From a virus (lineage: Duplodnaviria; Caudoviricetes), in IMG/VR virus record IMGVR_UViG_3300021431_000115, positions 7,821 to 71,820 of that record: a stretch of DNA of 64,000 nt; one strand, 5' to 3'. A program made the position numbers and the translations under genes. Under the pieces are notes generated by a model. It was not told where the DNA came from and ran no database searches. It saw nothing but the letters and a program-made list of their open reading frames with translations. This document shows, in pieces, positions 1 through 64,000 of the stretch; within the stretch, counting starts at the first letter, position 1; each line of letters begins with the position of its first letter.

Positions 1-898
1 TATGTATAATATACGTAGGACCATTATTACCTAGAGGTTTAAAGATATTTCCAGTATGAGAATTTCCTCTTCCAGGTTTATTTTTATGAGTTCCTATCAT
101 ATCCACAATATCACCACTTTGAACTCTATCTTTAATGTTCTGAATATTTTGATTTTCTAATTCATTTTGATTTAATATTACACTATCGCCATAATATCCT
201 TTTCTATACCAAGCGTCTCCAGTAGTTGGAAGCCCTAATCGTCTATTAAACAAATTAGCAAATCTTGCACATTCTTTAACATATTGTTTATAAGCTTTTC
301 CATTTAGAGTATCTGTTTTTTCTGGGTCAACCATTTGCCATTGTTTATAATCATTGCTTGTTTTACCAAACATATCTTTTCTACGAGTCAAACCAAATTC
401 ACCCAATCTACTAACTGCAATCTGTGCACCTTCTGAGTTTGTAGTATTTAGCCAATCCATTTTTCTAGAATAAGGCTTTGCTTCTGTTTTATATCTATGG
501 TTAAATCGTACTAATTCTGGTTGTCTAGCCCAATAATTAGGATCAGATTGTTCTTCTAATGTTGGAAGAGGATGTTGTAATTCTTCAGGAGTAGGTTTAT
601 TAACATAACTTAGAGCTTCTTCTCTGTCTCCTGCTTTCATAGCTTTTTTATATTGCTGATATCTATTTTCTTCATCTCCAATTCTTAGAATATCAGTCAA
701 TCCTGGAGCAAAAAAGTCTAACATACCATCTAAAACGCTATTATATAGCGGTTTTTTATTTCTTACTAAATTATCAGGAGTTCTATTAGCAACAACAGAA
801 ATAGGATTTAATTCTCCTGCATAATACTCCCTATACTTAAAAGGATTTAGCCTATCTACAATAGGAGGAGCATCGTCTAAATAAAATCTTTTTGCCAT
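1..898 (-). CDS. NlpC/P60-CHAP-like Cys-His peptidase/amidase domain protein, runs off the left edge of the window (not in ORF track)
   Basis: ATG at 898 (MAKRFYLDDAPPIVDRL...), open to position 1 by manual translation; C-terminal part reads KECARFAN...GDAWY...GDIVDMIG...NSHTGNIF...YIIH, the Cys/GD/His/His arrangement of NlpC/P60-CHAP enzymes. Confidence 0.7.
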   Translation of the reverse strand, partial: MAKRFYLDDAPPIVDRLNPFKYREYYAGELNPISVVANRTPDNLVRNKKPLYNSVLDGMLDFFAPGLTDILRIGDEENRYQQYKKAMKAGDREEALSYVNKPTPEELQHPLPTLEEQSDPNYWARQPELVRFNHRYKTEAKPYSRKMDWLNTTNSEGAQIAVSRLGEFGLTRRKDMFGKTSNDYKQWQMVDPEKTDTLNGKAYKQYVKECARFANLFNRRLGLPTTGDAWYRKGYYGDSVILNQNELENQNIQNIKDRVQSGDIVDMIGTHKNKPGRGNSHTGNIFKPLGNNGPTYIIH

Positions 899-924
899 AG
901 TAATTATATTATAATATTAGTTAA

Positions 925-953
925 GATAGAGGAAGCAATACACTTCCTCTATC
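925..953 (-). terminator. Hairpin downstream of the RNA polymerase gene, probable intrinsic terminator or pause
   Basis: Perfect 11-bp stem GATAGAGGAAG / CTTCCTCTATC with 7-nt loop, 15 bp after the stop codon of 968..16165; weak U-tract. Confidence 0.55.
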
Positions 954-967
954 GGGAAGTTAATTAT

Positions 968-3900
968 TTATAAAACGTTTTTAAGCCATTGTGCTATACC
1001 TTGAGCATCAACAAAGTTAAATATATTATCTCCAACTTTGTAATATCTATTATTATCAGTAATATCAATAAATGATGAACGAATACCGCGCCAAATAGGA
1101 ATACGTCTTTGTATATATACAGAAAGTTTATTTTCTCCAGCAAATTTTCCACTATGATATTCTCCATCGAAATCATCACCTTCTAGTAACATATGACAAA
1201 GAAGATTAGCACTACTTAACAAGTCTGTAACACCACTACCAGCAGCTATAGGAGATTGATAAAGCTTTTTAGCTTCAGATGGGAATGTAAATGGAGTATA
1301 TTGTGCAGCTTCAGTTGCAAGTCTATCAGCTTCATATAATGCTAAGTTATATAACAAGTTATCGTCATCATCATCTCCTAAACCAGCTTTTAATGCTACA
1401 ACTAGAAATAGAGAAGCAAGAGTTGCATATATACCACCTTTCATTCTACGAATATTTGCTCTATCGTATTCAGGCATAAGTCTATATGCTAATTTATAAT
1501 GAGCTACAAAATCTACAACATTTTTAAGTATTTCTTGACAACTCATATGAGAATCAACTTCTTCATCGTTTAATTCCAATACATCTTTATGTCTTTTAAA
1601 TGGAATGCTTAAATAGCTCATAAGACTAGCATACATACCTTTAACTGGAGCATTACGCTCTTCACTCCACATACCTTTTACTCTGTAACGTTTCATAATA
1701 CCTATAGGAAGATGCTTATGATATTGCATAAACAAACTACCAATAAATGTATTTTCAAATTGTGCTCTACCACTTTTATCATATACACCATGAATATATT
1801 TATTTACTGATACTACTCTACGTTTAAACATTGCTAAAAGTTGTAAAGCATCTGTAGGTTCACCATCTTCTCGTTCTACATCCATTTGTTCCATAAGACT
1901 TTCTTGTTTAAATGTAAGTTGTCCGTCTTTTCCAAGTTCTAATTGACTCATGAGTGTAGGATGTAATTCATCATTTTTAAATTTCTCTTCTGCTTCTTTT
2001 CTAATCCTATCACGTTCTTTTACAAATTTGCGTTGTTGTTCATAATTTAAAGCTTCTCTTGCAAATTGAGTAGTAAAATCTTTTTGTAACCAAGCATATT
2101 CTTTAAACGTATTAGCATCTTTAGCAACCCTAGCTTTATATTTTTCATACTTTTCTAATGTTTCTGCATCTAATATATTTTTTAATGCTTGCTCATGTAA
2201 ACCTAAAGTATATTCATTAAGATTCATTATTTTATATTTAGGTTGTCCAAGAGATTCAGCTTTAGGATTAGGAACTAATCTATGAGAATATAGCATTGCA
2301 AACATAGCAGAATTTTGCATCATATGTTCACCTGAAGTTTGAGGAGTATAACCAAAATCTCTAAATTTTCTAAGTTTGTCATAAGCATTTTTAGTAAGTC
2401 TTGAAACTCCTACATTTTCATCATAATCAACTACATCTAAAGCTTTGATTATTGCTCCTTGTAAAGTAGTGGAACGCTCTTGACCTCCATGAAGTATGTA
2501 GTCCATCATAGCACTACCACTATAATAAAAACCTTTAGCTTTACCCCAATCTTTCATTCCAAAGAACTCTCTAGCAAAACCTTCAGCAGCTATAGATGAT
2601 TCTCCTAAAGTAACGTTTGCTATACCTCCACGAACATTAAGCATCATATATTGTGCAGAAGTAAGACTTTGTAAAGTACTCATCCATTTAAGAAGTTTAG
2701 GATTTTGTTTCTTTTTAAATTGATTATAAACTAATCTACGAATAGTTACATCAAATTGTTGAATGAGATATTCATCTTGTTTTCTGATATATTCAGAACT
2801 ATCGTCAGTACTACTAGCAAAGTCTTTCTTTAAAATTTGTTTACCGTTAGCTTTATATCCTATAACATAAGGAGCATATTTTTTAATTAAGTCCTTAGCA
2901 TAGAACAATTCATATTTGTTATCTTGAATAGCATTATAAGTTCCTGCTTGAACTATAAAATCTTGAATAACATTTACCCAATCTCTATCAAGAAGGTCTT
3001 TATGAATTTCTTTATTAGCTTTTTTAATTTCTTCGTTATCTTTTTTCACTTTTTCAACTTCTGCTTCATAACTTGCTTCACTTTGATTTTCTTTTCTTTT
3101 AGGCATAGGTTTAAGTTTCTGAGTTCTCTTATCTTCTAGCTGTTTAATCATTGGCATAGGATTCGGTCTATCCTTAGCATAACTTACATCTTCATAATAT
3201 TCATTTTGAGTATAAGTTTCTCCAGCCCAACCTAAAGTTTTGAGAACTTCTTGAGCCCAACCCATAGCAGTTACAGGTTTAAGCCTATTTCTAACAGGAA
3301 GTTGTCCACGTTTAAAATATGCTTCAGAATCTTGTGTATTTGCCAAACCAACAAGTAATTCTTGTATACGTTCAGCTGCTTCTAGTTCTATGTCATTAGC
3401 ATCTATATGATTGTCATATTCAGGATTAGAACCTATTTTATAATTAGCACCATGTCCTGCATTCTCTTTGTAATTTTTATTAACGTAATCTTCATCATCA
3501 AATTTGAATGCAACAATGTCTTTAGGAGTTGTAATATTGATATTAGGGTCAATACTTTCTATCTTTTCTTTTAATGATTGATAATGTTGAGTGGCTTCTT
3601 TTAAAGTTACATGACCATCTCTTACTTTTCTTTCAGACTGAGAGAATTTAGGATAATAATTATATTTACCATTAGATTTGTATTCTGTTACAGTCCAAAT
3701 TGGAAGAGGTTCCATTCTGTGAGTATATGGATTATATACATGGTTTTTAGTCATCCAAACATTATATTCCGCTAAAGTATGATTATGACGCATATCATAA
3801 CGAACTTCATAATATTGTTGAGATGGTTTAGTTTCAACATGTTCTTTAAGTGTACGAATAGCATCTGTTTTTTCAGTATCTATCCAATCAGCTTTTTTAG

Positions 3901-6900
3901 CTCGTAAAAAACTATAGATGAATTTATTAGGAACAGCTTCTCCAGTAAAAGGATCTATACGTTTAATAACACGAAGCATATTAGTTTTAAATTCACCAGC
4001 ATCTAATTGATATGCGAAATTTTCATCGTCTGCGAATTTAGCTTCATTAATAGCATCAAAGTCTACATTTTCCTCAATCCATTGAGCACGGGCTCTATTA
4101 CCAGGTGTATCATCACCACTTTCAAAAATTAACTCTAAATCGTGATATAAACCATCAAGTTCTTTTAAAACTGCAAGTCCTTCAGCATTTTGAGGAATTT
4201 CATGTAATTTTAATTCGCCTGTAAAAGAATCATAATAAGGTTCAAGAAGCTTATTAATTCTTGTTACAACTTCTCTATAAGTAGAAGTATGTGTTACAGC
4301 ATCAGGATTCCTAAGATTATTATAAAACTGTTTAGTATAGATTACCTCTACAGGTGGTCTATTAGCTATTAAAGTATTATCAGAATAAGGATTATCATAA
4401 TCGACTTGATAAGAATCATAAATCTCTCTTTTAATGTTGTCAAGAGCTCTATCTGGAACTAAAGTAGGGTCAAATACTCCAGTTTCAGGATTTTGATAAG
4501 CTGGTTCTTTTACAATTCTTTTAAATATAGTACTTTTTCTAGGGTCTTTAAGAACTTCCCAAGCATGTTGAACTGCAGTTTTAGTAAATTCATCTATATC
4601 TGGTTCAATTATAGCATTACGTCTAAGCCATTTTTTAGCTCTTTTGTAATCTTCTTTCTCTTGATAAATTGTAGGAGGTATGTCACTACTTTCATATTTA
4701 TCTACTATAGCCTTATTATCTTCTACTAATGCTTCAAAATTACTCTTAGCATCATATTTATAATATTTATGGTCTATCTCTCGTAATTTATCTATATAAT
4801 TTCTAATAACTTTAGCTTGACCATATCTAGTATCATCGATAGAATATAATTCAGGAGTAGTAAGTTCTTTTATTTTTTGTTCAACTTCATCAAATTGTCT
4901 ATCCAAATCTGGATTATCTATATCTCTATGATATTTTTGACTTAATTGCCAACGTTGTGCTCTAAGAGTTTCATATCTAGATAGAACTTCATCTATTTTT
5001 CCTTCTGTTTCTATTTCACCACTAATCTCATTTTTTACTTGTCTACCATATAAAGCTTCTCTTAAAAGCTTATTTCGTTCATCATAATATTCTTGAGGAG
5101 CTTCTTGTTCTAGATATTTAGCTTTCCATTCATCATATTCGAGCTTAGCTTTAAGATATTCTACACTACCTTTTTCTTCTTTATTTACAGCAGCTTTTAA
5201 TCTGTCTCTATCTTCTATAAGCTTTTCACTATAAGGCTGTTTAAATCGTCCATATTCATCAATAACATGATTTAAATCAAAAAATTTACCTTGTTCTTTA
5301 GCTCTTTTTTCACAGTCTTTAATATAATTTAAAAACTTATTAGCTAATCTATGTGCCTGCATTTGTTTAGCAGCAACATCTTGTTGGAAATTTTTTAAAG
5401 CTATTTGAATAATTGGATTGCTAGTTTCTTGAATATCATTAAACATGGCATTAGCCCAGTTAGTTCTATAGTAACCATCAAGAACACTCATGAACCCATT
5501 TGGATTAGTACTATTTTTAACTAAAGGGTTATCAGTAAGTTCATCATAATAACCTTCAGCAAATTTTCTTTTAGCATTATTGATAGCAGAAAGATTCTTA
5601 AGTTTGCCTATAGACTCTTTATATTTATCAAGATATGGCTTAAGTTCAGGGTCTTCTGTTTCAACATTTAAATCTGAAATAATACCAAATTCTTCAATCA
5701 TAGCACCTGGTTCAAGCAAATCTTGCATATACTTTCTTCTAAGCTTAGGATTGCGTTTAACAATATCAATAGTTTTTGTATCATCTATAGATAGCCACTC
5801 ACCATTTTCATCTTTTATATATTTCTGAGTTTTATCTATAATCTTACTAGCTTCTTCTTCAACATATTTTGCTGTAGAAATTATAATATCATCCACATAT
5901 TCTGGAACTTTTTCTTTATTTGATACTACACCATTTTCTCTCCAGGCTCTACTTAATTTACCAGCTTCACTATCTTCAATATTATGGCTACGTCTATATA
6001 TACTTCTAATAGCTTGACTTGCAACATCTACAGAAGTTGTATCACCTGTTGCACTTTCAAAATCTTGAGCAACATAAATATCTTCCATAGCTTCAATAGA
6101 ATAGAAATGGAAATTATTAGGATTTACATATTTATCAGGACGTTTCTTAGCTTCCGCTACTAAGGTATCTATTATATCTTTATACCTTTCATGATCTGGT
6201 TGAAGTTTAGTTCCAAATTTTTTACCTGTATATGTCTCAATAAGTTGTTTAATTATATCATCAAGTTTAATAAATCTTAAAGATACATTATTGCCATCGA
6301 TAGTGATAAAATCATATAATGCATTTCCTATTCCCGGAGCTTTTATATGTCTATCTAATAATATATTTTGAACATATTTGATAGATTCACCATTAGAAAT
6401 TCTATTTCTATACCAATCTTTAATAGTATTTGCAAGACTAGTATATGCTGGATCAGTGTCTAATAAATTTCCTAAAGGAACATTTACTTTATCTGCAGAA
6501 AACCTAGGTTTATATCTATACTCTTCAGGATTAACTTTAGGAGTTTGTGATTCGTATGGAGAAATTTTAGAACTTTTTGTAACATAAATAGGTTTATATA
6601 TATTACGAATTTGTGCATTATATGATTTTAAAGATTCTTGCCAATTATCAGCTATAGGCTTTATATCATCAAAATAAGTATTATCTTGTTCAACATCTAA
6701 AGATACTATAAATCGAGGATTATTAATTTGTTTATAAGTTATACTCCAATATGCATCATATTCATCTGTTTTAGGAACATAAGTTACTTTTATATCTGTT
6801 ATATCAGAATCATCTTTTAAGTCATCAACAATATCATTAGCTTGATTTTTACTAAAAGCTTCATCGTAAACATCTGTTACTAATTCATCAGGAACTTCTC

Positions 6901-9900
6901 CTCTTAATCTAGGAGTATACCAATGTTCAAATTCCTCTACAGGGAGGTTATTAACTCTTTCAGTAATTGGAAGATTTTGAGCATCTTTACCTGTTACTTT
7001 ATCATAATTAACAACAATTTGACCAGTTTCTTTATCTGTTTTATAAATAACTGCTTTTTCTTGTGACGGATAACTTTGTTTAAAGTAAATAAGTTGTAAA
7101 GTTTTTACTCTACCTCTAAATTCTGGTACAAGAGTTTCAAGAAGTTGTTTATAAGCATTTAACTGATATGTATATTTAAGTGTATCACCATTTAAATTAC
7201 CATTAGAATCTAATCCATACTCGCCACGTTTAGCTTTCATATCAAAAATATGAATATCACCATTACCATCTATAACAATCATATCAGGTACACCAGCAAC
7301 AGTCATTTCTTGTCCAGCTAATGTAACACGACCAGCAAGTCTTATTTCATTGGTAATAACATGATAATTACCATTAAATCTTTTATCAAGATAAGATTTA
7401 AATTTATCTAAGTCAGCAAGAACTTCATTTTTTCTATCTTCGTTAAGATTAGGATATTTTTTTAATCTTGGGTCTACACTATTATCTATTCTATCATTAA
7501 TCTTATTGTAATAATCAATCCAATAATCTCTAGTAATAGCATCTATAGTTCTACCAAAAGCAGAAGCAAATTCATAATCTATATTTCCAGGATTATGAAA
7601 TTTAGGAATACCTTTTATAGGTAATTGTGTAACAGAAGATTCAATCTTAGCACCATTATAATAATATTCATGCTTCGGGTCATCAAAAGTTATATGTTCG
7701 TTTTGCCATCGAACATAATGTCTGAGAGCAGCTAATTGTGCTTGAATTGCAGGAGTTGGATTAATATCTGTAAGCATATCAATACAATCCTGCTTTTTCT
7801 TATTTTCATTAGCTACAGTTTCGTCTAAAACATTTTGTTCTGTTTGTTCTTCATAATTATGATAAAGAGCCCTATAATAGTTAGGATTCAGATAAGTATT
7901 GTTAGATTCTACTGCAGACCAAACACTAGTTTCATTTGGAGCCAGAGGGTTAAGAGGTATCAAAAGAAGCTTATTATTAAGGTAATCTATTTTATAAAGA
8001 GTTTGTTCTTTACCAAAATTTAAATAAACGTATCTATTAGTATTTAAATGATAATGTTCAATGAGTTCTTTAGTTTTTTCATTTTCTTTACCTTCTGCAT
8101 CATAAAGTGGCAAATAAATGGCTCCTTCATTATCTCTTACTAATTCAGCTTCATTGTTTTCATTTTTTCTAACCCATCTAAGTTTAAGACCATTTTCTCC
8201 TAAAGTACTACGTAAATATGATTCTATTAATTGTTCTCCATCAACAGATGAAACCTCATTATAAAAATTAGACATTCTTTGATTAGAGTCGTAAACAATA
8301 TTAGTTCCCCCTGTAGAAGGACTTCTACGTAGAACACTATTCGGAATCATCTTTGATATTCCGTTCATCTTCATTTTGTATCCTTCTACAACAAAAGCAT
8401 ACTTAATTAAATCTCCAGTAGCTATAGCAATAAGAGGATTACTATTTGTAAATGATTGTTCAAACTGAACTCTAACTGTTTCTAAATCTACAAGACTATC
8501 ATTAAATCTAATTGTTTGTCTTCCAGCTTGACTTCGTCTATGATTAAATAATTCAACTTCTAAATGTTCAAATAAACCTAAATCTCTAAAGTTTTGTTGT
8601 ATAAACAATACTTTTTGGGCAGGAGAAAGTTTACAAAAATCATTGATTTCATCTTGCGATGGATTTCTAATATCAGCTACAGCAAAAGGCTTATTTATAC
8701 CTTCACCAATCAGTCTTATATCAGCAGCATGACCATAACCAAAAATTCTAGACATTTCTTCATCATTTGTAGTTTTAGGAGCTTTTCCTACAAAGTCAAA
8801 GCCTTGTCCTTTAATATAAGACAGAGTAGCATTAATAAAATCAGATTTCTTAATTACACTATTGACTACATATTGCTGAAAGTCCATAGCCATCTTTTCA
8901 GTAAGTCTAACATCAGGACCTAAAGCGGTTTTTAAACTAATATCTTTTCCATTAATAAAATCTAAAAATTCTTTGCTTTGGGTTAAAAACAAACCTTTAT
9001 TTATTTTTATACTAGAAGCAGTGGCATATTTAAAAAATGCAGCAATGGAAGGATATTTAGAATCTGTTATAAAATTACTATCGGTTATTATGCCATCAAG
9101 CAATTCGTCTTCTGTATTATACTCTGACACTCTAGGATAAATAGCTTCAAGCATATGATGTCCATCTACTTCAAGAGTAGAAATCAAATTACTATCAGCA
9201 TCATAGGCATTTTCTATTATTTCGTGCAATTTAGAAAATACTTCACGAGTTTCATAGATTGTTTGCTTTGCTCCAAACTTATCAGGATTCATTACTCTAG
9301 AAGATTGATTAACTTCTTGAGCAATTCTATTTAAAGCATTATAATTAAGAATAACTTTAAAATCATACAGCAATTTTAATTCTTCAGATTTTAAACCTTT
9401 ATATTCTTTAGCAAATCTATTATTTTTGTCAACGTTAGGGTCTTCTGCTTTAAGTCTGTCTAATTGAGAATCAACATCAAGATAACCGTAGGTTATACCG
9501 TCATCTTGTTTTTGCGACACAATAGGATAAACTTTTCCATATGCATCTTCTACTTTAGCAATAAGACTCTCTAAACCCTCGTATGCTGTAACTTCAATGT
9601 TCAATTCTCTACATATATCTCTAGCTACAGCAGTTATAAAATCACTACCTGTTTGATCTGAATATATAGAATTAGATGCATTGTACTTTTCTACTATTCT
9701 AGTAATAGCAGGTTGCATAATAAAAGAAACAGCTGTGTTAAAATTGCTTCCTATATCTACAAGAGTTTTATAAACATGGAAAGTTAAATCGTTTACATTT
9801 TTAACATTACCAGCCTTAATAGCATCAAGAATATGAGCAGTTGTTTGAGAAGAATAAGACGTTAAAATTTTACCATCAACATTGTGATTATCATTAGACC

Positions 9901-12900
9901 AACCAAACATATTGTGTCTAACAATATATCCAGAACCATCCTTAACCTTAGTAACATAATTAACACCAAATCTTTTTTGCAAAGTTTCTAAATCGTATGA
10001 ATTATCATATTTGACTTTAACTTCGCAGCCTGTTCTTAGTTTGGTATGTAATCTATTAGAAATAGAACAAATTGTATCACGTACTACACTGATACCTTTT
10101 AATGCAAGACCGCTGGTAGCATCTTCATGATAATCTATTTGGTCAAAGATATTATAAGGAGAACGAGCAGCACGCTCTTTATTGCTAGTACCTACATTAC
10201 ATAATTGTATAGCTTTTTTAACATCATCAAAGTTTGAACGAGAAAGATTTTCTTCTACTTGTGTTTTGTCAGAAAGAATCTTCTTAAATATGTCCAAAAG
10301 TTTATTGTTTCTAGCTCCTCTTTTATTAGCTTTAACTTCATCAAAACCATCAGAAAATTCTGCAAAAGAATTAAAACCTTTGTCTTCAGCAATATCATCA
10401 ATATTAGCGTCAAATAATTCCTTTTTTTCTTTTTTTATTTCCGCTGATATTGCAGCTTCATCTACATTACCATCTTCATCTATATTGTTTTCTCTAGTTT
10501 TATTGATGTAATCTTCTGCTAATTTACTATCTTTATAAAGTTGAGTTTTTTCTTCTTTTGTAAGTTGGTCTAAAACATACTTATTATAAAAATCTCTAGT
10601 AGACTTATATTTGTATTTTCTTATATTACCGTTTTTATCTTTATAAGTACTATATTGAATACCGTATATAGAGTCAATATCAAAGTCCGCACCAGTTTGA
10701 CTAACAAAAGCATCAGGAACAACGATAGTAGAACCATAAGCATTATCAGTAAAATCTTTTATTTTCATTATACAAACAGATTGCTTACCTTCAGTAGGAA
10801 TACGATATCCAATTATAGTATCAAGACCTTCAGTTCTAAGCTTTTCAAGCCAATCTTGTTTCACTTGATTCTCTGCTTGTTCTACAGTCATTCCAAGTTT
10901 AGTAATATAATTATTGATTTTACGTTGCGTAGCTTCATCATCCATAGTAAAACCAAAATTAGATGCAGGTAATCTAATTTCGATGTGATGTTCTACTACT
11001 CCATCTTTAACTTCAGGATGATAATCAAGGTCATTAGAAGTCATTTTTCTATTGACTTCTTCACTTAATTTTCTAAAACCAAAACCACTAACTTGTGCAG
11101 CATGAAATCCTGGTAACGTTTGTCTAGTAATGCCTCCATTAAACATACTTTGAGCAATATTCTCAAACTTAGTACCAAACATACCAAAATAATTAGGCAT
11201 TAGAGTTTGAGAAGGAAGCATACCCATAGGATCTTTAGTACAATAATCTACAAGATTTGTATCATCTCCACGTCTTGTAACTTCATCAAGCATTGCTTGA
11301 AAAAACTCATCATAACTAAGACCTTTTTTAATTACATTACCATTTTCATCTTTTATTTCTACTGGTATTTCTCCATCTTCTAGTTTAATATTGCCGTTTT
11401 CATCAAGTTGTATATTAAAACGTTTCATAACAGTTTCAAAACTTTCTTGAATGTTTGCAGTATAAAGTTTGAAGAAGGTTTCTCTATCTTCCTTTAACGG
11501 GGAGTTATCATCAATATTATCTAGAATCTTTTTCATTATTTGAATAGCTGCTTTATTTTCGCTATTCACATGTTGAGGAGTTTCTTGTTGAGTATAAAGG
11601 AAATTATAATTAAATCTTTCAGCTGCAGCTCCTCCTTTTTGCATTATTTCAGACTTATAATTAGCAGCATCTTTTACAGCATCATCATCTATATCATCAA
11701 GAATATCTTGACTTATATGACCAGTATCATCCCAAAGCTTAAATCTTTCGTTTTGTCCAGCTTTAGAAGTTTCAGCAGTATTAAGTTGGTCTATACCCAA
11801 CTTGTCCATCATCTTAGCTACTTTTTCTAATTCTGTACCTCTAACAAGTCTAGGAACAAGGACAAATTCAGCATTTTTTATTTGTCTAGGAGAAATAGTA
11901 TGAAGCTTTTCATTATAATATTGGTCATAATAAAAGTTCTTTTGAACTTGTATAAATTGCTTTATATCATCAGCGTTTAAAGGTTGTGTTTCATCAAGAA
12001 CTCTATCAATTAATTCTTTATATTTAGGAAGTTGTCCACGCATTGTAATACGTCTAATCCATTCATCAAAAGTAATATAGGACTGAGCATCATTTACAGT
12101 AGTTTCTTCATACCCACTCATAAGCTTCTTAGCTTCTTCTCTACTCATAACACCATTGTTAGTAAACCAATCGACCATCCTATCAATCATAGGCTGGTCA
12201 GTACGAATAGTATTATAAATAGTTATAGCTTTAAAAGTCTTTCTAAGTTCGAGTTTATGAATTCTAGTTACAGGTTTTCCACTTTTTCCAATTACTTTAT
12301 CTCTAAATACTGTTGTATCTAAAGGACTATCAAGATGCTCATCTCCTGGTTGCCACTCCATAGTTAAATCTCTAAGACCATAAGGAACACCAGAACCTTG
12401 TGCTTCTTTAGCACGTTTTAAAAATGTTTGTGTATTTTTATAGAACTTTGTATCTCCTTCAAATAAATCGTTAAAACCATTATAAGCAAGATGAGTATTT
12501 AAAACAAAATCTATAATGCTATCATCGGTTATAGGTGTACTACCTTGTTCAACAAACTCTTCTTTACCTTCTAGTTTTCTTCTACCAAAATCAAGATATT
12601 TCAAAAGAAAAGCTTCTATTTTGTCATCTATAACTTTTTGTTGTTGCTCTGAAAGTATAACATCTCCATTTTCATTCCATTGCAACATTAAATTTGAATC
12701 AACTTCATCATCTTTGAAGAAATTAAAAGCTTCATCTAATATTTCTTTTCCAAAATTTCTTTCATCATAAATTTCGCCATCAAATAATCTAAATCTGTCA
12801 CTGCTAAATACTCTACCAGTAAGATGTACTTTTCCATTTTTATCTACAGTATATATAGGACCTTTGCCGTCATTATCTTCATTTTCGGCAAAATGATATA

Positions 12901-15900
12901 CTGGGTGCAATCCATTATGTTCCGTATTGGTATATTCAGGTTTAAAAACAGGTTTACCATCTTTCATTAATATTCTATGATTACCTTTGCTATCTACTTC
13001 TTCATGAAATATAACTCTAGCAGCAGTAGCCATATCAGTAAGTTCTTGCCTAAATATATTGGTAAATTGTTTAAATACTCGGTGATTTCTATCTATTGTA
13101 TATCTATAACCACCATTACGTTTCATTAAATCTGTAATACCTTGTCTTATTAAATTTTTAGTATCATAGCTATTCAATTCTACTGTACTTCTTGTACGAT
13201 TTCCTTGTAATTTTAAAGTATGAGTTCTAACAAAACCTTTAAATTTAGCATTTACTAGTTGCCCATTTTTATATATACCTTGCATGATATATACTTTATC
13301 ACTTTTAAAGTTATTAGGGTCATTAGCAAGCCTAAAAGCTACATCAACCATTTGACCATTTTTAGACTTTGTTTCTATGTCAAGTCTTTTAGCTTTTGGT
13401 ATATCAATAGTTATGCCCTCAGTACTAAGTCCACTACTAATATGTCTAGCAAATGTTCGAATTTGTACACTACTTGTTCCATACCCTACAGCAATAGGAT
13501 CATTTATATGAGCTGCAGTTTTTACAGCAGCATATTCTAATCCTCTACTTTCCAATAAGGCATTAGTGTTGTTTATTCTTTTATCTATAGCAGCTTGATT
13601 AGTAGGTACTAATAGCCCACTCATATTATATCTTACACTGCTAATAATGAAATTTTTAGGAGCATCAGATGGAATACGCATAAAATAATCAGCGGTTGTA
13701 TCTCCATTTTGTAATTCTCTAACTATATTACTAGAATGAAAGAATGCTCTCCAAGCAGTACCAAGATAGTCACCTTTACTCATTTTAGAATAAAGAATAT
13801 TATCTCCTTCATCAAGATTCGAAGCTCCATTAAATAGATGTATTTGGATTAAAGAATCTGCATAACTAGTAGGAACCCAACCTGTACCATCTTTTCTAAA
13901 CAAACCATAACTAATTATATTACCATTATCATCTGTTTGTTCTAAAAGAATATTACTAAAATCATATTGTTTAGTTTGTGAACGATGTTCGCCTAGACGT
14001 ATAAGTGGAGAACCTTTACCAGTTAATGTTGAAGCTAATGTATCTTTTATATAAGTAAGCATACTATTGTTAATCACATCAGATGATTGATTACCCATAG
14101 CATTTCTAGAATTTAAAGGAGCTTCAACAAGCATATAATTATGCAAAAGAGTAGCTAAGTTACTAGCATAGTTTTTACTAGTATCAGATAAATATTCTTT
14201 TGCATATAGAGATAAAATATCTATAGGTTGTGTGTTACTTCTACGTCCATTCTTTTTATCCCATAAACGTCTATTGTTTAAATGTATTGCATAAGAAATA
14301 TCAGATTGTAATTCTTGGTAATTTTTATTAGTTTCCTCAGCACCTCTTATAACATTAGTTAAAACATCTAGAAGTTTACTAAGATTACCTTTTTTATTCA
14401 GTATTTGTTTTCCTTTATTAGAATTTTTTCCATTGTTTTTTACAAAGTTCCATACACCTTTGTCATCTATATTAGGAAAAAATAGTTTTAATTGACTAGT
14501 TATTGCATCAGATATAATTCTAGCGGCTGAACCATTTATATCATTACTTTCTTTATAAGCTTGTATGTCGTCTGCTAATTTAATAGTTTCTCTTAATAAA
14601 GACGTATAATCTTTATTAAGAGCAGTACTTTTTAAAGCATTTTCAAATCTATATCTTAGATATTCTTGTCTATTTAAACCAGTATTAGTTAATCTTGTTC
14701 TACTTCTGCCATTTTCAATAACTACTTCTTGTTTTGATATAGTAGTTTTAGCAAAAGTTCTGAAAAATTCTATAGCAAGATTTTTATCTTTTTCTAACTT
14801 TTGTTTTAATACTTTAAATGCTGCACAACCAGGAACATCTTCGGCTATTCGTTCTAAACTAGCCATCATTTGATCCATGTTATCATATTGTCCATAATGA
14901 TATAGTACTGTAGCACAAGTTTTATCATCCATAACATCAGGCAATCCTAAAGGATTATCTAAATCTACTACAGGCTTACCATCAACAGCTTCAGTATTTA
15001 CCATTTTCTGCAAAGAACCAAGAAGAGATTTTATAGAAGCCCCTAAATGAGTCATAAAATCAGCATTAAGACCCATCTTATTATTTAATATTCTAATATA
15101 ACTATCATATTCTGGTTGTGAATTTGCGTTTCCGTCTTCAGTAGTATTACTATCTTCTTCTTGATTCTCTTGCTGGCTTTCTTCTAATTGTTCATCTAAT
15201 TGATTAGCTTGTTTTTTATATGTAGCAAGGCGATTATCTCTAAATACTTCTTCTAAAAATCTTTCTCTATAGTTAGTTTCATTAGTATTTATGCTTCCAT
15301 CATCATTCCTAGGAACATCATATAGCTCTCTATAAACAGCAATAATATTTTGCAATGTTATAGGCAACTCTTCAAGAGAACCTTTTATATCAGTTTTATC
15401 TAAACCTTTTTTATCAAATACATCGTTTAGTACACTATTTAACTTAGACAATCCGTAGTCATTTGAACGTTTTGCCCAAACAGCCAATTTAAGATTGTAA
15501 CTTTCATCAGTTTCACCATTTTGTCTAACTGGTCTTGCAACAGAAGAAGCAAGTTGTTTAAAAAGTTGCTTGGTTTCTTCAGCTTTATAACCAAGTATTT
15601 TTCCTAATCTATTAGCCAATTCATTAGCAAAAAACTTAATAGTATTTTCTGTACAAGCTAAAATAGGATTATCTTTCTCTTTTTGCCATTTTGCAACTCT
15701 AGCATTATATCTTACATCAGATTCTCCCTCTTGTTTAACAGGTTTAACAGAAGGCTTATTTAAATATTTGTTGTAATATGCAATAAAAGTGCTGGCAAAA
15801 GCACGTTTTGCAAATTGCCTAGCACTAATACTTGTATAACCTAAACTTTTAATTTTATCAAATAATTCACTACTACCATTAGTATCATCTAAAGATGGAT

Positions 15901-16165
15901 ACATTTCTTTATAATAAGCTATTATTCCATCTTTAAGATTCTTTTGAACAGAAGCTTTTTCACTATTTATTGTAGGAGCAGTTTTATAATGATTAGTATA
16001 CCAATCAGTAAATTCTTTAGTAAACTCTAGTTCTCCTTTAGTATTTATATCTTTTATAACACTTGTTATATGAGAATAAAATTGTGTACAATTATCACCG
16101 AAATAATCATATAACTTTGTTAAAGATTTAGCTTTCTCTAAATCTATATTTATTCTACAAGCCAT
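968..16165 (-). CDS. Giant virion-packaged DNA-dependent RNA polymerase polyprotein (crAss-type), with internal PD-(D/E)XK domain
   Basis: 5065 aa; catalytic motif QTGADFDIDS (DFDID at 10673-10687) preceded by GYRIPTEGKQS; lies at the end of the cargo-protein cluster as in Crassvirales. Confidence 0.9.
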   Translation of the reverse strand: MACRINIDLEKAKSLTKLYDYFGDNCTQFYSHITSVIKDINTKGELEFTKEFTDWYTNHYKTAPTINSEKASVQKNLKDGIIAYYKEMYPSLDDTNGSSELFDKIKSLGYTSISARQFAKRAFASTFIAYYNKYLNKPSVKPVKQEGESDVRYNARVAKWQKEKDNPILACTENTIKFFANELANRLGKILGYKAEETKQLFKQLASSVARPVRQNGETDESYNLKLAVWAKRSNDYGLSKLNSVLNDVFDKKGLDKTDIKGSLEELPITLQNIIAVYRELYDVPRNDDGSINTNETNYRERFLEEVFRDNRLATYKKQANQLDEQLEESQQENQEEDSNTTEDGNANSQPEYDSYIRILNNKMGLNADFMTHLGASIKSLLGSLQKMVNTEAVDGKPVVDLDNPLGLPDVMDDKTCATVLYHYGQYDNMDQMMASLERIAEDVPGCAAFKVLKQKLEKDKNLAIEFFRTFAKTTISKQEVVIENGRSRTRLTNTGLNRQEYLRYRFENALKSTALNKDYTSLLRETIKLADDIQAYKESNDINGSAARIISDAITSQLKLFFPNIDDKGVWNFVKNNGKNSNKGKQILNKKGNLSKLLDVLTNVIRGAEETNKNYQELQSDISYAIHLNNRRLWDKKNGRRSNTQPIDILSLYAKEYLSDTSKNYASNLATLLHNYMLVEAPLNSRNAMGNQSSDVINNSMLTYIKDTLASTLTGKGSPLIRLGEHRSQTKQYDFSNILLEQTDDNGNIISYGLFRKDGTGWVPTSYADSLIQIHLFNGASNLDEGDNILYSKMSKGDYLGTAWRAFFHSSNIVRELQNGDTTADYFMRIPSDAPKNFIISSVRYNMSGLLVPTNQAAIDKRINNTNALLESRGLEYAAVKTAAHINDPIAVGYGTSSVQIRTFARHISSGLSTEGITIDIPKAKRLDIETKSKNGQMVDVAFRLANDPNNFKSDKVYIMQGIYKNGQLVNAKFKGFVRTHTLKLQGNRTRSTVELNSYDTKNLIRQGITDLMKRNGGYRYTIDRNHRVFKQFTNIFRQELTDMATAARVIFHEEVDSKGNHRILMKDGKPVFKPEYTNTEHNGLHPVYHFAENEDNDGKGPIYTVDKNGKVHLTGRVFSSDRFRLFDGEIYDERNFGKEILDEAFNFFKDDEVDSNLMLQWNENGDVILSEQQQKVIDDKIEAFLLKYLDFGRRKLEGKEEFVEQGSTPITDDSIIDFVLNTHLAYNGFNDLFEGDTKFYKNTQTFLKRAKEAQGSGVPYGLRDLTMEWQPGDEHLDSPLDTTVFRDKVIGKSGKPVTRIHKLELRKTFKAITIYNTIRTDQPMIDRMVDWFTNNGVMSREEAKKLMSGYEETTVNDAQSYITFDEWIRRITMRGQLPKYKELIDRVLDETQPLNADDIKQFIQVQKNFYYDQYYNEKLHTISPRQIKNAEFVLVPRLVRGTELEKVAKMMDKLGIDQLNTAETSKAGQNERFKLWDDTGHISQDILDDIDDDAVKDAANYKSEIMQKGGAAAERFNYNFLYTQQETPQHVNSENKAAIQIMKKILDNIDDNSPLKEDRETFFKLYTANIQESFETVMKRFNIQLDENGNIKLEDGEIPVEIKDENGNVIKKGLSYDEFFQAMLDEVTRRGDDTNLVDYCTKDPMGMLPSQTLMPNYFGMFGTKFENIAQSMFNGGITRQTLPGFHAAQVSGFGFRKLSEEVNRKMTSNDLDYHPEVKDGVVEHHIEIRLPASNFGFTMDDEATQRKINNYITKLGMTVEQAENQVKQDWLEKLRTEGLDTIIGYRIPTEGKQSVCIMKIKDFTDNAYGSTIVVPDAFVSQTGADFDIDSIYGIQYSTYKDKNGNIRKYKYKSTRDFYNKYVLDQLTKEEKTQLYKDSKLAEDYINKTRENNIDEDGNVDEAAISAEIKKEKKELFDANIDDIAEDKGFNSFAEFSDGFDEVKANKRGARNNKLLDIFKKILSDKTQVEENLSRSNFDDVKKAIQLCNVGTSNKERAARSPYNIFDQIDYHEDATSGLALKGISVVRDTICSISNRLHTKLRTGCEVKVKYDNSYDLETLQKRFGVNYVTKVKDGSGYIVRHNMFGWSNDNHNVDGKILTSYSSQTTAHILDAIKAGNVKNVNDLTFHVYKTLVDIGSNFNTAVSFIMQPAITRIVEKYNASNSIYSDQTGSDFITAVARDICRELNIEVTAYEGLESLIAKVEDAYGKVYPIVSQKQDDGITYGYLDVDSQLDRLKAEDPNVDKNNRFAKEYKGLKSEELKLLYDFKVILNYNALNRIAQEVNQSSRVMNPDKFGAKQTIYETREVFSKLHEIIENAYDADSNLISTLEVDGHHMLEAIYPRVSEYNTEDELLDGIITDSNFITDSKYPSIAAFFKYATASSIKINKGLFLTQSKEFLDFINGKDISLKTALGPDVRLTEKMAMDFQQYVVNSVIKKSDFINATLSYIKGQGFDFVGKAPKTTNDEEMSRIFGYGHAADIRLIGEGINKPFAVADIRNPSQDEINDFCKLSPAQKVLFIQQNFRDLGLFEHLEVELFNHRRSQAGRQTIRFNDSLVDLETVRVQFEQSFTNSNPLIAIATGDLIKYAFVVEGYKMKMNGISKMIPNSVLRRSPSTGGTNIVYDSNQRMSNFYNEVSSVDGEQLIESYLRSTLGENGLKLRWVRKNENNEAELVRDNEGAIYLPLYDAEGKENEKTKELIEHYHLNTNRYVYLNFGKEQTLYKIDYLNNKLLLIPLNPLAPNETSVWSAVESNNTYLNPNYYRALYHNYEEQTEQNVLDETVANENKKKQDCIDMLTDINPTPAIQAQLAALRHYVRWQNEHITFDDPKHEYYYNGAKIESSVTQLPIKGIPKFHNPGNIDYEFASAFGRTIDAITRDYWIDYYNKINDRIDNSVDPRLKKYPNLNEDRKNEVLADLDKFKSYLDKRFNGNYHVITNEIRLAGRVTLAGQEMTVAGVPDMIVIDGNGDIHIFDMKAKRGEYGLDSNGNLNGDTLKYTYQLNAYKQLLETLVPEFRGRVKTLQLIYFKQSYPSQEKAVIYKTDKETGQIVVNYDKVTGKDAQNLPITERVNNLPVEEFEHWYTPRLRGEVPDELVTDVYDEAFSKNQANDIVDDLKDDSDITDIKVTYVPKTDEYDAYWSITYKQINNPRFIVSLDVEQDNTYFDDIKPIADNWQESLKSYNAQIRNIYKPIYVTKSSKISPYESQTPKVNPEEYRYKPRFSADKVNVPLGNLLDTDPAYTSLANTIKDWYRNRISNGESIKYVQNILLDRHIKAPGIGNALYDFITIDGNNVSLRFIKLDDIIKQLIETYTGKKFGTKLQPDHERYKDIIDTLVAEAKKRPDKYVNPNNFHFYSIEAMEDIYVAQDFESATGDTTSVDVASQAIRSIYRRSHNIEDSEAGKLSRAWRENGVVSNKEKVPEYVDDIIISTAKYVEEEASKIIDKTQKYIKDENGEWLSIDDTKTIDIVKRNPKLRRKYMQDLLEPGAMIEEFGIISDLNVETEDPELKPYLDKYKESIGKLKNLSAINNAKRKFAEGYYDELTDNPLVKNSTNPNGFMSVLDGYYRTNWANAMFNDIQETSNPIIQIALKNFQQDVAAKQMQAHRLANKFLNYIKDCEKRAKEQGKFFDLNHVIDEYGRFKQPYSEKLIEDRDRLKAAVNKEEKGSVEYLKAKLEYDEWKAKYLEQEAPQEYYDERNKLLREALYGRQVKNEISGEIETEGKIDEVLSRYETLRAQRWQLSQKYHRDIDNPDLDRQFDEVEQKIKELTTPELYSIDDTRYGQAKVIRNYIDKLREIDHKYYKYDAKSNFEALVEDNKAIVDKYESSDIPPTIYQEKEDYKRAKKWLRRNAIIEPDIDEFTKTAVQHAWEVLKDPRKSTIFKRIVKEPAYQNPETGVFDPTLVPDRALDNIKREIYDSYQVDYDNPYSDNTLIANRPPVEVIYTKQFYNNLRNPDAVTHTSTYREVVTRINKLLEPYYDSFTGELKLHEIPQNAEGLAVLKELDGLYHDLELIFESGDDTPGNRARAQWIEENVDFDAINEAKFADDENFAYQLDAGEFKTNMLRVIKRIDPFTGEAVPNKFIYSFLRAKKADWIDTEKTDAIRTLKEHVETKPSQQYYEVRYDMRHNHTLAEYNVWMTKNHVYNPYTHRMEPLPIWTVTEYKSNGKYNYYPKFSQSERKVRDGHVTLKEATQHYQSLKEKIESIDPNINITTPKDIVAFKFDDEDYVNKNYKENAGHGANYKIGSNPEYDNHIDANDIELEAAERIQELLVGLANTQDSEAYFKRGQLPVRNRLKPVTAMGWAQEVLKTLGWAGETYTQNEYYEDVSYAKDRPNPMPMIKQLEDKRTQKLKPMPKRKENQSEASYEAEVEKVKKDNEEIKKANKEIHKDLLDRDWVNVIQDFIVQAGTYNAIQDNKYELFYAKDLIKKYAPYVIGYKANGKQILKKDFASSTDDSSEYIRKQDEYLIQQFDVTIRRLVYNQFKKKQNPKLLKWMSTLQSLTSAQYMMLNVRGGIANVTLGESSIAAEGFAREFFGMKDWGKAKGFYYSGSAMMDYILHGGQERSTTLQGAIIKALDVVDYDENVGVSRLTKNAYDKLRKFRDFGYTPQTSGEHMMQNSAMFAMLYSHRLVPNPKAESLGQPKYKIMNLNEYTLGLHEQALKNILDAETLEKYEKYKARVAKDANTFKEYAWLQKDFTTQFAREALNYEQQRKFVKERDRIRKEAEEKFKNDELHPTLMSQLELGKDGQLTFKQESLMEQMDVEREDGEPTDALQLLAMFKRRVVSVNKYIHGVYDKSGRAQFENTFIGSLFMQYHKHLPIGIMKRYRVKGMWSEERNAPVKGMYASLMSYLSIPFKRHKDVLELNDEEVDSHMSCQEILKNVVDFVAHYKLAYRLMPEYDRANIRRMKGGIYATLASLFLVVALKAGLGDDDDDNLLYNLALYEADRLATEAAQYTPFTFPSEAKKLYQSPIAAGSGVTDLLSSANLLCHMLLEGDDFDGEYHSGKFAGENKLSVYIQRRIPIWRGIRSSFIDITDNNRYYKVGDNIFNFVDAQGIAQWLKNVL

Positions 16166-16183
16166 AATATAATAATTATTTGT

Positions 16184-19100
16184 TTAACATTCTATTTCTA
16201 TAGCACTTTCTTGAACCAAATGTTCAAAAGTCTTTCTATTTTCAGGAATAATAGTATCTCTTATTTGGGCTAAAGAAGAAATTTCATTATCTCCAATAGC
16301 AGACTCGTTATCATAAGGATTTTCAAAGTCATCAAGCTCATCATAAACTTCGCCAGATTCTGTAGGTTCTTTAAATGGAACCTCAGGAGAAATATTATTA
16401 CCTTGAGATGCAGGAGTGTTATCATGTTTATCTATAGGGGGGCTAGTTTGTACAAGAGGTTTTTCAAAATTTATAGTAAGTTGCTTATTTGCATTAGCAT
16501 TAGTAGTTGATTGTTTTTGAATTGTACCATCAGCAATTTGTTCAAAAAGTTTATATTCTTTTTCGAGCAAAGACCCTCTATTTAAATTGCCAAGACCAAA
16601 AGCTTTTGCGATAGCAGCAAGAATTCTTTGAAAAAGAGTTCCTTTCCTTATATTACCAAATTTTTGTTTAGTAATTTTTTTACCGTCAGCTTGAATCTCG
16701 TTAAGTCTTTTAATAAGCTTTGGTCTAGTAAGAGATTCAACTAAAAATTCTTCAAGACCGATGTCGTTTATAGTACCATCAGCATTTCTATATTTCTGTT
16801 GTTGCTCTGCAGTTCTGTCATATTCAAACTCTCTTACACTATCAGCTGTTTTTTCTAACCCTTCATTATTATTAGCCTCAACAAAATCATTAAATATACT
16901 TCTTAGTTCATCAAAAAGTTCTTTTCTTTTAGCATCTGGCAGAGTTCTTAAATATTTATGAACGTGCTCATGAACTAAATGTCTAACAGCTTCATCTTTT
17001 GCATCTTGAGTATCTTCATTGATTAAATCTATCCATCTTTGTGTTACAATAATATCTCCTGGGTTAAGTTGTACTCCATCAATAGTTTTATGTTGAGTAA
17101 TATAAACTCCAAAAGGCTGATTTTTCTTTCTATATTCTTTTACAAATTTAATATTTTTTATTGATAATTCACCTATTATTTTACTCTGTTTAAGTGTTTT
17201 TAACGAAGAAGCCGTTAGCAACTTATCCAAAATCTTTTTACCAACAGTATCGTCATTTTCACCTTGTTGTATATCTGAAAGAATCTCATCTCCAAGAGAT
17301 TGTTGAACATTAGGAACAACAGCTTGTTGAACATTTTGCCCCCCTGTAGAGGAACTTTGGATTGAATAATCGAAGTGAACTTTTGGTGTACGAGCTCCAT
17401 CATTTTCTCCAGGAAGAGTAAAATTAGTACCAGCTTTATTAGCAATAGTGTTAACAGTTACAAGACCATTATTTATTATATAATCATTATATGAAGTAAA
17501 CACATGTTCAATACCACCAGGAATACTAACAACAAAACTTCCATCAGGTCTTTTAGAACAATATTGTCCTCTGAATGGAGCAACATTTACATGATTTGGA
17601 TGAATAGCAAACTGCATATACTTTGATAAAACATTTTTAAATTCTTCAAAATTCTCATCAAATTTATTAGCATATACATCATTTACTCTTCTCCAAGGTT
17701 TACGTAAAGGATGTGGTTGTCCATCAGCTTGTATCCAACGACCTGATTCATCTTGAAATCTAGCTGCAAATTTATGTCCTTGTTTACCACTATATTGTAT
17801 ATTAGATACTAAACTTTTAGAACCCTTATAAGTAGACTCGTCATACAAGTTTATATATTTAGTTTTACCTTCTTCTACATAAGATATAGTGATACCTTTT
17901 TTACCACCTGTCATTCTACTAACTTTAATACCTCCAAATAAAGGAGTATTTCCGTTTCGTGCATGACAAAGTCCACTAAGAAAATTATAAATATTTTCAC
18001 TACTCTTGTGTTCATTAAATGCCCAATCTTCCATCAATCTGCCAAGTTCAGCAAATACTTCATCTACTATTTGCTGTGGTTCTCCAGTTAAATGTTGGGC
18101 ATCTAAATGTGCAGGAAAGGCATTTGCAAAAACAAAAGTACCATTAGGTTTTCTTATTGCTATTTTAGTATTACCAGCAGAATAAGGGTCATCAGGTATT
18201 TGAACACCATTAGCTAAAGTAAGTTTTCCTGTATTGATTGTGTTGTCCTTATTAATAGTATCAAAGGGCTTTACAGCAACAAATACTTCACCTTTATGAA
18301 CCTCACCTATAACATTTTCTTGGTTTACGGGTCTATAAACAGTTGTTTCTTTTAAACCTCCAATATTGTTTTCCTTAATTGTTACAGTAGCATTAGGATT
18401 GTTAAAAATAGCATGAGCAGCTTCAGCACTTTCTGCAAGTTTAGTAAACCAATCACTAATACTAGTAACTACTCGTTGTCTGATTTGGTCACGATATTCT
18501 TCTTCACTCATTCCTCTATGTTGAAGCCATTTAGAACTTCGTCCTAAATATCCTTCATAAACACTGAGTAAGTGTTTTGCAGCAGTTCTAAGTTTATCAT
18601 ATTTATGTTCGTCGCCAAAAATATCAAAATTAAGGTACTGAGTTAATGAAGGTTCAGCATTATAAAGGGCTTGCATTATATTAAGCAGTTGCTGATTGTA
18701 TTCAGGAGTTTGAGAACTCATATTATGAGCATGAAACATAGCACGTTTCACTTCTTCAAATTTTGGATCTCCTTCAGGATTAGCTATAGCTTTAATAAAC
18801 AAAGATTCTGCAGCACTTATACTTCCATCATTAGACTTAGGAATATCTATAACCCAACCTTTCAAATTAAACACATAACTTGTAGCATTTTGCTCAGGAA
18901 CTGTAATAGTACCAACCATTGTATTTCCTGAATAAAAGTGAAGAAACTTTCCATGTTCATTTTCTTCTCTATCTACAGTTAATGTATCTCCTACTTTAAG
19001 ATTATATATAGTTTTATAAAGTTGCTTTTTATCTTTTGTATCTTTGAGAACTTTAGTAAAATCTAATGTTCTACCTCCAAAATATATAGCGTTTGTTGAA

Positions 19101-22100
19101 GTATCTACACTTTCCTCTACAGGGGATTTAGCTTCTTGTAAAATTTTATTTCTTTTTAACTCTTTACCACCAAGAGTTTCTAGAATATAAACTTGTCTAG
19201 CTTGAAGTTGCCTAGCACAATATTCATATAAAATATCAGAAGCTAACTTATTACCAGCTACTTCATTACAGTATGTTAAAAGATTTGCTAAACTTACAAC
19301 AGGTATACCGTCAATAACATTAACGTAAGCATGTTTTATATAGTTATTTAAAACTTTATCAAAAGCTTCATCTAGTATTACGGCACTTTGCTTAGAAACA
19401 GTATCTCCAATTTGTTTATCAGAAATAGCAGATTCCATTGCATCTCCAACAGCTTCAAATTCTTCAGGAGAGGCATTTAAAGAATCATAGCTATCTTGCC
19501 TATCTTCTGCAAAGTTTTCCCATATTGCATTAAATTGCTCAGGAGTTAATTTATCTGCAAAATTAGCACTAACTGCAGATTTAATTATGTCATCTGTTAT
19601 TTCTTCATTAGCTTCAAATCTAGTTCTTACAGTATCAAAGAAGTTTGCTATAACTTCATCTTGAAGTTCTCCTAATTTAACTTCTTCTTCAGCAGGAGCA
19701 TCTTCGGGTTGTTCATTTTGATTACCTTGCTCCCCTGTAGAAGGACTTTGTGGTTGCTCTGGTGCTTGCCCTAAATCAGCAGGATTTTGTCCAATAGCTA
19801 TTTCACCTTTTATAACTTCTACAATAGTACCATCATTATTTAATGTGATTCTAGGAAGTCTTGTAACTACTGCTCCATCTTGCAATCTAAATTGAGTACC
19901 ATTAAATAGTTCTTCATTTCCAAAAACATCACCACTCAAATCGTCATCAACTTTGTTTCTGAACTCTAAATCAAAAGTATCATTAGAATTTTCAACAGGA
20001 ATTAATTCTGCTTCTGGACCAGCAACTTCACTATTACTTTTATATGCTGCATTAGGTTTTCCATTATCATCAAAAGTAAGATGAACAAATGGTTTTTGGA
20101 GTTGTTCGCCCCTTGCTGATTCAGAAAAATAGCTAACAAAGTCGATAGGGTCTTCTATATTGCTTTGTGATAGTTGTTGCGGTGGATTGTTAGTCGGCTG
20201 ATTTTGCGTGCCGTCAGAAGGATTTTGATTTTCTGTGGAAGATTGTTGTTGATTTTCATTTCTTTCTCTATCTATAGTTTCATCAGCATCTTCTGTTGTT
20301 TCAACAACATCTTCAAAATTATCTCTCATACTCCAATAAATAGCTTTCTTAACCATTCTAGGAAGCAAACTATTTTGAAGTTTAATAGGATTTTTAGCAG
20401 TATTACTAAGTGCTAATATTCGCATAGCACTATCATAGTTTTCTAATTCCTTATCATTAAGAATTTGTTTTAATTGTTCTCTTTGATTTTTATTTATAGT
20501 TCCGTATGCAAGTAATTTAGATATATCTCCAAACTCTTCATTTTTATTTTTAGCAATGGATTTTAAAGTAGATGTAGCTTGTTCTATCAGTATAGTTCTC
20601 ATATCTACACCTCCATCAGGAGTAAGCATCATGTTATATTCATCATGAGCTAATTGCTGAACTTGTTCTCTGCCAGTAGCAATAGATGCAAGTTCTTCTT
20701 GTTTTCCAATTTCAGCGTATACAACAGTAGAATAGGCATTTAGAAGGTCTTTACTAAAATCATCAAGACTAGAAATAAGTCCATTAGAGCCAAGGGCTTG
20801 ACCAACTAATTCATCAAAAAGTTCAGAATGATAATATACATCATCGAATTGTTCTCTAGTTAGTTTATTATTATTATCTCCAAAAATACTTCCCATCAAA
20901 GCACCCCATTCTTCTTCTGTACTAGTATCTTGTCCGTTCTTTTTATTTCTTGTTATTTCGTTGGCTTTAATAATAGCTGCGTCAATAGCTCTATATCTAT
21001 CATTATTTCTATCGTATGAGAATTCTCCTTGGTCATTTATTACAGTGGCAGATGCGGCTCTAAGAATACTAAGTTGTTTTGCTTGTTGAGAAGTCATCTT
21101 ATCACCTTCGATATAACTTCCAAGCATTTTCTCTAATACTTGCTTTCTAGTTTCTAGTTTATTAATCATTGATTGACCAACTAGAGTTCTATTGTCTATA
21201 TCACCTTTTCTACCTTCAGCTTTAGTTTTCTTTGCATCTTGAAGTTGAGCTTCTACTTCTCCTAATTCTCTAGCAAGAATAAAAGCTTTTATACCATTTT
21301 TAAAATCTACTCCTTGATACTTGACTTCTTTAGCTAATCTTTCTTCTTCACTATTTATAAGAGGTTGATAATTATCAATAATTCTGTCATAGGTTTCTGC
21401 GTTCAATTCGTGTCGCATATTTTGCATAGCTACAATCTGATAAAAATCATAAGGAACCTTACCAAAATCTATACCAGTATCATCATCTTTGCCATGCATT
21501 GCGTTTTCCAATATACGCATATTACCATCAAACGATACTTCTATTTTATCTGCTAAATTTAAAGCTTCTCTTTGTCTTCTATCAGCTTCTTCTTGACTCA
21601 TAACACCTTGCTCAACAAACCATCTTTTAACGTTGTTAGAAGCAAGATATTCTTTAGTCATGTTATAATTACCAGCAAACATAGAATTTATAAGAAGGTT
21701 ACTAGCAAATTCTCTATAAACTCTATCTGCTGCAGCTTGTTGTTCTTCAGCTGTTTCTAACTTTCTAGGATTTTCACTATTGTCAAAAGGGTCTACTTTT
21801 TCATCTTGTATTTTATGAAGTTTCTCTTTAACGTTTTGTATAGCCTGTGCTCTACTATTTATATCATTCTTTCTTCTTTTTATTTCTGGATGTTCAAAAG
21901 CTTCACTCCAAGAAGTCCTAACTTCATCTTTTTCTCCTGTTTTTTCTTGGTCTTCATTTTTCCTTGCTTTTTGGTCTTGTTTATAGTTATAAGCATTTTG
22001 TAAACGGTTAAGTTTGCTACCTGCTGCTTGGAATATTACACCTCCTGCTACTCCCCAAAATGCACTCTCATAAAGTTGAGGGGCAACCATATATTTTTCA

Positions 22101-23491
22101 AGTCTATCAAAAAATGCACTATCACTTTTTGTTCCAAGAAGAACTCTACCATAATTCATTCCTTCTTCTTGTGCTATATAGTTAACTGCTTCCTCAACAC
22201 CTTCAGATAATTGTGCTCCAACAGCTATTCTACTTCCAATTACAGCATCTTCTATTTTTTCTCCAGCTTTTTTATACCATGGTCGTTTAGCTAATTTTTC
22301 AGCAACATTTTCTGCATCAACGCCTACATTTCGTAGTTGATTTAAATGAGCTCGTCTAATACTTGCTCTAGAAGGACCGTTCATAAAAGATTTAAAATCT
22401 CTAAGAGCATATAGCTGAGCAACATCAAAAACAACATTAGCCATGTCATCTTTGAAAGTTCGATTTGCACCAGCACTTGCTAATCGTTTAGCTACTGCAT
22501 CTTTGTCAGAAGTATCAACATCTTGTAGTTCATCAGCGTTTCTTTCAAGAAGATTATTATATTCTTGCTCATCCATCTGATAAAGTTTGTTTTTCATTTC
22601 AGGAAGCAAATCATTATAAACTTGATTAGCTTCTTGAAAATTTTCCATAACACGACTAGTAAGAGCTGTTATGCCGTGGTCTGCAAGTCTGTTACCAAAT
22701 TCAATACCTCTTTTGCTATTAGCCCATTTACTAAATCTAGACATTCCCTCTAGATTTTTCAGTGCAGTTTCAGCTTTAGCTATAGCAGCAGCATCACCTG
22801 AAGCTTTAGCAACATCAACAGCTTTTTCAAGTTTTCCGAGACCTGTAAGACCTTTACGTAAATTGCTTACTCCGTTAAATGCTTTTGTAGCTCTACCTAA
22901 ATACGAAAGTCCTTTAGTAACTCCAGTACTTGGTAAAAGCAGTGTAAGTGAACTAGCAACACTTGGAAAATTGCTAGCCCACCAACCAATATCTGTTAAA
23001 CCTCCATTACTAATATCAACTCCTGGAGTTTGATATATAGGAGCAACTTCATTTTTAAATTTTTCTTGCCATTCTCGAAGTTTAGCACTTACAGGATTAC
23101 TATAATCATCGTTAGGGTCAAATGCAGCACCAGTTATATAATCAAACAAATCAGCAAAACCTCGCAATGTACCAAGTCCTATTTCACTTACAACAGTTTG
23201 AGCAAGTGAATTTCTTATCTTAGCAAAAGCACTTTGATTGTCTGCTAATTCAGCTTGTTCATCCATTCCTTTATAGGGGGTTACACCAAGCTCTCTAACT
23301 TTTTTAGTGTCCCCCATTATAAAAGAATCATCTAAAGCGTTATGAACAACACCCCAACTACCTATTGTTTGATGATTATTAGGATTTTTATCTAATATGT
23401 ATTGTGGTTGTGGATTCTTTTTCTGTCTTTTATCATAATTAGGATTTGGAACAGTATATCCACCATAATTAAAAAATTGACCTACATCCAT
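16184..23491 (-). CDS. Large ejected cargo / RNAP-associated protein with C-terminal zincin-like metallopeptidase domain
   Basis: 2435 aa; HEHVH (HExxH) at 16958-16972 with downstream LEEFLVES; N-terminal Gly/Ala-rich hydrophobic segments; adjacent to vRNAP. Confidence 0.7.
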   Translation of the reverse strand: MDVGQFFNYGGYTVPNPNYDKRQKKNPQPQYILDKNPNNHQTIGSWGVVHNALDDSFIMGDTKKVRELGVTPYKGMDEQAELADNQSAFAKIRNSLAQTVVSEIGLGTLRGFADLFDYITGAAFDPNDDYSNPVSAKLREWQEKFKNEVAPIYQTPGVDISNGGLTDIGWWASNFPSVASSLTLLLPSTGVTKGLSYLGRATKAFNGVSNLRKGLTGLGKLEKAVDVAKASGDAAAIAKAETALKNLEGMSRFSKWANSKRGIEFGNRLADHGITALTSRVMENFQEANQVYNDLLPEMKNKLYQMDEQEYNNLLERNADELQDVDTSDKDAVAKRLASAGANRTFKDDMANVVFDVAQLYALRDFKSFMNGPSRASIRRAHLNQLRNVGVDAENVAEKLAKRPWYKKAGEKIEDAVIGSRIAVGAQLSEGVEEAVNYIAQEEGMNYGRVLLGTKSDSAFFDRLEKYMVAPQLYESAFWGVAGGVIFQAAGSKLNRLQNAYNYKQDQKARKNEDQEKTGEKDEVRTSWSEAFEHPEIKRRKNDINSRAQAIQNVKEKLHKIQDEKVDPFDNSENPRKLETAEEQQAAADRVYREFASNLLINSMFAGNYNMTKEYLASNNVKRWFVEQGVMSQEEADRRQREALNLADKIEVSFDGNMRILENAMHGKDDDTGIDFGKVPYDFYQIVAMQNMRHELNAETYDRIIDNYQPLINSEEERLAKEVKYQGVDFKNGIKAFILARELGEVEAQLQDAKKTKAEGRKGDIDNRTLVGQSMINKLETRKQVLEKMLGSYIEGDKMTSQQAKQLSILRAASATVINDQGEFSYDRNNDRYRAIDAAIIKANEITRNKKNGQDTSTEEEWGALMGSIFGDNNNKLTREQFDDVYYHSELFDELVGQALGSNGLISSLDDFSKDLLNAYSTVVYAEIGKQEELASIATGREQVQQLAHDEYNMMLTPDGGVDMRTILIEQATSTLKSIAKNKNEEFGDISKLLAYGTINKNQREQLKQILNDKELENYDSAMRILALSNTAKNPIKLQNSLLPRMVKKAIYWSMRDNFEDVVETTEDADETIDRERNENQQQSSTENQNPSDGTQNQPTNNPPQQLSQSNIEDPIDFVSYFSESARGEQLQKPFVHLTFDDNGKPNAAYKSNSEVAGPEAELIPVENSNDTFDLEFRNKVDDDLSGDVFGNEELFNGTQFRLQDGAVVTRLPRITLNNDGTIVEVIKGEIAIGQNPADLGQAPEQPQSPSTGEQGNQNEQPEDAPAEEEVKLGELQDEVIANFFDTVRTRFEANEEITDDIIKSAVSANFADKLTPEQFNAIWENFAEDRQDSYDSLNASPEEFEAVGDAMESAISDKQIGDTVSKQSAVILDEAFDKVLNNYIKHAYVNVIDGIPVVSLANLLTYCNEVAGNKLASDILYEYCARQLQARQVYILETLGGKELKRNKILQEAKSPVEESVDTSTNAIYFGGRTLDFTKVLKDTKDKKQLYKTIYNLKVGDTLTVDREENEHGKFLHFYSGNTMVGTITVPEQNATSYVFNLKGWVIDIPKSNDGSISAAESLFIKAIANPEGDPKFEEVKRAMFHAHNMSSQTPEYNQQLLNIMQALYNAEPSLTQYLNFDIFGDEHKYDKLRTAAKHLLSVYEGYLGRSSKWLQHRGMSEEEYRDQIRQRVVTSISDWFTKLAESAEAAHAIFNNPNATVTIKENNIGGLKETTVYRPVNQENVIGEVHKGEVFVAVKPFDTINKDNTINTGKLTLANGVQIPDDPYSAGNTKIAIRKPNGTFVFANAFPAHLDAQHLTGEPQQIVDEVFAELGRLMEDWAFNEHKSSENIYNFLSGLCHARNGNTPLFGGIKVSRMTGGKKGITISYVEEGKTKYINLYDESTYKGSKSLVSNIQYSGKQGHKFAARFQDESGRWIQADGQPHPLRKPWRRVNDVYANKFDENFEEFKNVLSKYMQFAIHPNHVNVAPFRGQYCSKRPDGSFVVSIPGGIEHVFTSYNDYIINNGLVTVNTIANKAGTNFTLPGENDGARTPKVHFDYSIQSSSTGGQNVQQAVVPNVQQSLGDEILSDIQQGENDDTVGKKILDKLLTASSLKTLKQSKIIGELSIKNIKFVKEYRKKNQPFGVYITQHKTIDGVQLNPGDIIVTQRWIDLINEDTQDAKDEAVRHLVHEHVHKYLRTLPDAKRKELFDELRSIFNDFVEANNNEGLEKTADSVREFEYDRTAEQQQKYRNADGTINDIGLEEFLVESLTRPKLIKRLNEIQADGKKITKQKFGNIRKGTLFQRILAAIAKAFGLGNLNRGSLLEKEYKLFEQIADGTIQKQSTTNANANKQLTINFEKPLVQTSPPIDKHDNTPASQGNNISPEVPFKEPTESGEVYDELDDFENPYDNESAIGDNEISSLAQIRDTIIPENRKTFEHLVQESAIEIEC

Positions 23492-23494
23492 AGT

Positions 23495-25516
23495 TTATTT
23501 GTCTTCTTGATCTAATTGTAATCTATCATTAGTTTTAGCTTTTATATAAGCCATAAGTTTATCATACTCTCTTTTTATAAAAGTTTTCTGATTGGTAGTA
23601 TCATATCCTAATTCATCACCTCTTTCTGCCATTTCCATTTCTTGTGGATAAAGTTCCATTAATGCGGCGTTTACAACTTGGTCTAATTGTTTATCTAAAT
23701 TAGGATTACCTCTAAATTGTCCATTAGGATCATACATAGAATTAACAGCATAATCGACAGCATCATTTATATTCATTTTCTTATTTAGATAAGAATAAGC
23801 AGCTTGTTTAGATATTGGTTCTTCTCTGTATAAACCTTCTGAATTAGTTGTAACTAAAACTAAATTATTTCTATCCGTAGAAGCATTACCATAAGTATCA
23901 TAAACAATAGCTGGTTGAATATATTGTTTAACACCTGATTCAGTAGATACATTTATAGGTTGACCATCTAATAAACAATCATTTATTTCATGAATAGCTC
24001 TATATTCATGACTTTGTCTATATTTCTCAGTCATCGGAGTGTTAATAAAGTTTTTAATGAATATTTGCCTTCTAGCACCTCCGATTGTTTGCATACCTTC
24101 TTTTTTTATAATATCTGGAGAAATAGTTATGAGTATACCATCTCCTCCTGCAGCAACAGCATAATTGACATCACGAGATACATCTAAAGTGCCTCTAGCA
24201 ATATTCCCGCTTATTTCATTTATTATTGCTTGTCTATCTTTTGCATCTGTTACTTTACTTAAAGTATATGCATCATCTTCAGAAGGATCAGCACCTTCTT
24301 CAACAGCATAAATAGCGTTATTTAAATATCCTCCAGTATCATTAGCTAATTTAGCAATAATAGCTTCATCTAATTGTTGTTTTCCTAATTTATATTGTTC
24401 ATTAGTTATATAACCATTAGATAAATCTTTTAATAACTGACCATGCTCCATAGTAGGCATACCAGAAAATATTTTAATATCAGTAGTAATATTATCATTT
24501 TCTTGAGGATTAAGAAAATTTTTATGAATTTGTTCAGCATCATTATATACAGCCATCAGATTATCTAGTGATTCTCTACTATTAAAAAGTTCAGAATTAA
24601 TTCCAATTTTATTAGTAGCAAACTCAGATAGACCTCCAAAAATATCCATAGCTTTATTTGTAACACTTCCTATTAATCCAGGAATAGTAAAACGTGAAGC
24701 AATAGATGCTCTATTCATAGCACTTTCTAATTGTTCTATGTCTTCTTGAGACATACCTTGATTTTTAGCTTGTTCTATAACTTCAGCAGAATTACTAAAT
24801 ATACCGTCACTAGCAGAAGATAATAACTCTCCTACCATATGTTCATTTTTAAATTCCCACCTCATTTTAGAACTTGCTCCAGGTGATAATTCTCCATTTA
24901 TAGTATCATGATTTGTATCGGTACTATTGAGAGCTTTCATTATACGCAGAGCATTTTTATAATCTCCTGTGTTAGAAATAGACATAGTATATCTACCATC
25001 ATTTCCTATTTCATAAGATATTCCCAAATCAGCTAATTGTTGATTGAAACTATCTGAATCTTTATCTATTCCTAAGTTATGAATAAATAAATCCCATCCA
25101 TCATCTTTATACTCGTCACTATCTTTACTTAACCAATCTATGCCAAGAAAATAATTCTTATGTACTTTAGAATCAAATACTATAGGTTGTCTAGTTAAAG
25201 AATCCATAAAAGTTTTATAAGAAGAAACAAATCGTTTAGCATAATTATTTCCACTATTAGCTAGATTTTCAACGTTTGCACCTTCATTTACAGCTTCCAT
25301 AAATTTGAAAGCCTCTACAGCTTGAGGATTATTTTTACTATAGTAATCTAATTTATCTTTTTTCCTTTCTAAAGATGATACAACATTATTTATAAATGTT
25401 CTATCTTCTTCAGTTTCAAATTTAAATTGTCGCATATAATTTATAGCTCCATCATAATCATAATTATTTATATAGGAATGATATAATTCACTATCATAAT
25501 CTTTTTTTGTAAGCAT
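23495..25516 (-). CDS. Putative virion cargo (ejection) protein
   Basis: 673-aa ORF, tightly packed in the cargo cluster; no recognisable catalytic motif. Confidence 0.55.
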   Translation of the reverse strand: MLTKKDYDSELYHSYINNYDYDGAINYMRQFKFETEEDRTFINNVVSSLERKKDKLDYYSKNNPQAVEAFKFMEAVNEGANVENLANSGNNYAKRFVSSYKTFMDSLTRQPIVFDSKVHKNYFLGIDWLSKDSDEYKDDGWDLFIHNLGIDKDSDSFNQQLADLGISYEIGNDGRYTMSISNTGDYKNALRIMKALNSTDTNHDTINGELSPGASSKMRWEFKNEHMVGELLSSASDGIFSNSAEVIEQAKNQGMSQEDIEQLESAMNRASIASRFTIPGLIGSVTNKAMDIFGGLSEFATNKIGINSELFNSRESLDNLMAVYNDAEQIHKNFLNPQENDNITTDIKIFSGMPTMEHGQLLKDLSNGYITNEQYKLGKQQLDEAIIAKLANDTGGYLNNAIYAVEEGADPSEDDAYTLSKVTDAKDRQAIINEISGNIARGTLDVSRDVNYAVAAGGDGILITISPDIIKKEGMQTIGGARRQIFIKNFINTPMTEKYRQSHEYRAIHEINDCLLDGQPINVSTESGVKQYIQPAIVYDTYGNASTDRNNLVLVTTNSEGLYREEPISKQAAYSYLNKKMNINDAVDYAVNSMYDPNGQFRGNPNLDKQLDQVVNAALMELYPQEMEMAERGDELGYDTTNQKTFIKREYDKLMAYIKAKTNDRLQLDQEDK

Positions 25517-25553
25517 ATAAGTACAATTTATAATTATTTTTTTTTAATTTATT

Positions 25554-26864
25554 TTACTTTTTTACTTTACTTTTATCTATCCCAAAGTAAGCATCAACAT
25601 CAGTTCCAGTAACATCATGATATGTTTTAGATACCATTTCATATGCTTGTGCTTCTGTATAACCTTGACTCATAAGAGAAGAAACTCCTTCGAATACATA
25701 ACCCATTACAGCTTGACCTTTAGCTGCGTCATTTGATGCAGCTGCTGCTTTTGCTGCTGCATCTTCAGCTAATTTACGTTGTTTTTCTTGCCATAATCTA
25801 CCTCCATAAGTTCCTTGGTCATATACAGTAGCTGATTGATTACTAGATTTAGTTATATCTGAAGTGTTAGTATACGCAATACTTTCAAGTTGTGAATTAG
25901 TTAATCTTCTAAAATATTCAGCATAATTTACTTCTCCTCCAGCACCATCATCTAAAAAGGAATACCTATCTACTTCTGCTTTAGCTTGTTTATAATTGGA
26001 ATCTGAAGGATTCATCTTAGCTAATCGTTCTTTAGCTTTATTTCTAAAATATTTATCATTTTCAAAAAGTTGTACGATTTGTCTTTCATGAGCCATAATA
26101 TACGCTTCTCTATTATTCTTTAAAGCCTTAAGGTCAAGTTTCGTACTTTGTCTAGTTCTTCCACTCATAGAAGAAGAAGAAGATTGTCTATTTATACCAT
26201 TTAAATCGGTATTATTTGTAGAAGTTCCAACGGTATTATCAGTTCCTACAGTATGTGTTTCAGGATTAGCAATACCTGCTATTTCAGTTATAGCCTGTGC
26301 TATATTAATATCATCTACAACTAAGTCACCATAAATACTATTGAAGGTGTCATCTTTTAATCCCCAAGAACCGTCATCTAAACTTTGATCTGGATCATAT
26401 TTATGAGTTTCTATCCAACGTTGTTTTGTTTCAGGATTAAGATTCTTATTATTTTGTATTTCACTTAATTTTGTTTTAAACTGATTATAATGTTCTTTAC
26501 GTTTTAAATACTCAGGGTCTTTAGTTATTTTGGCTCCAAGTTCATTAGCTACTCTCATAGCTTCTCCATAATTACCAGAATTAGATAAAGCATCTATTTG
26601 AGCTCTATATTTTCCAAACCAATTATCAAACCAAGCATTAGTTTTATCGTCATTACTTAAATCTTTTTTTAAATCAGCTGAAACTTTTTCTATATTTGTT
26701 GTAGCAGCATTAGCTTGATTTACTCTATTTTCATATTGGTGTAAAGACTGTTGAGCAATAGAAGCCTCAGGAGCTTCAAATTTGAGCTCTTGAGGCTTAA
26801 AAACAGTACCACTAAAATTAACTTGTGGTATATTAAATTGATTATATTGACTATACGTTGGCAT
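25554..26864 (-). CDS. Putative virion cargo (ejection) protein
   Basis: 436 aa, helical with Ser/Thr-rich segment; synteny between cargo protein 1 and the large cargo genes. Confidence 0.55.
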   Translation of the reverse strand: MPTYSQYNQFNIPQVNFSGTVFKPQELKFEAPEASIAQQSLHQYENRVNQANAATTNIEKVSADLKKDLSNDDKTNAWFDNWFGKYRAQIDALSNSGNYGEAMRVANELGAKITKDPEYLKRKEHYNQFKTKLSEIQNNKNLNPETKQRWIETHKYDPDQSLDDGSWGLKDDTFNSIYGDLVVDDINIAQAITEIAGIANPETHTVGTDNTVGTSTNNTDLNGINRQSSSSSMSGRTRQSTKLDLKALKNNREAYIMAHERQIVQLFENDKYFRNKAKERLAKMNPSDSNYKQAKAEVDRYSFLDDGAGGEVNYAEYFRRLTNSQLESIAYTNTSDITKSSNQSATVYDQGTYGGRLWQEKQRKLAEDAAAKAAAASNDAAKGQAVMGYVFEGVSSLMSQGYTEAQAYEMVSKTYHDVTGTDVDAYFGIDKSKVKK

Positions 26865-26870
26865 AAGTTA

Positions 26871-28859
26871 TTAATCTTCAAATGTTAAATACTCTGGATA
26901 ATATCTTCGTAATATAGTAGCACTAGCATTGTCACCCATAGCTTTAAATGCTCTATAATTTTCCAATATAGCTTGTTTACTAGGATTTCCAATAAGTAAT
27001 TGTCTTAATGCTGCAGGATTATCTGCTCCAGCTAATGCTCGTCTATATTCTTGGTCAGCTTTATATTGAGTTTGCCATGCATTATAGTAATTGTTAGTTA
27101 TAGCATTAAGAGTATTAGCACCTGATTGGCCAGTAGCAGTATAAGCATTAGCTTTAGCACTAGCTCTATTAATACCCATTTGGGATTGAGCATTAGCTGC
27201 ACCAAGAATACGTTCATTAGCGATATCGTTATTATATTTGGCTATATCTGCTCTGATATTTGCAAGACTTTGTCTAAGTTGATTAGAAGCTTGAACATTT
27301 CTAGCAGCAGCATCATTAATCATTTGATTATTCTTTTGCTTTATATCTTCCTCTCTATTAGCTTGATCTGCATAAACTTTACTACGATTTTCTTGAGCTG
27401 TTTGTTCTATAGTAGCATTTCTATTTAAACGAGCAGCTGAACTAAGAGTATTATTACCTACTGCTCGTTGTTGTCTTAATACACTTCTATTTATATCTTG
27501 TAACTGTGGATTGACATTCACATTAGCAGAACGAATTGCAGGTAAATAATTAGCAGAACGCCATTGAGTAATATCATTTAAACCTAAAGTATCTGGGTCT
27601 ATTTGTTGTAACCTACCATAAGCATTACTCATTATATCTGCTGCTCTACTATAAGCATTTGATAATTTATGTTGACCCATTAAATTGCCTACATAATTTA
27701 CTCCTGCTCCTAAAAGATTTGCACCAGTACTAATAGCTAAAGCACCATTTGGAGAATTCCAAAAATTAGATTTAGAAGAAACTGGAGAATTGTTTAAAGT
27801 AGTAGTTACTTCTATATCTATAGGATTGGCAGAAGATGCGTTATTTTGAGCAATAGGTAATTGTTCGTTATTTAAACCTCTAAAAGATGCTATTGGCTTA
27901 ATATCAGTATCAAGTGTTGTATTTTTAGGAGTTGTAATACCTCCACCCATAAGATAATAAGCAGTGTCTGCCACATTAGGCCAAAAATGTATACCATCGT
28001 ACCAAGTATCTCCACCATCAGGTCTTTTAACTCTACCACCACATCTTAATCTTTTAGCAAAACTAGCTTTTCTTCTTTTTGCAGCTTCTTGTATATTATA
28101 AGCATCTACAGGATGAACACCTCGATTGATTAGTCCAGCAGGATTAATACCGTTAATAGTATGCTTAGAAATAAAATACCCGTTATCTGGAGTTACAAGA
28201 AGATATTCTCCTTGACCAGTACTTTGATTTCCTTCTCCTTCAACTATACCACCATTAGCAAATCTAAATCCTACACCGCTCTTATATTTACCACCACGAG
28301 TTTTATGTTTATGCTCATGATTATCACCGAGAATCTCATAAAGGTCATAACCTTCAGGAGTGCTGCCTTGATAGGCAACACCTCCACCATCAGTAACTTC
28401 GAAAGGCATATTATAGCCCCCCGTTAGAGGAACTGTGGGATTATACCCACCATTCCTCATTCTTTTCTTAATATTACCACCTCGTTTTACCATAACTCTT
28501 CCTTCAGCATCACGTTCTTTTTTCGATTCATTAGCTGCTATTCTTTCAAGGTTCATTTGATTAGCAGAAATAGAATCTGCTATTTTATTAGTTGTTTCTT
28601 GTTGTAATTGTACGTTTTTTTCTTGAAGCCTATTATCATTTTCGTTTCGTTGTTGTAAAGCTTCAGCATTACGTGTAGCTTGGTCTTGAATAGACTCAGC
28701 CTGTCTTTCAGCAGCAGCAGCTTGTGCAGCAGCTTGAATACCTGCAGCAGTTAAAGTAGCTCCAGCTTGAATACCTGCAGCAGTTATATTAGAAGCAGAT
28801 TCGAGTAAGCCAAAAAAAGCTTTAGGTCTAACATTTCTTAATTTACGTCTTTTTGCCAT
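26871..28859 (-). CDS. Cargo protein 1-like internal virion protein
   Basis: 662 aa, directly downstream of the muzzle; Ala/Gln-rich coils, basic xxGG motifs (KRGG, RNGG, RCGG) and VEGEG...GEYL segment typical of crAss cargo proteins. Confidence 0.65.
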   Translation of the reverse strand: MAKRRKLRNVRPKAFFGLLESASNITAAGIQAGATLTAAGIQAAAQAAAAERQAESIQDQATRNAEALQQRNENDNRLQEKNVQLQQETTNKIADSISANQMNLERIAANESKKERDAEGRVMVKRGGNIKKRMRNGGYNPTVPLTGGYNMPFEVTDGGGVAYQGSTPEGYDLYEILGDNHEHKHKTRGGKYKSGVGFRFANGGIVEGEGNQSTGQGEYLLVTPDNGYFISKHTINGINPAGLINRGVHPVDAYNIQEAAKRRKASFAKRLRCGGRVKRPDGGDTWYDGIHFWPNVADTAYYLMGGGITTPKNTTLDTDIKPIASFRGLNNEQLPIAQNNASSANPIDIEVTTTLNNSPVSSKSNFWNSPNGALAISTGANLLGAGVNYVGNLMGQHKLSNAYSRAADIMSNAYGRLQQIDPDTLGLNDITQWRSANYLPAIRSANVNVNPQLQDINRSVLRQQRAVGNNTLSSAARLNRNATIEQTAQENRSKVYADQANREEDIKQKNNQMINDAAARNVQASNQLRQSLANIRADIAKYNNDIANERILGAANAQSQMGINRASAKANAYTATGQSGANTLNAITNNYYNAWQTQYKADQEYRRALAGADNPAALRQLLIGNPSKQAILENYRAFKAMGDNASATILRRYYPEYLTFED

Positions 28860-28860
28860 A

Positions 28861-31800
28861 TTATTTATAAGGAGTTGTTATAAACATTACATTTTCTAAT
28901 TTAAAATTAACTCTATTGCTTAATATAAATCGTCCAACAAAATACCTACCATATATTAATGATTTATTATCTGCTTGTGGATGTCTGTCTACAATACCTT
29001 GACTTGTTTCAACATAGGTATAAACATCAGTCTTATATGGTTCTGGATTTTCAGGACTATTTATTACAAGCGGAGCATTGTTTAGTATATTTCTAAAATA
29101 GTTAAAACTATAACTTCCTAAATTGAATCTAGGATACTTATAAGCATTCTCACCAGTTATTTTATGACTATCATCTCTATATAGTTCTTCTACTTCTACA
29201 CCATCTTCAGTTTTATATATAGAATAGTCATTTGCTCTAGTATTGATATAATTCAAAGCTGTAGAAGCTAAATCACTATATATTCGAAGCCATTCACCAG
29301 AATAAGGAACACAAAATTCTTCAGCCATAAAAGGTTTTAGTATTACCTTTTCAGCATTAGGCATACGTTCAGATATTTTCCAAGTATTACCATATTCTTC
29401 TATAGCTTTACAAACCCATTGAATAGATTCTAATACTTTAGGTTGTTGATACTGGTCATTATATATTACATCTAAAATAGCAGCACGTACATAATGTCCA
29501 TCTATTTTATCTGTAACTCTATATGGAAATAATCTATCGTCTTTATCTAGTCCTTTATAACCTATAGCTTCATCATCAACAACATAAATATCTTTGTCAT
29601 TAAGAAAATAACATTTATCCTTTGTAGTTATACTATAATCGTAATCAAAATCATGTAAACTAACAAAGGAATTAACTCTTATGTTATAACTCAATGTTAC
29701 AAAGTAACCATTATTAAGTTTTAAATTAATAAATAATCTATCATTATAAAAGTCACAAGCAAAATCTATATTAACAACAGTAGCAAAGTTCATCAATTTC
29801 TCTATAGGGGAGCTTAATTCTCCTAATTTGTTATCACCGCTGTAGCCATATATAATATTAGAATCAGCGTCATAAAAGAAATATCCTGCTTGAGTGACAA
29901 TAGAATTACGTTTATTTTGAAGACCTCCATAACCATATTGAGAACCAAACATTTCTTGAATACCAGATTCAAATGGTTGATTTTCTTTCAATGCTACATC
30001 TTCACCTCCATTAGCAGTTATCGTATTACTACCAGCAAATTTAAATATTGCATCTTGAGTATGAACAATAATTGCTTCGCCAGAAGCTACAAGATTAACA
30101 ATTTTACCTTTATTAGTAGGAATATTATAATAATCTCCAGTTTCAAATCTATATATATTTACACTAGCTTCATCTCCTTCAAGTTTACTACTTCTAACAG
30201 TATTATCAAATTTAATAAGGCTTTTATTATCGGTCTTATAAAAATATCTTTTTGAATAAGACCTATACATAGATTTTAATTCGTATATATCTGAAAGTTG
30301 AACACTACTGATAGCTACTATTGCAGCAGTAGATTCTTGCATATAATCATAATCATTAGTCTTAACTTTTGCAATGACGTCTAAAGTTAAAGAGAGGTAA
30401 TTCAGATTAAAATCAGAATAAACAAGAAATTCAGGAGAACTATTATACGAACCCCAAATATCATAAGTTACATCTTTTGCATCTAATATTATAGCATTAT
30501 GATTTATTGTTTTTGCAAATACTTCTGTATCAGAATAATAATAATCTATGCAATCATTAAGTTTTCTAACATGACATAAATAACCTAAAAGATTTAAATC
30601 GTTTTTATCATTGTAACTATCTGTATTAAAGAAAGGAGTACACTTAGTTAATTTAGTATCATCAGAATTACTAGTATAGTCTAACTTTAAATATGCGTAA
30701 CTATCTAATCCAGTAGGAAAATGTCCTGGGTCAGAATATACAACTTTACCATTAGAACCAAATAATTCTAAATATGTACTATCAAAACTGCCATGATAAC
30801 TTCCAATTACAGAAGCCCATCCGTTTCTAACAATAGGAAGATTTGTTACTGGAGATACAAGTCTAGCATCCAAATCAATACAATTTGCACACAATGCATC
30901 AACACTATCTATCTGAACTCCAGGAATAGTTTTTATATCAAATAAAGTTGCAAGTTTGGTTTTGTAATGTTGAATAGAAATAAAACATGAATCATAACCT
31001 GCAGGATAATAAACATGACTAAAACTTGGATATATAATTTTATTAGGTGGTTCTTCACCTATAGTAATTCCGTCTTTATCTCCTATTTGATAGCCATTAG
31101 TAATCTCACCATTTTTATTCATATAATGAATGAAAAATTTATAAGTCTGATATGGCAATAATGTAGTTAAATTACTAATAGTTTCATTAATAGTTATAAA
31201 TGAAGGTGTTTGAGAACTTGGAGTAAATCGTAAACCTGAAAAATCTTCAATAACTTCTAATTGTATCTCATACACATCTCCAGTGTATACAGCATTTGTT
31301 GGAACTCTAGTAATACCTTCTGCGCTATATATATCGCTAGCATATCCAGCTGCATCAGTTTCTAGAGCTTTACCATCTTTTATTTTAGCTATATACCAAA
31401 ATTTCTTTTCATGCCAATTAGTAATATTTAATGTCTTAGTAACACCATTTATAGTAGCTACACTATTAGCAAATATATGATTTAATACATCATCAATATA
31501 TTCAGAAAATTCTACACCTCCAGATATATCTGTAATAGTAGTAAGATTTGGAATATAATTATTTAATGCCCAAGTTTTATATCCGTTATAAGTACGTAAA
31601 TGTGCTCGTTTTTGAACTGAATCGGTAACATCTGCACCACCAGCTAAATTTAAGCCAGCATTTAGAGCATTAGCAAAACCTTTATAAGTGTCGTTACTAT
31701 TATAAGTATATCCACAATACATAAACTTTTGTGAATCATCACTTCCTAAATGTATAGGATATTTATTATACGTAATAAGTTGTTTAATAAAAGCAAATTC

Positions 31801-33903
31801 CCCTGTATAAAAATTAGATACATCGCCAGGCTTATCTCCATATGGACTACTTATAAAGTTAACACTCCAATAACGTCTTCCACCTTTATTTTCAAATATA
31901 ACATTATCAGCTATTGGAACTTTAGTTTTCGTTACTCGAAGTTTTATACCTTTTCCACTATCAAATTCTTTAATTCCCTCTGTATTTTCAGTAGAGTTAT
32001 TGGTTTCTGTAATATAACTAGCCGATTGTATTACAAGATTTTTTATTACATCTATTATAAGTTCATCGTCTATTTTTGTAATATTATCTCCACTAACTGT
32101 TACAGGTAAATTATTTATTATATCACTATAGTCTAAAGTTTCTTTTTGTATGTCTATTTTTACAGCATCAGCATAAGATTGCAAATTAGGATTGAAATCA
32201 GTTTCTTTATAATTTGCAATATACAGTTTATCTTTAAAGCTAGCTATATTTTGAACATTATAAATTTGAAAAGCTGATTCAGTTAAATCAGCAATATCTA
32301 TTTCTTTTATGTAAGCTTGATCATAATCAAATTCTATAGTTGTTGTACTAATGTCAAAATGTTTCCAACTTCTAGCATAATTTTCATCATCATGAGAAAT
32401 TATAAAACCTATTTGAAATTTAGTATATATATCAGCAACATCAATAACATGTTGAACATCAAATACAAAACTTCTACCTGCGTCATGTTCTAGATTTATA
32501 TATTCTAATTGACCTTGATTAGTTTTTTTAATTTCTTTACTACCGGCAAATAGTTCTTTACTAGCAGGATACCAAGCAGTATAATAATCATCACGTATTT
32601 GGTATCTAATAAAAAATTGATATACGCCGTTAGGAATAGGTGTGGTATGATAACCTCTAAAAATTAAGTTATATACAGGAATAGTAGGAGTCTGCGTATA
32701 AATACTTTCATTATCATCAACAGATGATTTGTTAATATTTATACTTTTAAATGGTATAAGAGTATCATCATCTTTATATTCTCCTATATTTATAATAACA
32801 TCTCCATTCAAGTTTGTAATAACATGACCTGTAATTTTACCACCACTCCATCGCCAATTACAATTTATTGGAACAAATTCGTTAGTATGTTCATCATAAC
32901 ACACTATGCTATAAGAAGTAGGATTGTTAGTATTTTTAGGTTCAAGTTTTAAAAATAAATAAAATTTAGTATTATAAGGTATATATCCTAAAATTTTATA
33001 AGATTTAGCAGAATTAAATTTAGTATATATAGCACTATAATCTGTAGATAATTTTAAATATTTGTCAATTTTATCTTTATATGAATTATTTTGTAATGTT
33101 ATATCACTACTTATACTAGTACTTTTAGATAGGCAATTTACTATATCATCACTAAAATCTCTTACAAATACTGATAGCAATTCATATACAGCTTGACTAT
33201 AAGTATTATTTGTTAGATTCTCATAAGGACGATAATCATAAAAATAAGTATTAAAAAATCCACTGTCAAAGTTAGGACTATCCTCATCTAAAAAAGAAGA
33301 TACTATATCATAATAAAGTTTATAATAAGTTTTAGTTTCATCATACGTAGTACTTCCATCAGTCATAGCACCAAAACCTGAATCACCAAATTTAGTTTCA
33401 TCATTTTCGTCTGTTGTAGGATGCCATCTTTCAGCTATATCATTTCTAGCAACTTTATTAAAAAACTCTGGAGAAACTAATGGAAACTTTTTACTATTCT
33501 TATTAGCAATCGCTAATACTTCACCATAATTATCATAAGTAAAACTGTCAGCATCGGCTTCATATAATTTAATATAATCAGCACTAGTTGTGTGACCAGG
33601 AGTTGCAAAAAATTCAATACTAATATAGTCTTTTAATTGTTGAATATTATCAAACTCATCTACTTCAATATTTATAGTATTTCCAAGTTTAGCATATTTT
33701 TCTGATTCAGTTTCATATACTGTAGATAATCTTAAAGATGTTTCAGCAATAGTTTGTAAATCTAAAGGAAGTTTTGTTAAGCCAGTATCTCTACTTATAG
33801 TACCATCTTTAAGTAGTCTAATATTTTTTGCAAATACTAGACTATTATTCTTAACTAACTGAGGAGTTTTATTTAAATTAAGTTCACCTACTATATGTCC
33901 CAT
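28861..33903 (-). CDS. Tail muzzle / tail stabilization protein (P22 gp10-like)
   Basis: 1680 aa; N-terminal LNLNKTP...SLVFAKNIRL, YQFFIRY, KLYIANYKE, YGGLQ and C-terminal GRYFVGRF segments; follows the tail tubular gene as in crAss-like phages. Confidence 0.8.
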   Translation of the reverse strand: MGHIVGELNLNKTPQLVKNNSLVFAKNIRLLKDGTISRDTGLTKLPLDLQTIAETSLRLSTVYETESEKYAKLGNTINIEVDEFDNIQQLKDYISIEFFATPGHTTSADYIKLYEADADSFTYDNYGEVLAIANKNSKKFPLVSPEFFNKVARNDIAERWHPTTDENDETKFGDSGFGAMTDGSTTYDETKTYYKLYYDIVSSFLDEDSPNFDSGFFNTYFYDYRPYENLTNNTYSQAVYELLSVFVRDFSDDIVNCLSKSTSISSDITLQNNSYKDKIDKYLKLSTDYSAIYTKFNSAKSYKILGYIPYNTKFYLFLKLEPKNTNNPTSYSIVCYDEHTNEFVPINCNWRWSGGKITGHVITNLNGDVIINIGEYKDDDTLIPFKSININKSSVDDNESIYTQTPTIPVYNLIFRGYHTTPIPNGVYQFFIRYQIRDDYYTAWYPASKELFAGSKEIKKTNQGQLEYINLEHDAGRSFVFDVQHVIDVADIYTKFQIGFIISHDDENYARSWKHFDISTTTIEFDYDQAYIKEIDIADLTESAFQIYNVQNIASFKDKLYIANYKETDFNPNLQSYADAVKIDIQKETLDYSDIINNLPVTVSGDNITKIDDELIIDVIKNLVIQSASYITETNNSTENTEGIKEFDSGKGIKLRVTKTKVPIADNVIFENKGGRRYWSVNFISSPYGDKPGDVSNFYTGEFAFIKQLITYNKYPIHLGSDDSQKFMYCGYTYNSNDTYKGFANALNAGLNLAGGADVTDSVQKRAHLRTYNGYKTWALNNYIPNLTTITDISGGVEFSEYIDDVLNHIFANSVATINGVTKTLNITNWHEKKFWYIAKIKDGKALETDAAGYASDIYSAEGITRVPTNAVYTGDVYEIQLEVIEDFSGLRFTPSSQTPSFITINETISNLTTLLPYQTYKFFIHYMNKNGEITNGYQIGDKDGITIGEEPPNKIIYPSFSHVYYPAGYDSCFISIQHYKTKLATLFDIKTIPGVQIDSVDALCANCIDLDARLVSPVTNLPIVRNGWASVIGSYHGSFDSTYLELFGSNGKVVYSDPGHFPTGLDSYAYLKLDYTSNSDDTKLTKCTPFFNTDSYNDKNDLNLLGYLCHVRKLNDCIDYYYSDTEVFAKTINHNAIILDAKDVTYDIWGSYNSSPEFLVYSDFNLNYLSLTLDVIAKVKTNDYDYMQESTAAIVAISSVQLSDIYELKSMYRSYSKRYFYKTDNKSLIKFDNTVRSSKLEGDEASVNIYRFETGDYYNIPTNKGKIVNLVASGEAIIVHTQDAIFKFAGSNTITANGGEDVALKENQPFESGIQEMFGSQYGYGGLQNKRNSIVTQAGYFFYDADSNIIYGYSGDNKLGELSSPIEKLMNFATVVNIDFACDFYNDRLFINLKLNNGYFVTLSYNIRVNSFVSLHDFDYDYSITTKDKCYFLNDKDIYVVDDEAIGYKGLDKDDRLFPYRVTDKIDGHYVRAAILDVIYNDQYQQPKVLESIQWVCKAIEEYGNTWKISERMPNAEKVILKPFMAEEFCVPYSGEWLRIYSDLASTALNYINTRANDYSIYKTEDGVEVEELYRDDSHKITGENAYKYPRFNLGSYSFNYFRNILNNAPLVINSPENPEPYKTDVYTYVETSQGIVDRHPQADNKSLIYGRYFVGRFILSNRVNFKLENVMFITTPYK

Positions 33904-33905
33904 AA

Positions 33906-34697
33906 TTAATCTCTAGGTCTAAAAGTACTATTATAAAAGAAATTAGCCCAACCTTCATTTTTGTTTTTACTAATATCCATTTTAACAGCATTAGCAGCTT
34001 TAGTTTTAAGAAGACTCCACTGAATAAAAGGATTAGTAACTTGACTGTTAGACTTTAAATCATATACTGGATGCTTACTTCCACGACTTAAATATTTAAA
34101 CATACAATACCAAGAAAGAGCTTCAAGAAGAAGACCATTGTCGTAGATATAAGGACACTCACAGTCATAATATTCATCATAGTATGTAGCAGTTTCATAA
34201 CTTTCTACAACTATGCTATCAGTATCAAAATTCAATTCTATGTTGTTTCCATCTAAAACAAAATTTCTACCACTAGCAGAAGTTACAGTACCTATTAAAA
34301 CAGTATTAACTCCTGACTTGTTGGTAGAATCAAATATGCCTATTTCCTTGTTATCACTATTTCCTACAGGGGTGCTAGTATTACATCCACAGTTATCAGC
34401 TTTACCAAAATTGTTATTACAATTACATCCTTTACTGCTATCAAATTCTTTTATTTCATTACCATTACTATCATAAACTTTAAGTTCTGTAGCATTAAGT
34501 TCACAAGGAAATTGAGCTATTCGTTCTGATACTTCTAATGTTCTTCTTTTCTTTTCAGAAGGTAGAATTTTCATTTGTGAAAGAGCATCAGTAACCCAAG
34601 CAGCAACTCTAGGAATCCAATCACTTTCACTAATATTAAAGTCATTGTCTATTTTTCCTATTAGTCGATGTAGCGTTAATTGATTTTTGAGCTTCAT
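33906..34697 (-). CDS. Tail tubular / ring protein (P22 gp4-like)
   Basis: 263 aa, RLIGKIDNDFNISESDWIPRVAAWVTDAL; immediately upstream of the muzzle. Confidence 0.7.
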   Translation of the reverse strand: MKLKNQLTLHRLIGKIDNDFNISESDWIPRVAAWVTDALSQMKILPSEKKRRTLEVSERIAQFPCELNATELKVYDSNGNEIKEFDSSKGCNCNNNFGKADNCGCNTSTPVGNSDNKEIGIFDSTNKSGVNTVLIGTVTSASGRNFVLDGNNIELNFDTDSIVVESYETATYYDEYYDCECPYIYDNGLLLEALSWYCMFKYLSRGSKHPVYDLKSNSQVTNPFIQWSLLKTKAANAVKMDISKNKNEGWANFFYNSTFRPRD

Positions 34698-35598
34698 TTC
34701 TTATAAATTTAGTATATAACATTTTATTAACTTTATTACAAAGAGTTAATTTAGTTTTTAAATCTACAGAAAGTTCACAAATTTTATCAATATCACCATT
34801 ACATTCTTTTATCAGATCTTCATTAGTTTTACCTCTAACTTCAGCTCCTCTATAATCAGTAATGTCTAATTTAAGTTTTCTACCATCTATAAGCTTGCAA
34901 TTAATAAGAGGTATCTCATAACAATATTCATTATTCATAAACACTCTTACATCTTCAGCTTTGTATTCTAAACCATTTCTAGCACACCAATCAGCTTCTT
35001 CTTTATTATAAATTCGTTTACCTTCTTTTATTAACTCTTCTTTTCTTCTTTTTGTAGCAGCATAATCTAAAGGTCTTTTAGGATTATTTAGATGACAACG
35101 ATTAATACATATCCAACCCATGTTGTTATCAAATACATAACCAGCGCCATCTAATATTAACTTCTTATGAACCTCTGTATAATATGCCTTTAATATATCT
35201 TTGTATTGATACAAGCCTAAGCTTAATATCTTATCTACTAAAGCTAAATCCTTTTTGTATAAGTATATTTGTTTTTGATATTTAGCTAACTTATACAAAT
35301 CATATAAGTCTGCAACCAACTCATATTCATCACGTCTATTAACAAAAGCACCTTTACTCGCTTTAAGAAAAGTTCCAGTACTATATTCATTATTAACAAA
35401 TTCAGAATACTTTGTCAAATCAAAAGAATAATCTTCTTTATATTTAGTTGCATTATCTTTTATTTCATTATATAATTGACTACATTCTTTTTCTAGTTCT
35501 TCTAGTTGTGTAGTAATATTATTTTTCTTGTCTTTACATACTTCCATAAGATGTTTATAGTATGTACGAAAATTAACAGGAGTATTTTTTATCGCCAT
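34642..35598 (-). CDS. Conserved crAss protein, putative IHF/HU-like DNA-binding protein
   Basis: 318 aa; EVHKKLILDGAGYVFDNNMGWICINR...LDYAATK resembles the IHF-like gene located between ring genes in crAss-like phages. Confidence 0.5.
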   Translation of the reverse strand: MAIKNTPVNFRTYYKHLMEVCKDKKNNITTQLEELEKECSQLYNEIKDNATKYKEDYSFDLTKYSEFVNNEYSTGTFLKASKGAFVNRRDEYELVADLYDLYKLAKYQKQIYLYKKDLALVDKILSLGLYQYKDILKAYYTEVHKKLILDGAGYVFDNNMGWICINRCHLNNPKRPLDYAATKRRKEELIKEGKRIYNKEEADWCARNGLEYKAEDVRVFMNNEYCYEIPLINCKLIDGRKLKLDITDYRGAEVRGKTNEDLIKECNGDIDKICELSVDLKTKLTLCNKVNKMLYTKFIRNEAQKSINATSTNRKNRQ

Positions 35599-35600
35599 AA

Positions 35601-36290
35601 TTAACTAGCATATTGAATAGTTGAAGGAATTTCATTTGTTTCACGAACAGTAGAAAGTAAATCTCTCTTATAAATAATATCTTTAATCTGTCCTAACATA
35701 TCCTCTGAAATTAAATATTCGTTTTCATCCATGTAAGCATCAAAACCATCTATATCTCCATTTGTTACAGATATATAATTAGGATGTTCAAATGCTGACT
35801 CTATGATAATTTTATTAAAGTTTAAAGTTTTATTATCTGGTGGAAATATATAAAGATACTCGTTAATATAATCATAACAAGGCATCCCACATAATCCAGG
35901 AACAGCTCCTCTAAATCTAGCAGTAGTTTCTTTTATAAAAGGTATTTCCCTATTAGTTTTAAAACCAACAGTACTAACTCTATCAAACGGCAAATTATTA
36001 ACAAGACGAACAGGTCTAGGAACTTGTTGTTTAGTTCTTTTAATTTTAGTTATATCAATGTTTTCATAACCTTCAGGAAAAGTTATATCGCCATCATTGA
36101 CATCTATAAGAGTAACTTTAAATCTCTGAGTAAGCTCTTTATCTACATAACCATGATTCTCAAAACTTCTTCTAATACACTCGTTTCTAGTTTGCACTAC
36201 AAGAAGTTTAAGATTCTCACGAAGAGCTTTATTATTGGGCTGTTTTAAACTATGTGCTAGTTCACTTACAACCATTGCTAGACTTGCCAT
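35601..36290 (-). CDS. Tail ring / neck protein
   Basis: 229 aa, first gene of the tail operon; YDYINEYLYIF and ESAFEHP segments typical of crAss ring proteins. Confidence 0.6.
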   Translation of the reverse strand: MASLAMVVSELAHSLKQPNNKALRENLKLLVVQTRNECIRRSFENHGYVDKELTQRFKVTLIDVNDGDITFPEGYENIDITKIKRTKQQVPRPVRLVNNLPFDRVSTVGFKTNREIPFIKETTARFRGAVPGLCGMPCYDYINEYLYIFPPDNKTLNFNKIIIESAFEHPNYISVTNGDIDGFDAYMDENEYLISEDMLGQIKDIIYKRDLLSTVRETNEIPSTIQYAS

Positions 36291-36433
36291 ATCTCATTTA
36301 ATTTAAAAAGTTGCTATAGACTAATTACTAAACTTTGAGAGAGGGAGGGAGAAATATAGAAAATAGCAATTACATCTATAGCAACTTGAAAATAATTAAT
36401 AAAACTACTAACTTTACTAACTTTAATCACAAG

Positions 36434-36465
36434 CAAATATACAAAAAGGTTTTCACATAACCAAA
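36434..36465 (-). promoter_or_regulatory. Bacteroidota sigma-A-type promoter for the tail/cargo/RNAP operon
   Basis: Minus strand TTTG (36465-36462), 20-nt spacer, TATATTTG (36441-36434), matching TTTG-N19-21-TAnnTTTG. Confidence 0.7.
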
Positions 36466-36585
36466 CAAAATGGGTGAAATTTAGTGCCCTGCATAGCCTA
36501 CAATGCACGAAAATTTTTCATCCTATGGACTTAACCTTTTAAAAATAAACGGCTTACAGAGTGATTTTAAAAGACATAATTATTC

Positions 36586-36996
36586 TTAATTACATTTATC
36601 GAAAACAACACAACTAACAGCATCAAACATTTGTTTAACAATATATCCTATAGTATATGCAGCATCTTCTCCTTTGTCAGGAATACGATAATAACTAAAT
36701 ATACCTTGTTTGATATGCTCTGCTTCATGTACTATAGAAGACAAATATTCAGCTTTAGATGTGTGCCTATTAAATATAACAACACTACATCTATGTTTTA
36801 GAGAATTTATAGTAACACCATAAGCATCATGAGAGAGATGATATTTGATATTATCAATTTCCTCTACAGGGGTGCTAACATCTAATAATTCTCTACGTAC
36901 AATATTAAAATAGTCATAGTCTATATTATAATAAACTATGACTGTCCAATAATGTTTTATATTAAAAACTTGCTTAATCATATCATATCGTCCCAT
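36586..36996 (-). CDS. Small HExxH metallopeptidase-like protein
   Basis: 136 aa; IVHEAEH followed by GEDAAYTIG (third ligand Glu). Confidence 0.65.
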   Translation of the reverse strand: MGRYDMIKQVFNIKHYWTVIVYYNIDYDYFNIVRRELLDVSTPVEEIDNIKYHLSHDAYGVTINSLKHRCSVVIFNRHTSKAEYLSSIVHEAEHIKQGIFSYYRIPDKGEDAAYTIGYIVKQMFDAVSCVVFDKCN

Positions 36997-37394
36997 TCAA
37001 TAGGATTATCCATAAATACAGTATCAGCATAAAAACGATTAAACACAAAACCTTCTTCGGCGTCTACATCATCTAATACGTCTTTTACATATTTTATAAG
37101 TTGGTCTTCACCTCTAATAGAAGAACCAAGAAAATCAGCTTTACACATATTAGCAACATAAACTGCATCATAAAGTTTATTACGTTTAATCTCAACTCTA
37201 TATGTAGCCATAAGATTATCAACATCTTGTTTAGTATATGGAACAATCTTTTCTATTCGTCCATTAGGAGTTTTATGTTCCATTCTACTTACAGCTTCAT
37301 CACAAAGTTTTTTATTAAAGTGACAACCATAATTATTGATATAGATTTTCATTCCCTCAGGAATTTCATCATAACTACCAGTTCTTCTATTCAT
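36978..37394 (-). CDS. Conserved hypothetical phage protein (cassette)
   Basis: 138 aa; YGCHFNKKLCDEAVSRM...YDAVYVANMCKADF...IEWDDMI; overlaps the next gene. Confidence 0.7.
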   Translation of the reverse strand: MNRRTGSYDEIPEGMKIYINNYGCHFNKKLCDEAVSRMEHKTPNGRIEKIVPYTKQDVDNLMATYRVEIKRNKLYDAVYVANMCKADFLGSSIRGEDQLIKYVKDVLDDVDAEEGFVFNRFYADTVFMDNPIEWDDMI

Positions 37395-37410
37395 AGCATT
37401 TTAATTTAAA

Positions 37411-37455
37411 GGTAGATTGATTACACCCCCTGTAGAAGGAATGTATCAATCTACC
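37411..37455 (-). terminator. Intergenic hairpin enclosing a copy of the dispersed motif
   Basis: 11-bp stem GGTAGATTGAT / ATCAATCTACC, loop contains CCCCCTGTAGAAGGAA; followed by TTT on the minus strand. Confidence 0.5.
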
Positions 37456-37463
37456 ACAATTAA

Positions 37464-37685
37464 TTACCTACCCATTCTATATCTTGAACGATATGAACCT
37501 CCACGATATGAAGTATCACCTCTATACATAGGCTCTTCATAATCATAATCAGATTCATCACCTTCCATTTCTTCCATCTTTTCTTCAAGACATTCAACTA
37601 CTTCTTCAATGTCTTTCTTCATTCTTTTAACTTTACGAAGAAGATGTTTTGCTTCTTCAGCTGATTTATATCTAACAATAACCAT
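37464..37685 (-). CDS. Small hypothetical protein with acidic and Arg/Gly/Tyr-rich tail (cassette)
   Basis: 73 aa, coiled coil then YRGDTSYRGGSYRSRY. Confidence 0.65.
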   Translation of the reverse strand: MVIVRYKSAEEAKHLLRKVKRMKKDIEEVVECLEEKMEEMEGDESDYDYEEPMYRGDTSYRGGSYRSRYRMGR

Positions 37686-37689
37686 AATA

Positions 37690-38196
37690 TTATTCTTCTT
37701 TAGTTTCAGGTTTAAGAGCGTCTATTAATTGTTTTAATTGTCCACTTAGAGTATTCACTTGATTTTGTAGTTGACTAATAGTATCATCTCTTTTAGCTTC
37801 CGCTGCAAGTTTAGGATTAACTGTCACAAGAATGTTTTTGCAATCTTCTGCTCTAAGTTTATGTCTATCATAACTTGCTATTATGGATTCACTCTCTTGT
37901 AATGCATTAGTTAAATAATTAACAAGTGCATCTTTACTATCCATTAATACAAAACCATTATTACTAAAGTCTGCTACTGTAAGACTACTAGGTATTTGAG
38001 TGAACTCTTTATCTTCTCCTTCTACTTTAACAGATATATCTACTGCATTATTTGTTGGATACATTGCCATAGGATTATATCTAGCTTGTCTTGCTATAGA
38101 AGGAGTAACTTTAATTACTTGACCAACAAGTAATTTATATCTATCTCTCACATCAAGAATGTAGAGATCTTGACCAGCACTTAAATTTAGAAACAT
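37690..38196 (-). CDS. Conserved hypothetical protein with C-terminal coiled coil (cassette)
   Basis: 168 aa, tightly packed with neighbours. Confidence 0.7.
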   Translation of the reverse strand: MFLNLSAGQDLYILDVRDRYKLLVGQVIKVTPSIARQARYNPMAMYPTNNAVDISVKVEGEDKEFTQIPSSLTVADFSNNGFVLMDSKDALVNYLTNALQESESIIASYDRHKLRAEDCKNILVTVNPKLAAEAKRDDTISQLQNQVNTLSGQLKQLIDALKPETKEE

Positions 38197-38215
38197 AGTT
38201 ATACAATTTAATTAA

Positions 38216-38554
38216 TTATAATATCTGCATCTGATTGGCATTTTTATCATACCATATAAGATATACACCAGGACCAACTAAATCAGTACCTACAGCCTCA
38301 GTACCACCTTTAACAGTTAGAGGTTGAGTAAAGCTATTACTACTAAATATAATTGGAAGTGCGTCTCCTCCTGTAGGTATAGCAACATTTAATCTAAATG
38401 CAACAACACCATTAGCACTCAACGCTCTAAATACTCTGTTAGGAAGAGTTATAACAACGTTAGTATCAGTTACTGTAACTGCAGAACTTTCAATCATAGG
38501 AATACCATTCCTATTAGCAAAGTTAAACGGATAATTAGTAGTAGCACCAAACAT
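38216..38554 (-). CDS. Conserved hypothetical beta-rich protein (cassette)
   Basis: 112 aa, FANRNGIPMIESSAVTVT...GPGVYLIWYDK. Confidence 0.7.
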   Translation of the reverse strand: MFGATTNYPFNFANRNGIPMIESSAVTVTDTNVVITLPNRVFRALSANGVVAFRLNVAIPTGGDALPIIFSSNSFTQPLTVKGGTEAVGTDLVGPGVYLIWYDKNANQMQIL

Positions 38555-38572
38555 AATGATAAGATGTTTTAA

Positions 38573-39589
38573 TTAGTTCCAAAAATTAGTTTGTCCCCAA
38601 GCACCATAGTTATAACCAACATACGGAGTTGCATTAGCAGCTACAAGATTAGGCCATTGAACAGGTACAGTATTAGGTTGTTTAGCTGCAATAGCATCAA
38701 TCTTATCATCTAAAGCATGAAAAGCTGCGTTGAATTGCAGAGTCTGCTTATCATTACTGATTTGATTCCTCAACTGAGTAATAATATCTCCCTGAGTATC
38801 AATCTTATTCTGAAGCTCACGTTCTTTCAAATCACAGAACTCTTTTGTAATCATTGTATTCTGATTAGCAATAGCATTTAAGATGCTAGTTGTATCACGT
38901 TCTGCTTGATTTTGAAGTGTATTAGTTTGCTGACAAATAGCAAGATTCTGATCACCCTTAGCTTCTGCAAGCTGTAAACGAACATTAGCATCATGCTGAG
39001 CAAGTTGGAATTGAGCAGCATTAGCATTACGAGCAGCTTCAGCTTGTAATGTAGCAGTCTGATTAGCAGTGGCAAGACGATTCTCACAGCAGCACTCACA
39101 AAGCTGACGACCAAGAGTAGCATTACCATTCTGAACTTCATTAATAACTTGAAGAGCAGTAAGACCAAAGCGTTCCCCGATAGAAGAAAGCTTAGCATTT
39201 GCATCAGCAAGTCCAGCTTTAACAAAATCAACACTGCTATTTGTAATCTGAGCAAGCTGTGCAATAGCATCAGCACGACCATTAAGAGCCTGGAGAATCA
39301 AATCACGACCTTGGATGTTAGTAAGTTGATTAGAAATAAAGCCAGTACCTGCAACATCAGCAGCTGCAGCAGCTCCATTTCCACCCCAACCTCCAAATCC
39401 TCCCCAACCATTTCCAAACATACTAAGGAAAGGAAGAATAAAAGGATACATAAACATCATCCACATCGGATTGTTCATACCACCGCCCCAACCATTATTA
39501 GCATTAAGGGCAGCAATAGTAGCATAATCAGCAATGTTACCACGTCCAGATTGTGAATCTGGAAAAACATAAACACCTTCTTGTGCCAT
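38573..39589 (-). CDS. Gut-phage family protein with Gly/Trp-rich membrane N-terminus, CCCE motif and coiled coil (cassette lead gene)
   Basis: 338 aa; GWGGFGGWGGNG, hydrophobic segment, QLCECCCENRL, long Gln/Ala coil; codon usage appears capsid-like (CTT, CGT, CAG, AAG). Confidence 0.75.
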   Translation of the reverse strand: MAQEGVYVFPDSQSGRGNIADYATIAALNANNGWGGGMNNPMWMMFMYPFILPFLSMFGNGWGGFGGWGGNGAAAAADVAGTGFISNQLTNIQGRDLILQALNGRADAIAQLAQITNSSVDFVKAGLADANAKLSSIGERFGLTALQVINEVQNGNATLGRQLCECCCENRLATANQTATLQAEAARNANAAQFQLAQHDANVRLQLAEAKGDQNLAICQQTNTLQNQAERDTTSILNAIANQNTMITKEFCDLKERELQNKIDTQGDIITQLRNQISNDKQTLQFNAAFHALDDKIDAIAAKQPNTVPVQWPNLVAANATPYVGYNYGAWGQTNFWN

Positions 39590-39636
39590 AGTTTCATTTG
39601 TTTAAATTTAATTAATAAAAAGTTTAACTTAATCTC

Positions 39637-39689
39637 TAAATGTACATTTAAGATATTGCAAAGTTAAACCAAAAGGAAGACAATTTAAA
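39637..39689 (-). promoter_or_regulatory. Promoter for the cassette with adjacent palindromic operator candidate
   Basis: TAACTTTG -7 box at 39666-39659, TTTA 19 nt upstream; perfect 14-bp palindrome TAAATGTACATTTA at 39637-39650 just downstream. Confidence 0.55.
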
Positions 39690-39710
39690 CAAATGCTAAA
39701 ACAAAAATAA

Positions 39711-39739
39711 AACCGCTAACTTTTAATCAGTTAGCGGTT
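39711..39739 (-). terminator. Intrinsic terminator after the HTH gene
   Basis: 10-bp stem AACCGCTAAC / GTTAGCGGTT, 9-nt loop, followed by TTATTTTTGTTTT on the minus strand. Confidence 0.7.
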
Positions 39740-40006
39740 AAAAGGATTGCTAATTTCGTCCTTATACCAATAGAGTTCGTTAAATCCTTTTCGTTTCTTT
39801 CCTTTAGGAATAAAACCATTTCTAATCCAATTATCAAATGTAGCTCTCGAAACATTTAGATAATCACAAGCTTGTTCTTTACTTAAAGGTTCATGAGCAA
39901 GAATAGTAAACAATTGAGAAGATTCTTCTTTAGTTAGTTCACATTTATCTTCTTCAATTTTAGTTGCTACTTCTCTTAATAGTTTTATTATTAACTTCTT
40001 TAGCAT
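39731..40006 (-). CDS. Helix-turn-helix DNA-binding protein (excisionase/AlpA-like)
   Basis: 91 aa; LSKEQACDYLNVSRATFDNWIRNGFIPKG...LYW. Confidence 0.8.
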   Translation of the reverse strand: MLKKLIIKLLREVATKIEEDKCELTKEESSQLFTILAHEPLSKEQACDYLNVSRATFDNWIRNGFIPKGKKRKGFNELYWYKDEISNPFNR

Positions 40007-40397
40007 TGTGTTTTAGTTTTAAATAAACAGTTAAAAATAAAGTGACACCAAATAAAATACTATTAATAGTTAGATATAGTTTATTAGTTGGCATAATATA
40101 AAATTTGTAATCTACCCAAGCAAATATTTCACTTATAGTAATATAATGTAGAAACATTCTATGATAGTTACAAAAACCAAAAGCATAAGAAGATACATAA
40201 AAGAATATAATAGGGAGTACTGACATACCCCCTATTAAACTAAAGAGTTCAATATTAATACATATAGTAGTTAGAACTACATTTATAAAATAAAGAACAG
40301 CAATAAGAACTGGTATTCTTTTTAATAAATATAATTCTAACTTGTATAAGTATTTATTTAGTTTTACCTCCTTCACCATAACGTCTTCTATTTCCAT
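39960..40397 (-). CDS. Small multi-pass membrane protein
   Basis: About four hydrophobic segments and FCNYHRMFLHY; true start probably ATG at 40397 or 40379 rather than the GTG at 40430. Confidence 0.65.
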   Translation of the reverse strand: MEIEDVMVKEVKLNKYLYKLELYLLKRIPVLIAVLYFINVVLTTICINIELFSLIGGMSVLPIIFFYVSSYAFGFCNYHRMFLHYITISEIFAWVDYKFYIMPTNKLYLTINSILFGVTLFLTVYLKLKHNAKEVNNKTIKRSSN

Positions 40398-40473
40398 TAT
40401 ATCCAGCTGGAGGGGACATACGATAATCACTCTTTTTAGAAGTTGATTTAGTTGTTGATTTAGTTTTAGCCAT
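40354..40473 (-). CDS. 39-aa basic micro-protein (not in ORF track)
   Basis: MAKTKSTTKSTSKKSDYRMSPPAGYNGNRRRYGEGGKTK*; ATG 6 bp after the preceding stop with AT-rich leader; overlaps the start of the membrane gene. Confidence 0.6.
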   Translation of the reverse strand: MAKTKSTTKSTSKKSDYRMSPPAGYNGNRRRYGEGGKTK

Positions 40474-40479
40474 AATTAT

Positions 40480-40671
40480 TCATTTAAATAAATTGTTATC
40501 TATTTTATTACTTATTAAATTAGCAAGTATGTTTCTTAGAAAATCGTTGTTATTTTCTTCATTAGCTTTAGAATCAATAAAATTGATATAAGCTATTATT
40601 TCTTTTAACATTCGATTGTTATCTCTAAGAAGAAAAAGAATTTCATCTTCTTTACTTGCAAAATTATTCAT
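40480..40671 (-). CDS. Small hypothetical protein
   Basis: 63 aa, LLRDNNRMLKEII...ENNNDFLRNILANLISN; in operon orientation. Confidence 0.6.
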   Translation of the reverse strand: MNNFASKEDEILFLLRDNNRMLKEIIAYINFIDSKANEENNNDFLRNILANLISNKIDNNLFK

Positions 40672-40700
40672 AGTTTTATACTTTGTGTTCTATTTGCACA

Positions 40701-43700
40701 TTAGCCACCTAACGCAACTATAAGTTGAGCTAGTTTCTCAGCAAGTATATGTAAACCTGTATCAGTGAGATGCACCCTGTCACTATTCAGAATTGTAGAT
40801 GGTAGTAATCCTTGATTCATATACTCAATATCCGTAGAAGTTGGAGTCATACCATACTCATACATTAGGCTTGTCGCTCCATATACCCGCCAATTAAAAA
40901 ATCTATTAGTAAACGCATTGAGAAGTGCAGTGTCTAACGATGTGTTAACTTCTGTGTGAGGATTAATTACAATTATATTGCTTGTGTTTACATAACGCTC
41001 AATCGCTTTTATACTTTCAACAAACGTTGACACATCACCAACTCCTCCGTTTGTTCCAGCCCATACAATGACCCATTGTGGATTTCTATAGTTTGTGCTT
41101 GCTTCAAGCACAATTTGTGTACCACTTGCAACAGGAATATCATGCTCTACACTCTCAATTAGAGAGATACTTGCACTATTGTCTGAAACTTTTGTAAATG
41201 TGCATTTATGTCCAAGCACATAACAAGGGGAATATTTGGCTACATCAAAGTACGTCAAATTTGTATTAACTGAAACTGTAACACTGCTTGATGCTGATGC
41301 AGGAAGAGTAAAAGCGGCTGTTGCAATAACAGGCAGACTTCCAATCCTCTCAAAAATAGAGTTTTTCCATTGACCACCTATACCTTGATTAACAACCTCA
41401 TAAGCATCTCCGAGAAAACCTTGCAGATATGTTGGATATGCTCCAGCTGTAAGAGAATCTCCATAACATATTACTTTTTTCTTCTCAGAATTTTCACTTA
41501 CATTCTTCTCTATGTATATATTAATGTCACCAAGCTCATAAGAACTTGCTACAGTAGTTGCATTGCTATGGAATATTTCAAGTATAAGGTAATTGGGGTT
41601 AAATGTGACTGAATCCTTTAGGGTAACTACATTAATGCGGTTCACTCCACTAAGATTATTGAAGAGCTTTCTATCTGTTGTCACACTTAGATTATTTGAA
41701 CTCGCCAATGTCCAGCTCCTGAAACAATATTTACTATCGACTGAAATATATTTCCAATCATTTGAATCAGAAAGAGGAATTACAAAACTTATTCCTCCAT
41801 TCTCTATATTAGATACAAATGAACCAGCTGTAGTTCTATAGTCCCAACCACCAAATACGATTGTTGGAGTTAAAATATCATAGATACTATATTTCCCATC
41901 AATAGCAGAAAGTCTAAGCGAGTTCTGATGAATTGTGTCATTAAGTTTGCTAACAACAGAGTTTTTTCTGTTAATCTTTCTCGCATTACCGATATTTATT
42001 GCGTTTGACGCAATATACAATTTAGCTCCACCTTTAGGAACATATACTGTAAAAGTTCCAACAGTGTTGTTTCTCTTACATATCAGCTTGTTATCTCTAT
42101 CAAGAATTGCGAATGTAGTGAAAGTGTTATATCCTGTAATCCCAGACACTACAAAAACATCACCTTCTTCACATTCTATAATCTTTGACCAGCCAGAAGT
42201 GTCATATGTTTCTTCTATTGTATCTCCTATGGCACACTGACCATAATCAAGCCCTGGTATATGACCTATCCTATCAATAGGAATTATAGTATCATCAGAT
42301 AATAGATGATTAATACATTCTGCATTGTCTACAATAGTATCATGCTCTGATTTAGGCTGCATCTTAAAAACGGAGTGATTTGCACCTGCAACCACCATAT
42401 AACCATCATCCTCTATGTTTACATAAGTAGTGTTTAAATCTCCACCTGCCACAGAAAACATTGTAGTAACTTTATTACCAACAACAGGTATAGTACTCTT
42501 TTTAATATAGCTAACACTGAAAGTTCCACTTGTGTTACTCCGTCTGACAACTTTGTACTTATCACCTAAATGAACTTGATAAAAGTACGTTCTGACTGTA
42601 GATATGGATTTAATGACACCAGTTGCAGTATCAACATAAGCGGCAATAGAAGATGCTCCGTCGTTAGGTAGAAGCACATAATCATATAGATTATCATCAG
42701 CAGTCTTTTCATCTCTTACATATTCAGCAATTTCACCACACTCCTTATACATCCTAAAATATTTAAAATTATTAGAGGATATAGTCATCTTAACCGCACC
42801 AGCCGGAACTTCATAAACATAATCCTTAAGAACTAACGTCTTAACGACACCACACACTTTATTACTTGAATTTCCAACAACAATAGGCCAGTAATAATTT
42901 GAATTGCTTGTAACCCATACATGATAACGTTCACCAGCCTTAACATCAATAGTTATGTGGCTTATATCATTAGATGCCTGAATTGTATTAAAATTAATGC
43001 TTGTGTTAATATTACAATTATAAACAGCTTTCACATAACCGCTAATCAAATCTTTCTGAGTGTACTCAACGGGCACACCAGCAAAACTTATATCTTCCAA
43101 TACAGTGTTTTGTGATGTATATCCACTAATCAAACTTGCAATGGCTATCTCTTCATAAAGACTTGAATCACCATACATATCAGCAACACTCGCTGCACTC
43201 CAATTTGTGCCGTCATACTTGCTTGCCGTTGATGCTCCAGCAGTGTTTGTTGATGTAACTGTGACACCAGTCTCTCCTGTATCAGATGTAATAGTCAGCG
43301 TGTTTGTTCCTCCCGTAAGACAAGTAATAGTAATAGTTCCATCATCATTGTCTGTTATAGTCCAACCTGTCACACCATTATTTAATGCTGCGACAATAGC
43401 TGTTGCTACACTTACGGCTGTGCTTTCAGAATCCACTGGAATATCTTCTGTTGACACATCACCTATCGTCACACTTATATTGCCAGCTGTGGAGAATCCG
43501 CTGACATCTACTGTAAGGATATATATTGACGGTCTTCCAATGGCATAGTCACCACTGCTGTAACTACTACCACCATTATAATCTGATACTTTTTTTAGAG
43601 CCTTCCATGTCTTGCTATTAGCTGCTTTCAAATCACCTATTTTTACTATGTCGGAAGTATTCATAGCTTTCACATCTTTTGCCATCCTTACTAAGTTGCC

Positions 43701-44342
43701 ATCAGATGTCTTTACAGCCTCATCTGCTTGATACGTCTGACCAACAGCCAAAGTACGCAGATTTCCTTTTACGTAATTCTCAATGGGTGGAAGTCCACTG
43801 AGCGATGCAATCGCATCATCTTTAGCCTCTTCAATTTCCTCAAGAGCGTCTTCTTTAGCTTGCTCCACTGTCGCAGTAGCAGCAGAGTCAGGTTCCCACG
43901 TCTCTTCAGCATCTTCCCAAGCAGTTCCATCATATCTATATATTTCAGCAGGAAATCCGTTTTCACCTAAAATAGCAGCCCAATAACCTTCAGTTATTCC
44001 TTCTGTTGGTAAATCAGTACTAGCTTTATAGATACCAGCAAACTTCTCTAATCCTTTTATTGCGTTAAATACAGCATCAGAAGAAGGAGCACCATCAGTT
44101 TTGTTTTCTTGTACAGCAGCATACAACTTTGCAATACCTTTAGTGTCTTCTGTTGCATCCGGTACATCAACATTTATAACACCTTCTTCTGTAACAGATA
44201 TAGAGTCGCCAACTATAACACTCCCTAAAGTATCATGAGTGGCTATGGTATCAACAGAACTTTGTTCTAATTCTTCTATAACTTTGTCCAAAGTTTTACC
44301 TTTATGAACAACTTCACTTGAAAAAATTTTATTATGTTTCAT
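40701..44342 (-). CDS. Tail fibre/spike receptor-binding protein with C-terminal SGNH/GDSL esterase
   Basis: 1213 aa; N-terminal fibre repeats (ATHDTLGSV, ATEDTKGIAKL), beta-rich middle, SGNH blocks GDSLT, NQGIGG, GTN, DRVH. Confidence 0.75.
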   Translation of the reverse strand: MKHNKIFSSEVVHKGKTLDKVIEELEQSSVDTIATHDTLGSVIVGDSISVTEEGVINVDVPDATEDTKGIAKLYAAVQENKTDGAPSSDAVFNAIKGLEKFAGIYKASTDLPTEGITEGYWAAILGENGFPAEIYRYDGTAWEDAEETWEPDSAATATVEQAKEDALEEIEEAKDDAIASLSGLPPIENYVKGNLRTLAVGQTYQADEAVKTSDGNLVRMAKDVKAMNTSDIVKIGDLKAANSKTWKALKKVSDYNGGSSYSSGDYAIGRPSIYILTVDVSGFSTAGNISVTIGDVSTEDIPVDSESTAVSVATAIVAALNNGVTGWTITDNDDGTITITCLTGGTNTLTITSDTGETGVTVTSTNTAGASTASKYDGTNWSAASVADMYGDSSLYEEIAIASLISGYTSQNTVLEDISFAGVPVEYTQKDLISGYVKAVYNCNINTSINFNTIQASNDISHITIDVKAGERYHVWVTSNSNYYWPIVVGNSSNKVCGVVKTLVLKDYVYEVPAGAVKMTISSNNFKYFRMYKECGEIAEYVRDEKTADDNLYDYVLLPNDGASSIAAYVDTATGVIKSISTVRTYFYQVHLGDKYKVVRRSNTSGTFSVSYIKKSTIPVVGNKVTTMFSVAGGDLNTTYVNIEDDGYMVVAGANHSVFKMQPKSEHDTIVDNAECINHLLSDDTIIPIDRIGHIPGLDYGQCAIGDTIEETYDTSGWSKIIECEEGDVFVVSGITGYNTFTTFAILDRDNKLICKRNNTVGTFTVYVPKGGAKLYIASNAINIGNARKINRKNSVVSKLNDTIHQNSLRLSAIDGKYSIYDILTPTIVFGGWDYRTTAGSFVSNIENGGISFVIPLSDSNDWKYISVDSKYCFRSWTLASSNNLSVTTDRKLFNNLSGVNRINVVTLKDSVTFNPNYLILEIFHSNATTVASSYELGDINIYIEKNVSENSEKKKVICYGDSLTAGAYPTYLQGFLGDAYEVVNQGIGGQWKNSIFERIGSLPVIATAAFTLPASASSSVTVSVNTNLTYFDVAKYSPCYVLGHKCTFTKVSDNSASISLIESVEHDIPVASGTQIVLEASTNYRNPQWVIVWAGTNGGVGDVSTFVESIKAIERYVNTSNIIVINPHTEVNTSLDTALLNAFTNRFFNWRVYGATSLMYEYGMTPTSTDIEYMNQGLLPSTILNSDRVHLTDTGLHILAEKLAQLIVALGG

Positions 44343-44351
44343 AAGTTTATA

Positions 44352-44873
44352 TTACAAGTTTTTTATAAAAGTTTTAATTTCATTAGCAAATTCAGCATCC
44401 GTTGGAACAAGATATTGACACTTAATTACTTTCCACATTGGTATTTCTATCAAAACATCATCACCGTGAGTAGGGTCAGTAGTATTCATTTTTACTTCTG
44501 GTTCACTGTCAATAATTAAATATACATAACTCTGTATCATGGCCTCTTCTTCATCAAAATTAAAGCCAACACCAAAATTAAATATTTTATACGACGTATA
44601 AGAAAAAACACTTGAATTAATTCCAACATCACAGATAATAGTTACATCAGCTTTTCCTATAGAAGCTAATATACAAGCTTTTACAAAATCTTCTTGGTTG
44701 TCTTGTGAAATAACTAAATTTTGATAATGACCATCAGTACCGTCACTAGTAAATGTCGCTTTAAATACATAACCAGCTTTATTACTAGAACTACCATTTA
44801 ACACTTTATCCAATGTCTTACCTTCTTTGGTAAGAATTTGGTCGGCTCGACCTAAAATAGCATTTGTTTTCAT
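44352..44873 (-). CDS. Hypothetical fibre-associated protein
   Basis: 173 aa; N-terminus shares KGKTLDKV/EGKTLDKV with the start of the tail fibre. Confidence 0.6.
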   Translation of the reverse strand: MKTNAILGRADQILTKEGKTLDKVLNGSSSNKAGYVFKATFTSDGTDGHYQNLVISQDNQEDFVKACILASIGKADVTIICDVGINSSVFSYTSYKIFNFGVGFNFDEEEAMIQSYVYLIIDSEPEVKMNTTDPTHGDDVLIEIPMWKVIKCQYLVPTDAEFANEIKTFIKNL

Positions 44874-44893
44874 AATTGTTTTTTTTTAAGTTA

Positions 44894-45184
44894 TTAATCG
44901 TTATAGTAATACGTCAAACTGTTTGTTGTAGCATCATATTGCAACCACCAATCTCCATTAGTAATAACATTATTAGAAGCTAATTGTGTGAAATTCCAAT
45001 TAGTAACATTCCAAAAGCTAAGTCCATCTTGCTTATAAAAACTAAAATATTTATTAGGATTTACATAACCAACATCAACACATTCTTGTTTCATAGCTTC
45101 ACTAGACCTTAAACTTTGTGTACTAGGTACAAAGCTTTTAAGATTCTTTATTAGCTTTAGAGCATTTTTTGATAGCTTTGTCAT
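44894..45184 (-). CDS. Hypothetical protein
   Basis: 96 aa, in operon orientation, overlapping the holin end. Confidence 0.55.
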   Translation of the reverse strand: MTKLSKNALKLIKNLKSFVPSTQSLRSSEAMKQECVDVGYVNPNKYFSFYKQDGLSFWNVTNWNFTQLASNNVITNGDWWLQYDATTNSLTYYYND

Positions 45185-45506
45185 GTAATTGATTTATATC
45201 ATCTTTAACATAATTCAAACCGAATTTTTCACATATAGGTCTAAATATCCAAGACCATGTTACTGGAGCAAGAATAGCACTATTAAGTATCAATCGATTA
45301 TCTACACCAAAGATAGAATAAACAATACTAACAACAATTATACTAATTATAAGAATTATTCTTTTTCTCCAAGTAGAAATCTTAAATTTAAATTTGCTTT
45401 CAGAAAGCCATTTAATAATAAGATATGTCAGAACATTTACAACGATACAAAAAGCAAAATCAAAACTAGATAATGTAGTTTCAATGGCACTAGTTATATA
45501 TTCCAT
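45138..45506 (-). CDS. Putative holin
   Basis: 122 aa, two to three hydrophobic segments, charged C-terminus. Confidence 0.55.
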   Translation of the reverse strand: MEYITSAIETTLSSFDFAFCIVVNVLTYLIIKWLSESKFKFKISTWRKRIILIISIIVVSIVYSIFGVDNRLILNSAILAPVTWSWIFRPICEKFGLNYVKDDINQLHDKAIKKCSKANKES

Positions 45507-45507
45507 A

Positions 45508-46398
45508 TTAACTTATTTGTTGTTGATACCAAGCAAGCATATCATCAAGTTTCTTTTTATAATCTCCGGTTATTCCTCCTATGTTAGTATTACCAGCAGA
45601 TGCTACAGCAGCTCTTAATATCAATCTACCATAATCATCAAAACCAAAAGAATCTGAATTGCAACTCAAAGAAATAGTCCATTTTCCATTAGGGTCACCA
45701 GTTGAAGGATTAAGTTCAGGTTGTAAGTAAACTCCTTGACCCTTACGAACATATTGAAATCCCCAATAAGTTTCGTCATAATAAGCTAAAGGATTATACA
45801 AAGAATCTACTTTTTCTTTATCACTAGCACTCATTAGACCAGCATAACTTTGTGTAGCTATTGGTATACTGATACCATTAATATCTATCTTTTCACCATT
45901 ATTATAATATACCAAAGTGAGTTCTAATCTATCTTCATAGCTTTGGTCTATTTCTATATCTAAACTATCAAAAGATTCTTTAGTGCAAATTTTATTTATA
46001 TTAGGTATAGCTGTAGCTAATATAACACCCCAGTTTAAAGATTCTAGTCGAATTAAAACATTACCTTCGTTTTGTCTATTGCCAATAATATATGTACCAG
46101 CTTCAGGAATTTCAACAGTTTCGTCGTTATAATGTCTAACATATAAATCAGTAATAGCATACGGATCATGTTCTTCTGAACCTCCACCAGAACTATTAGC
46201 ATTAATAGCTATAGGTTGCCAATAATCAGCATTGCTTAATGACACTGCTTTAGGAACAGGTTTTTTAGAAATATAACTTCGTATATTATCACTGTCTCCA
46301 GTATATACTATACAAAGTCTGTCATAAGCTTTATTAATATCATGCTTGCCATTACAAGTAATAGATACTTTTCCTAAATATTCTTTAACTAAGTTCAT
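45508..46398 (-). CDS. Tail fibre-like protein
   Basis: Likely start MNLVKEYLGKV at 46398; LGKVSIT...YDRLCIV...SYISKKPVP...YWQ is a common Bacteroidota phage fibre N-terminal domain; ATQSYAGLMSASDK fibre repeat. Confidence 0.65.
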   Translation of the reverse strand: MNLVKEYLGKVSITCNGKHDINKAYDRLCIVYTGDSDNIRSYISKKPVPKAVSLSNADYWQPIAINANSSGGGSEEHDPYAITDLYVRHYNDETVEIPEAGTYIIGNRQNEGNVLIRLESLNWGVILATAIPNINKICTKESFDSLDIEIDQSYEDRLELTLVYYNNGEKIDINGISIPIATQSYAGLMSASDKEKVDSLYNPLAYYDETYWGFQYVRKGQGVYLQPELNPSTGDPNGKWTISLSCNSDSFGFDDYGRLILRAAVASAGNTNIGGITGDYKKKLDDMLAWYQQQIS

Positions 46399-47119
46399 AA
46401 TACAACGTTTCTTCTTTAACTTCTGTCTCACCATTATAAACAACAGCAACAACAAAAGTATGTTCACCAACTTCAATATCAGTAACATCTTCAAATTTTA
46501 CTACAGGCTCTCCGTCAAATGTATAACTTATAGCTGCATCATTGTAATTTATTTCTTCTCCATTATAAGATACAAACAAATTACAACAAGCTACGACTTT
46601 GTCATCTGTATGTTTATGATAATAAGGAGTAAATTCTACATACAAACCATGTGGAGAACCAGTTGTTTCTAAATCAGATTCGCTAAGTTCAAAATGTTGA
46701 TTAAATCCATCTCCAAACTTATGAGCATAAAGTTCTCCATCTTCAGCATCGATCTCAAACTTTACTGTTTCTCCACAAGTAATGTAAGATTTAATCATTC
46801 CATTTTCATCTATAGGGAAGGTAAATTCTATTTCACCTTGAGTACCATTATAAATTTGACAAACTTTAGCTTCAACATATTTAATTAAAGTTTCAGCAAG
46901 TTTTGTCTTTCCTAGCTTTCTAGCAGCAACCGCTGCATTAAACATATTAAAACAATCAATAACGTTGCTATTTCTATCTTTGCAAGATGCTTTACAATCT
47001 TTAAGCATATCTTCACCATAGTCAGCAAGCATTACCATTATTTTATGATATACACAAACATATTCTTTTGGAATAGTTATATATACATATTCAGGATTTA
47101 TTTCAGTTCGAGCACTCAT
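46385..47119 (-). CDS. Conserved virion protein, possibly a tail hub / fibre attachment protein
   Basis: 244 aa, Cys-containing helical N-domain followed by an Ig-like C-terminus; precedes the fibre genes. Confidence 0.5.
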   Translation of the reverse strand: MSARTEINPEYVYITIPKEYVCVYHKIMVMLADYGEDMLKDCKASCKDRNSNVIDCFNMFNAAVAARKLGKTKLAETLIKYVEAKVCQIYNGTQGEIEFTFPIDENGMIKSYITCGETVKFEIDAEDGELYAHKFGDGFNQHFELSESDLETTGSPHGLYVEFTPYYHKHTDDKVVACCNLFVSYNGEEINYNDAAISYTFDGEPVVKFEDVTDIEVGEHTFVVAVVYNGETEVKEETLYYELS

Positions 47120-47352
47120 AAACTTATTACTTTGTTAAAAAGATTATCTAACTTGTCTTGTTGCTCTTCTGATAGTATATTTATATTTTGATAAGCATGA
47201 ATTAGAATGCCAGACCATTTAAGAATTGTGTCTTTATTCTTATTTGGAACATAGCCCTCATTTGTCAATGCTACAATACAATCAGAAATACTTACCACCC
47301 TTTTTTCTAAGGTGGCAAGTATTTCCTCTTTTAAACTATCTTTATACAACAT
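47116..47352 (-). CDS. Small conserved hypothetical protein
   Basis: 78 aa, translationally coupled to the next gene. Confidence 0.6.
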   Translation of the reverse strand: MLYKDSLKEEILATLEKRVVSISDCIVALTNEGYVPNKNKDTILKWSGILIHAYQNINILSEEQQDKLDNLFNKVISL

Positions 47353-47357
47353 AAACG

Positions 47358-47981
47358 TTATGTGTTAAAAATTTTGTTATTTACGTACGTGGAATACTCG
47401 CTAATACATATACCGAGTCTACTGTTAATTTGAGTGATTCTAGTAATAGAATCTTGTTCATCATAAACAATAGCTATTATGTTATCTGCAACTTCTCTAA
47501 TCCAATCGTCTTTAAGTTTAGTTGCTACATTTGTTTCTTTTACCTCATAAGCAGAAAGGGTTGAATAAAGTTTGTAGTACTCAGTACTAACAAGTTTATT
47601 TATATTTCCTGTGATTAAAGATTTATTTTTGTCAATATTATTATGAGCTATCACATTTGTACATTCTTGTACTATTTTATAAGCAAAAGCTTTAAATGCT
47701 AACTCTATTGCATTTTCACATTGACGTATTTCTTTTCTTTCGGCATCTTGTAAAGTTTTATCTAGAACACCATTTAGTTTTACTATATTAGTAGTGTTTT
47801 CTTTTATGGCATTAGCCATTTCAATAAGAGGTCTATTTCTATTCTTAGCTTTAAAGTAATCTATAACTTTTATAATAGACGTATAAATTATAAAAACTAC
47901 ACTAGAAATAATAACAGCTATATAAGATGAATTTTTTACACTTTCATTAACAATATCGTTTATTGTCTGAAAATCGTTCAT
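47358..47981 (-). CDS. Hypothetical protein with N-terminal transmembrane helix
   Basis: 207 aa; YIAVIISSVVFIIYTSII hydrophobic segment followed by helical domain. Confidence 0.65.
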   Translation of the reverse strand: MNDFQTINDIVNESVKNSSYIAVIISSVVFIIYTSIIKVIDYFKAKNRNRPLIEMANAIKENTTNIVKLNGVLDKTLQDAERKEIRQCENAIELAFKAFAYKIVQECTNVIAHNNIDKNKSLITGNINKLVSTEYYKLYSTLSAYEVKETNVATKLKDDWIREVADNIIAIVYDEQDSITRITQINSRLGICISEYSTYVNNKIFNT

Positions 47982-47995
47982 AAGATTAAAAGATT

Positions 47996-48025
47996 GTCTA
48001 CCACCCCTATAGAAGGATGGTAGAC
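47996..48025 (-). terminator. Hairpin after the capsid operon enclosing a copy of the dispersed motif
   Basis: 8-bp stem GTCTACCA / TGGTAGAC with loop CCCCTATAGAAGGA; followed by AATCTTTT on the minus strand. Confidence 0.55.
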
Positions 48026-48034
48026 TATAATAAC

Positions 48035-48916
48035 TTACTCATTAGAGTCACTTTCACTAGATAAACCTAATATTGTTTCAATAGTTTCTCTAGCAGCTGA
48101 ATCTTCAGGAACACAAATGTGAACAAGTTGACTAACACGTTCATCTCGAGTTTTAGAAGCTTTACGACCTACTGCAAAACGAAGAGTATAAACATAATAG
48201 TCTGTATCTTCTACAGTTTCTGGATAGCCAGGATAAATAGTAGGACCATCTTCATAAACATCGTTGAATCCTTTACCTGCTGCACAACGAGAAGCAAGGT
48301 CTTGAATATAAGCCTTATCTCCAAAAGCTTTACAAGCAGGAGTTTCACTGTCAAGTTCAACACCAGTAAGACCATCAGAAGGAATAACTCGGAATGCGTC
48401 ACTTTCATTATTACCTGCAAAACTAATAGTAGCACCTGAAATCTGCAAACTCATATCAAGTTGTTCAAATTGATTCTTACTAGTAAGTTGCTCATACAAA
48501 TCTTGAGCAAGTTCTTCAGCAGTCATTTCACTATTAATAGGAATAAACGTAGTAACTGTATAATTAGTACGCTCATTGAAATGCTTTCCTAATTTTGCAA
48601 TTACGATTGTATAATTCTCATTTGCTGTAGGTGTAGGAATAGTAAGAGAAGCGGCATAATTAACACCTGCTTTAGGTTCTGCTTTAGTTACCTGCAAAGT
48701 ATGATAATCTACCTCAGGAATAATAAGCGGAGTAGCGTTATCTCCACGACCTAAAACGATAGCAAAATCTTCCTTAATCTCGGCACTTGCCCAAGCAGAA
48801 GGGTCACTCAGCTTATAAAATCCGATACCACCCTTCTTCATACCAGTAAGATTCTTAGGTGAAGCAGCCGCACCATTAAGAGCAACTGTGCTATCTACAA
48901 TAAGTACTTGTTTCAT
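48035..48916 (-). CDS. Auxiliary capsid / conserved structural protein
   Basis: 293 aa, last gene of the capsid operon; YTLRFAVGR...VHICVP C-terminus; capsid-like codon usage. Confidence 0.6.
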   Translation of the reverse strand: MKQVLIVDSTVALNGAAASPKNLTGMKKGGIGFYKLSDPSAWASAEIKEDFAIVLGRGDNATPLIIPEVDYHTLQVTKAEPKAGVNYAASLTIPTPTANENYTIVIAKLGKHFNERTNYTVTTFIPINSEMTAEELAQDLYEQLTSKNQFEQLDMSLQISGATISFAGNNESDAFRVIPSDGLTGVELDSETPACKAFGDKAYIQDLASRCAAGKGFNDVYEDGPTIYPGYPETVEDTDYYVYTLRFAVGRKASKTRDERVSQLVHICVPEDSAARETIETILGLSSESDSNE

Positions 48917-48939
48917 ATTATTAAATTAATTAAAAGTTA

Positions 48940-49905
48940 TTAATCTCTATCAGCTCGGGGATTTTGTCCATATCCCTCGTTTCTGTAATTATTTCTCGTA
49001 TTCTCTCGTTGTTGTTGTTGTTCTTGTTGCTGACTAGCATATAAAGAACCATTAACTGCAACACGATACAAATCAACAGCATGTTTAACAATATCAACGT
49101 GCATGCTTTCAGGAAGATCACAATCTACATTTAATTCTTCACTAGCAATATCTTCTACATATTTAACAACTGCAGGTTTCTTAACATAAGAAATACGAAT
49201 GTTATAAGGAAGAAGATTATAGTCGAGCATATAAGAATCATCATGTCCTTGCGCCGCATAATTTTTAAACTTGTCAATATACAAATCTAAAACAGAACCA
49301 TCATAATCTTGTCTATCACTTGTTTTACTGTTATATACAACAGCTATAGGACTTCTAAGTCTAGGCTTTAACACAAAATCATTTAGTGTATCTGCAAGAA
49401 ATGCATCATCTATAAGTCTAATAGGAAAATAATTTGTTACTTCTCCATCTTCATCATACTCTACTGTGGCATTTCCATTTACTCCTCTAGTTGCAGGTTT
49501 GTAATTTATAGACATATCAACTAAAAATAAATAATCTGGAATAGATACTTTAGTATAAGAAGAACCAGGTGAAGTCCAAGCAGTACTAAGTTTACCTATT
49601 TTTGTTTCAGATTTATTAAGTTGAAACATTGCCCAAGTTATAGAACCTACTTCAGTAGGAAGTGTAGGAAGAACAGCTACAGTATAAAGAGTTCTGAAAG
49701 CATTGATTTGACCAATTTTAGAATTATCAGTAATAACTCTATCGTTGGTCAAACCAATATTTTGTTGAATTAGCTGATTGATAGTATCACTGATGCTCGT
49801 ATTTATCAATAGGTCAATCTGTTCGGGAAGAATAGCTCGAACATTTTGCATACCCATTTGTTGAGCATACTGACGAAAAGATACGTGCATTTCAGCTATG
49901 TTCAT
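48940..49905 (-). CDS. Neck/ring (head-tail adaptor) protein
   Basis: 321 aa; MNIAEMHVSFRQ...ILPEQIDLLIN and YVKKPAVV...DCDLPESMHVDIVKHAV typical of crAss ring proteins. Confidence 0.7.
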   Translation of the reverse strand: MNIAEMHVSFRQYAQQMGMQNVRAILPEQIDLLINTSISDTINQLIQQNIGLTNDRVITDNSKIGQINAFRTLYTVAVLPTLPTEVGSITWAMFQLNKSETKIGKLSTAWTSPGSSYTKVSIPDYLFLVDMSINYKPATRGVNGNATVEYDEDGEVTNYFPIRLIDDAFLADTLNDFVLKPRLRSPIAVVYNSKTSDRQDYDGSVLDLYIDKFKNYAAQGHDDSYMLDYNLLPYNIRISYVKKPAVVKYVEDIASEELNVDCDLPESMHVDIVKHAVDLYRVAVNGSLYASQQQEQQQQRENTRNNYRNEGYGQNPRADRD

Positions 49906-49916
49906 AATTACGAGTA

Positions 49917-51020
49917 TTAAAAGATTTTAAGTTTATTTTCGTAAGCAGTACGAACATCTTTATTATTAGGATTCTCAAACCATGCAATAGCATCGTTCAT
50001 ATTAGCACCAATAAATGTTCCATCTGCCGTACTAATTTGCTGATTAAACTCAGAACGTACAAGTTCACCACGAGCAATTAATGTTTCAATGAAAGCTCTA
50101 ACATTAATATGTTTATCAGTAAGAAGCTTATTAAATTTATCAGGATTAGTATTGATATATTCCATCATAATAGCTTCTTTCTGAGTTCTGTCTTTAAGAA
50201 TAGCTTGACCAATGTTATCACCACGTAAAGAAGAAATCTGAACAAACACAGCATTGAATTTAGCGTCAGTTCCACCAAGTTCAATAAAGTTCTGCATTGC
50301 CTTCATCTTTTCCTTTGTGAGCTTTCTCTGCTTCTCTTCTTCTTTAGCTACATCTTTAATATAGAAACGAAGACTAGAATCAGAATTAATCAAAGCTGTA
50401 TCTTTAGCAACATCATTATATAATAGACAATGTCTATACATAAGATATTCTTCAAGATTCTCAGGACGTCCATACTTATGTTTAGAACTCTCCAAAGTAT
50501 TAAGAGCATCTATCTTACGTTTCAAAGCTTCTTTAATTGCTGCAATATTTGCTCTATCAACTTTTTCATACTCATCATTAATTCTATCTTCTTCAGCTTT
50601 TACTTTTAGATAATCAGCCTTTTTACGATAGATAAATGTGGTATTCAGATTGTAATCATTCTCACTAATAGTAAACTGAATGTTACTGAGCCAAGACTTA
50701 ACTCTACTAATAAACTCTGGATTACTAGGTGATAGACCTATAAGAGCAGGAAAGTAAGCATTTACCTCTTCAGAATTAGAAGAAAGAATTTGACAAGAAC
50801 GATAAGAAGAACCAATAGTTTCTTTACGATGTCCAAGAACTTTCATATTAACTTTACGATAATTTGAATAGTTATGAACAAGACTAATAGTAACTTGTCG
50901 TTTATCAATGTATTCTTGGTTGAGAGAATCATCCATTTCTTCTACAGGGGTGCTAGTCTTTGTAGTAGGCTCTTGAACTTTATTCTCGTCACTAGTTTCA
51001 TTAGAAATTTTAAGTGCCAT
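49917..51020 (-). CDS. Conserved crAss protein immediately downstream of the major capsid gene
   Basis: 367 aa; conserved position; C-terminal IGANMNDAIAWFENPNN. Confidence 0.65.
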   Translation of the reverse strand: MALKISNETSDENKVQEPTTKTSTPVEEMDDSLNQEYIDKRQVTISLVHNYSNYRKVNMKVLGHRKETIGSSYRSCQILSSNSEEVNAYFPALIGLSPSNPEFISRVKSWLSNIQFTISENDYNLNTTFIYRKKADYLKVKAEEDRINDEYEKVDRANIAAIKEALKRKIDALNTLESSKHKYGRPENLEEYLMYRHCLLYNDVAKDTALINSDSSLRFYIKDVAKEEEKQRKLTKEKMKAMQNFIELGGTDAKFNAVFVQISSLRGDNIGQAILKDRTQKEAIMMEYINTNPDKFNKLLTDKHINVRAFIETLIARGELVRSEFNQQISTADGTFIGANMNDAIAWFENPNNKDVRTAYENKLKIF

Positions 51021-51045
51021 GTTCGATTTGTTTTAAGTTTATTAA

Positions 51046-52521
51046 TTAGAGTACGCACTTGAGGTGCATCATCTTTGTAGCATTATTCACTTGAAGACCA
51101 TAAGTATTCTTAATCTCATACCTAGACATATCAATCTCAGTAGCAATACTATTAGTCGGAACACCACCCCAAGATGGAGGAATAGGAGTAAGACCTTTAA
51201 GCACACCACTAAGATAAACTTGTCCCTTCAGACGAACCTTACGAATATTACGAGTTCCCTCATAAGTACTCATATCAAGCAAGAAGCACTGGTGAGAACT
51301 CATAGGAAGTCCTGTACGAGGATGAATATTACCGTTAGACTTATCATTCTCTGCAATAGTTCCCTGGTCAAGAAGAGGAAGATGCTTAACTGTAATAACA
51401 TGATTATCAACAGTCTTATAACGACGGAAATACTTTCCATAAGAAAGACCACCTTCGAAATCTTCAATCATCTTATCTCCAAGAGGAGTAGCAAAACCTT
51501 CACTACGAGCATCATTACGCATAGCCATATCAAAGTCTTGCATGAATCCTTTACCACCCATAAGAACTACTTCCATAGTGCCAGTATCAGTGTCCTTATT
51601 AAGAATGTCACCGATAGTACGCTCAATCTTATTAAGTGTAAGATACTCACCATAAGTATCATAGTTAGACTCAGAACAAATCTGACGCATACCAGCGGTA
51701 TGAGGAATAGGCTGACCATTATCAGGGTCAATAAGCGTAACTTCTCCATTTACATTTCTATTGTATTCAGCAAGCCACAGACGCTCTTCATCCATGATAC
51801 GCATCTGAATATCATGTTGACGTTGCTCTTCATTAATCCAAAGATTGGTTGTACCACCACCCTTTGTCTTAAACTGATAAGTAACAATAACATTAGAAAT
51901 ATTACCTGCAATCTCCCAACTATAACGGTGATACTCAAGTTGAGAAGTCATCTTACCAGGACCCATACTATTCATACGGTTACCCTTAGAATAAGAAGCA
52001 CTAATTGTAGGAGCAGTCATACTCCAATATTTACCAACACCAAGTTGAGCAGGGTCAACAAAAGCATTAGGATTAGGATTAGTAAGTTTGAGTCGATAAA
52101 CAAAACCTCCATGAGGACCCTCACCAAGGTCTTTCATAATACGAACTTGAGTAATACCATCAGGAGCAATCAAACCATACTGTTCAATAAGCCAGTGAGT
52201 AGCAAACTCAACATCAAACATAGCACCACCTTGTCCTGGAGTAGTATTAGCTGTATCAAAGAAAATAACATAATCGTTGTACCTAGAACGACCCATAGTC
52301 TTCCAAGTCCAAGTTTCAGTTGCAATGTCTACAGTACCAGCACTACCTTGACCTTCTGTCAAAAATGTAAGAGGAAATCTATCATCATCCATACCATAGG
52401 TATAGGTCAGAGTATTATTAATTTCCTCTGGATGAGTAAGCATAAGATGAGCAATAGTTTCCTCATTGGAATACCCACGGTCATCAAAGTTACCGCGAGA
52501 TACTTCTCTAAGTTTGTACAT
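51046..52521 (-). CDS. Major capsid protein (crAss-like)
   Basis: 491 aa; DDRGYSNE...YGMDDDRFPLTFLTEGQG, WINEEQRQH, strongly biased codon usage; position after the scaffold-like gene. Confidence 0.9.
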   Translation of the reverse strand: MYKLREVSRGNFDDRGYSNEETIAHLMLTHPEEINNTLTYTYGMDDDRFPLTFLTEGQGSAGTVDIATETWTWKTMGRSRYNDYVIFFDTANTTPGQGGAMFDVEFATHWLIEQYGLIAPDGITQVRIMKDLGEGPHGGFVYRLKLTNPNPNAFVDPAQLGVGKYWSMTAPTISASYSKGNRMNSMGPGKMTSQLEYHRYSWEIAGNISNVIVTYQFKTKGGGTTNLWINEEQRQHDIQMRIMDEERLWLAEYNRNVNGEVTLIDPDNGQPIPHTAGMRQICSESNYDTYGEYLTLNKIERTIGDILNKDTDTGTMEVVLMGGKGFMQDFDMAMRNDARSEGFATPLGDKMIEDFEGGLSYGKYFRRYKTVDNHVITVKHLPLLDQGTIAENDKSNGNIHPRTGLPMSSHQCFLLDMSTYEGTRNIRKVRLKGQVYLSGVLKGLTPIPPSWGGVPTNSIATEIDMSRYEIKNTYGLQVNNATKMMHLKCVL

Positions 52522-52545
52522 ACGTTCAAATTATAAGTTAAACAA

Positions 52546-53808
52546 TTAGAAAATAATATCGTCGTAACTAACTTTGCTCTTTTTCTTGTTTACTTTAATA
52601 GTCTTAGCATTGCGCTGTTCTTTAGACTTTACAATAAGTTTACGAACGTTACTTTCATTAATAGCCATATCAACAAGGTCTTTATAAGTACCACCCGTAA
52701 ATGTAAGCCAAGCATCGAGAAGAGTTCTATTCATTTCCTCTTCATCAGTTAGTTGATTCAAATCATTTTGATAAGCAGTTATTGGATTTCCATCTGGTCC
52801 TTGATAAGCAGGTCTTGAAAGATAATTAAAGAAATCATTAAGATTATAAGTATATTTCTTACCATCAACTTCTTTAACTATATTCTCAGGAAGTTCATAA
52901 GCTCCAAGTTTACGATTACTAATAGCTTTAGCAACTCGATTCCAATAGTCATTCAAGTCTTGTTGTTCTTGCTGTCTACGCATTTCAGCTTCTTGTTGCA
53001 TCTGTTGCATAAAAGCAACATCTTTTTTAACTAAAGCATCAAGTTGATTCTTAGCTTCATCATAAAGAGCACCAGTGGATTTAAGATACTTAATATAGTT
53101 ATCATTAACGTTTGGATTATTAAACTCTCGACCTGCCATACGAATAACAGCTTCTAGCTGAGCTTCATTATTTTGGTCAAGTTGAATTCCTCTACGATCT
53201 GGAATATTTCCAAATCCTCTAGGATCTCCATTATTAAGTTCAAGATAATCTACAAACTGTTTAAGTACTGGTATATCAGTAAATAACTTATTTACTGCTC
53301 CAAGTTCAGCATTTCGTAATTGAGAAGATACAGCCGCTTTAACATAATTTGCAACTCCAGCAGGGTCATTAGTAAATTCAACAGGTTGTCCATTCTCATC
53401 AAGGACATCAAATCCTACTGCTGCACGAACATTGTCAATAGAAAACTCATTGGGGTCAGCTTCAGCACTTTCTGTGTTATTTTCTGCTAACCAAGCTTTA
53501 ACTTCATCAGCTTTCTTAAACACATTTCCTTGTGCATCTACAATGTCACCATTTTCAGCAACTGTATAACTATTTCCATCAAACTCAATTTCTGTTCCAG
53601 CTTCTAATGCGTCATCGGTATCATTAGTTTGTTTTTCATCAGGATTATTATTGGTATTGTCTTTACCAGTAACGTCATCCGTAGTTGGAGCATTTAACGA
53701 AGTAGTATCTTCTTGATTAACTACATTGTTAGTATCAGGCGTTTGTGCATTAGCTGGTTGTTGTACATCCATTGCACTACCTTCAAAATCAATAGCTTGT
53801 TCATCCAT
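52546..53808 (-). CDS. Putative capsid scaffolding / assembly protein
   Basis: 420 aa, acidic disordered N-terminus and coiled coil; directly upstream of the major capsid gene. Confidence 0.65.
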   Translation of the reverse strand: MDEQAIDFEGSAMDVQQPANAQTPDTNNVVNQEDTTSLNAPTTDDVTGKDNTNNNPDEKQTNDTDDALEAGTEIEFDGNSYTVAENGDIVDAQGNVFKKADEVKAWLAENNTESAEADPNEFSIDNVRAAVGFDVLDENGQPVEFTNDPAGVANYVKAAVSSQLRNAELGAVNKLFTDIPVLKQFVDYLELNNGDPRGFGNIPDRRGIQLDQNNEAQLEAVIRMAGREFNNPNVNDNYIKYLKSTGALYDEAKNQLDALVKKDVAFMQQMQQEAEMRRQQEQQDLNDYWNRVAKAISNRKLGAYELPENIVKEVDGKKYTYNLNDFFNYLSRPAYQGPDGNPITAYQNDLNQLTDEEEMNRTLLDAWLTFTGGTYKDLVDMAINESNVRKLIVKSKEQRNAKTIKVNKKKSKVSYDDIIF

Positions 53809-53855
53809 GATTTAATGATTTGTTTTAATATTATTACTATCTTAATTAGTTTATG

Positions 53856-53886
53856 CAAAAATAAGTATTTTATTTGTAATTGCAAA
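53856..53886 (-). promoter_or_regulatory. Bacteroidota sigma-A-type promoter of the capsid operon
   Basis: TTTG (53886-53883), 19-nt spacer, TATTTTTG (53863-53856): consensus match 48 bp upstream of the ATG at 53808. Confidence 0.8.
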
Positions 53887-54143
53887 ACGTTTTAAGATTT
53901 ATTAGTAATAAAATCATTTGTGTTAATATTACGTTAAATACAAGATTTAATATTACTGCGAACATAAACATCATCATTTTTAATATTACTGCTGACACAT
54001 ATCGAGCCAGTGACAACGGTCTAAAATCGACTGCTATTTGCGTCAGCGATAAGCCGTATTACACATTATTATATTATATATAGGATTATTCAGCAACCAT
54101 TTTATATCGCTTTAAATCGTATTTAAATATATAAAATAAAATT

Positions 54144-54174
54144 AGACCTGTCTATCATTAAGATAAACAGGTCT
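54144..54174 (-). terminator. Intrinsic terminator of the terminase-portal operon
   Basis: Stem AGACCTGTCTATC / GATAAACAGGTCT (one mismatch) followed by AATTTTATTTT on the minus strand. Confidence 0.65.
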
Positions 54175-54197
54175 TGCAATTTGGAAATGTACAAAAG

Positions 54198-54482
54198 TTA
54201 TATAATAATGAGTAGGAAAGCTATTTCTATTCCAACAAAACCACCTATAACAGTTGCTATAGCATCTTTAAAATCAACTGTTCCTTTATGGTTTTTATCG
54301 TATTGTTCTTTAGCTAGCCCTAATAAGAAGACGATGCTTAATGTTAGCACCCCGTTAGAGAGTATGTTTGACAACCACAGATTGTTTACTCCCATTATAA
54401 CACTACCTAGAATAAGTCCTACAATAAAATGTAATAGTTTATCAGCAGGAATACGTTTAATTAGTTCTAATAATTTTTTCAT
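54198..54482 (-). CDS. Small membrane protein (VanZ-like DKxxH family)
   Basis: 94 aa; DKLLHFIVG, KEQYD, DAIATVIGG; three hydrophobic segments. Confidence 0.65.
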   Translation of the reverse strand: MKKLLELIKRIPADKLLHFIVGLILGSVIMGVNNLWLSNILSNGVLTLSIVFLLGLAKEQYDKNHKGTVDFKDAIATVIGGFVGIEIAFLLIII

Positions 54483-56890
54483 TTGTCATATCTATTTTTA
54501 TTAGTTTTGGCAATTTTTAAATCATTAGCCATTTGTTCACGTTTAACTTGTCTATCAGCAGCTTTAGAATATACATCAGCATTTAATTTTTCTCTATCAA
54601 GAGCAAGTTTATTTTGTTCATTAAGCATTCTATTATTTTCTGCTTGTTCTTGAAGTCTAAATTTTTCTGCATCATTATTAACAGGTTGATTCATCATAGC
54701 CATTTGAGCGTCAATGCCTTTCATATCAACTTGATAACCAAGTTCCATGGCTTTTGTTTTTCTATCTTCTTCACCCTTAGCTTGAATCTTAACAATCTCA
54801 TTTTGTAACTTTTGTTGCTCTAACATTTGATCAGCTTGTTTCATCTGGTCTTCATGCTGGCGTTTCATGTTCATAAACTGATTAATTAAGTCTTTTGCTT
54901 GAGTAACATTGTTAGAAGTAATAGCTGCAAGTGCCATATCAAGGTCACCATTTTGTGCAGCACTAAATGCCCATTGTTGAAGTTGTTTAAACTTCTCTAA
55001 CTCCTTTTGGTCATTCTTTACATAAACTGTATAATCAGCTCTGCAGAAACTATTAACATCAAGACTAATATAACGCCTGTTATATTCTTCATCAGTAAAA
55101 GAATCTTGAAGACCATCTACATATGCAAGTTTAGCAAAGTCCATATCACGTTGATAATCTCTACGACGAAACTCATCAAACATTGTTACAATAATAACAC
55201 TACCCATAGAGGAACGTGCAATAGCTTCTTGTGTAACATTAGCACCAGCAGACTGAGCAATTTCACCATATCGTTGACTATTCATATCAACCATTTCACG
55301 AGCTTCAAGTTTAATAGCTTCCATAAGATTAGTAAGCTGAGTAACATAATCTCCCATACTAGCATTAAGCATTCTTATGTTAGCCATCTTTTGGCTGTTA
55401 GCATCTTCGGTATCATCAACAATAAGAACTCCATCAGCTGCCATTTTATATATCTTATCTTCAGTATCACTAGCAAGCAATGATTCAGGAAGAAGTAGAA
55501 TAAGCATTTTGTTTTTAGCAATAACCATTTCACGATGATATGAAATAATATTACGAAGAATCTGATAAGGAGTTACAAGTTCTATAATGCTAAATTTACC
55601 CATAAAAGGTAGTATTTCCATCAAACCGTTATAAGGAAGTTTGCCATCACGTTGATAATTAATAGGTCTTGCTTTAATAGGATATATAGCACTATACCTA
55701 TTACCAATACGGTATCCTTCATATACTTGTGGTTCATATCCCCATTCAATAGAAATCTCTCCAGCTTCAGGATTAAGTTTGTAACCTTCATCTACAATCC
55801 TAGTAGCTTGCATTCCTAATTCATTTATGTAAGTAAGAATACCTTGTCTTGCTTCACCTCTCCAAACAACATGCCATACTTCATAAAGATTATTATTAGA
55901 ATCAGCTACATCAATGCCATGATGTCTAAACATCTCTCTATCTTCTTTTGTAAACTTCTCACAACAATCAGGATAATATTCAAAATATTGACTATACATA
56001 AGACGAGGTCTAGTACCAGGACCAGCATAGTTAGCATAGTATTTATCTAAATATTCTCTATCATTTTTTGTAAGAACTTCATCAAACATATCTAGAATTT
56101 GTGGATAAGATAACCACATTCGTCTAGCAAACATATCATGGTCTTCAACAAAGAAGTTTTCATTAGGAATAGGAAAAGCTTCTATAACAGGAACATGCTC
56201 TTTAATAAGTTTTTCTCCTCGAACATCACAATAACTATAACATTCTCCTAATGTACAAAAATCAAAAAATGCCCCTAGATAATTAATGCTATCATCAGTA
56301 GTAGCACGAATGAAATCTAAAACATCTTGTGCTTGCTTTGTTTCAGTATCAACATAATTAGCATTAAAATCCTTCATAAATTGTTCAGGGTCAGGCATAT
56401 TTTGTTGAGGGTCAATTTGACTAGGATCTTGACCTTGTTGTTCTGCTTGTTGTTGAGCTTGTTGTTGAGCTTGCATAACTGCTTGTTGAAAAGCTTGCAT
56501 AGCTTTAGTTGAAATCTCTTGTCCAAGCTTTGCATTACGTTTAGCAATAAGTTCTGGACTACTAGCAGTAACAGTGAAATCATGAATACCTTTATGATAC
56601 TCTGATACATAACGTCTAACAATATCAGACATTATATCGAGATTACGCATAGTAGCAGGAAATCTCATATAACGTTCTTGAGCACTATTATAAGGATTCA
56701 AAGTTTTCTTATAAAATTCATTAGGAATATCACCTTGAAGAATACCTAATTTAATTTCAGTATCAGTTCTGTCATTGCAATTAAGACCTTCTTCAATTAT
56801 GTAGTCAATACAATTAGCATACCATTCAGCTTTTTGCTTGACTCCAGCACCAACTCGTTGCTGAGGAAATTGAGTACTTCTTGTATACAT
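54479..56890 (-). CDS. Portal protein
   Basis: 803 aa directly after the terminase; FPQQRV, RFPATMRNLDI, KLPYNG, C-terminal coiled coil. Confidence 0.88.
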   Translation of the reverse strand: MYTRSTQFPQQRVGAGVKQKAEWYANCIDYIIEEGLNCNDRTDTEIKLGILQGDIPNEFYKKTLNPYNSAQERYMRFPATMRNLDIMSDIVRRYVSEYHKGIHDFTVTASSPELIAKRNAKLGQEISTKAMQAFQQAVMQAQQQAQQQAEQQGQDPSQIDPQQNMPDPEQFMKDFNANYVDTETKQAQDVLDFIRATTDDSINYLGAFFDFCTLGECYSYCDVRGEKLIKEHVPVIEAFPIPNENFFVEDHDMFARRMWLSYPQILDMFDEVLTKNDREYLDKYYANYAGPGTRPRLMYSQYFEYYPDCCEKFTKEDREMFRHHGIDVADSNNNLYEVWHVVWRGEARQGILTYINELGMQATRIVDEGYKLNPEAGEISIEWGYEPQVYEGYRIGNRYSAIYPIKARPINYQRDGKLPYNGLMEILPFMGKFSIIELVTPYQILRNIISYHREMVIAKNKMLILLLPESLLASDTEDKIYKMAADGVLIVDDTEDANSQKMANIRMLNASMGDYVTQLTNLMEAIKLEAREMVDMNSQRYGEIAQSAGANVTQEAIARSSMGSVIIVTMFDEFRRRDYQRDMDFAKLAYVDGLQDSFTDEEYNRRYISLDVNSFCRADYTVYVKNDQKELEKFKQLQQWAFSAAQNGDLDMALAAITSNNVTQAKDLINQFMNMKRQHEDQMKQADQMLEQQKLQNEIVKIQAKGEEDRKTKAMELGYQVDMKGIDAQMAMMNQPVNNDAEKFRLQEQAENNRMLNEQNKLALDREKLNADVYSKAADRQVKREQMANDLKIAKTNKNRYDK

Positions 56891-56901
56891 ATTAATATAA
56901 T

Positions 56902-59166
56902 TTAAAACCAGGCTCTATGTAATATATTATTTTTCTCATCTATAACTTTTTTTCTATGTGCAAGTTCTTTAGCTGCTTCAACATCTGTAAGTTTCCATTG
57001 AATAGCTCTAATAATCATTTCTGAAACACGGTCAAAGTTACCTATACTATTCCATTTTTTAAGTTCAAGAATAGACTGATAATCATATATAGTTTGAAAC
57101 AATCTTTTAGAATTTCCTAATTCGTCTTTACCAACTTCAGAATATAGCATTTCTTTAAGAAGTCGAAGACCTTCAAGTTTCTTAGCATCAGTACCCATAT
57201 TGATACCATAAGTAGAAGTAACTTTACCTTTTAATGTAGTATCCCATATTTGTACAGGGTCACGCATAAGATACTTTGTAGCTTTCCACTTAGTGAAATT
57301 ACTAACAGTTTCACCTCGGTTAATCTCTACTCCTACTGTGCCAATACAATTATAATATTTAGCAAGTAATAAACATACTCTATCAGCTTCTTCTAGTTTT
57401 TCAGGTCTACCATAATATGCTGCAACTAAAGCTGTTCTAAAACCATTGTACGGTGTAGGATTCATCCAAACCTTAATACTATTATGAGAATGTTTATTAG
57501 TAATAAGTTTATTCTCTTTATTTACACCTACAGGGTCATAACTAATACTATATAATCCTCTAGGTATATCATTTATCATTTCTCCCTTTTCATTACGATG
57601 AACATATTTGGTAGGATTAAACCATTTGCGAATACAACCATGTGGATGCTCATGTCCTTTTCTAGGAACTCCTTCTATCCAATCCCAGTAATCTACATTA
57701 TGTTTTCCACCTTCAGCTTCTATTCTAGCATTAGTTCTAAATTCTACTTTACCTTCTTTTTCAAACAACCATCCATCAACATAAAACTTAAATACATTAT
57801 CTGTTCTAAGTCGTTCTTCCCACATCATAAGTTCTTCACTACTAAATAAGTTTTCAGTAGTAGAACTAAATGATTCAGCAGGCATATTAGCATATTGACC
57901 AAGATAATTAATATATTCAGCAAAAGTTTTAGAATCTTTTTTCTTTGCTTGTCGTTCTTTATATGCTACTCTAAGACCAACTTCTATATCAGAATTGCCA
58001 TCTTCATCCATAGCTAGTCTATCTCCATCTTGACCTTGAAGACCCCAACAATAAGGTTTAAAATATCCACAAACTTCATTTCTACAATCTTTATCCCAAA
58101 CATTCTCAAAAGGCATACAATGATAAGATGTAGGGGAATAAAAGTTTTGTTCAAAGGTTTGCATATTACCTGCAGTAGCAGTACCCCAAGCAATTAGATT
58201 ACCAGTAACATAAGCACCTGTACGCATAGCAGGTTCTGTAACAGCCATGAATTCATCAAAGTTATCCATAGTAGAAACTTCCTCTACTTTAACTTTCATA
58301 GCATCCTTACCAATAGCACAGTTAGGATTATTCATTGCTGATACAGAAAATAACGCACTATTCCAAGATTTAGGAGATACAATACCATTAGGAAGTTTAA
58401 AACCTAACGTAAAGTTTTCTTTGTCTGTAGAAAGAATACCTCGTTTAAAAAATGTTTGAGTTTCATAAAAACGAAGGTTGTTAAGGGTGAAATCAGTAAG
58501 TCCACCCTTAACAACTAAATACTTTTTATCTACAGCCACATGAATCTCAACTTTACGAGAATTGAGATTTATATCATTAGCACTATCGGAAGCCATAATA
58601 TAAGAAAATCCTCCACGTCTAGTTTTATCTATTATTAGGTGAAAACCATTACGTTGAGCAAATTCCATAATATGCCACGTCCAAAATTGTGCATCTATAA
58701 ACTTACTAAAATCATAATGTTTTTTACCAACACTAGCTTTATCGGAAAACTTTGTACTTTTAGTATCAAGCTGTTCAATCATAGTATAATTGAGAAAATT
58801 ATAATGACCTCCAGTGATTCTAATATCATGTACTTTTCCATTTCTCCACAAGCATGGTGCTGAAAATCCATGACGTCTTCTATATTCTTCTCTTTTTCTT
58901 AATTGACGATGTGGAATACTATCAACTCTATAAGTTGTGTATGTTTTATTTTTACGATAAAAATCAGCCATTTCAGTGAATAGATGAGTATTAACAAATC
59001 TATCACCCTCTTGAATGTTAAGTAAAAAACCACCACTATCGCCAATTAAGAATAAATCATCAGGGTCATCATACCCTTCATCCTTAGCATGGCGATAGTG
59101 AGATTTATCTTCCTTAATATAATTAAGAAAAGGATAATTTTTAATATAGTCAGTTAAACTGTCCAT
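56902..59166 (-). CDS. terL: Terminase large subunit
   Basis: 754 aa; Walker A-like KTRRGGFSY, Walker B VKVEE, AWGT coupling motif, RNase H-like SYDP and GNFDRVS. Confidence 0.92.
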   Translation of the reverse strand: MDSLTDYIKNYPFLNYIKEDKSHYRHAKDEGYDDPDDLFLIGDSGGFLLNIQEGDRFVNTHLFTEMADFYRKNKTYTTYRVDSIPHRQLRKREEYRRRHGFSAPCLWRNGKVHDIRITGGHYNFLNYTMIEQLDTKSTKFSDKASVGKKHYDFSKFIDAQFWTWHIMEFAQRNGFHLIIDKTRRGGFSYIMASDSANDINLNSRKVEIHVAVDKKYLVVKGGLTDFTLNNLRFYETQTFFKRGILSTDKENFTLGFKLPNGIVSPKSWNSALFSVSAMNNPNCAIGKDAMKVKVEEVSTMDNFDEFMAVTEPAMRTGAYVTGNLIAWGTATAGNMQTFEQNFYSPTSYHCMPFENVWDKDCRNEVCGYFKPYCWGLQGQDGDRLAMDEDGNSDIEVGLRVAYKERQAKKKDSKTFAEYINYLGQYANMPAESFSSTTENLFSSEELMMWEERLRTDNVFKFYVDGWLFEKEGKVEFRTNARIEAEGGKHNVDYWDWIEGVPRKGHEHPHGCIRKWFNPTKYVHRNEKGEMINDIPRGLYSISYDPVGVNKENKLITNKHSHNSIKVWMNPTPYNGFRTALVAAYYGRPEKLEEADRVCLLLAKYYNCIGTVGVEINRGETVSNFTKWKATKYLMRDPVQIWDTTLKGKVTSTYGINMGTDAKKLEGLRLLKEMLYSEVGKDELGNSKRLFQTIYDYQSILELKKWNSIGNFDRVSEMIIRAIQWKLTDVEAAKELAHRKKVIDEKNNILHRAWF

Positions 59167-59558
59167 TATAAAATTAAACTTAAAATCATTAACACAACAG
59201 ATGTTCCAGCGATACCTTTATAAACCTTATTTCTATTATTAAGTTTTGCAATCTTTTTATTCTGTTCTTCTATAACTTTATTAGAATGATCAACTACAAT
59301 CTTATAAGTATCAACTTCTTTATCGTAAAGTTTAATAACTGAATTAAGACTGTCATTTATAACTTTTTGATATTTAAGTTCAATCATTTTAGCATTAGCT
59401 AGTCTTAATTCATCATAACTAACTAAAACAGAATCTGAAGATACTAGCCCCCCGTTAGAAGGAACTTGTGCATTACTCCCGCACCAACTCCCTAAACAAC
59501 TCCAAAGTACTATCGTTACTAAGAGTTTTAACTTTTTCAATCGTATCATGTTTTTCAC
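59166..59558 (-). CDS. Putative spanin component (signal/lipoprotein N-terminus, coiled coil, C-terminal TM)
   Basis: LLVTIVLWSC lipobox-like segment, coiled coil, C-terminal IAGTSVVLMILSLIL; overlaps the upstream gene by 86 bp; follows the lysin. Confidence 0.55.
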   Translation of the reverse strand: MKNMIRLKKLKLLVTIVLWSCLGSWCGSNAQVPSNGGLVSSDSVLVSYDELRLANAKMIELKYQKVINDSLNSVIKLYDKEVDTYKIVVDHSNKVIEEQNKKIAKLNNRNKVYKGIAGTSVVLMILSLIL

Positions 59559-59784
59559 TATCTAATTTATTAACATCTTTTTGTATTTCTTTAATAGCTT
59601 CGTTGAGTGAATCAATTTTATTAATTTCCTCTACAGGGGAGGTAATAGGCTTATATTCATCATTAAAGCATTTAATAATACAAGAAAAAGCAAAAGTTAC
59701 TATCAATGCAACAATAACAAATGCTGAGAAATAAAAACATCCGTCTTTCATTTCTAAATCTCTTATATCATCGTCATATCTCAT
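59473..59784 (-). CDS. Putative inner-membrane spanin (Rz-like)
   Basis: 103 aa; N-terminal TM helix then coiled coil; directly after the lysin. Confidence 0.55.
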   Translation of the reverse strand: MRYDDDIRDLEMKDGCFYFSAFVIVALIVTFAFSCIIKCFNDEYKPITSPVEEINKIDSLNEAIKEIQKDVNKLDSEKHDTIEKVKTLSNDSTLELFRELVRE

Positions 59785-60401
59785 AGGTCTTGTTCTCTAA
59801 TTAAAGTATAAGTAAAAGAATTACCATATAGACTTCTTTGTTTTTCACAAAGACGAATAAAAGAATTAAATTGAACAGGGTCTTGGAATACTTGACAACC
59901 AGCAGAATAATTATTTATTCTTGGACTAGCATAATAAGGATTAGCTCTATGTATGTTTATTCCAAAAAACCCTTTGTCTATTTTGTCAGGAGCGTAATCA
60001 TATACAGCATCTTTATTACCATCTCTATAAACTTTTACTATCTTTCTTTGACAAAGTGCTTTATATTTTCCTTTATGTAGACCTAATTGCCAAGCACCTT
60101 TATATTGTCCAGGAGCAAGAATTGCTGTGCCTTTACGATTACCTAAATGTTTAACCATATAATAAGCACCTGGGTCAGTAGTGATATTATAGATTTGTTT
60201 CTTTATCGTGTTTCCTATTTTATATTCAACTACAAGGTAGTCGTCAAATAAATCAGTAACTTTATTATCATTATCTGAACGAATACCAATTATATTTAAA
60301 TTATAATCACCTGCTGTAAAATAAGAATAACCGAGCTTTAAAAATAATTTTTCAAAATCGCAGGATTGTATTTTATTTCGTAATGTCAAATTCATCATCA
60401 A
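59781..60401 (-). CDS. Putative endolysin, L,D-transpeptidase (YkuD)-like catalytic domain
   Basis: 206 aa; GINIHRA...NYSAGCQVF matches the H-x(n)-SxGC motif; ITTDPG; upstream of spanin-like genes. Confidence 0.65.
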   Translation of the reverse strand: MMMNLTLRNKIQSCDFEKLFLKLGYSYFTAGDYNLNIIGIRSDNDNKVTDLFDDYLVVEYKIGNTIKKQIYNITTDPGAYYMVKHLGNRKGTAILAPGQYKGAWQLGLHKGKYKALCQRKIVKVYRDGNKDAVYDYAPDKIDKGFFGINIHRANPYYASPRINNYSAGCQVFQDPVQFNSFIRLCEKQRSLYGNSFTYTLIREQDL

Positions 60402-61377
60402 ATAAATTTAATTGTTTAGTAGTATTAAGTTTACCTTGAAGAACAGTAAGTCTGTCATTTAGTATGTCAATACATTCTTTCTTCAAATAATTAATTCTAT
60501 GCCATGTAGCTTTATCCTCCCCGTTAGGATCAACGTGATAACCATCAATATCACGAAATGGTTGACCATATTGATTAAGTATAAAAGGGGTAGCAATATG
60601 ACAAAGTCCTAGACCTACACACGGTATATTAAGTATATTCTCAGTAAGTACAGCATAAAGACTAAGCTGAAGAGAATAGTGACTACCATTACAATCTTCA
60701 AGATGATTAAGAGGTGGGAGCATTTTATCTCCTTTATAAACCCAATCATTAGTTAATTGATTTGGTACTACAGTTTTATCTTTCTTATAATATCCATTTT
60801 CAAATTGAAGTCCTTGTCTATTGGTTTTCCAATCAAGAATAACAAAATCAGTTGCTCTAACACAAAGGATGTCAATCGTTCCAGATATAAGAAAATACGG
60901 GTCAAATACACCAATTTCAGAATAAATAGTATAACCTTTATCAGTATAATATTTAAATACTCTATATATTTCAGGATATTTATTATTAGTGGCTTCTATG
61001 AATTTATCTATATCTAGTGGAGTAGGAAGCATATCTGGAATATCTGCAACTGTAATACAACGACCATCAGTTTGTTGTAGATACTTAATAGCATCTTTAA
61101 AGCGACTAACATCTTTAATTGCAGTTTCAAGACCTTCATGCTTTTGGTTTCCACGAGAACAAGCCTCATCAGTAATCTTAGCCCACTGTCTTAATATCTC
61201 TTTTTCCGATACCCCCTGCTCCTTTGCTTTCTTTCTTGCCCAATACTTAGAATCAAACTTTGGTACATATTCATGTATAAAAGTTGTAACACTAGTATAT
61301 TCATTACCTAGTGTATCAGTGTATTTATGAGGACCTTCATCAAAATACAGAAAGGTATTTTTATATCGTTCGTTCAT
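60373..61377 (-). CDS. PD-(D/E)XK family nuclease
   Basis: 334 aa; FDEGPHKY...SVTT, RGNQKHE, SE...SGTIDIL...ILDWKT, YSLQLSLYA. Confidence 0.85.
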   Translation of the reverse strand: MNERYKNTFLYFDEGPHKYTDTLGNEYTSVTTFIHEYVPKFDSKYWARKKAKEQGVSEKEILRQWAKITDEACSRGNQKHEGLETAIKDVSRFKDAIKYLQQTDGRCITVADIPDMLPTPLDIDKFIEATNNKYPEIYRVFKYYTDKGYTIYSEIGVFDPYFLISGTIDILCVRATDFVILDWKTNRQGLQFENGYYKKDKTVVPNQLTNDWVYKGDKMLPPLNHLEDCNGSHYSLQLSLYAVLTENILNIPCVGLGLCHIATPFILNQYGQPFRDIDGYHVDPNGEDKATWHRINYLKKECIDILNDRLTVLQGKLNTTKQLNLFDDEFDITK

Positions 61378-61380
61378 AGT

Positions 61381-61995
61381 CTAAAGAGAATTATCATCTG
61401 CATCCATACTACTAAGAACTTGAGCACCACCACGAGCAAGCTCCGTTTCTTTCTCGTACATCAGATTTTGTTTAGCTTCTTCTAATTTTTTAAGAATACC
61501 TGGCAAATCACCAGCTTTTTTATTCACGCTATCAATTAGAGTAAGAATAGTAGCAGTATCTTCAAGAGTTAAGTTACTATTCATTTTTTCATTAAGCAGA
61601 TTATTAATTAAAGATATACTAAGATTTATATTATGAATACCTTGCATGATATTTTCTACAACACGACCAGCTTCAGTAATATTTTCTTCATAATATCTTC
61701 TAATTAAATGTAATACTAGTTTATCAGGAATATAACTAGATGGCAAATCTGCTTGAGCAATAGCCATTTTTAAAGCCTCTGGGTCACTTAAACCACTTTG
61801 TCTAGCAGGAGATTTTGGATCACCAAGATAATAAATAACAATACATTCTTTAATGTACATACTTTTATCTTTAGTTTTATCTCTTGCATACAACTCTCTT
61901 ATTTCTTTATCTATAAGTTGCCGAGTTGTTGGAGGCTTTGGCATACCAGTTTCATCTATAGTAATTAAACTATCAATATCTAGTTTATATTTCAT
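61381..61995 (-). CDS. Conserved crAss protein, terminase small subunit candidate
   Basis: 204 aa helical, ends in ARGG-containing tail; conserved position upstream of the nuclease/terminase. Confidence 0.5.
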   Translation of the reverse strand: MKYKLDIDSLITIDETGMPKPPTTRQLIDKEIRELYARDKTKDKSMYIKECIVIYYLGDPKSPARQSGLSDPEALKMAIAQADLPSSYIPDKLVLHLIRRYYEENITEAGRVVENIMQGIHNINLSISLINNLLNEKMNSNLTLEDTATILTLIDSVNKKAGDLPGILKKLEEAKQNLMYEKETELARGGAQVLSSMDADDNSL

Positions 61996-62468
61996 ACAGG
62001 AGGATTTATATCGCAGTCACTAATACAATACATATAGATTCTAGCATAAACTTCACCTTTGGTTTTACAAAGTTTTCTATACAAATGAGAATTTCTACTA
62101 GCAGTCATGCTAACTATATGTCTGTATAATCTTTCTTGTTTCTCTTTTTTACCTGCATCTACAGCAAGATTACGTCTAAAAAGAATATATTTTTCTTTTG
62201 GCATTGTTTCCTTAGCAGTAGCCAAAAGTTCTTTATTTTCTTCAGATCTAAATCTTTTAGAAACTTCTGGTATTCTAATATTCCCAATAAAAGGAATACC
62301 TGTCCATCGACCTTCTTGAAGAAAGTTACTAGCATCAAGTTCACATTGAGTAACAATAGCCATAGCAACTTCTTTATCTATGATATTTTTCTCAATGCAA
62401 TCAATAATGTCAGATTTTCTAAAAACTTTAACTTCAAAACCATTAGGAAAATTAAATGTATCAGCCAT
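61992..62468 (-). CDS. Conserved hypothetical protein (possible HU/IHF-like fold)
   Basis: 158 aa; LQEGRWTGIPFIGNIRI resembles the HU/IHF beta-arm signature. Confidence 0.5.
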   Translation of the reverse strand: MADTFNFPNGFEVKVFRKSDIIDCIEKNIIDKEVAMAIVTQCELDASNFLQEGRWTGIPFIGNIRIPEVSKRFRSEENKELLATAKETMPKEKYILFRRNLAVDAGKKEKQERLYRHIVSMTASRNSHLYRKLCKTKGEVYARIYMYCISDCDINPPV

Positions 62469-62500
62469 AGGATTACCAATAGTTTCCTCTAACGGGGGGC

Positions 62501-62522
62501 TGGTACAGCGTTAGCTGTACCA
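62501..62522. other. Intergenic hairpin between two oppositely oriented motif copies
   Basis: 9-bp stem TGGTACAGC / GCTGTACCA with loop GTTA. Confidence 0.6.
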
Positions 62523-62568
62523 TTACTAGTTCTGCTAGTTCCCCTGTAGAAGAAATGTGATGAATTAA

Positions 62569-63117
62569 TTATGCTTCTCCTTGTACATTACCAATAACAT
62601 CAATGAATTGTTCAGTATATGGAGCAGATTGCGGAGTATAATAACCAATAATATCAGAGTTTGGAATTAGTTTAAACTCAACAAAACAAACATAAGCATT
62701 ATTGAAATGTTGAAGGCTTCTCTGATATGTATTTTTAGCATCTAATTCCATTACCTTCATAACTTTCTCGAATGACAGTTCGTTATTAGGAACAGTACAA
62801 TGGTAAGCTAAACTTAATTGAGTGTTAGAAATAATTAATTTATCCTTAATATGAATATTATTAATATATTCATTGTCGTTAGACCCTGCTTTAATAAAAA
62901 TAGGCGTAACTGCCGCTTTAATATCTTTCTTTTGTGTTTTTGCAAGAATAACACTGGAAAGTTTTTCTCTATAAACAACTGCTATAAGAGAATAATAATT
63001 AGCAATTTTAACATCATTAGTGATTTTTGTTAACCATTCAGCAGGAATTTCACCAATAGAATTTGGTAAATGCAGAACTATTTCTGCATCTTTAGCATAA
63101 ATAGGAAAATCTGTCAT
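62569..63117 (-). CDS. Conserved hypothetical protein, first gene of the structural arm
   Basis: 182 aa, VEFKLIPNSDI; follows a -7 promoter box. Confidence 0.7.
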   Translation of the reverse strand: MTDFPIYAKDAEIVLHLPNSIGEIPAEWLTKITNDVKIANYYSLIAVVYREKLSSVILAKTQKKDIKAAVTPIFIKAGSNDNEYINNIHIKDKLIISNTQLSLAYHCTVPNNELSFEKVMKVMELDAKNTYQRSLQHFNNAYVCFVEFKLIPNSDIIGYYTPQSAPYTEQFIDVIGNVQGEA

Positions 63118-63199
63118 AATCTTAAAAGTTTTATTAATATTAATAGTATCTATATTTCGGACTGCATTATCTAATGTTTACCAGTCCTATTACTAAACA

Positions 63200-63207
63200 C
63201 AAATATA
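63200..63207 (-). promoter_or_regulatory. -7 promoter box upstream of the leftward operon
   Basis: TATATTTG (TAnnTTTG) 83 bp upstream of the ATG at 63117; no canonical -33 TTTG. Confidence 0.5.
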
Positions 63208-63308
63208 AGAATAATATTTCGTATATAATATATAATAAGGTGTAAATTTGGACTGATTTAAGTATTTTTAAGATAAATGTTAAATTTTAGTTAAATATTG
63301 TTAATGGG

Positions 63309-63340
63309 CTTGCGTATTGTTTGGAAATGTCGTAACTTTG
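63309..63340 (+). promoter_or_regulatory. Rightward Bacteroidota-type promoter (divergent)
   Basis: CTTG (63309-63312), 20-nt spacer, TAACTTTG (63333-63340). Confidence 0.6.
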
Positions 63341-63347
63341 CAAGCAA

Positions 63348-63432
63348 GGGGGTGAGGGGGTGAGGGGAGTAAGGTGGAGATGGTGGAGATAATAAAGATA
63401 ATAAAAGATAAATAAAAGATAATAAAGATAAT
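63348..63432 (+). repeat. G-rich and AATAAAGAT-type tandem repeats
   Basis: GGGGGTGA x2 + GGGG, GGTGGAGAT x2, then about four AATAAA(A)GAT units. Confidence 0.8.
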
Positions 63433-64000
63433 TAATTTATTTTATTTTTATATTTTATTTTATTCTTTATTTTTATCTTCAAACTTATCGAGAAGCTGAT
63501 ACTGAAATTAGTGCTGAAATTGATGCTAAAGATGATACTAAAAGTGACATAAGAACTCCAGCTGGTAGAAATATTAATAATAGTAAAGAGAATAATAGCT
63601 TTACTAGCACCCCTGTAGAAGGAATTGATTGACATATTACTCATCCTGCTATAATTATCGCTACTTAACCTATAAAAAGATGACATATTGGTTTTAATTA
63701 TACTCATTTTGCGCTTAATATACTAGTTGCTCCGTAAATTAATCGACTAGTAATTTTGGTACTTCTGTTTGTGAAAATCGAAGTACTTTTTAAATAGAAG
63801 TTTGCTTCATAATAAAACATATAATGAATTTAAATTTGGTCAAGTAGGTGAATATCTACTTAATACTATTACTGCTTGTGAAAGTCGTAATAGTTTTTAA
63901 TGAATTGATTCGTTTTATTTACGATACCATATTCTTATTCATTTATTGAACGTCTTGCTTGTGAAAGTAGGACGTTTTTTTTTTGTTGAAGGTAAAAGAG

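What the first reader, a model, noticed from the sequence alone, without database searches (positions are those of the whole stretch)
944..63624. Genome-wide ~19-bp DNA motif (TAGCACCCCTGTAGAAGGAA-like) embedded in genes in both orientations: candidate unknown recognition system
Seen: 23 copies counted by eye, roughly one per 3 kb. + strand: 8302 TAGTTCCCCCTGTAGAAGGA, 17338 GCCCCCCTGTAGAGGAA, 19727 TTGCTCCCCTGTAGAAGGA, 28414 TAGCCCCCCGTTAGAGGAA, 37422 TACACCCCCTGTAGAAGGAA, 39172 GTTCCCCGATAGAAGAAA, 48004 CCCCTATAGAAGGA, 54345 TAGCACCCCGTTAGAGAG, 59445 TAGCCCCCCGTTAGAAGGAA, 62536 TAGTTCCCCTGTAGAAGAAA, 63605 TAGCACCCCTGTAGAAGGAA. - strand: 944, 6932, 11489, 16428, 19112, 23266, 29797, 34360, 36859, 50937, 59626, 62484. 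Seventeen copies lie inside unrelated CDSs and are read in at least four frames (STPVEE, SPLKE, TPYKG, PSTGG, PSNGG, PLTGG). They use GGG/CCC/ACC/ACG/CCG codons that are otherwise scarce in this AT-rich genome, and they account for many of its C4/G4 runs. Selection is therefore acting on DNA, not protein. The 11:12 strand split within a one-directional gene arm argues against promoters, terminators or polar Chi/KOPS-like sites. Inference: binding sites for a phage protein that organises, protects, segregates or helps package/eject the genome (parS/matS-like), or recombination/nicking sites. Candidate readers in the window are the IHF-like genes (34642..35598, 61992..62468), the HTH gene and the two PD-(D/E)XK domains. 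I know of no description of this motif, but could not search.
Basis: partly seen in the sequence, partly recalled or inferred. Interest (0 to 1): 0.9.

Follow-up and report, generated by a model that had tools for sequence, protein, structure and literature searches.

The report
Strand-specific DNA word of crAss-like phages
This crAss-like gut phage keeps about two dozen copies of one ~19-base DNA word on both strands, even inside genes, and its relatives, including the prototype human crAssphage, keep their own spellings at even intervals along each strand, so it is a real DNA signal whose reader and function are still unknown.

Summary
The window holds 24 copies (11 on +, 13 on -) of TAGCNCCCC-NN-TAGARGAA. 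The core is about 10-fold commoner inside genes than in codon-preserving shuffles.

It is not a mobile insert or a protein motif, and the one bacterial family sampled does not carry it in excess. Copies arise by codon choice and point substitution without length change.

Five other Intestiviridae genomes, including prototype crAssphage and cultured crAss002, carry their own spellings, 21-32 copies each. crAss001 (Steigviridae) carries a 9-mer word and cr127_1 (Crevaviridae) a different GC-rich word.

In the five complete Intestiviridae genomes each strand carries its own evenly spaced series. Same-strand neighbours are never closer than 2 kb, while opposite-strand copies can lie 26-120 bp apart. 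Orientation ignores gene direction. This points to a phage factor that reads one strand while tracking along the DNA.

My pick, at about 20%, is a phage-private Chi-like resection signal. Primase start sites and nick sites are close rivals. A parS/matS-like duplex binder is disfavoured.

This window's own contig shows the spacing rule only weakly.

This scan has reported the same motif class at least eight times on other crAss-like genomes. I found no paper describing it.

The parts
944..962 (-). motif copy TAACTTCCCGATAGAGGAA, between the giant RNAP ORF and the next ORF
   Evidence: PWM 24.0. Its 3' half pairs with downstream CTTCCTC. The orthologous post-RNAP sites in cr271_1 and ctcc615 form hairpins with different arms.
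4343..4361 (-). weak copy TAGACCACCTGTAGAGGTA in ORF 968..16165
Evidence: PWM 24.8.
6932..6950 (-). copy TAACCTCCCTGTAGAGGAA, sense, read NNLPVEE
8303..8321 (+). copy AGTTCCCCCTGTAGAAGGA, antisense in ORF 968..16165, read SPSTGGT
   Evidence: Exact 14-mer. No length change against cr271_1 or ctcc615.
11489..11507 (-). copy TAACTCCCCGTTAAAGGAA, sense, read NSPLKE
   Evidence: Homologues read TSPLWE / NSPIYH / NSPLHA with other codons and no gap.
16427..16445 (-). copy TAGCCCCCCTATAGATAAA in ORF 16184..23491
17336..17354 (+). copy TTGCCCCCCTGTAGAGGAA, antisense
19112..19130 (-). copy TAAATCCCCTGTAGAGGAA, sense, read KSPVEE
19727..19745 (+). copy TTGCTCCCCTGTAGAAGGA, antisense
28414..28432 (+). 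copy TAGCCCCCCGTTAGAGGAA, antisense in ORF 26871..28859
   Evidence: ctcc615 has a motif at the same aligned place, 77734.
29797..29815 (-). copy AAGCTCCCCTATAGAGAAA in ORF 28861..33903
34359..34377 (-). copy TAGCACCCCTGTAGGAAAT in the tail ring protein 1 gene
36859..36877 (-). best copy TAGCACCCCTGTAGAGGAA, sense, read STPVEE
   Evidence: PWM 40.3
37422..37440 (+). intergenic copy in the loop of an 11-bp hairpin
   Evidence: Hairpins are not enriched at sites overall.
39170..39188 (+). weak copy GCGTTCCCCGATAGAAGAA
   Evidence: PWM 20.3
46805..46823 (-). weak copy TACCTTCCCTATAGATGAA. It may be chance on a conserved FPIDE peptide.
47999..48017 (+). intergenic copy in the loop of an 8-bp hairpin
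   Evidence: The orthologous site about 3 kb downstream of the capsid gene is kept in IMG/VR relatives with other stem sequences: L038, L042, L043, L044, L045.
50937..50955 (-). copy TAGCACCCCTGTAGAAGAA, sense, read STPVEEM
54345..54363 (+). copy TAGCACCCCGTTAGAGAGT in the portal-to-capsid gap
   Evidence: Relatives keep 1-2 copies in this region, for example L039 at 425 and L041 at 2350.
59445..59463 (+). copy TAGCCCCCCGTTAGAAGGA, antisense
   Evidence: cr271_1 has a motif at the same aligned place, 6997.
59626..59644 (-). copy TACCTCCCCTGTAGAGGAA, inside the alternative ORF 59473..59784
   Evidence: ctcc615 has a motif at the same aligned place, 47822.
62484..62502 (-). left member of a back-to-back pair in a 100-bp gap
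62536..62554 (+). right member of the pair
63605..63623 (+). copy TAGCACCCCTGTAGAAGGA in a region without a credible gene

Best explanation
The motif is this lineage's spelling of a strand-specific DNA word that Intestiviridae keep at roughly even 5-7 kb intervals on each strand. Other Crassvirales carry words with other spellings.

Shown:
- The word is written into genes by codon choice and conservative substitution, and it is parked in intergenic gaps where these exist.
- It is kept at some orthologous places across genera.
- Its orientation ignores the direction of transcription.
- The one bacterial family sampled does not carry it in excess.

Inferred:
- It is a cis signal for a phage-encoded factor that reads one orientation while moving along the DNA. 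That points to replication, recombination or DNA-processing machinery rather than transcription, translation or a duplex-coating protein. My confidence in this umbrella reading is about 0.5.

The concrete mechanism I commit to, at about 0.2, is a phage-private Chi-like 'self' signal. A phage exonuclease or helicase-nuclease (the PD-(D/E)XK nuclease, helicase and RecT module) enters at any DNA end. It is stopped or switched to recombination when it meets a correctly oriented word. This limits resection of phage DNA, while host DNA, which lacks the word, gets no such protection.
For: The motif is real and selected on the DNA.

No length change against homologues: 12 ungapped tblastx alignments run through 6 own sites.

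Lineage spellings, each among that genome's top 11- or 12-mers:
- own TAGCnCCCCtgTAGAgGaa, 27 sites
- cr271_1 aGCtCCCCCGTAGAaGaa, 21
- ctcc615 aCCtCCCCCGTAGaaGGt, 23
- cr8_1 AGCCGCCCCGTAAAaGG, 28
- prototype crAssphage gACyCCCCGTrGAGGAtGga, 32
- crAss002 tTCCCCCrTAaAGGaG, 31

Orthologous placement:
- 7 of the 8 cr271_1 sites whose flanks align to ctcc615 have the motif there, in the same orientation, at about 55-60% protein identity.
- Over 16 orthologous pairs, core identity is 0.75 against 0.50 for the flanks.

Per-strand spacing:
- Gap CV is 0.25-0.50 against about 0.9 for random placement. P is at most 0.006 in 9 of 12 strand sets.
- In five complete genomes, 0 of the 37 adjacent gaps under 2 kb are same-strand.
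- Strand-label shuffles give a mean of 18.2 and a minimum of 7 in 20,000.
- Positions relative to the opposite strand's series are about uniform.

Orientation against genes: 51 sense to 61 antisense in genes, 27 to 23 between genes.

Bacterial genomes:
- The 12-mer pattern has 195 matches against 216 for the reversed control in 41 genomes, about 125 Mb (my sums).
- The 8-mer core has 247 against 480 in 5 genomes.

crAss001: CTCCAGAAG occurs 27 times in 100 kb. Its + strand CV is 0.46 (P = 0.0002) and both strands are used in both gene arms.

Background from a review (passages seen): PD-(D/E)XK nucleases occur in all crAss-like phages and the mode of replication is unknown.
Against: - No reader protein was found, and nothing here is experimental.
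- Known Chi sites are 5-8 nt and belong to host enzymes (recalled). No phage-private Chi is known to me.
- These phages also encode Gam-like nuclease inhibitors (record annotation).
- This window's own contig obeys the spacing rule only weakly. CV is 0.57 and 0.61 (P about 0.04), 3 of its 13 short gaps are same-strand, and strand switches are not in excess.
- cr271_1's + strand series (n = 7) is not regular (P = 0.58).
- No GC- or AT-skew step occurs at the sites.
- Even per-strand spacing fits priming or nicking equally well.
Confidence: 0.5

Rival explanations
1. Preferred start or loading sites for the phage DnaG-type primase (or primase-helicase) on each template strand. Priming would then occur at set intervals on whichever strand is lagging.
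For: - Each strand has its own even series.
- The primase is the only replication gene conserved across all crAss-like phages (review passage).
- The template reading CCCCCGTA would give a G-rich primer, by analogy with T7 primase sites (recalled, not tested).
Against: - DnaG-type primases recognise trinucleotides (recalled). A 9-20 nt word would have no precedent.
- If the two gene arms are two replichores, as the review suggests from GC skew, only one strand per arm would need sites. Both strands carry them in both arms.
- One site per 5-7 kb is sparse for Okazaki priming.
Confidence: 0.2
2. Sites of localized single-strand nicks in the packaged or replicating DNA, as in T5, phiKMV-like and tf phages. 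Here the nicks would lie on both strands.
For: - This is the only known phage feature with a dispersed, lineage-specific 7-20 nt consensus unrelated to transcription. Phage tf has 14 sites TACT/RTGMC and phiKMV-like phages have CGACxxxxxCCTA/CTCCGG. That paper hypothesises co-evolution of nickase and site (passages).
- Same-strand spacing would divide each strand into even segments.
Against: - In T5, phiKMV-like phages and tf the nicks lie on one strand only. Here the two strands are used about equally.
- 14 adjacent opposite-strand gaps are under 250 bp, down to 26 bp. Nicks there would make staggered near-breaks.
- No raw reads were on hand, so fragment ends could not be examined.
Confidence: 0.13
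3. Duplex binding sites of a phage protein that silences, organises, segregates or packages the genome (stoperator-, parS- or matS-like).
For: - The word is about 20 bp, asymmetric and information-rich, with 21-32 copies per genome and lineage spellings. This resembles the more than twenty 13-mer sites of the L5 repressor (passage).
- A back-to-back pair lies just upstream of a possibly HU-like gene.
Against: - Stoperator orientation follows the direction of transcription. Here it does not.
- A bound duplex site should make a nearby opposite-orientation site redundant. Yet only same-strand copies avoid each other.
- About two thirds of the sites (112 of 162) lie inside genes.
Confidence: 0.1
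4. Accumulation by molecular drive, as with DNA uptake sequences. Some biased recombination or packaging step would favour DNA that carries the word, with no further function.
For: - The anatomy is like USS/DUS. Both orientations occur, copies sit in tolerated coding positions and frames, inverted pairs sit in intergenic gaps, and lineages have dialects (abstract of PMC2817400; the rest recalled).
- Own copies sit at variable residues.
Against: - Drive alone does not predict even per-strand spacing or same-strand avoidance.
- Uptake sequences are far denser, 765-1,892 per genome (headings).
- Phages have no uptake step.
Confidence: 0.05
5. A transcription or RNA-level signal: a promoter for the virion RNA polymerase, a terminator, or a processing site.
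For: - The length, the copy number and the way the spelling varies with lineage recall T7-type promoters (recalled).
- Some intergenic copies overlap hairpins that look like terminators and covary between genomes.
Against: - There is no orientation bias relative to genes.
- About two thirds of the sites lie inside genes.
- Hairpins are not enriched at sites: stems of 8 bp or more occur at 5 of 162 sites against 5.3 expected.
- For phi14:2, early transcripts had no common motif and middle promoters are sigma-70-like (passages).
- There was no Rfam match.
Confidence: 0.04
6. A mobile mini-element, a protein-level motif, or chance.
For: Sense copies encode S/T-P-V/I/L-E/K-E.
Against: - There is no length change against homologues.
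- Antisense copies are as common as sense copies.
- Codon-preserving shuffles lose the motif.
- The single sense frame is explained by TAG stops in the other two frames.
Confidence: 0.01

Closest known systems
Nick-associated motifs of T5, phiKMV-like and tf phages
   Same: A dispersed, phage-private, lineage-specific 7-20 nt consensus, found in genes and between them. Its function is unknown, and co-evolution of site and enzyme has been proposed (PMC3517423, passages).
   Different: All described cases lie on one strand only and number 4-14 sites. Here both strands are used about equally, there are 21-32 sites, and each strand is evenly spaced. Nicking was not tested.
Chi sites (RecBCD/AddAB)
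   Same: An orientation-specific word read by an enzyme tracking from a DNA end. It occurs about once per few kb and its spelling differs between lineages (recalled).
   Different: Chi is 5-8 nt, is read by the host enzyme and is over-represented in the host genome (recalled). Here the 8-mer core is under-represented in 5 genomes of the sampled family (247 against 480), and the word is 9-20 nt.
DNA uptake sequences (USS/DUS)
   Same: Both orientations occur, copies are written into tolerated coding positions and frames, and lineages have dialects (abstract of PMC2817400). Inverted pairs in intergenic gaps are recalled.
   Different: Uptake sequences are bacterial, number hundreds to thousands, and are read by the competence machinery. 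I know of no report of even per-strand spacing for them.
Stoperators of Cluster A mycobacteriophages (L5 repressor)
   Same: More than twenty asymmetric sites spread through a phage genome, with spellings that evolve along with the repressor (PMC9283540, passages).
   Different: Stoperators are 13 bp, lie in short intergenic spaces and promoters, and are oriented with transcription. Here about two thirds of sites lie in genes and orientation is independent of transcription. No repressor is known.
Primase recognition sites (T7 gp4, DnaG)
   Same: A strand-specific template signal needed repeatedly along each strand (recalled).
   Different: Known sites are 3-5 nt and very frequent (recalled). 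This word is 9-20 nt and occurs once per 5-7 kb per strand.

Membership tests
Phage nick motifs (T5 / phiKMV / tf type) | Physical single-strand interruption at the motif in virion DNA | not testable with these tools
   Only assembled contigs of public runs were available, with no raw reads.
Phage nick motifs (T5 / phiKMV / tf type) | All sites on one DNA strand | tested here: not met
   The window has 11 on + and 13 on -. The six Intestiviridae genomes have 7-18 on + and 13-17 on -, against one strand only in tf, phiKMV-like phages and T5.
Chi sites | Over-representation of the word in the host chromosome | tested here: not met
   195 matches against 216 for the reversed control in 41 genomes. 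The 8-mer core has 247 against 480 in 5 genomes. The true host is unknown. The family sampled is that of a MAG titled Paraprevotella.
Chi sites | Orientation-dependent attenuation of a helicase-nuclease | not testable with these tools
   This needs biochemistry or in vivo degradation assays.
USS/DUS | Preferential uptake by a competence apparatus of the organism that carries the word | not testable with these tools
   This does not apply to a virion genome. Only the anatomy is alike.
Stoperators (L5-type) | Orientation correlated with the direction of transcription | tested here: not met
   51 sense to 61 antisense in genes, 27 to 23 between genes, against a 'striking correlation' in L5.
Stoperators (L5-type) | Location in short intergenic spaces and promoters | tested here: not met
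   112 of 162 sites lie inside ORFs. Intergenic DNA is still enriched, holding 50 of 162 sites in 4-10% of the sequence.
MITE-like or other mobile mini-insert | The copy is an insertion relative to homologues that lack it | tested here: not met
   12 ungapped tblastx alignments run through 6 own sites with no length change.
Known RNA families (Rfam 15) | Match to a covariance model at the sites | tested here: not met
   One sub-threshold snoRNA hit elsewhere and nothing at the sites.
T7-type phage RNAP promoters | Sites upstream of genes and co-oriented with them | tested here: not met
   For phi14:2, no common motif was found for virion-RNAP transcripts.

The most novel reading that the evidence does not exclude
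Crassvirales mark their own DNA with a private, orientation-specific word placed at even intervals on each strand. A phage-encoded helicase-nuclease or exonuclease can then destroy or resect any DNA lacking the word, including host DNA, while sparing and recombining phage DNA. This would be a viral 'self' Chi system whose spelling co-evolves with its reader.
Probability: 0.15. Interest if true: 0.9.

Novelty: new variant of a known kind. Interest (0 to 1): 0.78.

Why it matters
crAss-like phages are the most abundant viruses of the human gut. According to a 2023 review their mode of DNA replication is unknown.

A conserved word with strict per-strand geometry is present in prototype crAssphage and in the cultured crAss001 and crAss002. 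It gives a direct experimental handle on how these genomes are replicated, recombined or protected. Possible approaches are pull-downs with either strand, native long reads, primer or resection mapping, and synonymous recoding.

The word also matters for annotation. It explains odd GC-rich codons and locally conserved synonymous sites. It could serve as a lineage marker. It is also a constraint to respect when recoding or engineering these phages.

Tried and rejected
- Hairpin display of the motif. Earlier notes on this window suggested that the word is shown in hairpin loops. Two window copies do sit in tight hairpin loops. Over 162 sites, however, perfect stems of 8 bp or more enclosing the core occur 5 times against 5.3 expected from 9,000 random positions. 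I dropped it as a general property. Some orthologous intergenic hairpins do overlap the word with different arm sequences. I read those as terminators that host a copy.
- Strand-composition step at sites. There is none: GC-skew change 0.004 +/- 0.008 and AT-skew change -0.001 +/- 0.004 over 159 sites.
- Population variation. Read laying on 4 contig runs listed only 40 of 2,271 variable places. None lay in a motif core, but this is not a valid test. No raw reads were on hand, so fragment ends and nicks could not be examined.
- Exact own 15-mer in IMG/VR. It gave 22 single, chance-level hits.
- Prototype-crAssphage 16-mer in genome contigs. The rows shown were almost all single hits spread over many phyla. 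The two stretches with two matches lie on contigs binned into MAGs, one of them crAss-sized at 98 kb.
- Rfam. Nothing at the sites.
- Candidate readers. Pfam, PHROGs, PDB sequence search and the ESM Atlas gave no DNA-binding assignment better than a weak HU-like lead. I did not run structure prediction, complex prediction or the large homology searches, because a fold alone would not link a protein to the word.
- Literature. Three sequence-string searches and four keyword searches found no paper describing the word. Supplementary file 1 of the phi14:2 preprint, which lists promoter motifs in other crAss-like genomes, could bear on this and was not seen.

Full report
**What the window is.** The window is bases 7821-71820 of a 71,820-bp linear virus contig that CheckV rates 77% complete. 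GC content is about 30%, and all long ORFs lie on the - strand. The capsid protein is 84.5% identical to that of crAssphage ctcc615 and 82.8% to that of cr271_1. Both belong to Intestiviridae, subfamily Obtuvirinae. Pfam finds crAss tail ring proteins 1 and 2, and PHROGs finds an exonuclease at 60373..61377.

**Observation.**
- A PWM grown from the sequence gives the consensus TAGC-N-CCCC-NN-TAGA-R-G-R-A.
- It finds 24 sites in the window (11 on +, 13 on -) and 27 in the contig.
23266 is not called, and two weak extras appear.
- The 14-mer with up to 2 mismatches has 12 matches against 0.12 expected.
- A test that does not depend on the PWM uses the core CCCC..TAGA. It occurs 15 times inside ORFs against 1.42 (maximum 6) in 500 codon-preserving shuffles.
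- 20 of the window's 56 C4/G4 runs lie in sites.

**It is selected on the DNA and is not an insert.**
- Sense copies all use one frame (S/T-P-V/I/L-E/K-E), because the other two frames carry TAG.
- Antisense copies use three frames, mostly P-S-T-G-G.
- I examined six own sites by tblastx against 2-3 relatives each. Twelve ungapped alignments run straight through the motif.
- The relatives encode similar or different residues with other codons. For example, own NSPLKE is AACTCCCCGTTAAAGGAA and cr271_1 TSPLWE is ACTAGTCCTCTTTGGGAA.
- So copies are made in place by point changes where the protein tolerates them.

**Lineage spellings.** The commonest GC-rich 11- or 12-mers of every Intestiviridae genome I fetched belong to the same word.

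| Genome | Consensus | Sites |
|---|---|---|
| cr271_1 | AGCTCCCCCGTAGAAGA | 21 |
| ctcc615 | ACCTCCCCCGTAGAAGGT | 23 |
| cr8_1 | AGCCGCCCCGTAAAAGG | 28 |
| prototype crAssphage BK010471 | GACYCCCCGTRGAGGATGGA | 32 |
| crAss002 (cultured) | TTCCCCCRTAAAGGAG | 31 |

- Most of the 80 IMG/VR loci around the capsid gene carry CCCCCGTAGA-type copies.
- The window's lineage has relaxed the CG before TAGA to TG, GT, TA or GA.

Outside the family:
- cr127_1 (Crevaviridae) has a different word, CGCCCTTGTGGCCA, 10 times.
- crAss001 (Steigviridae, 100 kb of 102.7 kb examined) has no CCCCGTA at all.
- crAss001 does have 27 copies of CTCCAGAAG. My composition estimate of the chance number is about 0.4.

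**Places are partly conserved.**
- Of the 8 cr271_1 sites whose flanks align to ctcc615, 7 have the motif at the same place and in the same orientation, at about 55-60% protein identity.
- Of the 12 own sites whose flanks align to a relative, 3 do. One more was found in the reciprocal direction.
- Over 16 orthologous pairs the 20-nt core is 75% identical and the flanks 50%.
- Other regions keep a copy but not its exact place, for example the portal-to-capsid gap.

**Geometry.**
- Orientation is unrelated to gene direction. Over 162 sites in six genomes, genic copies are 51 sense to 61 antisense and intergenic copies 27 to 23.
- 50 of the 162 sites lie in the 4-10% of sequence that is non-coding.
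- Prompted by earlier notes of this scan, I tested spacing. Per-strand gap CVs are 0.25-0.50 against about 0.9 for random placement, with P at most 0.006 in 9 of 12 strand sets.
- The exceptions are cr271_1's + strand (n = 7, P = 0.58) and this contig (CV 0.57 and 0.61, P about 0.04).
- In the five complete genomes all 37 adjacent gaps under 2 kb join opposite strands. Strand-label shuffles give 18.2 same-strand gaps on average and never fewer than 7 in 20,000.
- A site's position within the opposite strand's intervals is roughly uniform, with a small excess of close pairs.
- So the reported 'strand alternation' is a by-product. Each strand carries its own evenly spaced series, independent of the other.
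- crAss001's 9-mer behaves likewise: + strand CV 0.46 (P = 0.0002), with both strands used in both gene arms.
- This window's contig is denser and looser. 3 of its 13 short gaps are same-strand.

**Not from the host, and not a known RNA.**
- The pattern CCCCGTRRARGR gives 195 matches against 216 for its reversed control. The sample was 41 genomes, about 125 Mb, of the family of a MAG titled Paraprevotella (my sums of the table).
- That is about 1.5 per Mb, against roughly 300 per Mb in the phages.
- The 8-mer CCCCGTAG is under-represented in 5 of these genomes, 247 against 480.
- A scan of genome contigs with the prototype's 16-mer gave almost only single hits over many phyla in the rows shown. 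The few double hits lie on contigs binned into MAGs, one of them crAss-sized.
- Rfam found nothing at the sites.

**Hairpins.** Two window copies lie in hairpin loops, and several relatives have inverted motif pairs. Hairpins are nevertheless no commoner at sites than at random positions. At the site after the giant RNAP gene, and at the site about 3 kb past the capsid gene, relatives keep a hairpin with different arms that overlaps the word. I read these as terminators that host a copy.

**Reads.**
- Close relatives occur in contigs of bovine, sheep and other gut metagenomes. The four runs I laid come from four studies, with pieces such as 2,389 nt with 45 differences.
- Only contigs were held, so ends, nicks and RNA boundaries could not be read.

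**Mechanism.**
- Three findings matter most: same-strand copies avoid each other, opposite-strand copies do not, and transcription direction is irrelevant.
- Together they mean that the selected quantity is the distance to the next correctly oriented copy on one strand.
- That is what a directional, strand-reading enzyme would impose. It is not what a duplex-coating or bridging protein would impose.
- Three concrete versions fit: a Chi-like stop or switch for a phage nuclease, primase start sites, and nick sites.
- I rank the Chi-like version slightly first, at about 0.2. A word that the sampled bacteria do not carry in excess suits self-marking. Priming on both strands in both arms is also hard to square with the two replichores suggested from GC skew.
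- The margin is small, and nothing here is experimental.

**Comparison with known systems.**

| Known system | Defining trait | What is seen here |
|---|---|---|
| Nick motifs (T5, phiKMV-like, tf) | All sites on one strand | Both strands used about equally |
| Stoperators (L5-type) | Follow transcription, lie between genes | Orientation ignores genes, and about two thirds lie in genes |
| Chi | Short, enriched in the host (recalled) | 9-20 nt, not enriched in the sampled family |
| Uptake sequences | Read by bacterial competence machinery | Coding-tolerance anatomy shared, but a phage has no uptake step |

The word fails at least one defining feature of each family that I could test.

**Candidate readers.** None is supported. 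The neighbours of the 'IHF-like' ORF are tail ring proteins. That ORF and 61992..62468 have no significant family or solved relative. The latter has only a weak HU-like lead.

**Novelty.**
- No paper in the searchable library describes the word.
- This scan has noted the same class at least eight times on other crAss-like genomes.
  - same-strand avoidance explains the apparent alternation;
  - the word is not in excess, and its core is depleted, in the bacterial family sampled;
  - the hairpin test is negative;
  - crAss001 has an analogous 9-mer;
  - this lineage has a relaxed spelling and looser spacing.

Noticed in passing
window 51064..52536 (+), opposite the capsid gene 51046..52521 (-): A 490-codon ORF runs codon-aligned antisense to the capsid gene. 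It exists because the capsid gene uses no TTA, CTA or TCA codon at all, and 27 of its 36 Leu codons are CTT. The ctcc615 record even annotates such an antisense ORF as a protein. It is probably a by-product of strong codon bias.
   Followed up: partly
L234+L235 (crAss001, NC_049977.1, bases 1-100000): The 9-mer CTCCAGAAG occurs 27 times on both strands with even + strand spacing. This is a possible Steigviridae counterpart of the Intestiviridae word, in a cultured phage.
   Followed up: partly
L033+L034 (cr127_1, MT774393.1): A different GC-rich dispersed word, CCTCTCGCCCTTGTGGCCA, occurs 10 times (5 per strand) in a Crevaviridae genome.
   Followed up: partly
window 944-975, and the orthologous sites at cr271_1 66199 and ctcc615 12759: Directly after the stop of the giant RNAP gene, the 3' half of the motif forms the 5' arm of a hairpin. 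The arms differ between genomes but stay complementary: GTAGAAGAGAT/ATCTCTTCTAC against GTAGAAAGGTT/AACCTTTCTAC.
   Followed up: partly
window motif core, all sites: This lineage has lost the CpG of the ancestral-looking CCCCCGTAGA. The dinucleotide before TAGA is now TG, GT, TA or GA. The contig also has more copies per kb and less regular spacing than its relatives.
   Followed up: partly
L126/L186 (contig CAUWBF010000007.1, 98,042 bp); L149, L172 and L190 (contigs of one MAG): Contigs carrying the crAssphage word are binned into MAGs titled Clostridia and Mycoplasma. This is probably phage DNA mis-binned into bacterial genomes.
   Followed up: no
G014:C12:15439-19253: Four matches to the degenerate 12-mer fall within 4 kb of one contig of a bacterial genome of the sampled family. 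This may be a crAss-like or other phage segment.
   Followed up: no
window 44001-64000: Near-identical pieces occur in contigs of bovine, sheep and other gut metagenomes from four different studies. The phage lineage seems to live in ruminant guts.
   Followed up: partly
window 968..16165 (-): A single 5,065-aa ORF, which I take to be the virion RNA polymerase polyprotein by size and position next to homologous giant ORFs annotated in the relatives, carries 5 motif copies in both orientations.
   Followed up: no
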